From: Candidatus Limnocylindrales bacterium
Lineage (GTDB): Bacteria; Moduliflexota; Moduliflexia; Moduliflexales; JAUQPW01
Direction: 5' to 3'
Assembly: GCA_035559535.1 (NCBI GenBank)
Contig: DATMBG010000007.1
Span: 62,001-93,479 of the forward strand
Length of the DNA stretch: 31,479 nt
The stretch's first letter is position 1; each line of letters opens with the position of its first letter. The position numbers were made by a program, and so were the translations under genes. Positions 1 to 31,479 of the stretch are shown in pieces. The notes below the pieces were generated by a model. It saw nothing but the letters and a program-made list of their open reading frames with translations, did no database searches and was not told where the DNA came from.

Positions 1-3000
1 TTCCACAGTGGGAACTTTCTCCCTATGAATTTTTATCACCTCATCGAGAAACCGTCGCCGAGAGGCTTACAATTCTGGATAAACTCCTGAATCATGAAAA
101 GATCCTGGTGGTAACCCCGGTGGAAGCTTTAATGCAGAAACTTCTACCCCGGCAGGTACTTTATCAATTTACTCAGTACGTGGAAGTGGGAGCTGAGATC
201 AACCGGGATGAGTTGGTTGAGCAGCTTATTTATACCGGTTATCATCCTGTGGAAATTGTAGAAGCCCGGGGAGAATTCAGTGTACGGGGTGGAATTCTGG
301 ATGTATTCCCTCCAATAGGAGAAAATCCGCTTCGGATCGAATTTTTCGGAGATACCGTTGAATCTATTCGGGAGTTTGATATCACGACCCAAAGATCCAT
401 CGCCCAATTGGAAATCGTTACCATCCTTCCCATTCGAGAAGTGGTTCTAAATCAAGAAGCCCTCCAACGAGGCATTGCCAACATAAAAGCCAGAATTGCA
501 GAAATCGGCGCCTCTTACAACACGTTGAATACGCTGATGAACCAGTTGGAGCAAGCGCCCTTTTTCCCGGGGATGGAACGGTATGCTTCTTATTTTTACC
601 CAGATCTGGAAACTTTATTCGATTACCTGGATCCGCAAGGTCTTTTATTTGTAGAGGAAGGATTGGACATAGAACAGGTAGCCAGCAAATTTGAAAGAAA
701 AGTTCAAGAAGGTTATCAGCATGCTCTGGATAAAGGAAGCCCGGTCCCGGATCCTACTTCCCTCTACCTTACGGCCCAACAAGTTAAGGAGCACTTGGAA
801 AGGTGGCAACGAATTGAATTGAATCTGGTGGATTTCTCAGGGGAACAGGAAAGGATGGGAGGATGGGAGTGTGGAAGTAGGGGGATAGAAGGGGATGGGA
901 GCGGGAAGGTAACAACGTCCCCACCCCCCCACCTTCATACCTCCCCACGTATCTCTTACGATCTGGATTTTAAACCCTTGGAATGGGGTTACCTCACAAC
1001 CCCCGATACAGATGAAAAAGAGCAACATATTGCTTTTTCATCCAAGCGGTTGGCCGAATGGCTCGAACAGGGAAATCGGGTCCTTATCGTTTCCCATACC
1101 CGTGTCCAGGCAGAAAGACTGGCGGAACTTCTGGCCGATTATCAGTTAACCCCGGGTCGATACGAAGAGCCAATTCTCTCGGAATTTTTGTTCCAATCCA
1201 GGCAAAAACCTGTTTTCGTTCAGCAAACAGATGAGAAAAGGAGTTTCTTAACCCATCTTCTGATCACGACTGGAGATCTCACAGCCGGTTTTTACCTTCC
1301 GGATCAAAAACTTGTCCTGGTCGGTGAAGACGAGCTTTTAGGGCGACGTAAGACCATCAAGTACCGGCATAAAGTTCATCGACCCAGCCGATTACTAACG
1401 ACTCTGGGTGAACTGGAAATCCATGATTTTGTTGTCCATGTGGATCATGGCATTGGGAGATACCTCGGACTGAAAAGGTTGAAAATCCAGGACATGGAAA
1501 TGGAATGTCTTCATCTGGAGTATCGAGATGGAGATAAGCTCTATGTTCCTATCGATCGGTTAGATCTGGTTCAAAAATATAAAGGGTCTGATGATCATCC
1601 CCCTCAGTTGGATAAACTGGGAGGAACCAACTGGGCTCGTGTTAAAGAAAGGGTTAAGGCTTCTATTAAAAAAATGGCCAACGAACTGCTGGAACTCTAT
1701 GCAGTTCGCCAGGCGCTTCCTGGGTTCTCTTTTTCTTCAGATGACCATCTCTATAAGGAATTTGAAGCCGCCTTTGAATATGAAGAAACGCCGGATCAAA
1801 CCCGGGCTATTCAAGATGTCCTTAAGGATATGGCAGCCGCCAAGCCGATGGATCGATTGATCTGTGGGGATGTGGGATACGGTAAAACCGAGGTGGCCAT
1901 GCGGGCGGCTTTCATAAGTATATTGAACGGGAAGCAGGTGGCCGTTCTGGTTCCCACCACAATATTGGCTCAACAGCACCTTCAAACCTTTCAAAGTCGA
2001 TTTGCTTCGTATCCAGTCCGCATCGAAGTGTTGAGTCGTTTTAAGACCCGGAAGGAGCAGAATGCAATTATAAAAGGACTTAAGGAAGGCACGGTAGATA
2101 TTGTTATCGGCACGCACCGTCTTCTTCAAAAGGACATCGAGTTTAAAGATCTGGGATTGGTTGTCATCGATGAGGAGCATCGTTTTGGGGTGGCTCATAA
2201 GGAAAAACTCCGACAGCTTCGTAAACTGGTAGATGTCCTGACTTTAACTGCGACGCCCATTCCCAGGACCCTCCACATGTCTTTGATGAGCATTCGGGAT
2301 ATGAGTGTGATAGATACTCCTCCGGAAGAGCGTTTGTCTGTGTATACCTATGTGGTTAAATTTGATGAGGGTCTTATCCGGGAAGCTATTCTACGTGAAT
2401 TAGATCGAGGGGGGCAGGTCTTCTTCGTACACAATCGGGTTAAAAGCATTGAAGCTATGGCGAATTATCTTCGTCGATTAGTTCCTACGGCCCGTATTGT
2501 AGTAGCCCATGGCCAATTGGAAGAGAATACCCTAGAAAAGATCATGTTGAAGTTTGTGAACAAGGAGTACGATGTTTTAGTGTGTACGACCATTATCGAA
2601 TCGGGCCTGGATATTCCCTCCGCAAATACCATCTTTATTAATCGGGCAGATAAGTTCGGGCTTGCCCAACTTTATCAGCTTCGGGGACGGGTAGGTCGAT
2701 CTAAACACAGAGCCTATGCTTACCTGCTCATTCCCAATGACCGAACCATCCAGGCAACTGCCAAAAAGAGACTCCGGGTTATCCAGGAACTCAGTGATCT
2801 CGGCTCTGGATTTAAAATATCGGCCCACGATTTGGAAATTCGAGGCGCCGGAAACCTGCTCGGTGCCGAACAATCGGGACACATTTCCGCCTTAGGATTT
2901 GATCTCTACTGTCAGATGATCGCCAATACCGTCAAAGAACTCAAAGGCGAAGCGCTGGAAGAAGAACTCCATCCACAAATAAATCTGGAAATTTCGGCTT

Positions 3001-3401
3001 ATTTCCCCGAGGAGTACATACCGGATATGAAACAACGTCTCGAGATCTATAAAAAGCTCTCTTCGGCTCAGGATTTTGGAAAAGTTCTGGATGTAGAGGA
3101 CGAAATTAGAGATCGATACGGGGCATTGCCGGAGGAGGTAAAAAATCTGATTACCTTAGCCGAGTTACGGCTCCTTTCTAAAGAACTCCGGATCGAAAGT
3201 ATCAAATCGGATAAAGAAACAATCCTTATCTGCTGGAATAAAACAAGTTTGATAACCCCCGAACAGCTCGCCAGGGTTGCTAAAAATGCAAAAGGACGGG
3301 TTAAAATTCTCTCTACCCGATCGGTAGAACTCTATTTGGGAGGAATCAAAAAAGAAGAACGATTAGGCTTTTTAAAAAATTTCTTGCAGGAATTTAGATA
3401 A
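1..3401 (+). CDS. mfd: Transcription-repair coupling factor Mfd, 5'-truncated by the window edge
   Basis: Frame is open from base 3 (PQWELSPYEFLSPH...). Motifs: RGGILDVFP, VVHVDHGIGRY (RID), CGDVGYGKTEVA, DEEH, TATPIPRT, QLRGRVGR, DLEIRGAGNLLG. Confidence 0.98.
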   Translation, partial: PQWELSPYEFLSPHRETVAERLTILDKLLNHEKILVVTPVEALMQKLLPRQVLYQFTQYVEVGAEINRDELVEQLIYTGYHPVEIVEARGEFSVRGGILDVFPPIGENPLRIEFFGDTVESIREFDITTQRSIAQLEIVTILPIREVVLNQEALQRGIANIKARIAEIGASYNTLNTLMNQLEQAPFFPGMERYASYFYPDLETLFDYLDPQGLLFVEEGLDIEQVASKFERKVQEGYQHALDKGSPVPDPTSLYLTAQQVKEHLERWQRIELNLVDFSGEQERMGGWECGSRGIEGDGSGKVTTSPPPHLHTSPRISYDLDFKPLEWGYLTTPDTDEKEQHIAFSSKRLAEWLEQGNRVLIVSHTRVQAERLAELLADYQLTPGRYEEPILSEFLFQSRQKPVFVQQTDEKRSFLTHLLITTGDLTAGFYLPDQKLVLVGEDELLGRRKTIKYRHKVHRPSRLLTTLGELEIHDFVVHVDHGIGRYLGLKRLKIQDMEMECLHLEYRDGDKLYVPIDRLDLVQKYKGSDDHPPQLDKLGGTNWARVKERVKASIKKMANELLELYAVRQALPGFSFSSDDHLYKEFEAAFEYEETPDQTRAIQDVLKDMAAAKPMDRLICGDVGYGKTEVAMRAAFISILNGKQVAVLVPTTILAQQHLQTFQSRFASYPVRIEVLSRFKTRKEQNAIIKGLKEGTVDIVIGTHRLLQKDIEFKDLGLVVIDEEHRFGVAHKEKLRQLRKLVDVLTLTATPIPRTLHMSLMSIRDMSVIDTPPEERLSVYTYVVKFDEGLIREAILRELDRGGQVFFVHNRVKSIEAMANYLRRLVPTARIVVAHGQLEENTLEKIMLKFVNKEYDVLVCTTIIESGLDIPSANTIFINRADKFGLAQLYQLRGRVGRSKHRAYAYLLIPNDRTIQATAKKRLRVIQELSDLGSGFKISAHDLEIRGAGNLLGAEQSGHISALGFDLYCQMIANTVKELKGEALEEELHPQINLEISAYFPEEYIPDMKQRLEIYKKLSSAQDFGKVLDVEDEIRDRYGALPEEVKNLITLAELRLLSKELRIESIKSDKETILICWNKTSLITPEQLARVAKNAKGRVKILSTRSVELYLGGIKKEERLGFLKNFLQEFR
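853..948 (+). repeat. Octamer-repeat G-rich/C-rich hairpin element in-frame in mfd
   Basis: GGATGGGA GGATGGGA GTGTGGAA GTAGGGGG...GGATGGGA followed by a C-rich arm with 8-nt periodicity (919-948); encodes MGGWECGSRGIEGDGSGKVTTSPPPHLHTSP. Confidence 0.75.
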
Positions 3402-3404
3402 AGC

Positions 3405-3492
3405 TCCAGGATTTGTTGTGCCTGGTTTACGGGTGTTTGCTTTTTATTAACAGATTTATTCGGATGGGCTACATCGGACAGCAGGTCCTGGA
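3405..3492 (+). repeat. Intergenic inverted repeat, mfd/surA
   Basis: TCCAGGATTTGTTGT (3405-3419) pairs with ACAGCAGGTCCTGGA (3478-3492); all three deviations are G-U on the + strand. Confidence 0.75.
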
Positions 3493-3509
3493 TGCAGGAT
3501 AAGGGATCC

Positions 3510-4481
3510 ATGAAACATACTTTGCTATTGGCTGGAATACTCTCCGGAATTTTACTTACCTCAAATCTTGTAAAAGGAGAAACTGCCGATCGTATTGTGG
3601 CTATTGTTAATGATAAGGTTATTACACTCCGGCAGTTAAAACTCGCAGAGTTTTCTGCCTTACAAAACAAGCCGCAGGATTCTGAGGGAAAATTTTCGGT
3701 TGATCAGGCTAAATTATTGGAGGATTTAATCGAGGAAAAATTACTGATCCAGGTCGCCGATAAAGCTGGGATCACCGTAACCGAGGATGAGGTTAATGCG
3801 GCCCTGGAGGAAATTAAGAAACGCAACAAAATCTCAGATGATGCAAAGTTCCGAGAAGCTGTGACCCGGGAAGGTCAGAGTTGGGAACAATTCCTGGATG
3901 ATATCCGGAAGCAAATCAAAGTGGTAAGGCTGGTCAATCGGGAAGTTCGATCGCGGGTTACCGTTGATGAAGCGGAAGTTCGAGATTATTATGAAAAAAC
4001 TAAGAACTCTTCCGGACCTCCTCCGGAAAAAGTAAAGGTACGTCATATTCTATTTTCCGTTCCGGAGTGGGCCTCCCAGCAGATGGATGAAGATGCCAAA
4101 AAAAAAGCAGAAGAGGTCTTGGCTAAGATTAAAGGGGGGTTGGATTTTGCTGAAGCAGCCAGATTATATTCAGACGATCCCTCTAAGGAACGAGGCGGGG
4201 ATCTGGGAGTTGTCTCCAAGGGACATATGATAAATCCCCTGGATGAAGTGATTTTTAGTCTGAAACCCGGTGAGGTAAGCCAGCCCGTTCGATCCAGTTT
4301 AGGATATCATCTTATAAAAGTCGAGGAAAAAATAAATGTAGAAGTAGAAGCTTTGGAAACCGCCAAGGAACAGATCCGTAATCTTCTCTTTCAACAAAAA
4401 GTAGAATCCCTCTATAAAGACTGGATTAAGAAATTAAAATCTGAGGCCTATATTGAAATTAAGGAGGAAGCTTTACACTGA
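3510..4481 (+). CDS. surA: SurA/PrsA-like parvulin-type peptidyl-prolyl isomerase
   Basis: Signal peptide MKHTLLLAG..., DRIVAIVNDKVIT, VRHIL, FAEAARLYSDD, GGDLG, GYHLIKV; ATG 3510 preferred to 3492. Confidence 0.85.
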   Translation: MKHTLLLAGILSGILLTSNLVKGETADRIVAIVNDKVITLRQLKLAEFSALQNKPQDSEGKFSVDQAKLLEDLIEEKLLIQVADKAGITVTEDEVNAALEEIKKRNKISDDAKFREAVTREGQSWEQFLDDIRKQIKVVRLVNREVRSRVTVDEAEVRDYYEKTKNSSGPPPEKVKVRHILFSVPEWASQQMDEDAKKKAEEVLAKIKGGLDFAEAARLYSDDPSKERGGDLGVVSKGHMINPLDEVIFSLKPGEVSQPVRSSLGYHLIKVEEKINVEVEALETAKEQIRNLLFQQKVESLYKDWIKKLKSEAYIEIKEEALH

Positions 4482-4747
4482 GATTAGATCTCTTTTTGAA
4501 AATGAGTCGTTTGAGTAAACGTCGGTCCCTGGCAAAGGAGCTTTGTGAGAAAGAACTGGTTCGGGTAAACGGTCAAATTGCCAAAGCTTCAAAAGAAATC
4601 AAACCAGGAGATATCATTCACGTAGAATCCTGGAACCGGCGTTTGGTGGTCAAAGTGTTGCAGGTTCCTGAAGGGCCTTTAAAGAAAAAAGAGGCCGATA
4701 GGTTATACGAAGTTTTAGAGGATATAAGAAAAGAAACTGAATTTTAA
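4478..4747 (+). CDS. S4-domain RNA-binding protein (Hsp15/RqcP-YabO-like), probable CTG start
   Basis: (M)RLDLFLKMSRLSKRRSLAKELC...VNGQIAKASKEIKPGD. The family N-terminal motif begins at CTG 4478, downstream of AAGGAGG (4461-4467). Confidence 0.9.
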   Translation: MRLDLFLKMSRLSKRRSLAKELCEKELVRVNGQIAKASKEIKPGDIIHVESWNRRLVVKVLQVPEGPLKKKEADRLYEVLEDIRKETEF

Positions 4748-4755
4748 AGGGTAAG

Positions 4756-4785
4756 TTGTCAAGGGATCCCCTGAATCCTTGACAA
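4756..4785. repeat. Intergenic inverted repeat upstream of accD
   Basis: TTGTCAAGG ... CCTTGACAA, perfect 9-bp stem. Confidence 0.65.
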
Positions 4786-4804
4786 TGAACGGCTAACAAT
4801 TAGA

Positions 4805-5650
4805 ATGGCCTGGTTTAGGCGAGATAAAGAAGTAAAAAGTAATATCGAAACCCCTAAAAAGAGGGTCCCCGAAGGGTTATGGATTAAATGCGACTCCTGT
4901 AAGGAGATGGTATATCGAAAAGAAGTTGAGAAGAATTTAAAAGTATGTCCCAAATGCAATTACCACTACCGTCTGACCTATCAGGAAAGACTTAAAATGC
5001 TTTTTGATGACGAAGCTTATCAGGAATTCGATACCAACCTTCGATCTGCGGACCCTTTAAAATTTAAGGATTCAAAAAAATACAAGGACCGATTGAAGGC
5101 TGCCAAAGCTAAAACCGGGTTAGAAGAAGCGGTAGTCTCTGCGGAGGGAAAAATCGGGGGAATTCCGGTTATTCTCTGTGTGTTAGAATTTGGATTTATG
5201 GGGGGGAGTATGGGTTCTGTAGTCGGTGAAAAAGTTACCCGGGCCATTGAACGGGCGATTCTGGAAAGAAAACCCCTTATTATTATTTCCTGTTCTGGAG
5301 GAGCCCGTATGCAGGAAGGAATTCTCTCCCTGATGCAAATGGCTAAAATTAGTGCAGCCCTTGGACGGTTAAGTAAAGCCGGCCTACTTTATATCTCCAT
5401 CCTGACAGATCCTACAACCGGTGGTGTAACGGCCAGTTTTGCTATGTTAGGGGATATTATTCTGGCAGAGCCTGGCGCTCTGATTGGATTTGCAGGACCG
5501 AGGGTCATCCAGCAGACCATACGCCAGGAGCTACCTCCGGGTTTTCAAACTTCGGAATTTCTTCTCCAGCATGGAATTATTGACATGGTAGTCCCAAGGA
5601 AAAATATGAAAGCTACTCTGGATAAACTCCTGAATTTTTTTGTCTCCTAA
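4805..5650 (+). CDS. accD: Acetyl-CoA carboxylase carboxyltransferase beta subunit
   Basis: Zn ribbon [50 protein letters not shown]. Confidence 0.98.
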
Positions 5651-5653
5651 AGT

Positions 5654-5719
5654 TTAGCCACAAAGACGCCCAGATACCTCTCTTAATGAGTCCGGAAGTC
5701 GGAGTATCTTTGTGGTTAA
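5654..5719 (+). repeat. Intergenic inverted repeat, accD/folC
   Basis: TTAGCCACAAAGA (5654-5666) / TCTTTGTGGTTAA (5707-5719). Confidence 0.75.
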
Positions 5720-5740
5720 TTATTTATTTTGAGTTCCTAC

Positions 5741-7066
5741 ATGATGACTTACCAGCAGGTTTTAGATTATCTCCTGAGCTTTAAACCTTCGGTTATTCGC
5801 CTGGGACTTGAAAAGATTCGGTATATCCTCAAAGAGTTTGGTGATCCCCAGGATCGGTTTCCGTCCGTTTTGATAGCGGGAACAAATGGTAAAGGTTCTA
5901 CCACGGCCATGGTCAGTTCCATTCTTCAGGCAGAGGGATGGAAGGTGGGAAGTTATACCTCTCCACATCTCCTGGACTTTCGAGAAAGAATTACGATAAA
6001 TGGGAATCTTATTCCAGAGGAAGATCTGATCACCCTGACCGAGGAATTTATACAGATTTTATCCGAGATCGGATCCAGGAAGCCTGTTGAAGCTTCACAA
6101 AACCTGACCTTTTTTGAAGTTGTAACAATTCTGGCTTTTTTGTATTTCGCTCAACAACAAATAGATATCGCTGTTCTGGAAGTAGGATTAGGTGGGCGAC
6201 TGGATGCAACCAATGTAGTGAATCCCCTGGTATCGATTATTACCAACATTTCCATGGACCATGAAAATTATTTAGGATCTACCCGTCGGGAGATTGCCAG
6301 AGAAAAAGCCGGTATTGTTAAAGAAAATGGAATTTGTCTTACCGCCTGTGAACCTGGGGAAGCTCTGGAAGAAATAGAAGCCATATGCCACCGGAAAAAT
6401 GCTCAACTTTTTAAATGGGGGACCCACTTTACCACCTCTCCCATCCAGAGTAGTTTAGCCGGTCAGATATTCTCTTATCAGGGAATGACCCAAAGCTATG
6501 ATCAACTGGAAATTTCTCTCTTGGGAAGGCATCAAATTCTTAATGCAGCTCTTGCTGTAGGCACGATGGAACTCTTGAAATCTCGAGGGTTTCCTGTGCA
6601 GGAAGCTAATCTTCGAAAAGGCCTAAAGGCTGCGCGAAACCCGGGTCGATTAGAAATAATCGGACGGTCTCCCATGGTAGTTCTCGATGCAGCTCACAAT
6701 CCCGGGGGAGCAGAGGCCCTGTCCAAGGCCCTGGTTGAATTATTTACTTATGATCAGCTTATTTTGGTAATGGGCATTTTAAGGGATAAAGATATCCGGG
6801 GTATTTTTAAAGCGCTTTTTCCCATCGCTTCCCAACTTATTTTTACACAACCCCAAAATACAGAACGGGCAACTCCGGCTGAAGAATTAGCCCGTATAGC
6901 CCAGGAAATGCATAGGGATAAATATGAGGTTGTCTCTCAAGTTTCCAAAGCTATTGAATTAGCCCATCGTCGAGCAACGCCTGAGAGCTTAATCTGTATT
7001 ACGGGTTCTCTCTATACCATTGCCGAGGCGAAACAATTTTATGCAGACATAAAACATAATGGGTAA
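5741..7066 (+). CDS. folC: Bifunctional folylpolyglutamate synthase/dihydrofolate synthase
   Basis: IAGTNGKGST, YTSPHL, TFFE, LEVGLGGRLDATNV, PGRLE, LDAAHNP, ITGSLY; follows accD. Start is 5741 or 5744. Confidence 0.97.
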   Translation: MMTYQQVLDYLLSFKPSVIRLGLEKIRYILKEFGDPQDRFPSVLIAGTNGKGSTTAMVSSILQAEGWKVGSYTSPHLLDFRERITINGNLIPEEDLITLTEEFIQILSEIGSRKPVEASQNLTFFEVVTILAFLYFAQQQIDIAVLEVGLGGRLDATNVVNPLVSIITNISMDHENYLGSTRREIAREKAGIVKENGICLTACEPGEALEEIEAICHRKNAQLFKWGTHFTTSPIQSSLAGQIFSYQGMTQSYDQLEISLLGRHQILNAALAVGTMELLKSRGFPVQEANLRKGLKAARNPGRLEIIGRSPMVVLDAAHNPGGAEALSKALVELFTYDQLILVMGILRDKDIRGIFKALFPIASQLIFTQPQNTERATPAEELARIAQEMHRDKYEVVSQVSKAIELAHRRATPESLICITGSLYTIAEAKQFYADIKHNG

Positions 7067-7067
7067 T

Positions 7068-7152
7068 ATCCTAAAGAACGCGAAGAATTTTATAAATCCC
7101 CCAGGAATAAAACATACAAAGAGTACTTGAGATTCTTCCTGTTCTTCGTGGT
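7068..7152 (+). repeat. Intergenic nonamer-type imperfect inverted repeat, folC/DUF1015
   Basis: CTAAAGAAC GCGAAGAAT ... ATTCTTCCT GTTCTTCGTGGT. Confidence 0.65.
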
Positions 7153-7158
7153 TAGAAA

Positions 7159-8487
7159 ATGGCAGAAATTTTACCCTTCAAAGGTATTCGTTACAATCTT
7201 AATAAAGTAGGCGATTTAGCCCTTGTGGTTTCTCCTCCTTACGATGTGATCTCACAGGAGGAACAAGAAAATTATTATAAGCTCCATCCCTATAATGTGA
7301 TTCGTTTAATTTTTGGAAAAGATCTTCCCGGGGATACAGAAGAAGAGAATAAGTATACCCGGGCGGCCAGATATTTTCAGGAATGGATGAATCAACGTAT
7401 CCTGGTGCAGGATGAGCAACCAGCTATCTATCTTTATCGCCAGGATTATCGCCTGCCTTATGAAGAAAAAGAGAAAAGCCTGACAGGTTTCATCGCTCTG
7501 GTTCACATAGATGAGGCTACCAGTAGTAATACGATTTACCCACACGAACATACCATGCCGGCTACGGTAGCCGATCGGTTAAATGTCGTCAAAGCTTGTA
7601 AAGCAGATTTATCTCCGTTGTTTGCCCTTTATTCAGATAGGGAAAGTCAGATCCGGAGTATTTTAGTTTCCGAAATGCAAGCTCAACCTATTCTCAAGTT
7701 GAAAGATCTGGAAGAAGTTCAACATCAGGTCTGGAGGATTCAAAATACCGAAAAGATTAAAGCAATCCAATCAAAAATAAGAAATAAAGCTCTGGTCATC
7801 GCCGATGGGCATCATCGGTACGAAGCAGCAAAATTATTCCGGGATTATATGTGGGCTTTGGATCCTCATCCTTCAGAGTTCAAACTGTATAATTACGTTA
7901 TGATGCAACTGGTAGCCATAGAGGATGAAGGATTGACTATTTTTCCCATTCACAGGCTGGTACGGGGTCTAAGTAACTTTAAAGAGGATCTGTTTTTAAA
8001 GCAGTTAGAGCAATTTTTTCATATCGATACCTTTAAACTTGACGAAAAAGAAAAAACTGCTAAAGTAAGCTTTATTCTTAATCGGTTGAGAATGGACTCT
8101 GAGCTTAGCCATCGGTTTTTTGTCTACAGTGGACAAAATAAAGTGTACGGCCTGACATTAAAAGACTTGAAAGCCTATGAGCAGATTGCCGATTTAACTC
8201 TACCCGAAGTTCTCAGAAATTTAGATGTAAGTATACTGCAGACGCTTATTTTTGATCATATTTTGGAAGGGAAAGAAAAACCTTTAGAGATCTCTTACAC
8301 AAGGGAAGAAGGAAAGGCTTTAGAGCTGATCGACACAGGGCAATATCAAATAGCATTTCTTTTAAGTCCCACGCGGGTATCTCAGGTGGTAGAAGTAGCA
8401 ACCCTGAGGAGACGGATGCCGCCTAAATCCACTTATTTTTACCCGAAACCTTTGACCGGAATCGTAATGAATAAAATATCCTGGTGA
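7159..8487 (+). CDS. DUF1015 family protein
   Basis: ILPFKGIRY, SPPYDVIS, PHEHT, IADGHHRY, MPPKSTYFYPK. Confidence 0.9.
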   Translation: MAEILPFKGIRYNLNKVGDLALVVSPPYDVISQEEQENYYKLHPYNVIRLIFGKDLPGDTEEENKYTRAARYFQEWMNQRILVQDEQPAIYLYRQDYRLPYEEKEKSLTGFIALVHIDEATSSNTIYPHEHTMPATVADRLNVVKACKADLSPLFALYSDRESQIRSILVSEMQAQPILKLKDLEEVQHQVWRIQNTEKIKAIQSKIRNKALVIADGHHRYEAAKLFRDYMWALDPHPSEFKLYNYVMMQLVAIEDEGLTIFPIHRLVRGLSNFKEDLFLKQLEQFFHIDTFKLDEKEKTAKVSFILNRLRMDSELSHRFFVYSGQNKVYGLTLKDLKAYEQIADLTLPEVLRNLDVSILQTLIFDHILEGKEKPLEISYTREEGKALELIDTGQYQIAFLLSPTRVSQVVEVATLRRRMPPKSTYFYPKPLTGIVMNKISW

Positions 8488-8527
8488 GAACCCTTTAGAG
8501 CAGGGAATGCTTCCTTCAGTTTAAGCT

Positions 8528-9451
8528 ATGGTTTCAGGTGGGCATGGTAGTTTAGATACCTGGCAAAGTTTGATCAAAGGAAAGGTTCTGTTCCGGGAGC
8601 CTTTAAGTAAGTATACGACTTTTCGAATAGGAGGACCGGCTGAGTGGATGGTTTTTCCTTTGGATCTCCAGGATGTGCAGACGGCGGTAGCGTATGCCCA
8701 CGATCAGGGTATGAAAATTTTTGTTCTGGGAGGCGGTTCCAATTTATTAGTGGCCGATGAAGGGATTCCGGGGGTTGTACTGAATCTGAGTAAGGGGTTT
8801 AATTATGCCCACTTCCAAGATACGCTGGTCATTGTTGGGGCCGGATATAGTCTTCCCCGGCTTGTCACCGAGGCTGTGAAGCGTGGGTTAACGGGATTGG
8901 AGTGTGCAACAGGAGTGCCGGGAACTGTGGGGGGCGCTGTGAGAATGAATGCAGGTACCCGAGAGGCTGGGATCGGAGATATTATCGTCCAATTAAAGCT
9001 CCTTCACAATAATGGAATCCTGAAGACTTTAGAACAAAAAGATTTAAAATTTCAGTACCGAGAATCCAACCTTCCCGCCGAGAGTATTATATTAGAAGTG
9101 GTACTGAATTTGAGAAAGGGAAATCAGAAGACCCTCCGGGAAGATATCCACAGACGTTTGATAAGTAGAAAAGCCACACAGCCGCTTTCATACCCCAATG
9201 CAGGCTCTATTTTTAAAAATCCTCCGGGGGAGTATGCCGGTCGTCTCATCGAAAAGGTGGGATTAAAAGGGACTCGCGTAGGTGATGCCGAGATTTCTTT
9301 GTTACATGGTAATTTTATTGTTAATAAAGGATCTGCAACTGCCAAAGATGTGATGGCTCTCATTCGAATGGCCAGACAAAAAGTCTGGAAAGAAACCGGA
9401 ATTAAGCTTGAACTGGAAGTTAAGTTATGGGGTTTAAACGAGGAAGGATAG
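8528..9451 (+). CDS. murB: UDP-N-acetylenolpyruvoylglucosamine reductase
   Basis: TTFRIGGPA, LGGGSNLLV, GVPGTVGGAVRMNAG, NAGSIFKNP, HGNFIVN, LELEV. Confidence 0.97.
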   Translation: MVSGGHGSLDTWQSLIKGKVLFREPLSKYTTFRIGGPAEWMVFPLDLQDVQTAVAYAHDQGMKIFVLGGGSNLLVADEGIPGVVLNLSKGFNYAHFQDTLVIVGAGYSLPRLVTEAVKRGLTGLECATGVPGTVGGAVRMNAGTREAGIGDIIVQLKLLHNNGILKTLEQKDLKFQYRESNLPAESIILEVVLNLRKGNQKTLREDIHRRLISRKATQPLSYPNAGSIFKNPPGEYAGRLIEKVGLKGTRVGDAEISLLHGNFIVNKGSATAKDVMALIRMARQKVWKETGIKLELEVKLWGLNEEG

Positions 9452-9509
9452 AAGATAGAGAACTGCGGTTCGATAGGTATCGACCTGTGATTCTCAGTCC
9501 TCGATCCTT
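9444..9509 (+). repeat. Heptamer-type hairpin spanning the murB/ftsQ junction
   Basis: AGGATAG AAGATAG AGAACTG CGGTTCGAT aggt ATCGACCTGTG ATTCTCAG TCCTCGA TCCT; ends 2 nt before the ftsQ GTG. Confidence 0.75.
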
Positions 9510-9511
9510 GT

Positions 9512-10258
9512 GTGTTTGATAAAGTCATTTTTTTTGTACAGGGAATGATCCTTCTGATGATGGCCCTATGTGTTTATCTTTATATGGGAAATTCGCCTCA
9601 CTTTGAAGTTTCCTCCATTAAAGTCAAGGGAAATATTTTTTTGTCATCCTCAGAAGTTATAAAGAAAGCAGGTATTCAGCTCCACACCAATATCTTGAAA
9701 ATTAAACCTGAAGAAATAAAAAATCGATTAGACCAGGAAGTATGGATTAAAAGAGCGACGATTCGTAGAGAGTTACCCAATCGGATTATCATTGAGTTGC
9801 AAGAGCGAGAGCCGTTTATGATTTGGGTAGGAGGGACCAAACAGGACGGAAGAAGATATCTGGTAGATCGAGAAGGAGTTCTACTTAAAGAGGTTCAGGA
9901 AGGGGAGGAAGTGGCCCGCAATCTTCCGATTTTTACCACCAGTTCTTTGATTCCTTTAACCTCCAGAGAGTCTGAGCCGGAGATGGTTTATGTCCAAAAG
10001 ATCATTCCTGAGATTGCAAAGATTCTTCAAGAAGACATTTTTTTATTCAAGAAAATAAAAGAAATTCATCTTTCCGGAACGGGTAGTCTAACCCTCGTTC
10101 CGGATACCGGAACTCCGGAGATAAGGGTTCACTTACTCGATTATCAAAGGAATTTAGAATATTTCAAGAGGTTACTTCCCCAATTAGATGTGACGCATCT
10201 AGAATATGTAGACTTAAGATTTAAAAAGAGAGTGGTAATTAAGCCAAATAATAGTTGA
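9512..10258 (+). CDS. ftsQ: Cell division protein FtsQ/DivIB
   Basis: N-terminal TM, POTRA-like FEVSSIKVKGN...WIKRATIRRELPNRIIIELQER, C-terminal YVDLRF; lies between murB and ftsA. Confidence 0.9.
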   Translation: MFDKVIFFVQGMILLMMALCVYLYMGNSPHFEVSSIKVKGNIFLSSSEVIKKAGIQLHTNILKIKPEEIKNRLDQEVWIKRATIRRELPNRIIIELQEREPFMIWVGGTKQDGRRYLVDREGVLLKEVQEGEEVARNLPIFTTSSLIPLTSRESEPEMVYVQKIIPEIAKILQEDIFLFKKIKEIHLSGTGSLTLVPDTGTPEIRVHLLDYQRNLEYFKRLLPQLDVTHLEYVDLRFKKRVVIKPNNS

Positions 10259-10282
10259 CTTATTTAAAAACTGTGTTATTGT
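10255..10282 (+). promoter_or_regulatory. Candidate sigma70-type promoter for ftsAZ
   Basis: TTGACT-16 nt-TATTGT with TG at the extended -10 position. Confidence 0.5.
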
Positions 10283-10333
10283 CTTTGCAGTCTACGATTG
10301 GACCTGGCTAATCATAGCTAATTTGATAAAAAA

Positions 10334-10375
10334 CGGTGCTTTCTCCCCGGGTCAAAACCGGGAGTATCTGCACCG
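10334..10375 (+). repeat. GC-rich hairpin in the ftsA leader
   Basis: CGGTGC...CTCCCCGG gtcaaaa CCGGGAG...GCACCG. Confidence 0.6.
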
Positions 10376-10394
10376 AAAGGTTGGTGAATAAGGG

Positions 10395-11633
10395 GTGGCT
10401 AAAACAGGTCGAATTATAGCAGGTTTAGATATAGGCACGACCAAAATATGTGCCATTGTAGGCGAGGTCAATGAAGATGACCAGGTAGACATCATCGGAA
10501 TTGGTAATACGCCGTCTCAAGGACTTCGTAAGGGTGTAGTGGTTAACATAGAAAGCACAGTTAAATCCATCGAGAGGGCGGTTCGGGAAGCGGAATTGAT
10601 GGCAGGAGTCGAACTTCACTCTGCCTTTGTAGGTATCGCGGGTGGACATATTCGAGGGATCAACAGTCGTGGTGTGATTGCGGTATCTGGAAAAAATAAA
10701 GAGATTACCCCCCAAGATGTGAGACGGGTCATCGATGCAGCGAAAGCCGTATCTATTCCTGTGGACAGAGAAGTTATCCATATTCTTCCCCAAGAGTTTA
10801 TCATTGACGATCAAGATGGAATTAAGGAACCCCTGGGCATGACAGGGGTCAGGCTGGAAGTGGAAGTCCATATTGTAACGGCTGCTGTGACCTCGGCTCA
10901 AAATATTATTAAAAGTGTGAATCGGGCTGGATTGAATGTGGAAGATATCGTCCTCGAGCAGTTAGCTTCCAGCAAAGCGACCCTGACACCGGATGAAAGA
11001 GAGATTGGAGTTGCCTTAGTAGATATTGGGGGTGGAACGACCGATATAATTGTCTTTGTAGATGGTAAAGTTTGTCATACGGCGGTTCTGGCTCTGGGAG
11101 GAAATCATGTGACCAACGATATTGCCGTAGGTCTTAGAACACCCACCGGCGAAGCTGAAAGGATCAAAAGGAGGTACGGTTGTGCCCTCTCTTCCCTAGT
11201 CTCGGAAGATGAAACTATTGAAGTGCCCAGCGTTGGAGGTAGAAAGCCTAGGGTTTTATCCCGACAAATCCTGAGTGAGATTATAGAACCTCGGATGGAA
11301 GAAATTTTCAGTTTGGTTCATCGAGAACTTAAACGAACCGGATATGATCACTTGATGGCAGCCGGAATTGTAGTAACCGGTGGCACAGCTATCATGGAAG
11401 GAGTTCCCGACCTTGCCGAGCAAGTCTTTGATTTACCGGTCAGAAGAGGAATGCCTATGAATATAGGCGGGTTGGTAGATGTTGTGAACAGTCCTATATA
11501 TGCTACTGGGGTAGGACTTGTTCTATACGGGGTGGAACATGGTTCTCAAGGAAAGTTCAATAAAGCAGACGATGATAATCTCTTTCAACGGGTTGTGGCT
11601 CGCATGAAACAGTGGTTCGGGGAGTTTTTTTAA
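10395..11633 (+). CDS. ftsA: Cell division protein FtsA
   Basis: GLDIGTTKI, VDIGGGTTD, GIVVTGG, amphipathic C-terminal helix MKQWFGEFF. Confidence 0.98.
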   Translation: MAKTGRIIAGLDIGTTKICAIVGEVNEDDQVDIIGIGNTPSQGLRKGVVVNIESTVKSIERAVREAELMAGVELHSAFVGIAGGHIRGINSRGVIAVSGKNKEITPQDVRRVIDAAKAVSIPVDREVIHILPQEFIIDDQDGIKEPLGMTGVRLEVEVHIVTAAVTSAQNIIKSVNRAGLNVEDIVLEQLASSKATLTPDEREIGVALVDIGGGTTDIIVFVDGKVCHTAVLALGGNHVTNDIAVGLRTPTGEAERIKRRYGCALSSLVSEDETIEVPSVGGRKPRVLSRQILSEIIEPRMEEIFSLVHRELKRTGYDHLMAAGIVVTGGTAIMEGVPDLAEQVFDLPVRRGMPMNIGGLVDVVNSPIYATGVGLVLYGVEHGSQGKFNKADDDNLFQRVVARMKQWFGEFF

Positions 11634-11658
11634 TTAAATCTATAAAGGAGGCATGTAT

Positions 11659-12813
11659 ATGGATATGGACTTCGAAGAAACCAGTAGTATGAGAGCTAAA
11701 ATTAAGGTTATCGGGGTCGGTGGGGGGGGCGGAAATGCGGTAAATCGAATGATCAGCGCTGGATTGGAAGGTGTTGAGTTTATTGCAACCAATACAGACG
11801 TTCAGGTTTTAAAACAAAACTTAGCCCCTAAGAAATATCAATTGGGTGCAAAATTAACCAAAGGACTGGGAGCTGGTTCAGATCCTTTAATAGGTAAAAA
11901 CGCAGCCCTTGAAGATGAAGATTTATTGGCAGAAATGGTAGGGGATGCCGATATGGTATTCATTACAGCGGGCATGGGGGGGGGCACAGGAACCGGAGCT
12001 TCTCCTATCATTGCAGCAAAGGCAAAAGAACTGGGTGCTTTGACCGTTGCGGTGGTCACAAAGCCTTTTTTATTTGAAGGAAGTTTTCGCGCCAGACAGG
12101 CGGAGGCTGGGATTGCAGAGCTAAACGAGGTCGTAGACACTCTTATTACCATCCCCAATCAGCGTCTGCTGAATGTAGTCGGAAAACAGACCAGCATCCT
12201 GGATGCCTTTGCACAGGCCGACGAGGTGCTTAAGCAGGCTGTACAAGGAATTTCGGATCTTATTACGGTACCCGGCCTTATTAACCTGGATTTTGCCGAT
12301 GTTAAAACGATCATGTCCAATATGGGCGTAGCCCTCATGGGAACTGCCGTAGCTACCGGAGAACAACGCGCCATCGACGCCGCCCAAAAGGCTATTTCTA
12401 GCCCTCTGCTGGACGATATAACCATTGATGGGGCAAGAGGAGTCCTGATTAATATTACCGGTGGTAAAAATCTCGGCCTCCATGAAGTGAGCGAGGCGGC
12501 TTCTATCATTCAAGAAGCTGCTCATCCAGAAGCCAATATTATCTTTGGCGCCGTGATCGATGAAACCCTCACCGATGAAATCCGAATTACCGTCATCGCT
12601 ACAGGATTTGATGCAAAAGAGAAAGTAGAACGTGAAAAAATAGAGCGACAGTTGGGATCTGAAAAACTTCCCTACAAGTATCTGGATACCAGCCATGCAC
12701 GCAAAAAATCTTCTGGTGGAATTCCTAAGAAACGGCTAGAGCCTGTTAGCGGTGATTTCGTCGTGGAGAATGATCTGGATATCCCAACCTTCATCCGGAA
12801 AAAAGCGGATTAG
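11659..12813 (+). CDS. ftsZ: Cell division protein FtsZ
   Basis: [31 protein letters not shown]-terminal [13 protein letters not shown] 11659 is 7 nt after AAGGAGG. Confidence 0.99.
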
Positions 12814-12821
12814 TTTAATCC

Positions 12822-12959
12822 GTAGGGAGTAAGTAGTGGTAAAGAGTGAAAACCTTTTTACTACCCATTAGGATCTGCGGGCAAGGATGCCCGCACTTTC
12901 AACAATAAAGAGTGGTAAAAGAGGGGATACCTTTTTACTACGGGTTACTTACTACCTAC
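12822..12959 (+). repeat. Composite palindromic element after ftsZ
   Basis: Outer stem GTAGGGAGTAAGTAG/TTACTTACTACCTAC; duplicated inner hairpin AGTGGTAAA..CCTTTTTACTAC (12835-12864, 12911-12941); central TGCGGGCA-AGGA-TGCCCGCA (12876-12895). Confidence 0.8.
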
Positions 12960-12967
12960 TTTCTTAT

Positions 12968-13585
12968 ATGAAAGGATTTTCTTCTCTTCTTCTCTATATA
13001 GGGACTATGTTGACCCTCTTCGTGTTAGCATCTTGTGCCACTCCTCCCTTTGATGTTTTTCAAAGTCCTAGAGTGAGTTCTTCACAAAATACCTCAGAAG
13101 TACCTCAAAATGGGTTCTCCGATTGGGATTATTCGGCTTCCGATCAGCTAGCACCTTCCAGCCCCTATGAACCTCCCTCCACATCTCCTTATCCTGTAAC
13201 TCAGTATCCCACTCTCTATCCGGGTATATCTCCACGTAAAGCCCTTACCCATCCACCTAAACTGGTGAATGTAACGGCTCCTGAATCCACTCCTGAATCT
13301 GGACAAGGGGTTATCCAGATCGAACCAAAATCCAATTTAACCCATAAACCGATACGCCTGGTCCCTTTAACTAACCCAAAGCCTGAATATCATCCGGGTT
13401 ATCCCCCGGGTTATCGCCTGGACTATCCCCGGGGCTATCTTCCTCCTTATCTTCCCAGTTATCCACGCAACTTAGGAGATCCTTATGGACGCCCGATTTG
13501 TCCGGCTTATCCTTCTAGCTTTTCGAATCTTCCTCCTCCAGACTCCAGGGACTATCCAGAGATTGCTGAGGCCTCTTGTCCCTAA
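12968..13585 (+). CDS. Hypothetical Pro/Ser/Tyr-rich lipoprotein
   Basis: MKGFSSLLLYIGTMLTLFVLASC is a signal peptide with lipobox LASC; low-complexity body; no family recognised. Confidence 0.7.
   Translation: MKGFSSLLLYIGTMLTLFVLASCATPPFDVFQSPRVSSSQNTSEVPQNGFSDWDYSASDQLAPSSPYEPPSTSPYPVTQYPTLYPGISPRKALTHPPKLVNVTAPESTPESGQGVIQIEPKSNLTHKPIRLVPLTNPKPEYHPGYPPGYRLDYPRGYLPPYLPSYPRNLGDPYGRPICPAYPSSFSNLPPPDSRDYPEIAEASCP
13388..13471 (+). repeat. Degenerate 12-bp coding tandem repeat, 7 units
   Basis: TATC at 12-nt intervals; YHPG YPPG YRLD YPRG YLPP YLPS YPRN. Confidence 0.7.
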
Positions 13586-13728
13586 GGGGAATTTTACTTA
13601 AATTATTTACTAACCAAACCTTTAAAGAACTTGTCCGGAAGAGGGAATTTTGTGTAAATTATTCATGGGATAATAATTTTCTGGATTAGAGGGTCAGTTT
13701 AACAAGTGATCCAGGTTTTGGCTGTACC

Positions 13729-14523
13729 TTGTTACCTTTCGTTAAAGATACCCAAGTCCTTACCTCCAAAAACCTTATTCATGGGTTCAGTACCCGACTT
13801 AAAGGCATAAGCCCGTATCCCTTTGATACCCTTAATCTGGGTTTTAGTGGGGGAGACGCACCAGAACGGGTCATTAAAAATCGGGAAATTTTCTTTAGTT
13901 CCCTGGGAATTGATCCAAGGAAGATTTTCCTTACCAAACAGGTTCATGGGAACCAGGTTTTCTCCATCGATAAGCAGGTGATAGATTATGAAGCGCTCAA
14001 GAAAAGGGCAAGTCAAGAAGCCTGTGATGCCTTGATAACCAATCAAATGGGAATTCCCTTAACCGTATTAACCGCCGATTGCGTTCCTTTAATCGTATGG
14101 GATCCAGTTCAACGGGCGATTGGAGTCATCCATGCTGGATGGCGCGGGACCCTCAGGAAAGTTACCGAGGCCACGCTACAGGCCATGAGGGTTACTTTTC
14201 GTACTCACCCCAAAGACTGTCGGGTTGTCATAGGTCCATCGATTCGTGGCTGTTGTTATGAAGTCGATAGAACGGTGGTAGAGCCTTTTAAGGCAACTTT
14301 TTCTTATGCAGATTGTCTTATGATTCAAAAGAGAGATCCTACATGGTTGTTAGATCTTGCACAAGCCAACCGTCAGCAATTAATCAGATGTGGAGTCCGT
14401 GAAGAAAATATCTCCATATTAAATTATTGCACCTACTGTCGTCCAGACCTCTTCTTTTCCTACCGGAGAGATGGAAAGAGAACAGGTAGAATGTTATCGA
14501 CAGCTATGCTCTTAACAGACTAG
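13729..14523 (+). CDS. pgeF: Peptidoglycan editing factor PgeF (YfiH/YlmD family)
   Basis: HGFSTR, LNLG, QVHG, TADCVP, IHAGWRG, IGPSI, FFSYRR; TTG start uncertain. Confidence 0.95.
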   Translation: MLPFVKDTQVLTSKNLIHGFSTRLKGISPYPFDTLNLGFSGGDAPERVIKNREIFFSSLGIDPRKIFLTKQVHGNQVFSIDKQVIDYEALKKRASQEACDALITNQMGIPLTVLTADCVPLIVWDPVQRAIGVIHAGWRGTLRKVTEATLQAMRVTFRTHPKDCRVVIGPSIRGCCYEVDRTVVEPFKATFSYADCLMIQKRDPTWLLDLAQANRQQLIRCGVREENISILNYCTYCRPDLFFSYRRDGKRTGRMLSTAMLLTD

Positions 14524-14532
14524 AGAAGGCGT

Positions 14533-15165
14533 ATGAAAAAAAAAGCCAGGACTATTTCGTATATGCCTTTAAGGCCCATAGGTTATCTCTTATTTAAAGT
14601 ATATTTCCGTTTAACAGGAATCGGTACCGAATATATCCCTAAAGAGGGTCCCGGGATTATTGCACCGAACCATGTGAGTTATGCGGATCCTCCTTTAATA
14701 GCCGCCGTAACGCCAAGAATGCTCCACTTTATTATGTTACACGAGCATTATTACCATCCCTGGTTTCATTGGCTCTTTAAACGCCTGCCCTGTATCCCTA
14801 TTAGACAGGGCCGTGTGAATGCAGAATCTTTAAAAGAAAGTTTACAGGTTCTGGAAGAGGGTAAGCTGTTGTGCATTTTCCCGGAAGGGGGCCGCACCCA
14901 GGATAATAAACTGATGCGGCCTATGCCGGGAATTGCGATGCTGGCCTTAAAAACTGAGGCACCTGTAATACCTGCGGGAATTATCGGGGGTTTTGAGGCC
15001 TATGGTCCTCATCTTAGATTTCCTCGTCCCAAACGTATAACCATTCGCTTTGGTCCTCCTCTTATTTTTAAGAAGGAGGAAAACCCCAATAAGGCAAGAC
15101 TTTTAGAAATCTCTCAAGAAATTATGGGGCATATTGGGGCCTTATTGGAAAAAAAGGAGAAGTAA
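14533..15165 (+). CDS. plsC: Lysophospholipid acyltransferase (PlsC family)
   Basis: NHVSYAD (HX4D), IFPEGGRT, PVIP. Confidence 0.88.
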   Translation: MKKKARTISYMPLRPIGYLLFKVYFRLTGIGTEYIPKEGPGIIAPNHVSYADPPLIAAVTPRMLHFIMLHEHYYHPWFHWLFKRLPCIPIRQGRVNAESLKESLQVLEEGKLLCIFPEGGRTQDNKLMRPMPGIAMLALKTEAPVIPAGIIGGFEAYGPHLRFPRPKRITIRFGPPLIFKKEENPNKARLLEISQEIMGHIGALLEKKEK

Positions 15166-15167
15166 CT

Positions 15168-15404
15168 ATGTTTCGACTCAACCTTCTTTCTAAAGTCATT
15201 GATCAAGTTCCCAATCGTTATCTTCTAGTGCATCTTATCGCAAAGCGAATTCACCAGATCGAAGAAGGGGCAGCTCCCCTTGCAGGGGAAAAATATAATT
15301 CCATTTTTAATAAGGTCCTGGAAGAGATCATTGAGGGAAAAATACGGATAGTAGAATGGGAAGAGACAACTTCGGAGAAGCAAGAGTCTGATGGAGAGTC
15401 GTAA
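15168..15404 (+). CDS. rpoZ: Probable RNA polymerase omega subunit
   Basis: VPNRYLLVHLIAKRIHQI...VLEEIIEGKI resembles omega motifs; SD AAGGAG. Confidence 0.75.
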   Translation: MFRLNLLSKVIDQVPNRYLLVHLIAKRIHQIEEGAAPLAGEKYNSIFNKVLEEIIEGKIRIVEWEETTSEKQESDGES

Positions 15405-16176
15405 GATCTCCGATACGGAAGTACCAGTTGATAATTCGATTCCCCAGAAAAAGAGAGACGATAGCCCCTAAAACCAGAAATGGACCAAAGGGAATATAAT
15501 CGTCTCTCTTTTTTTTCTTAAGGAGGATTAAACTGACTCCGATCAGAGAACCGGTTACCGATCCCAAAAAGATGGTCAAGAGGGTATTTTTCCAGCCTAA
15601 AAAAGTACCTATCATGGCCATTAATTTAATATCGCCGCCACCCATACCTTCCTTTCCCAAAACAGCCAGGCTTATAAAGCCAACCAGGTAAATAACCCCT
15701 CCTCCGACTAAAGCGCCTATTAAAGACTGTAACACGGAAAGTGGAAGGGTTAGCCAGGCCAGTAAAAGTCCTACGACAATGCCGGGTAACGAGATGACAT
15801 CGGGAATAATTTGATGTTCTATATCGATGAAAGCAATGGCAATTAGAGCCGATAAGAAAACCAAATAAGAGAAAGCCGCAGGGGTGAAACCAAAGGTATG
15901 GAAGGTTAGCCAGAATAGGAAACCTGTTAAGAACTCGACCATGGGATATCGAAGGGATATAGGTTTCTTACAAAATCGACACTTTCCACCCAGAAGAATA
16001 TAACTGAGGATGGGAATATTATCCTGGGGTTTTATACGATTATTGCAATGGGGACAGGTAGAGCGCGGAAGGACGATAGATTTTTTCCTTGGGATTCGAT
16101 AAATGCAAACGTTGAGAAAGCTACCGACTAAGGTTCCTAAGAGGAAAATGTAAAGTTCGATGAGATACTTATCCAT
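15328..16176 (-). CDS. pilD: Type IV prepilin peptidase (A24)
   Basis: GSFLNVCIYRIP, CPHC/CRFC, DNIPILSY, IDIEH, GMGGGDIKL, IPFGPFL. Confidence 0.96.
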   Translation of the reverse strand: MDKYLIELYIFLLGTLVGSFLNVCIYRIPRKKSIVLPRSTCPHCNNRIKPQDNIPILSYILLGGKCRFCKKPISLRYPMVEFLTGFLFWLTFHTFGFTPAAFSYLVFLSALIAIAFIDIEHQIIPDVISLPGIVVGLLLAWLTLPLSVLQSLIGALVGGGVIYLVGFISLAVLGKEGMGGGDIKLMAMIGTFLGWKNTLLTIFLGSVTGSLIGVSLILLKKKKRDDYIPFGPFLVLGAIVSLFLGNRIINWYFRIGDLTTLHQTLASPKLSLPILLSVFFPQ

Positions 16177-16185
16177 AGCGTATTC

Positions 16186-16214
16186 ACTATGGATGATCTG
16201 AGGAGATAAGTCAA
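16186..16214 (-). promoter_or_regulatory. Candidate sigma70-type promoter of pilD
   Basis: Minus strand TTGACT-17 nt-CATAGT, ending 9 nt before the ATG. Confidence 0.45.
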
Positions 16215-16230
16215 GTTCTTTCGTTTGGAA

Positions 16231-16259
16231 AACCCGGTTTCTTTTTAAGAAACCGGGTT
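16231..16259 (-). terminator. 13-bp perfect hairpin downstream of rplQ; REP-like palindrome and possible terminator
   Basis: AACCCGGTTTCTT ttt AAGAAACCGGGTT; only a short U tract on the minus strand. Confidence 0.5.
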
Positions 16260-16309
16260 CTTTAGAATGGTCAGACAGAAAGTCAAGGATTGAAGGAGGA
16301 AAATCGACT

Positions 16310-16711
16310 TTATGTTCCCTTACTCTCTTCTTTCGCAGGCTTGGCGGCTATTTCCGCGTCGACCAGTTCAATAACCGCCATGGGGGCTGCATCCCCGACC
16401 CGATATTTAGATAACTTAATAACCCGGGTATAGCCACCGTTTCTTTCGGCATATCTCGCTGCAAGGGTATCAAACAATTTTCGAACAACTTTTTTATCCT
16501 GGATAAACTGGAGAACCTGCCTTCGGGCATGGAGGGTTCCACGTTTGGCAAAGGTAATCATATGCTCTGCAAAACGGCGCATGGCTTTAGCCTTTGGGAG
16601 CGTGGTAGTAATTCTCTCATGCCGAAACAGCTCGGTAACCAGATTACGAAGCAGAGCTCTCCGATGACTGGCCGTCCTCCCTAGCTTTTTGACTTTTTTT
16701 CTATGCCGCAT
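16310..16711 (-). CDS. rplQ: 50S ribosomal protein L17
   Basis: [34 protein letters not shown]. Confidence 0.99.
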
Positions 16712-16723
16712 ATTCAACCGAAT

Positions 16724-16772
16724 TCAGGAGTCAGAGTGATCTTTACAAACTTTCTGACTTCTGACTTCTGAC
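16724..16772 (-). repeat. Heptamer hairpin (TTCTGAC x3) at the rpsD/rplQ junction
   Basis: TCAGGAGTCAGA ... TTCTGAC TTCTGAC TTCTGAC. Confidence 0.8.
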
Positions 16773-16775
16773 CTT

Positions 16776-17402
16776 TTATTTAGAATACAGCTCGACAATC
16801 AACTGTTCCTGGATTTGAGGAGAAATATCTTCCCGTTTGGGTAACTCAACAACCGTTCCTTTAAAATTAGCTGCATCTAAGGACAGCCAGGGTGGAATAC
16901 CCCGACGTTGAGCAGCGGTTAAGGACTCTTTAATTCTTACATTTTCTCGACTTTTAGCCTTTACCTCGATTACATCCCCCTTAGAAACTTGATAAGACGG
17001 AATATCCACCAGTTTACCATTAACCAGAATGTGGCGATGTCGGACAAGTTGTCTGGCTTCTTTAATAGAGCTTGCAAACCCCAGGCGATGAACCACGTTG
17101 TCCAGACGCCGTTCTAAGGAGATCAATAAAGCAGCTCCGGTAACTCCCTTTTGTTTGGCCGCTTTTTGGAAATAACGTCTAAATTGTTTTTCTAAAACCC
17201 CGTAAATCCTTTTCACTTTCTGTTTTTCACGCAAGCGAATCCCGTAATCAGATACCTTAGATCGGCGTTGTCCGTGCTGACCTGGTGGATAATTTCGCCT
17301 TTCTATGGGACACTTATCGGTAAAACAGCGTTCTCCCTTTAGATAGAGCTTCATTCCTTCCGCTCTACAAAGCTTACATACAGGACCGGTATAACGTGCC
17401 AC
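16776..17402 (-). CDS. rpsD: 30S ribosomal protein S4
   Basis: [35 protein letters not shown] start with GGAGG. Confidence 0.99.
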
Positions 17403-17419
17403 TCCTTCCTCCGAAACTG

Positions 17420-17495
17420 AATAGGCAATAGGTAACAGGCCCTAGATCGTGAATTGTCTTTTCCTACCCACGGTCTACGGCTTGCTACCCATTAC
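17420..17495 (-). repeat. Heptamer hairpin, rpsK/rpsD
   Basis: AATAGGC AATAGGT AACAGGC...; arms 17425-17453 / 17467-17495. Confidence 0.75.
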
Positions 17496-17499
17496 TTTT

Positions 17500-17889
17500 T
17501 TAAACACGTCGTCTTTTAGGGGGCCTGCAACCATTATGAGGAATCGGTGTTACATCCTTGATGGCTTTAACTTCCAATCCCACAGCCTGTAAGGATCTTA
17601 TGGCCGCTTCCCTTCCGGCTCCAGGCCCTTTTACATAAACTTCTACCTGGCGCATCCCCAGGTCGAGGGCTTTTTTTCCACAATCTCGAGCTGCCATCTG
17701 GGCAGCAAAAGGGGTATTTTTTCGAGATCCCTTATATCCTAAACTGCCGGCACTTGACCAGGTGATAACATTCCCCTCTAAATCGGTAATGGTAACAATG
17801 GTATTATTAAAACTACTCTGAATATGGGCAATACCCTTCTCGATATTTTTTAATTCCCTTTTTTTCTTTTTGGCCCCTTTTTTTCCCAT
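17500..17889 (-). CDS. rpsK: 30S ribosomal protein S11
   Basis: [39 protein letters not shown]. Confidence 0.99.
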
Positions 17890-17900
17890 ACTTAGGGTAC

Positions 17901-17968
17901 TACGCAAAGCGTAATCTGTAGGGCTTTCTAGATCCTACTTTCTGAACTCATTCATTACGCCTTACGTA
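17901..17968 (-). repeat. Heptamer hairpin, rpsM/rpsK
   Basis: TACGCAAAGCGTAAT (17901-17915) / ATTACGCCTTACGTA (17954-17968). Confidence 0.8.
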
Positions 17969-17980
17969 TTCCATCTTCTA

Positions 17981-18364
17981 TTATTTCTTTTTGAGCTGTT
18001 TACGCTTACCTCCAATAGTTCGTCGGGGTCCTTTGCGGGTTCTTGCATTGGTACTCGTCCTCTGACCACGAACCGGAAGTCCTCGTCGGTGACGTAAACC
18101 TCGATAACAACCGATATCCATGAGGCGTTTTATATTCATAGCGACTTCCCTGCGTAAGTCCCCTTCTACTTTATATTTTTCATCGATTATTTTTCTCAGC
18201 GTAACGACTTCTTCGTCGCTTAACTCACCGACCTTTTTATTAAAATCAATTCCGGCTTCTTTTAAAATTTTTTGTGCAGAAGGACGACCGATCCCATAAA
18301 TATAGGTCAAACCGATTTCTACTCTTTTATTCTTCGGTAGATCAATCCCGGCTATGCGTGCCAA
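17981..18364 (-). CDS. rpsM: 30S ribosomal protein S13
   Basis: [29 protein letters not shown] start. Confidence 0.99.
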
Positions 18365-18387
18365 AGTTATAACCTCTCCTTAACTTT

Positions 18388-18448
18388 GGGGCTTGAGACT
18401 TGAGACTTGAGACCGGACGCCGGTCTCTGACCTCTGGCCTCTTGCCTC
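18388..18448 (-). repeat. Heptamer hairpin, rpmJ/rpsM
   Basis: TTGAGAC x3 CGG acg CCGGT CTCTGAC CTCTGGC CTCTTGC CTC. Confidence 0.85.
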
Positions 18449-18459
18449 TAAGAAATTTT

Positions 18460-18573
18460 TCACCCCTGTTTTTGTTTATGCCGAGGGTTCTCACAAATGA
18501 CCCTTACGACACCTTTTCGTTTGACAATCTTGCATTTATCACAGATTTTTTTTACGGAAGCTCGAACTTTCAT
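18460..18573 (-). CDS. rpmJ: 50S ribosomal protein L36, Zn-ribbon type (absent from the ORF track)
   Basis: Manual translation [37 protein letters not shown]. Confidence 0.99.
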
Positions 18574-18579
18574 AATCTG

Positions 18580-18710
18580 AAACCGTCTGGACACCAAGAA
18601 CGTCAAACAGTAAGCACTACCGTCAGATGGTTGCTTGAACTCTTTTTCTCCCCAGGTCTCTGGATCTGTTCCAGCCTTTGCCCCTGGCGTCCTTGGTGTC
18701 CAGACAGTTT
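18580..18710 (-). repeat. 26-bp inverted repeat, infA/rpmJ
   Basis: AAACCGTCTGGACACCAAGAACGTCA (18580-18605) / TGGCGTCCTTGGTGTCCAGACAGTTT (18685-18710). Confidence 0.9.
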
Positions 18711-18712
18711 AC

Positions 18713-18931
18713 CTATTTATGTCGATAAATAATTCGTCCCCGGGTTAAATCATAGGGAGAAAGTTCAACGGTCACTTTATCTCCAGGTAATATTCGAATA
18801 AAGTGTTTACGCATTTTACCCGAAATATGGGCTAAAACTTTATGTCCGTTATCCAGTTCAACCCGGAACATAGCGTTGGGGAGCGGTTCTACCACCGTCC
18901 CTTCCACCTGTATGGCTTCTTCTTTTGGCAT
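18713..18931 (-). CDS. infA: Translation initiation factor IF-1
   Basis: [27 protein letters not shown]. Confidence 0.99.
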
Positions 18932-19016
18932 AAATTTGTTTGCTTATCAAATCCTTTAAATAATATAAGATAGATCGAGATAACTACTGAATAGGGTGAT
19001 ATAGCAATATAATTTT

Positions 19017-19769
19017 TTAATCCAGATTCGTCAATATTTCAGGCCCATTTTCTGTAATCGCAATGGAATGTTCAAAGTGGGCGGATAAACTTCTATCTTG
19101 CGTGACAGCCGTCCATTTATCTTCTAATATTTCAACTTCTGGACCTCCCATGTTTACCATGGGCTCTATGGCCAATACCATCCCGACTCTCAGCCGTTCT
19201 CCTTTACCCGGTGTACCAAAATTAGGGACTTGAGGGTCTTCATGGAGTTTTCTACCTATTCCATGTCCTACAAAATCCCTTACCACCGAGAAGGAGTTCT
19301 TTTCGACGTGGGATTGAACGGCATAAGAAATATCTCCTAACCGATTCCCGGGGTAAGCCTGTTCAATCCCTTTGTAGAGGGCTTCCTGGGTGACTTGAAG
19401 AAGTCTCTCAGCCTCTGGAGAGATTCTTCCAACTGGAACTGTCAGAGCAGCATCTCCATAGTAATTATCAACAACCACGCCTACATCGAGACCTATAATA
19501 TCTCCCGATTTAAGTTTTCGAGAGGAAGGAATTCCATGGACCACCTGTTCATTAACCGACGTACAGATATAAGCTGGATAGTTTCGATACCCCTTAAAAG
19601 CCGATTTAGCCTTTCTTTTCTTCAGCCAGTCTTGGGCAAAGGCATCTAACTCCGCGGTCGTTATTCCCGGGGCAACTAATTTTATTAACTCTTTTAATAA
19701 TTCAGCAACAAGTCGGCAACTTACCTTAATTTTATTTATCTCTTCACGAGATTTTAAAATAACTCCCAT
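19017..19769 (-). CDS. map: Type I methionine aminopeptidase
   Basis: CTSVNEQVVHGIP, GHGIG, AIEPM, SAHFEHS. Confidence 0.98.
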   Translation of the reverse strand: MGVILKSREEINKIKVSCRLVAELLKELIKLVAPGITTAELDAFAQDWLKKRKAKSAFKGYRNYPAYICTSVNEQVVHGIPSSRKLKSGDIIGLDVGVVVDNYYGDAALTVPVGRISPEAERLLQVTQEALYKGIEQAYPGNRLGDISYAVQSHVEKNSFSVVRDFVGHGIGRKLHEDPQVPNFGTPGKGERLRVGMVLAIEPMVNMGGPEVEILEDKWTAVTQDRSLSAHFEHSIAITENGPEILTNLD

Positions 19770-19776
19770 TTTTCAA

Positions 19777-20442
19777 CTACCCTTCCTTTTTTATTTTTGA
19801 AAATATGGCATCCTGGATACTTTTGAAAACATCTTCTATGGTCCGTGCCCCTCCGTCTATGGAGATCAAGGCGCTTTTTTCCCAGTAATATTCTATCAAA
19901 GGTTTAGTCCGGGCGCGATAGACCTCCAACCGTTTCCTTACCGTTTCTTCCTTATCGTCCTCTCGCTGGTATAAAGGGCCTCCACACTTATCACAAACTC
20001 CTTCTTGTAGGGGAGGGTTAAAAATTACGTGAAAGGTTTCTCCACAATTCCGACATACCCTTCTGCCGGAGACTCTTTTGATAAGTTCTTCTTCCTGGAG
20101 ATAAATATTAATCACGGCATCTAGATAGAGACCTCTCTGCCTGAGAATCTCATCCAGAGCCACAGCTTGCCAGATAGTCCTCGGAAACCCATCCATCAGC
20201 CATCCTTTCTGGCAATCCACCTCTTGAAGCCGATCTTTAATGATACCGATCATAATTTCATCTGGAACCAGTTCTCCCTTTTCCAAATAAATTTGGGCTT
20301 TTTTTCCAAGAGGAGTCCCTTCTTTGACGGCTTGTCTTAAAATATCTCCGGTAGAGATTTGAGGTATGTTATAGGTTTTGGAAAATAATTTGGCCTGTGT
20401 CCCTTTACCGGCTCCCGGGGGGCCCATGAAAATTAGGTTCAT
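19777..20442 (-). CDS. adk: Adenylate kinase with Zn-binding LID
   Basis: GPPGAGKGTQA, STGDILR, DGFPRT, CRNC/CDKC. Confidence 0.99.
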   Translation of the reverse strand: MNLIFMGPPGAGKGTQAKLFSKTYNIPQISTGDILRQAVKEGTPLGKKAQIYLEKGELVPDEIMIGIIKDRLQEVDCQKGWLMDGFPRTIWQAVALDEILRQRGLYLDAVINIYLQEEELIKRVSGRRVCRNCGETFHVIFNPPLQEGVCDKCGGPLYQREDDKEETVRKRLEVYRARTKPLIEYYWEKSALISIDGGARTIEDVFKSIQDAIFSKIKKEG

Positions 20443-20449
20443 TTAACGG

Positions 20450-20539
20450 CCGCCCGCTGCCTATTGTTTAGTAAAGACGTTACCTATGACTTCTCTACAG
20501 ACAACGGACAACGGACAACAGACAATGGACCACGGATAG
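20450..20539 (-). repeat. Heptamer tandem array and G-U-rich complementary arm, secY/adk
   Basis: CAGACAA CGGACAA CGGACAA CAGACAA TGGACCA CGGATAG (20498-20539) versus CCGCCCG CTGCCTA TTGTTTA (20450-20470). Confidence 0.85.
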
Positions 20540-20544
20540 TCCTC

Positions 20545-21852
20545 CTACCTTCTTCCTCGAAGCCTTCCTTTTTTCATAAAACCTTCATAATGCCGAGTCA
20601 AGAGATGGGACTCGATTTGCTGTACGGTATCCAGGGCAACACCTACAACGATTAAAAGGGCCGTACCTCCAAAGAAGAAAGGAACATTCATGGTTGTTAT
20701 CAGAAGTTCAGGAAGTATGGCAATCAAGGCCAGGAAGATAGCTCCGGCTAAAGTAATTCGCGTAAGTACCGAATCAATATACAGGGCGGTTTTCTTTCCA
20801 GGTCGCACGCCTGGAATAAAACCTCCATACTTTTTCATATTATCTGCCAGATCGGTTGGATTAAAAATGATGGCCGTATAGAAGTAGCAGAAGAAAATGA
20901 TAAAGGCTGCATATAGAACGGTGTGGAGCATATGACCGGGAGATAGATTCTCTGCGATGGCCTGGGTCCAGGGATGTTTAATAAATCGAGCTATCGTTGC
21001 CGGAAATACAATGATGGACGAAGCAAAGATAACGGGAATAACGCCCGGGGTATTTACACGGAGAGGAATATGGGTATTCTGACCCCCGTAGATTTTTCTC
21101 CCAACGACGCGTTTGGCATATTGAACAGGTATTTTTCTTACCGCTTGTTGCATCACGACCACGGCTGCTACCACAAAAATGATAAGTACTAAAATTCCCA
21201 GGATAGAAAAAATTTTCATCTCTCCGATCTGGATCCGCTCGATCGTTAAGAATATTGCGGAAGGAAGTCTATCGACGATACCTGCAAAAATGATGAGCGA
21301 AATGCCATTTCCAATTCCCCGTTCCGTGATTTGTTCCCCAAGCCACATAAGGAATGCCGTACCGGCTGTGAGTGTAAGAACCGTTACGAACCGGAAGCTC
21401 CAACCAGGATAAGGAACCACAGGAGCTCCACCCTGGCTATGCATTCCTTCTAAACCAAAGCTGATTCCTAGGGCCTGGATAGCACTTAGAACCACCGTTC
21501 CATATCGGGTATACTGGGTGATCTTTTTCCTTCCCTGTTCACCTTCCTTAGCCAGCCTTTCCAAATAGGGTACAACTACCGTTAAAAGCTGAAGAATAAT
21601 AGAAGCACTGATATACGGCATAATCCCTAAAGCAAAGATTGTTAGCCTTCCCAGTGCTCCTCCCGAGAACATATCTACAAATCCTAAGATTGTATCTTTT
21701 TGCCTGGCAAAGAATTCACTTAAAGCCACCCCATCGATGCCCGGAGTTGGAATATGGGAGCCAATTCGATAAACGACCAAAAGAGCTAACGTAATTAAAA
21801 TCCTTCGCTTTAGCTCAGGTACTTTAAATATGTTTTGGACTACCTGTAACAA
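20545..21852 (-). CDS. secY: Preprotein translocase subunit SecY
   Basis: IFALGIMPYISASII, WLGEQITERGIGNGISLII, GFIPGVRPG, FGGTALLIVVGV; TTG 21852 with SD GAGGG. Confidence 0.99.
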   Translation of the reverse strand: MLQVVQNIFKVPELKRRILITLALLVVYRIGSHIPTPGIDGVALSEFFARQKDTILGFVDMFSGGALGRLTIFALGIMPYISASIILQLLTVVVPYLERLAKEGEQGRKKITQYTRYGTVVLSAIQALGISFGLEGMHSQGGAPVVPYPGWSFRFVTVLTLTAGTAFLMWLGEQITERGIGNGISLIIFAGIVDRLPSAIFLTIERIQIGEMKIFSILGILVLIIFVVAAVVVMQQAVRKIPVQYAKRVVGRKIYGGQNTHIPLRVNTPGVIPVIFASSIIVFPATIARFIKHPWTQAIAENLSPGHMLHTVLYAAFIIFFCYFYTAIIFNPTDLADNMKKYGGFIPGVRPGKKTALYIDSVLTRITLAGAIFLALIAILPELLITTMNVPFFFGGTALLIVVGVALDTVQQIESHLLTRHYEGFMKKGRLRGRR

Positions 21853-21873
21853 GGGGTATACCCTCTCTGTTGA

Positions 21874-21926
21874 ACAATGAACAACAACAATAAACAATTA
21901 ATTGTTTATTGTTAATTGTCCCTTGT
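21874..21926 (-). repeat. Heptamer (AACAAT-type) hairpin with a perfect 28-bp palindromic core over the rplO stop
   Basis: AACAATAAACAATT|AATTGTTTATTGTT at 21886-21913, with imperfect extension. Confidence 0.85.
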
Positions 21927-22374
21927 GATTGGTTAATTGAACTGCTTCTCCACCGGCTGTTTTAATTTTTTCTAAAGCAGACTTACTAAAAGCATGGGCC
22001 TGGATCGTCAACCGTTTGGTGAGATCCCCATCCCCGAGAATTTTAATCTCGTATTTATCATTTTTTATAAGACCGCGCTGGATTAACAGGTCTGGTGTGA
22101 TCACACTCCCTTCCTCAAAGACTTCATTTAAGCGACCGATGTTAATAATGCTATATACTTTCTTAAATATGTTGGTAAATCCCCGTTTAGGAATACGACG
22201 TTGCAGGGGCATTTGTCCGCCTTCAAATTGAGGTTTAAGTCTGCTACCTGAACGGGCTTTCTGTCCTTTATGTCCTCTGCCGGAAGTCTTGCCGTGTCCC
22301 GAGCCGGGGCCACGGCCTACCCGTTTTTTCTTTTTTCTAGAGCCCTTCGCGGGCTTTAACTCGTGTAACTTCAT
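21898..22374 (-). CDS. rplO: 50S ribosomal protein L15
   Basis: [37 protein letters not shown]. Confidence 0.98.
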
Positions 22375-22378
22375 GTAT

Positions 22379-22452
22379 TGAAAGAAAGGGTGAAGGGTAA
22401 AGGATGAAAAGCAACGTTTATTCATCCTTTAGCCTTCCGCCTTTAGCCTTCA
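22379..22452 (-). repeat. Heptamer hairpin, rpmD/rplO
   Basis: Minus strand GAAGGCT AAAGGCG GAAGGCT AAAGGAT GAA / TTCATCC TTTACCC TTCACCC TTTC. Confidence 0.85.
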
Positions 22453-22649
22453 GTGTCTGGAACCTCTTCAACTTTTAAAATTTTTATAAGATACATCACC
22501 TGTCTCAGCATCCCTCGGATTTCGGGAGTATCTTTGCGAACTACCACTTTATTGGTTTTCGTTAAGCCCAGGCCCCGAAGAGTTTCCCGATGTTTCCTGA
22601 TGGTGCCAATAGGGCTTTTAGCAAGTTTGATGGTAATCAGTCGTGCCAT
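22443..22649 (-). CDS. rpmD: 50S ribosomal protein L30
   Basis: IKLAKSPIG, TLRGLGL, DTPEIRGM; position after rpsE. Confidence 0.96.
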   Translation of the reverse strand: MARLITIKLAKSPIGTIRKHRETLRGLGLTKTNKVVVRKDTPEIRGMLRQVMYLIKILKVEEVPDTEG

Positions 22650-22651
22650 AA

Positions 22652-23170
22652 TTACGCCTCTACTTCTTTTTCTTCTCCTTGTTGAACAGGTTTAGTAGAT
22701 CTATATTCAGCCACCAACAAAGGATCTTTTAAGCTCTCCAAGGCTTTTATAGTGGCTTTCACAACATTATGAGGATTGGTAGAACCGATGGCCTTAGTCA
22801 AAATATCCTGGATACCGGCAGATTCTACCACAGCCCGAACAGCACCCCCTGCGATGACCCCGGTTCCTCGAGAAGCAGGTTTTAAAAATACCTGACTGGC
22901 TCCATATTTTCCGAGAACCTGATGAGGAATTGTCGCCCCTTTCAGGGGAATCTTTATCAGGTTTTTCTTGGCATTTTCTATACCCTTCCGGATTGCTTCG
23001 GGGACTTCATTGGCTTTTCCCAAACCATATCCCACATAACCATTACGGTTCCCTACTACTACCAAGGCGCTGAAGCTAAATCGCCTTCCCCCTTTTACCA
23101 CTTTCGCAACCCGACTGATATGAACCACCCTATCGGTTAACTCTAATTCTTTTACATCGATCCGCGCCAC
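22652..23170 (-). CDS. rpsE: 30S ribosomal protein S5
   Basis: [29 protein letters not shown]. Confidence 0.99.
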
Positions 23171-23190
23171 CTACATCTCCTTTCCCTACC

Positions 23191-23227
23191 CATGGAGTCC
23201 GAGAATTCTAAGAATTCTCGGGCCATG
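23191..23227 (-). repeat. Hairpin, rplR/rpsE
   Basis: CATGG..CCGAGAATTCT a AGAATTCTCGG.CCATG. Confidence 0.8.
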
Positions 23228-23233
23228 CAGGAA

Positions 23234-23599
23234 TTAAAACTGTAAACCACCTTCACGGGCTGCGGTAGCCAGTGCTTTAACCCGGCCATGAAATTTATAA
23301 CCGCCTCTATCAAAGACAACGGCTTTGATATTTTTTTCTAAAGCTTTTTGAGCCAGTATCCGGCCCAAAACCTTAGCAGCTTCAATATTACCGCCATTTT
23401 TAACACTTTCTTTAATTTCAGAACTTAAGGTCGAAAGACCCAGTAACGTATGACCCTTTTCATCATCGATAATTTGAGCATACATATTCCGAGCACTTCT
23501 AAAAACACTCAACCTGGGACGCTCTGAAGTTCCTTTTACTTTTTTTCTAACCCGCTTATGCCGTTTTTTTCTATGTTCCTCTTTAGTCAACTGTGGCAT
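23234..23599 (-). CDS. rplR: 50S ribosomal protein L18
   Basis: [30 protein letters not shown]. Confidence 0.98.
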
Positions 23600-23676
23600 G
23601 GTAAGTAAGAATAAGTCATAAGTAGCAAATAGCAAGGTAAAGAAAATGATTCACGACTTACTATTTACCACTTACC
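23600..23676 (-). repeat. Heptamer hairpin, rplF/rplR
   Basis: Minus strand GGTAAGT GGTAAAT AGTAAGT / CTTGCTA TTTGCTA CTTA...ACTTACC directly before the ATG. Confidence 0.8.
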
Positions 23677-23681
23677 GTTTT

Positions 23682-24218
23682 TTAAGCACCGGCTTTTCCA
23701 ACCTTACGGCGAATACGTTCACCTTCGTATCGAATTCCTTTACCTTTATAAGGTTCCGGTTTCTTAATATTCCGAATTTCTGCGGCTACCTGACCAACCT
23801 GTTGTTTATCAGCGCCTTTCACCAGTATCTTCGTATTATCTCGGACCTCAATGGTAACTCCATCTGGAATAGGGTAATTGACAGGATGGGAATACCCTAC
23901 ATTTAAAGTAAGTACTCTTCCTTCAACCTTTGCACGATAACCGATTCCCTCAATTTCTAACCCCTTACTAAATCCCTGGGTAACCCCGGTAACCATGTTG
24001 GCTATTAAGGTTCTGGATAATCCATGAAGAGAACGATAGCGTTTCTCATCAGATTCCCTTGTAACCAGGAGTTGCCCATTCTGATGGACTACCTTGATAC
24101 CGTTGGGGATTCGATATTCCAATTTACCCAGAGGTCCTTCTACCCTACAGAGGGAATCCTCTACTGTAACCTTAACATTTTTAGGCAACTCAATAGGCTT
24201 TTTACCGACTCTGGACAT
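23682..24218 (-). CDS. rplF: 50S ribosomal protein L6
   Basis: MSRVGKKPI, PEPYKGKGIRY. Confidence 0.99.
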   Translation of the reverse strand: MSRVGKKPIELPKNVKVTVEDSLCRVEGPLGKLEYRIPNGIKVVHQNGQLLVTRESDEKRYRSLHGLSRTLIANMVTGVTQGFSKGLEIEGIGYRAKVEGRVLTLNVGYSHPVNYPIPDGVTIEVRDNTKILVKGADKQQVGQVAAEIRNIKKPEPYKGKGIRYEGERIRRKVGKAGA

Positions 24219-24229
24219 GATTAACAATC

Positions 24230-24274
24230 AACCACAAGCCGTAAACTATTCAGCCTGGTTTATGGCTTGTGGTT
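24230..24274. repeat. Heptamer hairpin, rpsH/rplF
   Basis: AACCACAAGCCGTAAACT / GGTTTATGGCTTGTGGTT. Confidence 0.85.
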
Positions 24275-24297
24275 AATAATTCCCTGTTCGGTGAAGG

Positions 24298-24684
24298 CTA
24301 CCATACGTAGCATAGCACCTCGCCGCCAACTCCCATTAAGCGGGATTCTTTATCTGTCAAAATACCTTTAGAAGTAGAAAGGATGGCGATCCCTAACCCT
24401 CCCAGCACTCGAGGAATGGCATCTTTTCGTTTATAAACCCTGCACCCTGGTTTACTTACCCGTTGTAGATTTGTGATAACCCTTTTCCCCTCGGGAGTGT
24501 ATTTTAGATAAATTCGTAGAGCATTTCCAACCATTTTATATCCACGAATGAATCCTTCTCTCTTAAGCAATCTGGCTATTTCACCTTTTAATTTAGATGA
24601 GGGCACATCGGTATAAGGTTTATAGACCAGATTGGCGTTTCGGATTCGCGTTAACATATCGGCAATAGGATCTGTAGTGGCCAT
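24298..24684 (-). CDS. rpsH: 30S ribosomal protein S8
   Basis: [31 protein letters not shown]. Confidence 0.99.
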
Positions 24685-24696
24685 CTTAACCCATCG

Positions 24697-24754
24697 AGAA
24701 GCCAGAGGCAAGAAGCAACAGGGTTCCCTTTCTTACCTCTTGCCTTTTGCTTCT
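24697..24754 (-). repeat. Heptamer hairpin, rpsN/rpsH
   Basis: AGAAGCC AGAGGCA AGAAGCA A / TTACCTC TTGCCTT TTGCTTC T. Confidence 0.85.
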
Positions 24755-24938
24755 ACCAGCTCGCTTTGATAACCCCAGGTATCTCTCCCTTTGAGGCCAG
24801 GGTTCTGAAACAAATACGACACATTTTAAACTTTCGGATATAACCCCGAGGTCTGCCGCATATCAGGCAGCGATTCCTCTGTCTTGAACTAAATTTTGGT
24901 TTCTTTTTGGCTTTTGCAATAGATGCTGTTCTTGCCAC
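24753..24938 (-). CDS. rpsN: 30S ribosomal protein S14, Zn-binding type Z
   Basis: [10 protein letters not shown]...MCRICFR...[11 protein letters not shown]. Confidence 0.99.
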
Positions 24939-24961
24939 AGTATTTTCCCTAAATCTTAGGA

Positions 24962-25021
24962 GCTAAGGGGCCTAAAGGGTCTAAAGTTAAAGGAAACTTT
25001 AGACCCCTTAGATCTCTTAGC
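24962..25021 (-). repeat. Nonamer hairpin, rplE/rpsN
   Basis: CTAAGGGGC CTAAAGGGT CTAAAGTT / AACTTTAG ACCCCTTAG ATCTCTTAG. Confidence 0.88.
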
Positions 25022-25043
25022 CTGTTAGACACCTCTTATTTAT

Positions 25044-25586
25044 TTATTGCCTGAAGGGCATACCCAGCTCTGCGAGAAGAGCTTTTCCCTCTTCATCGGT
25101 TTTAGCCGTCGTAACAATGGCTACATTAAGTCCCCTGATTTTATCCACTTTATCGTAATTTATTTCAGGAAATATAATTTGTTCCCGAAGACCCAAGGTG
25201 TAATTTCCTCTTCCATCGAAGGATTTGGGAGAAACTCCTTTGAAATCTCTAACCCGGGGAAGAGCTACATTCACCAATCTATCCAGAAACTCATACATAC
25301 GCTGCTTGCGTAAGGTTACCATACATCCGATGGGCATACCGGCCCTTAGCTTAAAACTGGCTATGGACTTTTTAGCCCGTCTTATGACCGGTTTCTGACC
25401 GGTAATAGCCGCTAACTCCTCTGCCGCAGCATCCAGAACTTTAATATCTGAAACCGCTTCTCCCAACCCCATGTTTACCACAATTTTTTCTAATCTGGGT
25501 ACCTGCATCACGTTTTTATATCCAAATTGCTTCATCAAATTTGGAATTACAACTTCCCGATATTTTCTTTCCAATCGTGATTTCAT
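25044..25586 (-). CDS. rplE: 50S ribosomal protein L5
   Basis: [33 protein letters not shown]. Confidence 0.99.
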
Positions 25587-25597
25587 GAAAGTCAATG

Positions 25598-25648
25598 GTA
25601 GGGCGAGACGTTATTCCCCTTTCGGGGTAAAGCACCCTTCTGCCCTAC
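25598..25648 (-). repeat. GTAG-type hairpin with tetraloop, rplX/rplE
   Basis: GTAGGGC...GCCCTAC enclosing CCCC-GAAA-GGGG on the minus strand. Confidence 0.7.
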
Positions 25649-25974
25649 TTATCAATAATCTCTCCACACTTCTTGCATGTTCTGACATTACGGCCGTCTT
25701 CTAATCGGGTTTTCCCAATACGGGTAGGTTTTTTACAATTTGGGCAATTGAGCATTACATTGGAGACGTGAATACCTCCTTCCATCTCCACAATACCACC
25801 CCCTTGCCCCTGTGCTCTTTTTTTAAGGTGCTTTTTAATCAGGTTAACTTTTTCCACAATCACTTTTCCTTTTTTAGGGATCGTTCTTAAAATCTTACCC
25901 GTTTTACCTTTTTCTTTTCCGGCAATAACAGTAACCGTATCTCCTTTTCTGACATGAAATTTGATCCTAGGCAT
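25645..25974 (-). CDS. rplX: 50S ribosomal protein L24
   Basis: KOW motif [25 protein letters not shown]; start is ATG 25974 or GTG 25980. Confidence 0.98.
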
Positions 25975-25982
25975 AACCACCT

Positions 25983-26055
25983 GTATGGGTGTATAGGGTG
26001 TGGGTCTGTGGAAAGTAAGGTATAGATAGTTTTTCTCACGCCCATACGCCCATAC
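25983..26055. repeat. Octamer hairpin, rplN/rplX
   Basis: GTATGGGT GTATAGGG TGTGGG / CTCACG CCCATACG CCCATAC. Confidence 0.85.
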
Positions 26056-26062
26056 TTCTCTT

Positions 26063-26431
26063 TTAAATGACTTCCGGAGCCAGGGACAATATTTTGGTAA
26101 ATTCTTTATCCCGGAGTTCTCGGGCTACCGGACCAAAGATTCTGGTTCCCATGGGTTCATTTTGGGGGGTTAAGAGTACTGCCGCATTTTTATCAAACTT
26201 AATATAAGATCCATCTTTCCTTCTCATTTCTTTAGCTACCCGGACAACGACCGCCTTCACCACGTCACCTTTTTTTACAGAACCCCCTGGAGAAGCCTCT
26301 TTAACAGCGGCCATAATCACATCTCCGACATATCCATATTTCTTATTTGAACTTTCCATAATCCGAATGCACATAATCTCTTTGGCTCCGGAATTATCTG
26401 CAACTTCAAGTCTTGTCTGTGGTTGTATCAT
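26063..26431 (-). CDS. rplN: 50S ribosomal protein L14
   Basis: [37 protein letters not shown]. Confidence 0.99.
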
Positions 26432-26711
26432 CTCCTTCACCCTCCTGTTCCGTTAATTGAGCTTTCTTTAGAATTTTAACTACGCGCCACCGTTTCTCTT
26501 TACTGAGTGGCCTCGTCTCCCATATCTCAACAATATCTCCTATGGAGCATTTATTCTCCTCATCATGGGCTTTAAACTTTTTCGATCTTTTGATCGTTTT
26601 ATTATATCTGGGGTGTTGAATAAATCTAGTCACCTCAACGACCACCGTCTTCATCATTTTATTACTGACCACAACTCCCTGTCTTACCTTCCTTCTCCCT
26701 GGTTTTTCCAT
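26406..26711 (-). CDS. rpsQ: 30S ribosomal protein S17
   Basis: [30 protein letters not shown]. Confidence 0.98.
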
Positions 26712-26729
26712 CTTTGGAAGAGCTTAGCA

Positions 26730-26806
26730 TACTTAAAGTGAGCTAAAAGGTTTTTTTACTTTAGTTCACTTTAAGCAGTTTCGACCCTTAAAAACTTCAG
26801 GCACTT
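26730..26806 (-). repeat. Nonamer-type hairpin, rpmC/rpsQ
   Basis: TACTTAAAGTGAGCTAAAA (26730-26748) / CTTTAGTTCACTTTAAGCA (26759-26777), plus an extra ACTTCAGGCAC unit. Confidence 0.85.
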
Positions 26807-26816
26807 AAAAGACCCT

Positions 26817-27035
26817 TTAGGCCTTTCCCCTGGTCTCTTTCTCCGCCGCCAGCTCCCTTTCCCGAATAATGGTCAACACTCTTGCAAGATCCCGTCGAAC
26901 GTTTCTGATAATTTGTGGATTTTCAGCCTGATTGGTTGCAATCTGAAATCTCAAATTAAAGAGTTCTTCTCGTAAGTCCCTTTCCCGTTCTTTTAGTTCT
27001 TCGTCCGTTAATTCTCTCAGTTCTCGCGCTTTCAC
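26817..27035 (-). CDS. rpmC: 50S ribosomal protein L29
   Basis: [25 protein letters not shown]. Confidence 0.98.
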
Positions 27036-27049
27036 CGCTTACTCCTTTC

Positions 27050-27454
27050 TTACCGTACCACAAATTTGGTTTTAATAGGAAGCTTGTGGGCAGCTAGGCG
27101 TAGAGCATCTCTGGCGAGTTCTTCAGGAATGCCATCCATCTCATAAATGATACGACCAGGCTTAACCACAGCTACCCAATGATCCAGAGCTCCTTTTCCT
27201 TTACCCATTCGAGTTTCCGTAGGCTTCGAGGTGACAGGTTTATCTGGAAAAATACGTATCCACATTCTTCCACTTCTTTTTACTTTTCGTGTGATAGCAA
27301 TACGGGCTGCTTCGATCTGGCGATCTGTAATATAACCGGGTTCTAAAGCCTGCAGACCAAATTGACCAAAATTAAGCGTAGAACCTCGATAAGCTTTACC
27401 CTTCATCCTTCCCCGTTGTTGCTTTCGATATTTTACCTTTTTAGGCATTAACAT
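27050..27454 (-). CDS. rplP: 50S ribosomal protein L16
   Basis: [24 protein letters not shown]. Confidence 0.99.
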
Positions 27455-27499
27455 AGCTAAGACTCCTTTGAAGTTTTCAGGTTAAGCTATTTACCAACC

Positions 27500-28228
27500 C
27501 TAAACCTTAGCGGGTTGTTGAAGAGTTTTTTGACCGGACTGACTTTGTTGACCGGACTGACCTTGTTGAACCTGTTGATTTTGTTCCTTGGACTGATTAT
27601 TCCTCGAAAGAACTTCTCCTTTAAAAATCCAAACCTTGACCCCTATCAATCCATAAGTGGTCAGGGCTTGTGAAAAACCATAATCGATATCAGCCCGTAA
27701 AGTATGTAGAGGAACTCTCCCCTCTCGATACCATTCGGTTCTGGCCATTTCCGAACCATCTAACCGACCACTACAGGAAACCTTGATGCCATAAGCCCCC
27801 AAGCGCATAGCCGACGATACACTTCTTTTCATGGCACGGCGAAACGAAACTCTTCTTTCCAGTTGAAGAGCTATATTTTCAGCCACTAATTGAGCATCAA
27901 GCTCTGCTCTTCTAACTTCATAGATATTGACCTGGATTTGTTTACCGGTAAGGGCTTGCAGACTTTTCTTCAATTTATCGACCTCTGCACCTTTCCGACC
28001 GATGATAATTCCGGGGCGTGCAGTATGAATATTTACGGTAGTCTTCTCAGCAGCCCGCTCGATTTCAACTTTAGAAATCCCGGCATGGGATAATTTGTCT
28101 TTGACAAAATTTCGGATTTTCAAGTCTTCATGGAGCAGATCTGCATAATTCTTCTCCGCATACCATTTAGAGTTCCAAGTCTTAATAATTCCTAATCTTA
28201 AACCTATTGGATTAACTTTTTGTCCCAA
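27500..28228 (-). CDS. rpsC: 30S ribosomal protein S3
   Basis: [30 protein letters not shown] start with GGAGGT. Confidence 0.99.
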
Positions 28229-28244
28229 GCATTACCTCCCTCCT

Positions 28245-28302
28245 TGTTGATTGTTGATCGTCCATTAGATTTTAGTCCCTCCTGGACGATCGACAATGAA
28301 CA
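28245..28302. repeat. Heptamer hairpin, rplV/rpsC
   Basis: TGTTGAT TGTTGAT CGTCCA / TGGACGA TCGACAA TGAACA. Confidence 0.8.
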
Positions 28303-28306
28303 CTAA

Positions 28307-28648
28307 TTATTCCTTTGGTTTTTCATCTAAAATAATGGTAATATGGCTGGATCTCTTTCGAATTGGCGTTGCACGCCCCATAGCCCTTGGTAAATACCTT
28401 CGCTGGGTTGGGCCATCATCTGCAAAAGCCTGACTAATGTAGAGGGCATCCACGTCGGCTTCAGAATTTTCTTCTGCGTTAGCAATAGCCGAGCGTAAAA
28501 TTTTAGCAATGGTACGAGCAACCGCTTTCGGGGAATATTCCAGGATATTCAGGGCTTCTTCTACCGGTTTACCCCGGATGAGATCGATGACGAGTCTGGC
28601 TTTTTGAGGTGAAACCCGAATGTATCGTCCTACGGCTTTGGCTACCAC
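28307..28648 (-). CDS. rplV: 50S ribosomal protein L22
   Basis: [30 protein letters not shown]. Confidence 0.99.
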
Positions 28649-28656
28649 ATCTGTTT

Positions 28657-28735
28657 AAGTGTTCTAAAGTGAGCTAGACGGTTTAAAGTTTTTATGGCTT
28701 GTCATTTCAGGTTTTCTAGCTCACTTCAGGCACCC
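28657..28735 (-). repeat. Nonamer-type hairpin, rpsS/rplV
   Basis: AAGTGTTCTAAAGTGAGCTAGA / TCTAGCTCACTTCAGGCACCC. Confidence 0.85.
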
Positions 28736-28739
28736 TAGC

Positions 28740-29045
28740 TTATTTTTCTGTCCTTTCTCCGGCTTTCTTTACCGTGGTTGTTTTCTCACTTTTCCCGTGT
28801 CCTCGATAGGTTCTGGTGGGTGCAAACTCACCCAGTTTATGTCCCACCATATTTTCGGTTATAAACACCGGAATAAACTTTTTACCGTTATGAACGGCAA
28901 AATAATGACCTACGAATTCAGGAATAATGGTAGAACGCCGGGACCAGGTCCGAATGGGCTTTCTTTCCCCGGTTTGAGCCATTTTTCTTACTTTTCTCAA
29001 CAGGCTTTCATCTACGAAAGGACCTTTCTTAACTGAACGGGGCAT
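28740..29045 (-). CDS. rpsS: 30S ribosomal protein S19
   Basis: [31 protein letters not shown]. Confidence 0.99.
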
Positions 29046-29052
29046 ATTTTCA

Positions 29053-29103
29053 GAAGATAGAAGTCAGAAGCCAGGGATTTTCTGACTTCTGACTTTTATC
29101 TTC
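29053..29103 (-). repeat. Heptamer hairpin (TCAGAAG), rplB/rpsS
   Basis: 22-bp arms GAAGATAGAAGTCAGAAGCCAG / CTGACTTCTGACTTTTATCTTC. Confidence 0.88.
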
Positions 29104-29104
29104 C

Positions 29105-29926
29105 TTATTTACGGCGCTTTATAATTAATTTATCAGAAGGTTTTTTCTTTCGAGTTTTATAGCCTTTAGTCGGCATACCCCAAGGACTGACCGGATGTCG
29201 ACCTCCAGAAGTTTTTCCTTCTCCTCCCCCCATGGGATGGTCTACAGGATTCATGGCCACTCCCCGAACACGGGGTCGCCTTCCCAACCATCTGGATCTG
29301 CCGGCTTTTCCAATGCTAATGTTTTCATGTTCTATATTACCTACGGTTCCGATAGTTGCCGAACAATCCAGATGAATAAGTCGAATCTCGCCTGAAGGAA
29401 GCTTTACCTGGGCATAATCTCCTTCCTTGGCCATAATCTGAGCACTATTTCCGGCACTCCTAACCAGTTGTCCGCCTCTACCTTTTTTGAGTTCGATATT
29501 ATGGATATCCGTTCCCACGGGGATGTTCCTTAAAGGAAGGCAATTACCCACTTTGATATCTGCCTCCGGTCCGGCCACCACCGTATCTCCTACCTTCAGC
29601 CCTAAGGGAGCCAGGATATATCTCTTTTCTCCGTCCAGGTAATGGAGTAAAGCAATTCTGGCAGATCTATTGGGATCGTATTCAATGGCCGCTACTTTCG
29701 CCGGAATAGCAATTTTATCTCGCTTAAAATCGATGATTCGATAAAAACGTTTATGACCTCCACCCCGATGACGACTGGTAATTCTTCCGGCGTTATTTCT
29801 TCCTCCCGTTTTTTTAAGCGGCTTAATTAATTTCTTTTCAGGCTCTGTCTTGGTAATCTCTTCAAACGTATAACCGGTCCGAAATCTTATACCCGGTGAG
29901 GTCGGTTTATATGTTTTAATACCCAT
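29105..29926 (-). CDS. rplB: 50S ribosomal protein L2
   Basis: [30 protein letters not shown]. Confidence 0.99.
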
Positions 29927-29929
29927 CGC

Positions 29930-29995
29930 AGGAAGTCAGAAGTCAGAAGTTAAGATCGTTTTCTCCAGACTTCTGACTTCTGATCTCTGACTCCT
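29930..29995 (-). repeat. Heptamer hairpin (TCAGAAG), rplW/rplB
   Basis: AGGAAG TCAGAAG TCAGAAGT / ACTTCTG ACTTCTG ATCTCTG ACTCCT. Confidence 0.88.
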
Positions 29996-29999
29996 AGTC

Positions 30000-30287
30000 T
30001 TATTCTAAGATCGGGATTTTATCTCCTTCCCTTAAGGTCGCAATCGCTTTCTTCCAATCCGGTCGTTTACCAGAAGTTCGACCTCGCCTTCTCACTTTGC
30101 CAAGAACGTTGATGGTATTCACTTTTAACACTTTGACTGCAAAAATCTCTTCGAGGGCCTTTTTTATTTCAATTTTATTGGCGTTTCGATCTACCTCAAA
30201 GACATATTTATTGTATTTGGCTTTCAGGCGAGAATTTTTCTCCGAAAAAAGTGGTCGTTTGATAATGCTATACACGTCTTTTTTCAT
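30000..30287 (-). CDS. rplW: 50S ribosomal protein L23
   Basis: [29 protein letters not shown] overlap with rplD. Confidence 0.98.
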
Positions 30288-30916
30288 GGTACCAATGCCC
30301 CTTCCAAATAATCTACGCCTGATTTATCTAAAATAAGATAATCATGTCGTAAAGCTGTATAAACGTCTAGATGCTCCACACGCACGACCCCTACACCGGG
30401 GATATTCCGTGCAGACCTCCATACCCACTCTGTCCAATCTCCAAGGGCCAACAGGGCAGAGGGTTCTTCGCTTCCTGTTAAACCCTTTAAAATCTTATAC
30501 ATTTCTTTGGTTTTGGGCTTCTCCAGGTTAAACCTGTCTACCACGAGGAGTTTAGATTCCCTCAATTTAGCGGTTAAAACAGATCTTAAGGCAGATCTTC
30601 GGACTTTTTTGGGAACAGAATAAGAATAATCCCTGGGTTTGGGACCGAAAACGACACCCCCACCTCGCCAGAGAGGGGAACGAATAGTTCCAGCCCTGGC
30701 GCGACCGGTTCCTTTCTGTCTCCAAGGCTTCCGTCCACCCCCACTTACTTCCGATCTGCCCTTTGTAGAGGCGGTTCCTTGCCGTCTATTGGCTAATTGG
30801 GCACGAACGACCTCATGAACCACATGCTCTTTGATCTCCCCATCAAAGACTTCCGGGTTGAGGTTCCTCTCCTCTACTTTTGAATTGTTAATATCTACAA
30901 TATTTATCGTAGGCAC
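30284..30916 (-). CDS. rplD: 50S ribosomal protein L4
   Basis: [35 protein letters not shown] 30916 preceded by AGGAG. Confidence 0.99.
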
Positions 30917-30930
30917 CGGTACTCCTGCAG

Positions 30931-30985
30931 AAGAGTGTGGGCATATGGCAACAGAATGATCCTGTTGCCATATGCCCACACTCTT
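30931..30985. repeat. Perfect 24-bp inverted repeat, rpsJ/rplD
   Basis: AAGAGTGTGGGCATATGGCAACAG aatgatc CTGTTGCCATATGCCCACACTCTT. Confidence 0.95.
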
Positions 30986-31294
30986 TTATAACTTGATTTT
31001 CACATCGACCCCTGCTGGTAAATCCAACCGCATTAAAGCATCCACCGTTTGGGGAGTTGGTTCAAGAATATCTAGAATTCTTTTATGGGTTCTGATCTCA
31101 AATTGCTCCCGAGATTTTTTATCCACATGGGGAGATCGAAGGACTGTAAACCTACTGATTTTTGTAGGCAAAGGAATAGGGCCGACCACCCTTGAGCCGG
31201 TACTTTGGGCCGTGTTAACAATCTCGACTACCGATTGATCCAGCAGTTGATGATCATAAGCTTTTAAACAGATTCGAATATTCTGATTCGGCAT
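30986..31294 (-). CDS. rpsJ: 30S ribosomal protein S10
   Basis: [27 protein letters not shown]. Confidence 0.99.
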
Positions 31295-31300
31295 AATCCC

Positions 31301-31371
31301 GAAATCAGGAGGCAGTTTTCAGGAGTCCGTTTAAATAAATTTTCTTTCTCCTGAATCTTTTCTCCTGACTC
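31301..31371 (-). repeat. Heptamer-type hairpin (TCAGGAG), tuf/rpsJ
   Basis: GAAATCAGGAG..TCAGGAG / CTCCTGA..CTCCTGACTC, 14-nt period. Confidence 0.8.
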
Positions 31372-31374
31372 TCT

Positions 31375-31479
31375 CTACTCAAGAATATCACTGACCACTC
31401 CAGCCCCTACCGTCTTCCCTCCTTCCCGTATCGCAAACCTCAACTCCTTCTCCATCGCAACCGGTGTGATCAACTCCGC
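31375..31479 (-). CDS. tuf: Elongation factor Tu, 3' end only
   Basis: Manual translation [34 protein letters not shown]. Confidence 0.97.

Follow-up and report, generated by a model that had tools for sequence, protein, structure and literature searches.

The stem-loops between the ribosomal-protein genes of the window (the whole 31,479-nt stretch analyzed) are real, their structure is conserved in a sister species, and insertion of a dispersed element does not account for them. On balance, they are probably locus-specific intercistronic stem-loops that were built in place by slippage of short units and whose pairing has been kept by selection. They are not special to ribosomal genes: such hairpins lie downstream of genes across the genome and the order, and the block is where they are locally densest.

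Stem-loops of the ribosomal-protein cluster

The cluster lies on the minus strand in the order tuf-rpsJ-rplD-rplW-rplB-rpsS-rplV-rpsC-rplP-rpmC-rpsQ-rplN-rplX-rplE-rpsN-rpsH-rplF-rplR-rpsE-rpmD-rplO-secY-adk-map-infA-rpmJ-rpsM-rpsK-rpsD-rplQ, as established from an ORF list and tblastn comparison with relatives. It comprises 30 genes with 29 junctions; rplC and rpoA are located elsewhere in the genome of this uncultured relative of filamentous bacteria. Five junctions are shorter than 20 nt and leave no room for folding (rplD/rplW, -4; rplP/rpmC, 14; rpsQ/rplN, -26; rpsE/rpmD, 2; adk/map, 7 nt), and the remaining 24 spacers measure 45-139 nt; this recount gave the same total and the same overlaps and short spacers as the sequence-only reading. 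A single dominant hairpin was found in 20/24 (18-48 bp, dG -15.3 to -61.0 kcal/mol; Table 1). When spacers were folded with RNAfold against 200 dinucleotide shuffles each, at most one shuffle in 200 was equally stable for 16 of them (z -3.1 to -9.5), and four more have a visible hairpin of moderate strength (rpsN/rpsH, z -2.5; rplN/rplX, -2.0; rpsD/rplQ, -2.0; rpmC/rpsQ, -1.4). By the same test, rpsC/rplP, rplX/rplE, rplO/secY and map/infA fold no better than their shuffles. The first and last of these had already been named as exceptions; rplX/rplE and rplO/secY rate only as marginal, so the solid count is 20 of 29 junctions and not the 22 of 29 first proposed. Folding no better than shuffles, or membership in one described family, had been set beforehand as refuting the observation: most of the spacers beat their dinucleotide shuffles, and they do not form a single described family. 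On the + strand block, six of nine spacers of at least 30 nt reached z <=-2.8 and another -2.4 against mononucleotide shuffles, a close match to the approximately seven further intergenic hairpins noticed there in the sequence-only reading.

In the polycistronic mRNA the hairpins occupy nearly the entire spacer, starting 0-12 nt past the stop codon in 16/20 cases and ending 5-16 nt ahead of the next start in 17/20. Because they fill the spacers, the folded stop-to-start distance (~5-43 nt) has a median of about 14-15 nt. Intrinsic terminators also concentrate downstream of stop codons, in all bacterial phyla according to the available part of one survey (PMC13155455), and convergent spacers are as hairpin-rich as co-directional ones, both of which could suggest transcription terminators or attenuators setting transcript levels along the operon. 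This is highly improbable given that at least 6 T in the 10 nt past the stem occur in only 10% of 886 co-directional hairpins, that the tails of the block hairpins are not T-runs, that stems (median 17 bp, maximum 48 bp) and loops (median 17 nt) exceed those of classic terminators, and that about twenty terminators would defeat the purpose of a single essential operon with equimolar products. Classic terminators were rejected for the block hairpins on these grounds (rare T-rich tails, far longer stems, larger loops); the sole hairpin in the block that resembles a classic bidirectional terminator is the palindrome after rplQ.

Table 1. Hairpins and related elements of the block (positions in the window; dG in kcal/mol).
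Element	Position	Strand	Stem (bp)	dG	z	Features
tuf/rpsJ hairpin	31302..31371	-	20	-23.2	-3.3	arms: 13-14-nt unit with TCAGGAG
rpsJ/rplD hairpin	30931..30985	-	26 folded	-46.3	-9.5	perfect 24-bp palindrome; rplC site of other bacteria
rplW/rplB hairpin	29932..29987	-	21	-27.7	-4.4	(TCAGAAG)3 vs (CTTCTGA)3; lag 7 p=0.002
rplB/rpsS hairpin	29052..29104	-	22	-30.8	-8.4	AGTCAGA units; begins at stop codon, ends 6 nt before ATG
rpsS/rplV hairpin	28657..28735	-	27	-25.8	-4.8	AAGTGAGCTAGA core
rplV/rpsC hairpin	28245..28302	-	21	-24.7	-4.9	3' arm ATCAACA units
rpmC/rpsQ hairpin	26718..26789	-	24	-21.3	-1.4	AAAGTGAAC / TAAAGT units; lag 10 p=0.03; loop insertion in sister species
rplN/rplX hairpin	25991..26055	-			-2.0	genome-wide octamer family, (GTATGGGC)2; antisense fold better, -37.0 vs -23.4
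rplE/rpsN hairpin	24961..25022	-	26	-35.5	-4.2	CTAAGRGRT nonamers; lag 9
rpsN/rpsH hairpin	24699..24752	-	20	-25.0	-2.5	AGGCAAG/AGGTAAG units
rpsH/rplF hairpin	24227..24277	-	19	-23.9	-4.7	two double (compensatory) changes vs sister; 0/100 simulations as stable
rplF/rplR hairpin	23618..23675	-	24	-24.2	-5.6	GGTAAGT units; sense -25.0 vs antisense -12.1
rplR/rpsE hairpin	23183..23233	-	21	-24.6	-3.1	palindrome centered on GAATTC; arms aperiodic
rpmD/rplO hairpin	22387..22442	-	19	-24.9	-4.9	GGCGGAA/GGCTAAA/GGATGAA units
rplO/secY spacer	21853..21897	-			-0.3	TTGTTNA heptamers in tandem; no significant hairpin within spacer
secY/adk hairpin	20449..20519	-	27	-31.3	-4.5	5' arm (TTGTCYG)5, pairing largely G-U; sense -39.1 vs antisense -21.9; one 7-nt unit differs in sister
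infA/rpmJ stem	18579..18712	-	48	-61.0	-6.7	long-range stem around branched structure
rpmJ/rpsM hairpin	18371..18457	-	28	-31.8	-4.7	(AGAGGYM)4 vs (AGTCTCA)3; per unit 5 bp + 2-nt mismatch
rpsM/rpsK hairpin	17896..17972	-	25	-24.1	-4.0	
rpsK/rpsD hairpin	17425..17495	-	28	-37.5	-5.6	3' arm CCTRTTR units
rpsD/rplQ hairpin	16720..16768	-	18	-15.3	-2.0	5' arm (GTCAGAA)3; rpoA position of relatives
palindrome after rplQ	16231..16259	.	13			GC-rich, A/T flanks, faces convergent gene

Arrays of period 7, 8 and 9 were detected with TRF at the places named earlier. Self-similarity of the pooled spacers, measured by autocorrelation, has its main peak at a lag of 7 (0.373, against 0.257 in shuffled sequence, z=11.7) and another at lag 14 (z=6.5). 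When hairpins were tested singly with 500 shuffles, arm periodicity reached p<0.05 in 14 of 21 (lag 7 in 12 of them, lags 9 and 10 in one each) and was not significant in the other seven. The grammar first noticed in the sequence-only reading, (unit)n-loop-(reverse-complement unit)m, is borne out, and so is the arrangement of about one hairpin per junction with sequences differing between junctions. The stronger claim of a different unit at each junction holds only in part: the sequences do diverge, but TCAGRAG recurs at four junctions (tuf/rpsJ, rplW/rplB, rplB/rpsS and rpsD/rplQ) and a AAGTGAGCT core is common to rpsS/rplV and rpmC/rpsQ. The strong 7-nt periodicity and the recurrence of some units genome-wide could also mean that a sequence-specific protein binds the arrayed units, on DNA or RNA, the hairpin being secondary; the available part of one paper proposes protein-binding sites for the TAACTGA direct repeats of Beggiatoaceae (PMC4679880). 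We give this very little credence, since the 226 non-coding heptamer arrays of the genome comprise 107 different units, so that no single reader protein fits, and since almost every unit is paired with its reverse complement, a feature that binding arrays would not need.

Copy number and genome-wide distribution

Tandem arrays are concentrated in non-coding DNA, both for period 7 (278 per Mb vs 15 per Mb coding) and for period 8 (309 vs 15 per Mb). Some heptamer units recur across the genome (17 arrays of AAGTCAG, 16 of AACGGAC), a recurrence that a pure in-place origin leaves unexplained. Non-coding hairpins number 1410 (a density of 1735 per Mb, compared with 163 in coding DNA) and lie mostly downstream of genes; the share of 70-109-nt spacers with a hairpin is 31% for co-directional, 33% for convergent and 11% for divergent ones, in classes that are approximate because gene boundaries came from our own crude gene caller, whose start sites are approximate. 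The ribosomal block is the densest 15 kb of the genome (16 hairpins vs a mean of 3.8), and the cytochrome oxidase operon has nearly the same density. With hairpins placed downstream of genes throughout the genome, a specific preference for the stop/start junctions of ribosomal genes is not supported; the broader suggestion of a process that creates or retains hairpins where genes end is supported. In ribosomal-protein clusters of other bacteria, the best other had 5 strong hairpins vs 16 here (71 clusters with at least 10 junctions scored, from 80 loci tried).

It had been proposed that the hairpins are remnants of small mobile cassettes, in other words that small selfish or mobile elements (REP/REPIN-, MITE- or 'heptamer hairpin element'-like) invaded the junctions and later diverged. 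Mobility is suggested by further palindrome families of the genome whose members differ in presence between it (G000) and the sister species (G001), for example a ~25-nt TAGGTCAAACG..CGTTTGA palindrome and CCCCTCTCCC..GGGAGAGGGG hairpins, by TCAGRAG, which sits at four junctions and has 17 arrays genome-wide, by GGACAAC arrays elsewhere that match the secY/adk spacer, and by an octamer family to which most of the 251 non-coding arrays of period 8 belong and which forms 74 of 96 inverted array pairs. However, 20/24 block spacers are single-copy in the 5.6-Mb genome (blastn-short, E<=1e-3), and the matches of the other four are arrays of that spacer's own unit or a short duplicated stretch, the similarity to other loci ending at the repeat array. 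In the sister species (93% nucleotide identity across 14.8 kb), hairpin or sequence is in place at 17/17 comparable spacers of at least 20 nt, with no presence/absence difference and none of the empty sites that had been sought; terminal repeats and target duplications were not seen on reading the spacers, and no relay or mobiliser ORF was found within them. Altogether, an invasion of the junctions is unlikely.

Divergence from the sister species

Identity to the sister species is 94.1% in coding sequence and 85.8% in spacers; secY/adk differs by an indel of one 7-nt unit and the rpsH/rplF stem by two double changes. Genome-wide, divergence reaches 11.8% in stems and 18.3% in loops (1.5 times that of stems), compared with 13.3% in other non-coding sequence and 13.9% at third codon positions, so that stems evolve slightly slower than the neutral classes. 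Conservation of structure was assessed in 50 indel-free orthologous hairpins by re-placing the observed substitutions at random. Mean MFE was -24.8 in G000, -23.5 in G001 and -18.0 after random placement, and the actual ortholog was the more stable in 45/50 (Wilcoxon p=2.6e-11); the sister thus retains 5.5 kcal/mol more than its substitutions would leave if scattered at random. Base pairs with both partners changed amount to 1.67% of all pairs vs about 1.2% in slid controls, so the classical compensatory signal is weak. No strand difference in structure conservation was detected (6.06 vs 5.74 kcal/mol rescued, p=0.30), and the constraint could therefore be DNA-level or templated correction, and not RNA. 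The excess of WC-to-G.U changes between the two species does not by itself reach significance (82 vs 63, p=0.13), and the excess of G.U (701) over A.C (539) among sense-strand stem mismatches is a hint of an RNA-level effect. In order-level relatives, orthologous junctions hold unrelated sequence or have no strong hairpin.

Near-neutral stem rates, equal conservation on both strands and the dissimilar junctions of order-level relatives are all consistent with neutral filler, that is, palindromes made everywhere by a lineage mutation bias (heptamer slippage plus template switching) and kept where harmless. A weak link with codon adaptation (14% to 31% across deciles) agrees with this, as do spacer-filling hairpins with a short folded distance, which would be harmless because folding avoids a longer effective stop-to-start distance. 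We nevertheless regard it as doubtful. The 5.5 kcal/mol retained by the sister, which templated arm correction could mimic, and the faster divergence of loops argue against it; moreover, divergent spacers of equal length are 3-fold poorer in hairpins, and purine-arm-first hairpins are in 2:1 excess (5.5:1 for periodic arms), an excess absent in divergent spacers.

Proposed origin, possible roles and known systems

Under the preferred reading, construction in place with pairing kept by selection, each arm of a small inverted repeat would gain tandem copies of 7-9-nt units by replication slippage, template switching within the strand would probably help the arms stay complementary, and selection would then preserve pairing while the sequence drifts. 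The slippage and template-switch origin is what we infer, slippage being weakly documented by the indel spectrum between the two species, with a small bump at 7 nt (23 indels, vs 18 of 6 nt and 15 of 8 nt) and 8/28 seven-nt indels that are tandem duplicates of neighboring sequence. In the available summary of an earlier survey, heptanucleotides are the commonest class of 5-11-nt repeats and polymerase slippage is the proposed cause (Mrazek 2007, summarised in PMC4679880); template switching is described, in the available part of another study, as creating and maintaining RNA hairpins (PMC8794818).

The hairpins may have a role in mRNA processing, 3' protection or translational coupling. Long double-stranded stems could act as RNase III-like processing sites or as 3'-protection sites, as between phage T7 early genes. 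Stem-loops that serve as processing and stabilizing signals, not as terminators, occur in phage T7 early mRNA (RNase III hairpins) and in chloroplast mRNAs (3' inverted repeats). The block shares with them a single long stem-loop per junction of a polycistronic transcript; their stems are not known to consist of tandem repeats, and cleavage of the block stems would be a role suggested by analogy. Alternatively, a terminating ribosome would have to open the stem base and would thereby free the region ahead of the next start, coupling the two genes. REP, BIME and REPIN elements, associated with RAYT transposases, are extragenic palindromes located downstream of genes or in operons, where they protect upstream mRNA. 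REPs form families of near-identical copies, whereas the block hairpins are mostly single-copy, much longer and built of tandem units.

The architecture itself has precedents in Xanthomonas and Nostoc. Further examples alongside Nostoc are STRR and RNase P helix P12. Variants of the Nostoc repeats differ in how many copies they contain (PMC3488679, in the part available), and these cases, as far as the available accounts go, lie within a structured intron or ribozyme or form few families in heterocystous cyanobacteria, whereas the hairpins here are intercistronic, belong to another phylum and use more than 100 units. The survey of heptamers is similar in the prominence of 7-nt repeats and in slippage as the proposed cause; its available summary concerns direct arrays and does not describe hairpin pairing at gene junctions (PMC4679880). 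In Xanthomonas, GGGAATC heptamer arrays occur as convergent, stem-loop-capable pairs, with 70 and 75 cases in two species (Rehm et al. 2015, PLoS One, PMC4692102). According to the part of that paper available, the arrays are, as here, mostly intergenic, near the upstream ORF and between co-directional genes, and their position is kept across related species while length and sequence vary (PMC4692102). They differ in having one G-rich, quadruplex-capable unit instead of many locus-specific units mostly without G-tracts, and saturation of a ribosomal operon is not described in that part (PMC4692102). Within the present genome, only the octamer family (RTGGGRGT) comes close to the Xanthomonas case.

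Hairpins at the junctions of the ribosomal protein block

The window corresponds to G000:C7:62001-93479. Its minus-strand block extends from the end of tuf (stop codon at 31375-31377) to rplQ (16310-16711), as established from an ORF listing and tblastn searches against relatives, and comprises 30 genes with 29 junctions. Start codons were set by homology before spacers were measured. At five junctions the genes overlap or lie less than 20 nt apart; the other 24 have spacers of 45-139 nt, referred to here as long spacers. Family searches of the genome placed rplC and rpoA outside the block, each solitary on another contig (see table). The blocks of four order-level relatives are also without rplC, while loss of rpoA from the block is confined to this genus; relatives' blocks are without adk and map. 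The rpsQ/rplN overlap is 26 nt (26406-26431), unusually long for that pair. The nearest named record for SecY is 'Bacterium UASB14' (79% identity), listed as a KSB3/Modulibacteria bin in the KSB3 genome paper (PMC4312070). Among the genomes compared, SecY is 100% identical in the sister species of the same genus (G001) and 78-79% identical in seven genomes of the same order. Together these matches suggest that the genome belongs to the KSB3/Modulibacteria lineage. Scanning metagenomes for SecY yielded no relative more than 73% identical, and the orthologs for covariation are those of one sister species.

Genes located outside the block in the source genome (G000)
Gene	Gene position (contig:nt)	Region	Window interval lacking the gene	Observation
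rpoA	C17:3055-3954	G000:C17:2989-4032	16712-16775	own hairpin after the gene
rplC	C13:9746-9997	G000:C13:9656-10300	30917-30985	own hairpin after the gene

The sequence-only reading held that nearly every junction of the block contains a different tandem-repeat hairpin. Each long spacer was folded with RNAfold and compared with 200 dinucleotide-preserving shuffles. At most one shuffle equaled the native fold in 16 of the 24 (z -3.1 to -9.5), and four more have a visible hairpin of moderate significance only; at rpsC/rplP, rplX/rplE, rplO/secY and map/infA, no hairpin was significant against the dinucleotide shuffles. All 20 block hairpins are single dominant stem-loops of 18-48 bp, with dG between -15 and -61 kcal/mol. 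Tandem Repeats Finder returned arrays of period 7, 8 and 9 at the places named in that reading. In the pooled block spacers, self-matching at lag 7 involves 37.3% of positions vs 25.7% after shuffling (z=11.7), and it is also in excess at lag 14 (z=6.5). When hairpins were tested singly, periodic arms (p<0.05) were found in 14 of 21, the other seven being without. The hairpins (20/24 long spacers) and the tandem structure are both real. Their units are diverse, as had been claimed, but they are not all different, since a TCAGRAG unit recurs at four junctions and a AAGTGAGCT core is common to two hairpins.

Ribosomal-protein operons are the classic example of closely spaced, translationally coupled genes. 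In this one, the spacers have a median of 73 nt and almost all the long ones are stable stem-loops, although the genes have remained together in one block. For comparison, 80 ribosomal loci from a range of other bacteria were tried; nine with fewer than 10 scorable junctions were dropped, leaving 71 clusters. Against these the window is the most extreme, both in median spacer and in strong DNA-level hairpins, of which it has 16. The runner-up has five, and most clusters have none or one. For a ribosomal operon, the block hairpins are an extreme case, and their reality has strong statistical backing. Long spacers with tandem heptamers (ATTGACG x4 and TTGACAA arrays, for example) occur in order-level relatives as well, but at orthologous junctions their sequences are unrelated to those of the window. 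Ribosomal-cluster spacers with a lag-7 excess of ~0.2 were also seen in a Methylomirabilota MAG (L008) and a Desulfobacteraceae MAG (L011), so that other phyla may also have spacers built from heptamers.

A genome-wide population and its divergence from the sister species

Genome-wide classes were derived from crude gene calls of our own (4762 genes, 85.5% coding), in which starts are approximate. Period-7 arrays occur at 278/Mb in non-coding vs 15/Mb in coding DNA, and period-8 arrays at 309/Mb vs 15/Mb. The 226 non-coding period-7 arrays represent 107 distinct units, the commonest accounting for 17 arrays, while the period-8 arrays are dominated by a single family, RTGGGRGT (the octamer family). 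Strict inverted array pairs number 96, with 64 of them no more than 100 nt apart. One member of the octamer family, located between two genes at G000:C13:8882-9025, is a giant hairpin whose arms measure 67 nt (~8 units per arm). A simple inverted-repeat finder located 1410 hairpins in non-coding DNA (1735/Mb vs 163/Mb in coding DNA). Among spacers of 70-109 nt, a hairpin is present in 31% of co-directional, 33% of convergent and 11% of divergent ones, and hairpins thus sit downstream of genes throughout the genome.

No other 15-kb stretch of the genome is as dense in hairpins as the block, which has 16 vs a mean of 3.8. The cytochrome c oxidase operon (G000:C6:86000-101000) ranks second, with 15 hairpins in 15 kb that include AAACGTA heptamer arms. 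The hairpins are not tied to ribosomal junctions as such; the block is a local instance of something seen throughout the genome. Hairpin frequency rises weakly with codon adaptation, from 14% to 31% across deciles.

Over window positions 13497-28240, a single sister-species contig could be aligned with 93% identity, and all 17 spacers of at least 20 nt in this stretch are occupied in both genomes. Identity in the aligned stretch is 94.1% for coding DNA and 85.8% for spacers. Between the two species, the secY/adk arm differs by exactly one 7-nt unit, and the rpsH/rplF stem has two double pair-preserving changes. In a wider alignment (673 kb of the sister genome taken, 552 kb mapped), divergence is 11.8% in stems, 18.3% in loops, 13.3% in other non-coding DNA and 13.9% at third codon positions. 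Classical compensatory counts are weak: of 1795 stem pairs, 25 changed on both sides with pairing preserved and 185 were broken by a change on one side, with a double-change rate of 1.67% vs ~1.2% in slid controls.

Conservation of structure was then assessed, under better control and with a clear outcome, on 50 indel-free orthologous hairpins, each with at least one substitution. Mean folding energy is -24.8 kcal/mol in the source genome, -23.5 in the sister species and -18.0 when substitutions are placed at random, and the sister sequence is more stable than random placement in 45/50 hairpins (p=2.6e-11). Because the hairpins were chosen in the source genome, which biases against this result, the test is conservative. 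Conservation does not differ between sense and antisense strands and therefore does not discriminate RNA from DNA as the level of constraint. The sole strand-specific hint comes from stem mismatches on the sense strand, where G.U outnumbers A.C (701 vs 539); the corresponding counts between the two species, 82 vs 63, are not significant alone. The indel spectrum between the species has only a small bump at 7 nt. In bacteria, heptamers are described as the most frequent class of long simple repeat, and slippage has been proposed as their source (Mrazek 2007, summarised in PMC4679880), and template switching is reported to be able to create and maintain RNA hairpins (PMC8794818). Across bacteria, the arms of inverted repeats are reported to be more conserved than their spacers (PMC13155455). 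The account with the best support is that the hairpins arose in place out of short tandem units and that their pairing has been under selection (or templated correction).

Known classes of element and parallels in other lineages

Several known classes were considered and set aside. Only 10% of 886 co-directional hairpins have at least six T in the 10 nt past the stem, and neither their stems (median 17 bp) nor their loops (median 17 nt) are short enough for intrinsic terminators. The block stems are not followed by T-runs, their tails reading, for example, CTGCG, GAAAAT or CGTTAA; the sole terminator-type fit is a palindrome at 16231-16259. A cmscan of the whole window against Rfam (E<=1) gave three matches, each well under its gathering score and no better than chance; no r-protein leader was among them. 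Translated relay ORFs were rejected as well: a stop-free frame is found in 9/24 spacers vs 11.6 expected from shuffles, and none abuts both neighbors.

It had also been proposed that the hairpins are remnants of small mobile cassettes. Dispersed copies of the REP/REPIN type were sought by blastn-short in the genome, and 20 of the 24 spacers have no match outside the block at E<=1e-3. An origin as MITEs is opposed by the occupancy of all 17 compared spacers in both species, and no flanking duplications were seen on reading the block spacers. These results speak against the proposal, which is judged unlikely. Small palindromic families present in one of the two species and absent from the other do occur (for example at C21:52073, C40:60621, C29:11069 and C58:33004), among them a ~25-nt TAGGTCAAACG..CGTTTGA palindrome and CCCCTCTCCC..GGGAGAGGGG hairpins. 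These behave like mobile REP/MITE-type elements, whereas the block hairpins do not.

A search for loops carrying an ORF, as a candidate mobiliser, was also run. The only gene for a PF05635 protein (23S rRNA intervening-sequence protein; G000:C36:150968-151490, L129) has inverted octamer arrays close by on either side, (GTGTGGGR)n being upstream and (YCCCACAC)n downstream, so that the whole amounts to a hairpin whose loop holds an ORF. Long-range inverted octamer pairs bracketing single genes number ~7-10 in the genome, and about the same is expected by chance (a rough estimate from ~190 arrays and ~4700 spacers). Since the bracketed genes are at chance level and the PF05635 case belongs to the octamer family, not to the block heptamers, the mobiliser was rejected.

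Closer likenesses are found among heptamer repeats. As in STRR/heptamer LSSRs, the repeats are non-coding tandem direct repeats of 7 nt; the small number of unit families associated with that class is seen in the period-8 arrays and not in the heptamers (107 units). The Xanthomonas type is matched by an array with a nearby reverse-complement array, in intergenic position conserved between species. In Xanthomonas, GGGAATC repeats are described in the same array-loop-reverse-complement-array design, with 70 and 75 inverted pairs in two species, mostly downstream of ORFs and conserved in position but variable in length (PMC4692102). A heptanucleotide-repeat P6b hairpin of this design is reported in the Nostoc tRNA-Leu intron (PMC3488679). 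The hairpin architecture is thus already known elsewhere. The TAACTGA repeats of Beggiatoaceae are described as direct repeats of a single unit (PMC4679880), and gene sharing has been reported among KSB3, cyanobacteria and giant sulfur bacteria (PMC6390638). The literature search, supplements aside, yielded no paper describing such hairpins in KSB3/Modulibacteria, and the terms hairpin, intergenic and heptam do not occur in the main text of the KSB3 genome paper (PMC4312070).

Stem geometry and a possible role in translation

Block hairpins are tightly fitted between their flanking genes. The hairpin starts 0-12 nt past the stop codon in 16/20 (within 8 nt in 15/20) and ends 5-16 nt ahead of the next start codon in 17/20. 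With the stem closed, the distance from stop to next start is 5-43 nt (median ~14-15 nt). Because hairpin bases lie so close to the stop codon, a terminating ribosome would have to melt the base of most stems, and the geometry would correspond to the classical arrangement for structure-mediated translational coupling. A Shine-Dalgarno-like motif was found in the last 20 nt of only 7/24 long spacers (window 16712-31374); the 3' end of 16S rRNA has the usual CCUCCU anti-SD. Stem lengths of 18-48 bp would also suit RNase III processing sites, which are defined by ~20 bp or more of double-stranded RNA together with cleavage in vivo or in vitro. Judging from sequence, the stems have a plausible candidate role, be it in processing of the mRNA, in its protection or in coupling.

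A joint reading, which we regard as unlikely, would combine a hairpin-building process across unrelated lineages (here, cyanobacteria, Xanthomonas) with stems as tunable translational couplers and a purine-first order that avoids Rho loading. Heptamer slippage and intrastrand template switching would let a tightly coupled operon grow long spacers, each junction's own stem then serving as a tunable coupler. The terminating ribosome would open the stem base, and the freed 3' arm would pass to initiation of the next gene, often one without a Shine-Dalgarno motif. With the purine arm first, the nascent RNA would not expose a C-rich site for Rho loading. If the stems work in RNA, they provide about twenty natural, sequence-diverse test cases within one operon and could reveal how inter-cistron structure sets processing, stability or re-initiation. 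If they are neutral, mutation bias can remodel essential operons, provided that the insert folds away. The function of heptamer repeats is an old question, made more general by the recurrence of the same design in distant lineages.

Purine-first order cannot be an orientation relative to transcription, and was rejected as such, because an inverted repeat reads identically on both strands; the bias is therefore a preference between two hairpin classes. Its reason might be, speculatively, that the nascent RNA never exposes a C-rich single strand. Divergent spacers have no bias (105 purine-first vs 103), co-directional spacers have one of ~2:1 (562 vs 297), and hairpins with periodic arms one of 5.5:1 (186 vs 34).

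Follow-up and report, generated by a model that had tools for sequence, protein, structure and literature searches.

The REP and BIME sequences of enterobacteria are extragenic palindromes that are transcribed, lie between co-oriented and convergent genes and have been proposed to stabilize mRNA; REPs have a consensus common to the family and an associated RAYT transposase. Intergenic heptamer repeats (GGGAATC in Xanthomonas and GGGGA(C/T)T in Nostoc) have been described that include 'convergent' inverted pairs (Rehm et al. 2015; PMC4692102), and marine Beggiatoaceae carry TAACTGA direct heptamers next to start codons, with Shine–Dalgarno (SD) sequences at about 10% of these starts versus 25% genome-wide (MacGregor 2015; PMC4679880). 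TAACTGA arrays also occur in ribosomal-protein operons, and a translational role has been suggested for these arrays (PMC4679880). Two further systems bear on hairpins of this kind: translational coupling through RNA unfolding (for example, phage f1 genes VII–IX and Escherichia coli rpmI–rplT; PMC12548453) and the intervening sequences of 23S rRNA, which carry an S23p ORF and are excised by RNase III (PMC4990558).

The hairpins of the window studied here (that is, the whole 31,479-nucleotide stretch of Candidatus Limnocylindrales DNA) add a new case to a class of repeats that is known but lacks an explanation, and do not carry a hidden ribosome-binding site across the stem. When the junctions of at least 40 nt in the S10–spc–alpha cluster (n = 24; genes named by NCBIfam, operon starts set by profile alignment) were folded together with their stop and start codons, 21 gave a top-level stem-loop, with energies between −15.3 and −60.5 kcal/mol, the exceptions being those before rplP (−4.6), secY (−4.8) and infA (−10.0 kcal/mol). 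The 5′ feet lie −3 to 25 nt past the stop codon, 16 of the 21 within −3 to 12 nt, and for 15 of the 3′ feet the distance to the start codon is −2 to 12 nt, in agreement with the preliminary description, according to which stems usually run from near the stop to near the start. Loops measure 3–40 nt and contain no ORF, and no common consensus was found among the 21 hairpins. Genome-wide, 32% of 3,591 gene 5′ regions have an upstream stem at least as strong as −20 kcal/mol, versus 9% of 400 shuffles, and inverted-repeat loci number 770 in intergenic versus 130 in coding sequence, which makes up 84% of the genome. They occupy 18–26% of co-oriented spacers (80–200 nt) versus 2 of 61 divergent ones (40–200 nt), with median gaps (n = 612) of 6 nt between stop codon and 5′ foot and 11 nt between 3′ foot and start codon (flank sum, 20 nt), and their frequency climbs weakly with codon adaptation (from 30% to 46–48%). 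The 5′ arms (n = 612) match themselves at periods 7 (0.397) and 8 (0.366) more than at periods 4–6 and 9–11 (0.27–0.31), and the repeat units are diverse (for example, GTCAGAA, GTCCGTT, TCAAGTC and GTATGGGC); given this 7–8-nt periodicity, we assign the hairpins to the class of intergenic heptamer repeats described by Rehm et al. (2015) and MacGregor (2015).

Like REP and BIME elements, the hairpins are transcribed and lie in the spacers of co-oriented and convergent genes, but the 21 operon hairpins are without a shared consensus. With the repeats of Rehm et al. they have in common a 7-nt unit, genome-wide dispersal, a non-coding excess, a position mostly between aligned and rarely between divergent ORFs, proximity to stop and start codons, and inverted pairs that can form stem-loops (PMC4692102). 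They differ in having many units and no single G-rich consensus, in that almost all arrays are inverted pairs forming long stems, and in that the units are not of the G-rich GGGNATC type able to form G-quadruplexes; that paper leaves translation starts untreated, and the word 'Shine' is absent from it (PMC4692102). The TAACTGA arrays resemble them in ending a few nucleotides 5′ of start codons, with SDs rare behind them, in a low-SD genome (PMC4679880), although those arrays are direct, single-unit and largely unstructured, whereas the arrays here are inverted, with diverse units and stems of −15 to −60 kcal/mol. The RNA-unfolding cases share a structure over the downstream start that an upstream ribosome can open, at spacings of tens of nucleotides (PMC12548453). 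Yet they are single, gene-specific and experimentally proven, whereas here hundreds of repeat hairpins are concerned, with a modelled effect of ~2 kcal/mol. The 23S intervening sequences, too, end in inverted repeats that form a long and nearly perfect stem, with tandem heptamers of variable number (PMC4990558), but the operon hairpins lie in mRNA spacers rather than rRNA and have no ORF in the loop.

In the preliminary description, 11 hairpin-preceded genes were said to lack an adjacent SD, clear SD-like tracts were seen at hairpin-free junctions, and some genes were listed as counter-examples with a normal SD, all of which was borne out when SDs were scored as 8-mer duplexes (in kcal/mol) against GAUCACCUCCUUU, the 16S 3′ end of a same-genus genome (G001). 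Together with rpsJ, rpsN, rpsH and rplQ, the 11 make 15 hairpin-preceded cluster genes without an SD. Following the cluster along the minus strand, these stand behind the hairpins tuf–rpsJ (31302..31371; −23.2 kcal/mol; TCAGGAG/CTCCTGA arms, 3 nt past the stop and 7 nt 5′ of the ATG at 31294), rplW–rplB (29929..29996; −30.1 kcal/mol; GTCAGAA repeats; rplB SD score, −0.7), rplB–rpsS (29052..29104; −30.8 kcal/mol; GTCAGAA repeats, from the stop to 6 nt 5′ of the ATG; SD −0.9), rpsS–rplV (28657..28735; −25.6 kcal/mol; GTG start at 28648; SD −0.8), the structured spacer rpmC–rpsQ (26710..26795; −22.6 kcal/mol; CTTAAAGTGA.. arms; SD 0.0), rplX–rplE (25599..25647; −19.1 kcal/mol; stop codon within the stem; SD −1.0), rplE–rpsN (24937..25025; −39.5 kcal/mol; TCTAAGG/TCTAAAG repeats; a weak AGGGA only), rpsN–rpsH (24697..24754; −29.5 kcal/mol), rpsH–rplF (24227..24277; −23.9 kcal/mol; SD −5.4), rplF–rplR (23618..23675; −24.2 kcal/mol; GGTAAGT-type repeats; SD −0.6), rpmD–rplO (22385..22444; −26.7 kcal/mol; SD −0.3), secY–adk (20449..20519; −31.3 kcal/mol; GTCCGTT repeats, with AGGAGGA at the secY stop, ~90 nt 5′ of the ATG; SD −5.8), the long branched infA–rpmJ (18580..18710; −60.5 kcal/mol; SD −6.3, none of it free), rpsM–rpsK (17896..17972; −24.1 kcal/mol; SD +0.1) and rpsD–rplQ (16720..16768; −15.3 kcal/mol; GTCAGAA repeats). 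For rplF, adk and rpmJ, the best SD words sit within the stem.

A normal SD follows the stem at rpsJ–rplD (a perfect 26-bp hairpin, 30931..30985; −46.3 kcal/mol; AGGAG and GTG at 30916; SD −6.9), rplV–rpsC (28245..28302; −24.7 kcal/mol; GGAGGGAGG and TTG at 28228; SD −11.3), rplR–rpsE (23183..23233; −24.6 kcal/mol; AAGGAG; SD −8.6), rpmJ–rpsM (18390..18446; −28.9 kcal/mol; GAGGCMA/TCAAGTC repeats, then TAAGGAGAGG; SD −8.2) and rpsK–rpsD (17425..17495; −37.5 kcal/mol; GGAGGAAGGAG; SD −9.5), and is also present before secY (−6.5). The rplN–rplX hairpin (GTATGGGC repeats; 25991..26055; −19.1 kcal/mol) is followed by AGGUGG 2 nt 5′ of the ATG at 25974, and the junctions named as hairpin-free score −8.1 (rpmC), −8.1 (rplP), −10.8 (rplN) and −6.5 (map). 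On the plus strand, the cell-division and cell-wall cluster has stems (4748..9511) before the starts at 4805, 5741 and 9512 (−15.4, −26.0 and −17.9 kcal/mol), with SD scores of −1.7, −2.2 and −4.1.

With the cut-off set at −7 kcal/mol, an SD is present at 31% of all genes and 35% of robust starts, compared with 12% in the coding control (12.3% of internal coding positions); these calls come from a crude custom gene caller whose starts are correct for 21 of 29 ribosomal-protein genes of the window, the 'robust' subset being correct for 10 of 10 on this window, where it was checked. The SD is thus optional in this genome, and starts without one are the majority (65%). As with the TAACTGA arrays, the hairpins end close to the start (the 11-nt median given above) and SDs are rare behind them: among co-oriented genes, 49 of 454 with a start-adjacent stem have an SD versus 321 of 1,013 that are stem-free (robust starts, 21/245 versus 164/427). 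Starts without an SD are therefore not equally common in the absence of hairpins (SD at 9–11% behind stems versus 32–38% stem-free), as the preliminary reading required. The depletion is partly geometric, because a start-adjacent stem leaves no room for an SD. An A-rich context at −6 to −2 is common to SD-less starts, including the hairpin-adjacent ones.

Comparison with relatives shows that the loss of the SD at hairpin-preceded ribosomal-protein genes is derived. In the sister family, rplV, rpsQ, rpsN and rpsH have short gaps and an SD before each gene: rpsS–rplV has a gap of 32–37 nt without a hairpin (SD −7.3 to −8.8), rpmC–rpsQ keeps the SD GAAGGGGG (−10.4 to −10.7), rplE–rpsN has a gap of 21–27 nt (SD −9 to −11), and rpsH has an SD of −7 or stronger in five of seven genomes (−8.2 to −9.4; G003, −6.4; G002, −4.0). 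Across these seven genomes, 92 of 124 stem-free junctions have an SD versus 6 of 35 with a start-adjacent stem, and in five outgroup phyla the gaps are short and SDs mostly present. Loss of a strong SD in essential, highly expressed genes suggests that something compensates. Three junctions (before rplD, rplB and rpsS) keep their hairpin in all nine genomes of the phylum with complete sequence turnover, and the repeat units at the same junction (for example, rplW–rplB) differ between genera. At rplV–rpsC, where the G001 assembly breaks, the 65 nt are replaced by 79 nt of different sequence in a metagenome contig of 93% identity. No sense-strand bias in stability was found when hairpins were selected strand-neutrally (208 versus 205 for sense and antisense folds), nor a G·U bias in the stem changes between G000 and G001 (79 Watson–Crick to G·U versus 66 to A·C, p = 0.32), and stem divergence (8.3%) is about that of one neutral lineage once ascertainment is allowed for; neither fold-strand symmetry nor pair changes point to selection acting on the sense RNA.

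One way to read the missing SDs is that folding of the stem places an SD from the 5′ foot beside the start codon, as a split or bridged ribosome-binding site of the phage T4 gene 38/gene 25 type. The SD-like words that the preliminary description placed at the upstream feet (TAAGGA, TAGGT, AGGAG and AGGGA) are literally present near several hairpins, and removal of the rplB stem, alone among the operon junctions, yields a near-SD (UAGGAGUC, −6.8 kcal/mol, 7 nt 5′ of the ATG). Such words are, however, no commoner than at shifted positions, and they either share bases with a stop codon or are base-paired as part of the stem. The prediction that in silico deletion of hairpins should recover SDs failed: recovery was 52 of 347 genome-wide (15.0%) versus 40–55 of 347 for cuts shifted 3–50 nt upstream and 12% in the coding control, and 1 of 14 in the operon versus 0–4 of 14. 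SD-like words rise (18–23%) only if the purine-rich 5′ arm is partly retained in the cut, and they therefore lie inside the stem, paired. A bridged SD is refuted as a general rule, and we consider it very improbable as an explanation of these hairpins. Coupling without an SD is a different proposition, in which the hairpins would act as operon-wide translational couplers that functionally replace the SD: the stem base overlaps the downstream 30S landing zone and begins within reach of a stop-bound ribosome, so that termination would melt the base and set the ribosome beside the start codon, and the downstream cistron would therefore be read only once the upstream one has been translated. Such a mechanism matches the RNA-unfolding and/or re-initiation models and is akin to a shunt past the hairpin. 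Modelled opening of positions −15 to +13 costs 10.9 kcal/mol in 99 genes with gap-filling hairpins versus 8.4 (115 SD-less) and 8.1 kcal/mol (80 SD-bearing) in stem-free controls (p about 2 × 10−5), and falls to 8.3 kcal/mol once a ribosome occupies the upstream stop codon (stop−15 to stop+9 open, footprint limits of our own choice), a median gain of 2.2 versus 0.3 and 0.0 kcal/mol in the controls. In the model, therefore, the start is made harder to open and the upstream ribosome reaches the stem (median 6 nt). Compatible with this are the rarity of SDs where a hairpin fills the gap, hugging both stop and start (13/235 versus 16/91 where over 15 nt separate the stop from the 5′ foot), the SDs kept behind start-adjacent stems in divergent spacers, where there is no upstream translation (24/67), the derived SD loss in essential ribosomal-protein genes, and the unfolding model as set out in a review, where it involves hairpins at spacings of +52 to +62 nt (PMC12548453). 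The effect is nevertheless small and model-dependent, a library screen cited in that review found that structure just past the stop lowered coupling (PMC12548453), and the strand symmetry, the absent G·U excess, the near-neutral divergence and the 65% of genes that start without an SD anyway speak against it. Of the preliminary proposal of structure-mediated coupling or re-initiation, the part in which SD words act across the stem has fallen; coupling by structure is possible, but as an operon-wide substitute for the SD we think it unlikely.

The same strand symmetry and near-neutral, G·U-unbiased divergence would suit hairpins that are DNA-level by-products (through slippage, template-switch expansion or a mobile cassette) that persist wherever harmless, with no role in RNA or translation, as would the differing units at the same junction between genera, the hairpin swapped in the 93%-identical strain and the inverted arrays that bracket the only S23p gene, like a filled cassette. 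We regard this account as quite improbable, given the strong depletion in short divergent spacers, the tight hugging of stop codons, the weak rise with codon adaptation and the nine-of-nine persistence before rplD, rplB and rpsS. The explanation that we favour, and hold to be reasonably likely as a whole, is that of lineage-specific repeat palindromes with tolerated SD loss and no distal SD carried. The hairpins are part of a genome-wide intergenic population of about 600–900 copies, in each of which two arrays of 7–8-nt tandem repeats face each other, with many different units among the copies. These palindromes are concentrated in transcribed DNA that follows genes, where the neighbouring genes are co-oriented or convergent, are depleted in coding sequence and in the short promoter spacers of divergent genes, and tend to span the whole distance between stop and start codon. 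The pyrimidine-rich 3′ arm takes up the SD window, so that the gene next after a hairpin begins without an SD, which would be tolerated because only about a third of genes use one. Within the genus, the hairpins probably spread through the ribosomal-protein cluster, where SDs that the sister family retains have disappeared. Against this account, the hairpins kept before rplD, rplB and rpsS in all nine genomes despite sequence turnover could mean that the structure itself is selected, which passive tolerance does not explain. Initiation at hairpin-preceded cistrons would be SD-independent; in the opening model, a terminating upstream ribosome probably melts the stem base and helps initiation a little, and in RNA the stems may also serve as 3′-exonuclease barriers or RNase III sites.

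Intrinsic terminators are ruled out as an identity for the hairpins: 23 terminator-like sites were found on both strands versus 17 ± 4.4 in shuffles, without U tracts, no T enrichment was seen 3′ of the stems, and the rplB–rpsS hairpin is the sole one to pass a lax terminator rule. As a separate observation, the single S23p gene of the genome (23S intervening-sequence protein, PF05635; contig C36) lies between inverted GTGTGGG(G/A) arrays, in a cassette (151024–151437 of that contig) that resembles a filled version of the hairpin cassette.

On the minus strand, the S10–spc–alpha ribosomal-protein cluster (NCBIfam naming) extends between 31294 and 16310, in the order rpsJ, rplD, rplW, rplB, rpsS, rplV, rpsC, rplP, rpmC, rpsQ, rplN, rplX, rplE, rpsN, rpsH, rplF, rplR, rpsE, rpmD, rplO, secY, adk, map, infA, rpmJ, rpsM, rpsK, rpsD and rplQ. 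Starts were set by profile alignments together with N-terminal sequences; the mechanical ORFs of rplD, rplR, rplO, secY, rpmJ and rpsK extend upstream into hairpins, and the longest ORF is therefore not the gene. With stop and start codons included in the fold, one dominant stem–loop (−15.3 to −60.5 kcal/mol) occupies 21 of the 24 junctions that measure 40 nt or more, the exceptions being those before rplP, secY and infA. In 16 of the 21 hairpins the 5′ foot (that is, the stem edge nearest the upstream stop) is at a distance of −3 to 12 nt from the stop, and in 15 the 3′ foot is at one of −2 to 12 nt from the start; six leave 14–25 nt before the start, among which rplD, rpsC, rplX, rpsM and rpsD retain a Shine–Dalgarno (SD) sequence, with rplR lacking one. 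The window is positions 62001–93479 of contig C7 in a bin of 5.6 Mb and 58 contigs. As the 16S gene was not found in this bin, the 16S 3′ end of a same-genus genome, G001 (GGATCACCTCCTTT, a canonical anti-SD), stood in for it, and the SD was scored as the best 8-mer anti-SD duplex within 25 nt before the start. On this scale the SD is effectively absent before rplB, rpsS, rplV, rpsQ, rplE, rplR, rplO and rpsK (+0.1 to −1.0 kcal/mol), weak or hidden inside a stem before rpsJ, rpsN, rpsH, rplF, adk, rpmJ and rplQ (−3.6 to −6.3 kcal/mol), and present at the short or overlapping junctions of rplW, rpmC, rplN, rpmD and map (−5.8 to −10.8 kcal/mol). The gene-by-gene statements on SD presence or absence in the preliminary description all hold on these scores, and the stop-to-start course that it had noted for the hairpins is confirmed here and extends genome-wide.

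For the whole genome, we called genes with a hexamer log-odds caller of our own build (4392 genes, 84% coding), which places the start correctly in 21 of the 29 ribosomal-protein genes of the window; as the best ab-initio calling reached 22 of 29, a subset of 1916 robust starts (score margin of at least 4; correct in 10 of 10 ribosomal-protein genes of the window) was used beside the full set. A strand-neutral search found 931 inverted-repeat loci, of which 770 are intergenic, 130 coding and 31 mixed; they occupy 18–26% of co-oriented and 30% of convergent spacers of 80–200 nt and 2 of 61 divergent spacers of 40–200 nt. Because this search detects only about half of the operon hairpins, all gene 5′ regions were folded too, with only unbranched stems counted (top-level domains of 200-nt folds have inflated energies and were dropped). 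Among 3591 gene starts, 32% have such a stem of −20 kcal/mol or lower upstream, compared with 9% of 400 shuffles. Within 612 co-oriented spacers of up to 200 nt, the median stem begins 6 nt after the stop, ends 11 nt before the start and spans 70 nt, leaving only 20 nt of spacer outside it. The trend of hairpins with codon adaptation is weak, rising from 30% to 46–48% and then standing at 40% in the top bin.

At a threshold of −7 kcal/mol or lower within positions −21 to −3, 31% of all genes and 35% of robust starts have an SD, compared with 12% (12.3%) of internal coding positions, and the genome is thus a low-SD genome. Among co-oriented genes, an SD is found at 256 of 729 with gaps below 25 nt (robust starts, 139/368), at 321 of 1013 without a stem (164/427), at 49 of 454 with a stem ending no more than 15 nt before the start (21/245) and at 60 of 187 with a stem ending 16–40 nt before it (26/82), so that SD-less starts are not equally common without hairpins. 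This depletion is in part geometry, the 3′ arm occupying the position of the SD; when all stems ending within 40 nt of the start are pooled, the SD rate (109/641) is about half the stem-free rate. In divergent spacers, 24 of 67 genes with start-adjacent stems keep an SD. We found no motif specific to hairpin-adjacent starts, and the A-rich context at −6 to −2 is common to these and to the other SD-less starts of the genome.

The preliminary description had further noted SD-like words at the upstream foot, and the idea that these act across the stem did not survive. When each hairpin was cut out foot to foot and the SD rescored, exact removal gave an SD in 52 of 347 cases genome-wide (15.0%), which lies within the range of control cuts whose 5′ edge was shifted 3 to 50 nt upstream (40–55 of 347, 11.5–15.9%); in the operon, it restored an SD at 1 of 14 SD-less hairpin junctions, compared with 0–4 of 14 for shifted cuts. 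The rate rose (18–23%) only when the cut left part of the 5′ arm, and the SD-like words therefore belong to the purine-rich arm, where they are paired. The single attractive case is that of rplB, at which removal would bring UAGGAGUC (−6.8 kcal/mol) to 7 nt before the ATG.

Comparison of nine species of the phylum (the source genome and G001 in one genus, seven genomes in a sister family; genes located by tblastn and junctions folded) shows which state came first. The rplD, rplB and rpsS junctions carry a stem–loop in all nine genomes, built from repeat units that differ by genus at these conserved hairpin junctions (for rplB, GTCAGAA, GACGATT and TTGACAA). In the sister family, rplV follows a stem-free gap of 32–37 nt with GAGGAG or AGGAG (−7.3 to −8.8 kcal/mol), rpsQ has a conserved GAAGGGGG (−10.4 to −10.7), rpsN a gap of 21–27 nt with an SD of −9 to −11, and rpsH an SD of −8.2 to −9.4 in five of the seven genomes (−6.4 in G003 and −4.0 in G002). 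At the same four junctions the source genome lacks an SD and carries a hairpin of −22 to −40 kcal/mol; the same holds for G001 at rplV, the only one of the four that lies on the G001 contig examined. Gaps in the same cluster of five outgroup genomes from other phyla are short and the SD is mostly present. On these comparative grounds, given the SDs and short gaps of the sister family and outgroups, SD loss with hairpin gain is the derived state in the genus of the source genome, and strong SDs of essential genes have been given up where hairpins entered. Within the sister-family cluster itself, an SD is found at 92 of 124 stem-free and 6 of 35 start-adjacent-stem junctions, counts that come from seven related, non-independent genomes. 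As the sister family displays the hairpin-free state of junctions, with short gaps and strong SDs, it offers a clean before-and-after comparison.

Initiation at such junctions may be envisioned as translational coupling, in which the hairpin would join stop and start in space and would open only on ribosome termination, so that ribosomes could be carried over gaps of 50–130 nt. The scarcity of SDs at gap-filling hairpins (13 of 235 genes, against 16 of 91 in which the 5′ foot and the stop are over 15 nt apart) fits coupling, as does the missing SD depletion in divergent spacers. We also modelled unfolding with parameters set in advance (the 30S subunit needs −15 to +13 open; a terminating ribosome keeps stop −15 to stop +9 open). 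The modelled median cost of opening the start region is 10.9 kcal/mol for 99 gap-filling hairpin genes, compared with 8.4 for 115 SD-less and 8.1 for 80 SD-bearing stem-free genes; a ribosome placed on the upstream stop would lower the cost for hairpin genes to 8.3 kcal/mol, indistinguishable from stem-free genes (P = 0.97), and the same constraint shifts the two controls by 0.3 and 0.0. This modelled effect is modest and fits coupling, and the layout of stop, stem and start is the classical RNA-unfolding geometry set out in a review of coupling (PMC12548453); the same review mentions a library screen in which structure right after the stop reduced coupling.

The hairpins themselves show no sign of selection on sense RNA structure in tests of strand stability, divergence and pair changes. 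With hairpins picked by Watson–Crick pairing only, sense and antisense stability are equal (208 versus 205); a sense excess of 446 versus 160 was rejected as biased, since those stems had been picked on the sense fold. The operons of the source genome and G001 are 93% identical, with divergence of 14.7% at third codon positions, 15.7% in unpaired spacer and 8.3% at stem positions, and we do not take the last value as selection, as pair-breaking changes in the reference lineage are censored and a single neutral lineage would give about 7.5%. Over the 21 junctions used, a small set for a test of covariation, Watson–Crick pairs of either genome changed 79 times to G·U (harmless in the sense strand) and 66 times to A·C (harmless only in the antisense strand; P = 0.32); an apparent bias of 44 G·U-type changes versus 18 A·C was discarded because G·U had counted as paired in the reference. 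The purine-rich arm leads in 71% of the 612 stems, a property that is identical on both strands and therefore gives no orientation relative to transcription. The hairpin between rplV and rpsC (28240–28306) is replaced by a different 79 nt in a 40.8-kb, 93%-identical contig from metagenome run X7, and the G001 assembly breaks at this hairpin. The DNA contigs of runs X2, X3 and X5 are short and of low depth, and in two runs besides X7 the short contigs often stop near hairpins. Coupling by unfolding remains a live but unproven minority reading, and we consider it rather unlikely that repeat-built hairpins have replaced SD function within operons of this lineage by passing ribosomes from stop to start. 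Were this so, they would act as a bacterial equivalent of hairpin shunting or of termination–reinitiation, and the stoichiometry of 13 or more ribosomal proteins and, over the whole genome, of about 235 gene pairs would be fixed by them.

The operon hairpins add a new and very dense case to a repeat class that is known but unexplained. Their arms consist of tandem units (GTCAGAA, three times in the operon, GTCCGTT, TCAAGTC, GTATGGGC and GGTAAGT-like), and the self-match of the 5′ arm, over the 612 stems in co-oriented spacers, peaks at shifts of 7 (0.397) and 8 (0.366) compared with 0.27–0.31 elsewhere. Intrinsic terminators were ruled out (23 terminator-like sites on both strands versus 17 ± 4.4 in shuffles), no U tract follows the stems, and a search of the window against Rfam, with gathering thresholds, gave no matches. 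For the heptameric repeats of Xanthomonas and Nostoc, Rehm et al. (2015; PMC4692102) describe over-representation between aligned ORFs, rarity between divergent ORFs, positions at most 50 bp from a stop or start, and some convergent pairs that could form stem–loops. MacGregor (2015; PMC4679880) reports TAACTGA direct repeats just 5′ of start codons in a Beggiatoaceae genome of low SD usage, where about 10% of repeat-bearing spacers, those of ribosomal-protein operons included, have an SD and a translational role is proposed. A 23S intervening sequence with an ORF for the intervening-sequence protein S23p is described as having a 28-bp terminal stem in which RNase III cleaves and variable tandem heptamers (PMC4990558). 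The single S23p gene (PF05635) of the source genome (C36:151024–151437, in locus L030, C36:150960–151500) lies between two protein genes and is flanked by inverted GTGTGGG(G/A) arrays, resembling a gene-filled version of the operon hairpins; given this position between inverted arrays, processing of the gene-less hairpins by RNase III would be a reasonable idea by analogy. Word searches of the open-access literature returned no report of such hairpins in Moduliflexota and none of operon-wide SD replacement by repeat hairpins. Intergenic heptamer repeats are widespread without established function, and an essential, highly expressed operon saturated with the hairpins that they form is an unusually clean case, which raises the questions of how SD-less initiation proceeds 2–12 nt behind stems of −25 to −60 kcal/mol and of whether such hairpins couple adjacent cistrons. 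Annotation of such genomes calls for caution, as ORFs extend into hairpins and SD-based calling puts starts wrongly.

Away from the ribosomal cluster, the same repeat class recurs on the plus strand, in the spacer at 12814–13728 after the gene ending at 12813, as a large composite structure of about 150 nt with arms of the GGTAAAAAG / CTTTTTACC type. In all nine genomes of the phylum rplC (L3) is missing between rpsJ and rplD (30916–31294 in the window), the gap being 63–69 nt long and filled by a hairpin, and L3 of the source genome is encoded on a separate contig (C13:9680–10291). There, rpoA (C17:3055–3954) is not placed between rpsD and rplQ, which are separated by a 64-nt spacer with a GTCAGAA hairpin (16711–16776); about 1.2 kb lies between the two genes in the sister family. 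The placement of adk and map between secY and infA is found in the source genome and not in the sister family. A C-terminal extension of rpsQ overlaps the rplN start by 26 nt (26406–26431), and the SD of rplN (GGAGGGTGAAGGAG) falls within the rpsQ coding sequence. The S3 protein encoded by rpsC carries a glutamine-rich, low-complexity tail of about 30 residues that extends beyond the bacterial S3 profile (27500–27620).

Follow-up and report, generated by a model that had tools for sequence, protein, structure and literature searches.

A tandem-heptamer hairpin between secY and adk, and the AGGAGG motif upstream of it, in a Candidatus Limnocylindrales genome

Results

The secY-adk junction

The window analysed here is a stretch of 31,479 nt from a Candidatus Limnocylindrales bacterium (contig DATMBG010000007.1, positions 62,001 to 93,479, with coordinates below counted from its first letter), in which secY and adk follow one another on the minus strand, separated by a spacer of 102 nt (95 nt in the same-genus genome). 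The features of this junction are collected in Table 1. For secY, the TTG at 21852 is the likely true start, and the longest open reading frame extends to 21897, where it enters another repeat hairpin. Judging from the profile alignment, in which residue 1 matches position 1 of NF001380, the ATG at 20442-20440 is the true start of adk.

Table 1. Features of the secY-adk junction, in window coordinates
Feature	Coordinates	Strand	Basis or remark
secY CDS	20545..21852	-	NCBIfam TIGR00967 SecY, 434.6 bits
AGGAGG, proposed distal Shine-Dalgarno (SD) motif	20541..20546	-	Overlaps secY stop TAG 20547-20545
Small 6-bp hairpin GGACUA-UCCG-UGGUCC	20527..20542	-	MFE and centroid folds; pairs last two G of AGGAGG
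Tandem heptamer array, left arm	20497..20536	-	UUGUCCG-type (GACAACG on + strand)
Main stem-loop	20449..20519	-	13-bp outer helix plus inner helices, many G-U pairs
Right arm AAUAGGCAGCGGGCGGC, G-rich and degenerate, opposite the heptamers	20449..20466	-	Sequence; comparison with perfect-arm copies elsewhere in the genome
Tail CGUUAA (6 nt) and adk AUG	20440..20448	-	A/U-rich, only partly paired
adk CDS	19777..20442	-	NCBIfam NF001380 adenylate kinase, 322.3 bits, residues 1-213 = profile positions 1-212

A first-pass annotation of this DNA had read the junction as a secY TAG overlapping AGGAGG, a heptamer hairpin and then CCGTTAA-ATG, and we find exactly this layout on the minus strand, with an A at 20540 directly after AGGAGG and 98 nt between that motif and the adk ATG. 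The 16S rRNA 3' end carries the canonical anti-SD CCUCC, and its predicted duplex with AGGAGG, at -10.3 kcal/mol, is the strongest of the region. Duplex energies also bear out the observation that no usable SD stands beside the adk ATG, the best pairing there (3' arm and tail) reaching -5.8 kcal/mol and lying inside the stem. A scan of 20440-20700 for sigma-70-like promoters found none, although the sigma-70 consensus may not suit this lineage.

A hairpin built from tandem heptamers

The left arm comprises six heptamers of the form TCYNTKG, running from about 20536 to 20497; TRF reports 20500-20536 as a repeat of period 7 with 5.3 copies, 83% matches and a score of 53. UUGUCCG repeats stand opposite GGCAGCGGGCGGC in the predicted hairpin, while in the MFE fold the 5'-most heptamer copies have no partner. 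The 3' arm, AACAATAGGCAGCGGGCGGCC, is G-rich and degenerate, and its A-to-G departures from the perfect complement CGGACAA preserve pairing as G-U. Owing to these G-U pairs the hairpin core folds at -31.3 kcal/mol on the mRNA strand and at -17.3 kcal/mol on the opposite one, a difference of 14 kcal/mol. Its stability is beyond chance (z-score -3.27, with 0 of 200 shuffles folding as well), and the main stem-loop is predicted at 37, 55 and 70 C, in all folds. At 37 C the last GG of AGGAGG is unpaired with a probability of 0.26-0.28, while the values for the tail and AUG are mostly 0.43-0.9.

Rfam covariance models scanned against 15000-31479 gave no match at E <=1, bar one sub-threshold miRNA-like hit on another palindrome. 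An intrinsic terminator, which calls for a G+C-rich stem and a U tract, was rejected because there is no U tract, the main stem being followed by CGUUAAAUGAACC; a terminator scan picked out only the small hairpin (20542-20527) at the spacer, and its 4 sites in total are no more than shuffling gives (mean 3.2).

Folding registers and the distant SD motif

AGGAGG is a strong SD lying beyond the working range of the adk start codon. The first-pass annotation proposed that the hairpin makes up the distance, a 30S subunit binding AGGAGG at the secY stop while a folded register brings the adk AUG near, for which T4 genes 38 and 25 offer a precedent (PMC3014915). Removing 20450-20539 does yield AGGAGGA-CCGTTAA-ATG, and the accompanying caution that this 8-nt register is not the best-paired one was justified: forcing it gives -27.7 against -40.2 kcal/mol for the MFE, or -46.7 against -59.7 kcal/mol in a longer context. 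Multiple registers, also anticipated, do occur in silico, two shifted ones lying within about 5 kcal/mol; the one shifted by two heptamers (20533:20449) costs 4.7 kcal/mol and leaves about 7 + 6 nt, or about 13 nt, between SD and AUG, which favours the proposal.

The favoured fold, however, does not restore the spacing. It closes at 20519:20449, lies about 12.5-13 kcal/mol below the 8-nt register, pairs the GG of the SD, and leaves 21 nt before the stem and 6 nt after it, with the SD neither free nor within about 5-13 nt of the start. The distance to be bridged, 90 nt, is also far greater than the 17-nt and 16-nt structures of the two T4 genes.

Close variants and relatives

Within the order, secY adjoins adk only here and in the same-genus genome, and because adk lies elsewhere in seven sister-family genomes the exact spacer was compared in three near-identical variants. 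The hairpin is present in all three and AGGAGG in one, the SD site reading TAA-GATGA in the same-genus genome and TAA-GAGAA in the metagenome contig X2, both with the hairpin kept. X2 differs at 9 positions in 468 nt, and 2 of the 9 hit the AGGAGG motif, the opposite of constraint, at a contig depth of 4.6 that is below the warning level for possible errors. Across these three variants, X2 at a depth under 5 included, SD and structure are not conserved together, and the absence of the motif from two hairpin-bearing variants speaks against a functional split ribosome-binding site (RBS).

The hairpin itself is kept. The same-genus genome has exactly one heptamer fewer, as does contig X7 (7 gaps). 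Among the 33 predicted pairs of the adk spacer fold, 30 are identical in the same-genus genome, 1 is kept after a one-side change, 1 is broken and 1 falls on a gap. When 16 spacers are set against their counterparts in that genome, changes fall at 56/838 paired against 85/554 unpaired positions, and 33 of the 51 changed pairs still pair; Watson-Crick-to-GU changes show no strong excess over Watson-Crick-to-AC changes (17 versus 10).

More distant relatives add to this picture. A hairpin precedes the adk ATG in 7/7 sister-family genomes, even though adk is not beside secY there, with no SD after it in 5/7, and the rplB, rpsS and adk junctions are hairpin-occupied across the order with differing sequences. 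In three genomes of a sister genus (g3), the 5' base of the conserved adk hairpin coincides with a conserved (G/A)AGGAGA, and past the stem comes a 10-12 nt SD-less tail. With SD, hairpin and AUG conserved in this order at adk, a weak form of the split-RBS idea survives, and because of the conserved (G/A)AGGAGA, upstream SD-like motifs may contribute to initiation.

The annotation had further suggested that the element was inserted into an RBS and had pointed to orthologous spacers as a comparison. Of 19 other lineages in which secY and adk are neighbours, 17 have a short spacer of -1 to 34 nt, and the SD often falls within the purine-rich last codons of secY. It is plausible from these junctions that the element was inserted or expanded in an ancestral short spacer carrying an SD; that part of the suggestion, a history of insertion into a compact junction, is supported, but the part in which folding restores a working SD-AUG spacing is not supported.

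A genome-wide population of start-abutting hairpins

The adk hairpin is one copy of a population of repeat-armed stem-loops directly before start codons. Two tandem TTGTCCG units have 53 strand-specific matches, or about 45 loci when a palindrome matched on both strands is counted once. In most, CGGACAA-type arms come next, and many stop shortly ahead of an ATG; their loops and flanks are unrelated. The heptamer pattern itself has 75 matches in the genome against 3 for a backwards control. More broadly, the genome holds 451 period-7 arrays (87 in a block-shuffled genome) and 678 period-8 arrays (114 in a shuffled genome). The UUGUCCG-type unit (GACAACG on the + strand) is the commonest among heptamer arrays, with 32 of 441 period-7 arrays, and other units include GAAGTCA and octamers such as ATGGGAGT. 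A 7-nt tandem unit, dispersal through the genome, a complementary arm forming a stable stem and copy-number variation are all found here, as expected of hairpins resembling the short tandemly repeated repetitive (STRR) sequences of cyanobacteria.

With genes and starts taken from our own caller (ORFs >=80 aa, crude calls) and hairpin boundaries approximate, 1,388 of 4,201 gene starts have a hairpin of -25 kcal/mol or better nearby (1,412 hairpins in all), and the 3' ends of these hairpins peak at -20 to +10. Those ending <=12 nt before a start number 338, and these starts look real (ATG in 245/338, with AAA the commonest second codon). The G peak that hairpin-free genes show at -14 to -8 is missing from them. 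An SD 4-mer occurs at -18..-4 in 42% of hairpin-free genes versus 18-25% of hairpin-abutted ones, with a background of 13%. Nor does the SD reappear on the far side of the hairpin. SD motifs 5' of the hairpin occur in 55/424 start-abutting and 100/880 non-abutting cases, with no enrichment in any window to -45, and AGGAGG within 40 nt 5' of the stem is found at 7/424 start-abutting SD-less hairpins against 19/880 non-abutting ones, which is not above chance. Some junctions of the operon that holds secY and adk do show AGGAG- or AAGGAAG-type motifs just past the upstream stop. Taken with the folding and the close variants, these counts make a split RBS at adk decidedly improbable, and AGGAGG upstream of the hairpin is most likely a leftover or a coincidence.

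The palindromes could also be repeat DNA, selfish or neutral, that plays no part at the RNA level, arising and growing by replication slippage or some mobilising activity and surviving in spacers where they are harmless, with adk simply coping. TTGTCCG-armed copies with unrelated loops and flanks, copy number that shifts between species by exactly one unit, folding on both strands at almost equal frequency, and a hairpin-to-start distance that is broad (0-30 nt) without a sharp optimum all point that way. The strand asymmetry is modest, 1,071 sense versus 838 antisense hairpins at -25 kcal/mol or better (the antisense scan taking in 4,192 of the 4,201 genes), and a similar skew is seen within coding sequence (222 versus 146); many of the palindromes could therefore be DNA-level features, and as a genome-wide test for RNA-level selection strand bias gives a weak signal only. 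Against a purely neutral origin, the rate of change in stems is 2.3 times lower than at unpaired spacer positions, most of the changed pairs remain paired, the adk copy has its strong preference for the mRNA strand, and the same junctions stay occupied across the order by hairpins of different sequence. No Y1 (RAYT, PF01797) transposase, the REP-associated kind, was found in the genome, which is 95.8% complete. We regard the neutral account as unlikely. We rejected a MITE or REP element on two grounds, the unconserved loops and flanks and the failure to find a Y1 transposase.

Possible coupling to secY and a possible general bridging role

Another possibility is that the hairpin couples adk to secY through a closing helix, in which GGUCCAUU (20531-20524), shortly past the secY stop, pairs with AAUGAACC (20443-20436) at the adk start, across the base of the main hairpin; ribosomes completing secY would melt this helix, free the AUG and so tie Adk to SecY synthesis. 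Local folding does show such an extension (a hairpin of -38.5 kcal/mol from -88 to +7), the closing helix, with CAUU against AAUG, lies only 1.6 kcal/mol above the MFE, the AUG bases are unpaired with a probability of only about 0.45 at 37 C, and a sister-species A-to-G change next to the AUG would preserve pairing as U-G. Given the established size of the ribosome footprint, the stop codon, 14-23 nt upstream of the helix strand, is about as close as a terminating ribosome can reach. Yet the helix is weak, being missing from the MFE at 55 and 70 C and from the MFE of the sister species, and start-abutting hairpins lie inside operons at no higher a rate than genes generally, a co-directional stop lying within 60 nt for 232/476 of them against a baseline of 2,114/4,141. 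Coupling is therefore not the general role of start-abutting hairpins, and for adk itself it seems to us quite unlikely.

In the operon that holds secY and adk, a hairpin is read at about 20 of about 29 junctions, 14 of them without an SD after the hairpin, and the rplB, rpsS, rpsJ and rpsN junctions have SD-like purine runs at the hairpin 5' base. Order-wide, start-abutting stem-loops might be a general selected device for SD-less initiation that bridges the start to an upstream SD-like run, of the kind conserved at adk in genus g3, or to the preceding stop (re-initiation like ribosome shunting), with adk possibly a decaying instance and about 14 ribosomal-protein-operon genes dependent on it. 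Coupling or shunting as a general rule finds no support in the operon-internal counts, and a device of this kind appears to us improbable.

Discussion

An STRR-like repeat hairpin in the secY-adk spacer

The account we consider probable is that an STRR-like repeat hairpin was inserted or expanded between secY and adk, that AGGAGG is a relic or coincidence, that adk is translated independently of an SD, and that the hairpin has an RNA-level intercistronic role. The anatomy of the locus, its membership of a repeat family, the pattern of conservation and the absence of any SD enrichment are direct observations; SD-independent initiation and any role in processing or stability are what we infer from them. 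The spacer is predicted to fold through a (UUGUCCG)n left arm paired, largely via G-U, with a degenerate G-rich right arm, and this hairpin most likely grew within, or entered, a once-compact junction in which the purine-rich end of secY probably supplied the SD. The AGGAGG that now stands 98 nt upstream would be left over from that arrangement or be there by chance, and would not be needed for adk. Initiation at adk would then involve no conventional SD and use an AUG that lies 6 nt past the stem, in a weakly paired, A/U-rich stretch, and hundreds of other genes of the organism may start in the same way. The hairpin itself could act on the transcript by bounding local folding around the AUG, and it is a plausible site of processing by a double-strand RNase such as RNase III, or of stability control; an RNase III gene is present in the genome (TIGR02191, 260.2 bits). 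Hairpin strength may drift via repeat gain and loss.

Overall, the observations of the first-pass annotation were partly confirmed and its interpretation partly supported, and the case illustrates that an eye-catching arrangement of motif and hairpin need not equal a mechanism: a single sister genome, together with a single metagenome contig, sufficed to show that the distal SD is dispensable. Despite a canonical anti-SD, about a third of the genes have a strong 5'-end hairpin, and roughly 8% start within 12 nt of one without an SD signal, a set that includes many ribosomal-protein genes, which need efficient translation. If an RNA-level role is true, the lineage would lend itself to the study of initiation on structured SD-less leaders, and of the tuning of operon stoichiometry by slippage of simple sequence repeats.

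Comparison with known systems

The literature searches made for this analysis returned no description of inverted tandem-heptamer hairpins abutting starts in ribosomal-protein operons, but they did turn up four systems that share part of the arrangement: the T4, Beggiatoaceae, hmw and STRR cases below. REP/BIME elements are abundant intergenic palindromes transcribed in operons, with a role in mRNA stability and associated RAYT transposases. The hairpins described here are likewise abundant intergenic palindromes within operons, but their arms are tandem repeats with unrelated loops, they sit at gene 5' rather than 3' ends, and no Y1 transposase accompanies them.

The split RBSs of phage T4 share an SD too far upstream and a hairpin between SD and AUG. 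According to PMC3014915, structure shortens the SD-AUG distance from 22 to 5 nt in gene 38 and from 27 to 11 nt in gene 25, is conserved among close T-even phages, and is supported by mutations and probing. At adk, in contrast, the structure would have to span 98 nt, SD and AUG are not brought together by the favoured fold, and the SD is unconserved in close relatives.

The TAACTGA repeats of marine Beggiatoaceae are heptamer arrays that end within a few nucleotides of starts, also in ribosomal-protein operons, and whose downstream genes mostly have no SD despite a canonical 16S anti-SD (PMC4679880). They consist of a single unit in direct repeat and are predicted to lack structure, whereas here many units occur, in inverted arrays that form stable stem-loops. 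For the hmw 5'-UTR of Haemophilus influenzae, PMC12721329 describes an (AUCUUUC)n left arm, a G-rich right arm and processing by RNase III; the heptamer left arm, the G-rich right arm, extra repeats outside the stem, their variable number and a position upstream of a start are all shared, and RNase III is encoded in both genomes. The hmw element lies in a promoter-proximal 5'-UTR of one phase-variable adhesin gene, at least 54 nt from the ATG. The adk element lies between two cistrons, stops 6 nt short of the AUG and is one of hundreds.

The STRR sequences of cyanobacteria are found for example between hupS and hupL, with proposed roles in transcript stability or translational coupling (PMC2670836); these too are tandem repeats of a 7-bp unit that can form hairpins and are scattered through intergenic and intercistronic regions. 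The present repeats belong to a different, uncultured lineage and are built from different units, and their hairpins systematically abut start codons, many of them filling spacers of the ribosomal-protein operon.

The secY-adk junction

Read on the minus strand, the junction runs GAAGAAGG-TAG-GAGGA-CTATCCGTGG-(TCCATTG TCTGTTG TCCGTTG TCCGTTG TCTGTAG)-AGAAGTCATAGGTAACGTCTTTACTAAAC-AATAGGCAGCGGGCGGC-CGTTAA-ATG, and the first-pass annotation had described its sequence, coordinates and spacing correctly; the layout is real. The adk start is not in doubt, since the match to adenylate kinase profile NF001380 (322.3 bits) pairs the protein's first residue with profile position 1. The genome's 16S rRNA ends in the canonical GGATCACCTCCTTTC, with which AGGAGG forms a duplex of -10.3 kcal/mol; the best duplex near the adk ATG reaches -5.8 kcal/mol and lies within the stem, confirming that no Shine-Dalgarno sequence (SD) stands beside this start.

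Features of the secY-adk junction and of sister-genus adk leaders (window positions unless a locus is named)
Feature	Position	Strand	Basis or remark
secY stop TAG	20547-20545	minus	sequence
AGGAGG	20546-20541	minus	sequence
Separate 6-bp hairpin	20542-20527	minus	pairs final two G of AGGAGG
Period-7 array	20500-20536	minus	TRF, 5.3 copies
adk ATG start	20442	minus	NF001380 alignment
g3 adk leaders	L092:2098-2205, L093:2092-2199, L096:2113-2220		conserved SD-like motif and stem

Folding and registers of the adk hairpin

The annotation had proposed a split ribosome-binding site (RBS), in which the hairpin joins AGGAGG to the adk AUG, as in phage T4 genes 25 and 38. With standard energy parameters, a 136-nt stretch folds at -43.8 kcal/mol (z = -3.27; 0 of 200 shuffles equally stable), and the main stem closes with the pair 20519:20449 in every fold computed. 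The dominant fold leaves 21 nt 5' and 6 nt 3' of this stem, and the final two G of AGGAGG have an unpaired probability of 0.26-0.28 at 37 C, so that folding does not bring SD and AUG together. The register giving an 8-nt spacing had rightly been called not the best paired: forcing it costs 13.0 kcal/mol in a 191-nt context (-46.7 versus -59.7 kcal/mol) and 12.5 kcal/mol in the spacer alone (-27.7 versus -40.2 kcal/mol). The arms do allow several registers, as claimed, at +4.7 kcal/mol when the pairing slides by two heptamers and +5.2 when it slides by one in the opposite direction, and a stem extension pairing CAUU with AAUG of the adk start costs only +1.6 kcal/mol; since these alternatives are cheap, register slippage is plausible on the modeled energies, but the register needed for a split RBS is not. 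Translational coupling through a weak closing helix over the adk AUG is an unlikely alternative, undermined as a general rule by genome-wide counts, in which a co-directional stop lies within 60 nt for 232 of 476 start-abutting hairpins versus a baseline of 2,114 of 4,141 genes.

Conservation and history of the spacer

Within the order, secY adjoins adk only in the same-genus genome, which is 93% identical to the window across 14.8 kb. Its spacer reads GAAGAAGG-TAA-GATGA and has exactly one heptamer less, with the hairpin otherwise kept; a 40.8-kb contig from sequencing run X7 shows the identical state. A third variant, a 737-nt contig from run X2 with 9 differences and 0 gaps in 468 nt relative to the window, at a depth of 4.6 that leaves single differences possibly errors, reads TAA-GAGAA, with changes at 20545 (common to X7) and 20541. 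Two of the nine differences fall within the seven-nt motif, which is the opposite of what constraint would give. Across these three variants, one at low depth, the hairpin is present in all and AGGAGG in one.

The sister-family adk genes are located elsewhere, and a hairpin stands 5' of the ATG in all seven copies, followed by an SD in two and by none in five. The best argument left for a split RBS as a principle concerns neither this locus nor its hairpin. Leaders of adk alignable in three genomes of the sister genus g3 share a conserved stem of 22 pairs, its 5' base marked exactly by a conserved (G/A)AGGAGA; a 10-12-nt tail without an SD follows, then the ATG, a genuinely split-RBS-like layout. 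In other phyla where secY adjoins adk, the spacer is -1 to 34 nt in 17 of 19, and the SD often lies within the purine-rich last codons of secY, a state that the window's GAGGAAGAAGG-TAG-GAGGA resembles. These short spacers and this likeness support the suggestion that the element was inserted into an existing RBS, and such a history is plausible; that folding makes the insertion tolerable is not supported.

A genome-wide search for the same layout

Around the longest-ORF starts of 4,201 genes called with a simple codon-usage model, folding of positions -140 to +70 with a home-made gene caller and home-made hairpin boundaries placed 1,412 single hairpins at or below -25 kcal/mol near 1,388 starts, their 3' ends peaking at -20 to +10. 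When hairpins with a strong core ending 0-10 nt 5' of the first in-frame start were excised in silico, an SD 4-mer stood at -18 to -4 in 13-17% of leaders; as background, a control window gave 13% and three flank windows gave 15-18%, and hairpin-free genes reached 42%. The position-resolved SD profile 5' of the stems had no peak. Among start-abutting SD-less hairpins, a 5-mer SD core lay no more than 12 nt from the stem base in 55 of 424 and AGGAGG within 40 nt in 7 of 424, versus 100 and 19, respectively, of 880 hairpins far from starts. Chance yields a layout like that of adk at a level of about 2%, and the candidate hairpins number in the hundreds. Weighing this lack of enrichment, the costly register and the single variant with AGGAGG against the g3 leaders, we regard a functional split RBS at adk as quite improbable, and that interpretation is not supported. 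The starts assigned to hairpin-abutted genes look real, given ATG in 245 of 338 and AAA as the commonest second codon, and these genes lack the G peak at -14 to -8 that hairpin-free genes show.

Repeat-armed hairpins in the genome and the ribosomal-protein operon

The heptamer is not private to the secY-adk spacer, since the pattern GACAACGGACAACGGACA, with at most 2 mismatches, gave 75 matches versus 3 for a backwards control. Tandem pairs of TTGTCCG were found 53 times when strands are counted separately, which corresponds to about 45 loci; most have CGGACAA-type repeats within the next 100 nt, with unrelated loops and flanks, and many TTGTCCG-armed copies stop a few nt 5' of an ATG. TRF found 451 period-7 and 678 period-8 arrays, whereas block-shuffling the genome left 87 and 114; the commonest heptamer units are GACAACG (32 arrays) and GAAGTCA (26), and the commonest octamer unit, ATGGGAGT, forms 125 arrays. 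Over the heptamer array 20497-20538, many short contigs of hot-spring and microbial-mat metagenomes (runs X7 and X12) raise the depth to 300-500, versus 23-fold in the flanks, so the repeat is abundant elsewhere in those samples, whether at further loci or in additional organisms.

Most S10-spc-alpha operon junctions in the window carry a stem-loop that begins just past the preceding stop codon and ends a few nt 5' of the next start, with a hairpin at about 20 of about 29. Classed by reading the sequences, eight genes have an ordinary SD 3' of the hairpin (rplD, rpsC, rplP, rplX, rpsE, secY, rpsM and rpsD) and 14 have none (rpsJ, rplB, rpsS, rplV, rpsQ, rplE, rpsN, rpsH, rplF, rplR, rplO, adk, rpsK and rplQ). 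The arms of the stem-loops found in most spacers at 16700-31372 (minus strand) are tandem 7-9-nt repeats, for example 5' of rplB (29936-29983), rplO (22379-22452), rpsN (24955-25020) and rpsM (18388-18466), and in about 13 of 16 hairpins the 5' arm is purine-rich and the 3' arm pyrimidine-rich, a polarity that is the same read from either strand.

No Rfam family matched in the scan of 15000-31479, apart from a sub-threshold miRNA-like match on a near-perfect 26-bp palindrome (-47 kcal/mol; 30931-30985) between rpsJ and rplD. For rplD the likely start is GTG 30916, after a CAGGAG SD, and not position 30979, where its longest ORF begins. In the region 21850-21925, secY read as its longest ORF (start 21897) enters a TTAACAA/TTGTT repeat hairpin, and the same-genus genome has one heptamer more here; the true start is likely TTG 21852, behind AGAGAGGG. 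Absent from the operon are rpoA, between rpsD and rplQ (16717-16776), and rplC, between rpsJ and rplD (30979-30986), each a single copy on another contig (G000:C17:3055-3954 and G000:C13:9680-10291 of the same genome).

Seven sister-family genomes have hairpins in the rplW-rplB and rplB-rpsS spacers that differ in sequence from the window, some made of ATTGACA or ATTGACG heptamers; their rpsS-rplV spacer spans only 32-37 nt and carries a normal SD. Long arrays of these units, up to about 10 copies directly 5' of rplB at loci L122, L123 and L125 (genomes G008, G007 and G002), point to an order-wide repeat habit with differing units.

A probable RNA-level structure and its possible role

On the mRNA strand the adk hairpin core folds at -31.3 kcal/mol, 14 kcal/mol below the -17.3 of the opposite strand, and its right arm has G where a perfect complement has A, so that pairs are retained as G-U. 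In a comparison of 16 operon spacers between the window and the same-genus genome, 365 of 422 predicted pairs are unchanged, 31 are kept after one-side and 2 after both-side changes (rplF), 18 are broken and 6 fall on gaps; 56 of 838 paired positions changed versus 85 of 554 unpaired, and Watson-Crick pairs became GU 17 times versus AC 10 times. Genome-wide, the strand bias of hairpins at or below -25 kcal/mol is weak (1,071 sense versus 838 antisense), with a like skew inside coding sequence. We take these comparisons to mean that purifying selection preserves the structure of the spacer hairpins, most likely acting on the RNA, with modest genome-wide evidence of strand specificity; that they are repeat DNA without function seems doubtful.

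The adk element is a repeat-armed, conserved, mRNA-strand-favoured stem-loop with no conserved SD, and the AUG lies 6 nt 3' of the stem in an A/U-rich, half-open stretch. Initiation at adk probably proceeds without an SD, as in about 8% of genes of this genome, while the hairpin would restrict the pairing partners of the start region; it may also be a substrate of RNase III, whose gene is encoded, setting downstream message stability, and repeat gain or loss could alter its strength. The part worth following is the genome-wide habit of SD-less starts right behind stable hairpins.

Comparison with known systems

The adk element belongs to a known kind, the heptamer simple-sequence-repeat hairpins. 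In anatomy, the closest studied analogue is the repeat hairpin in the H. influenzae hmw 5'-UTR (PMC12721329). Closest in distribution are the cyanobacterial STRR hairpins (PMC2670836) and the TAACTGA arrays of Beggiatoaceae, which are described as adjoining SD-less starts inside ribosomal-protein operons (PMC4679880).
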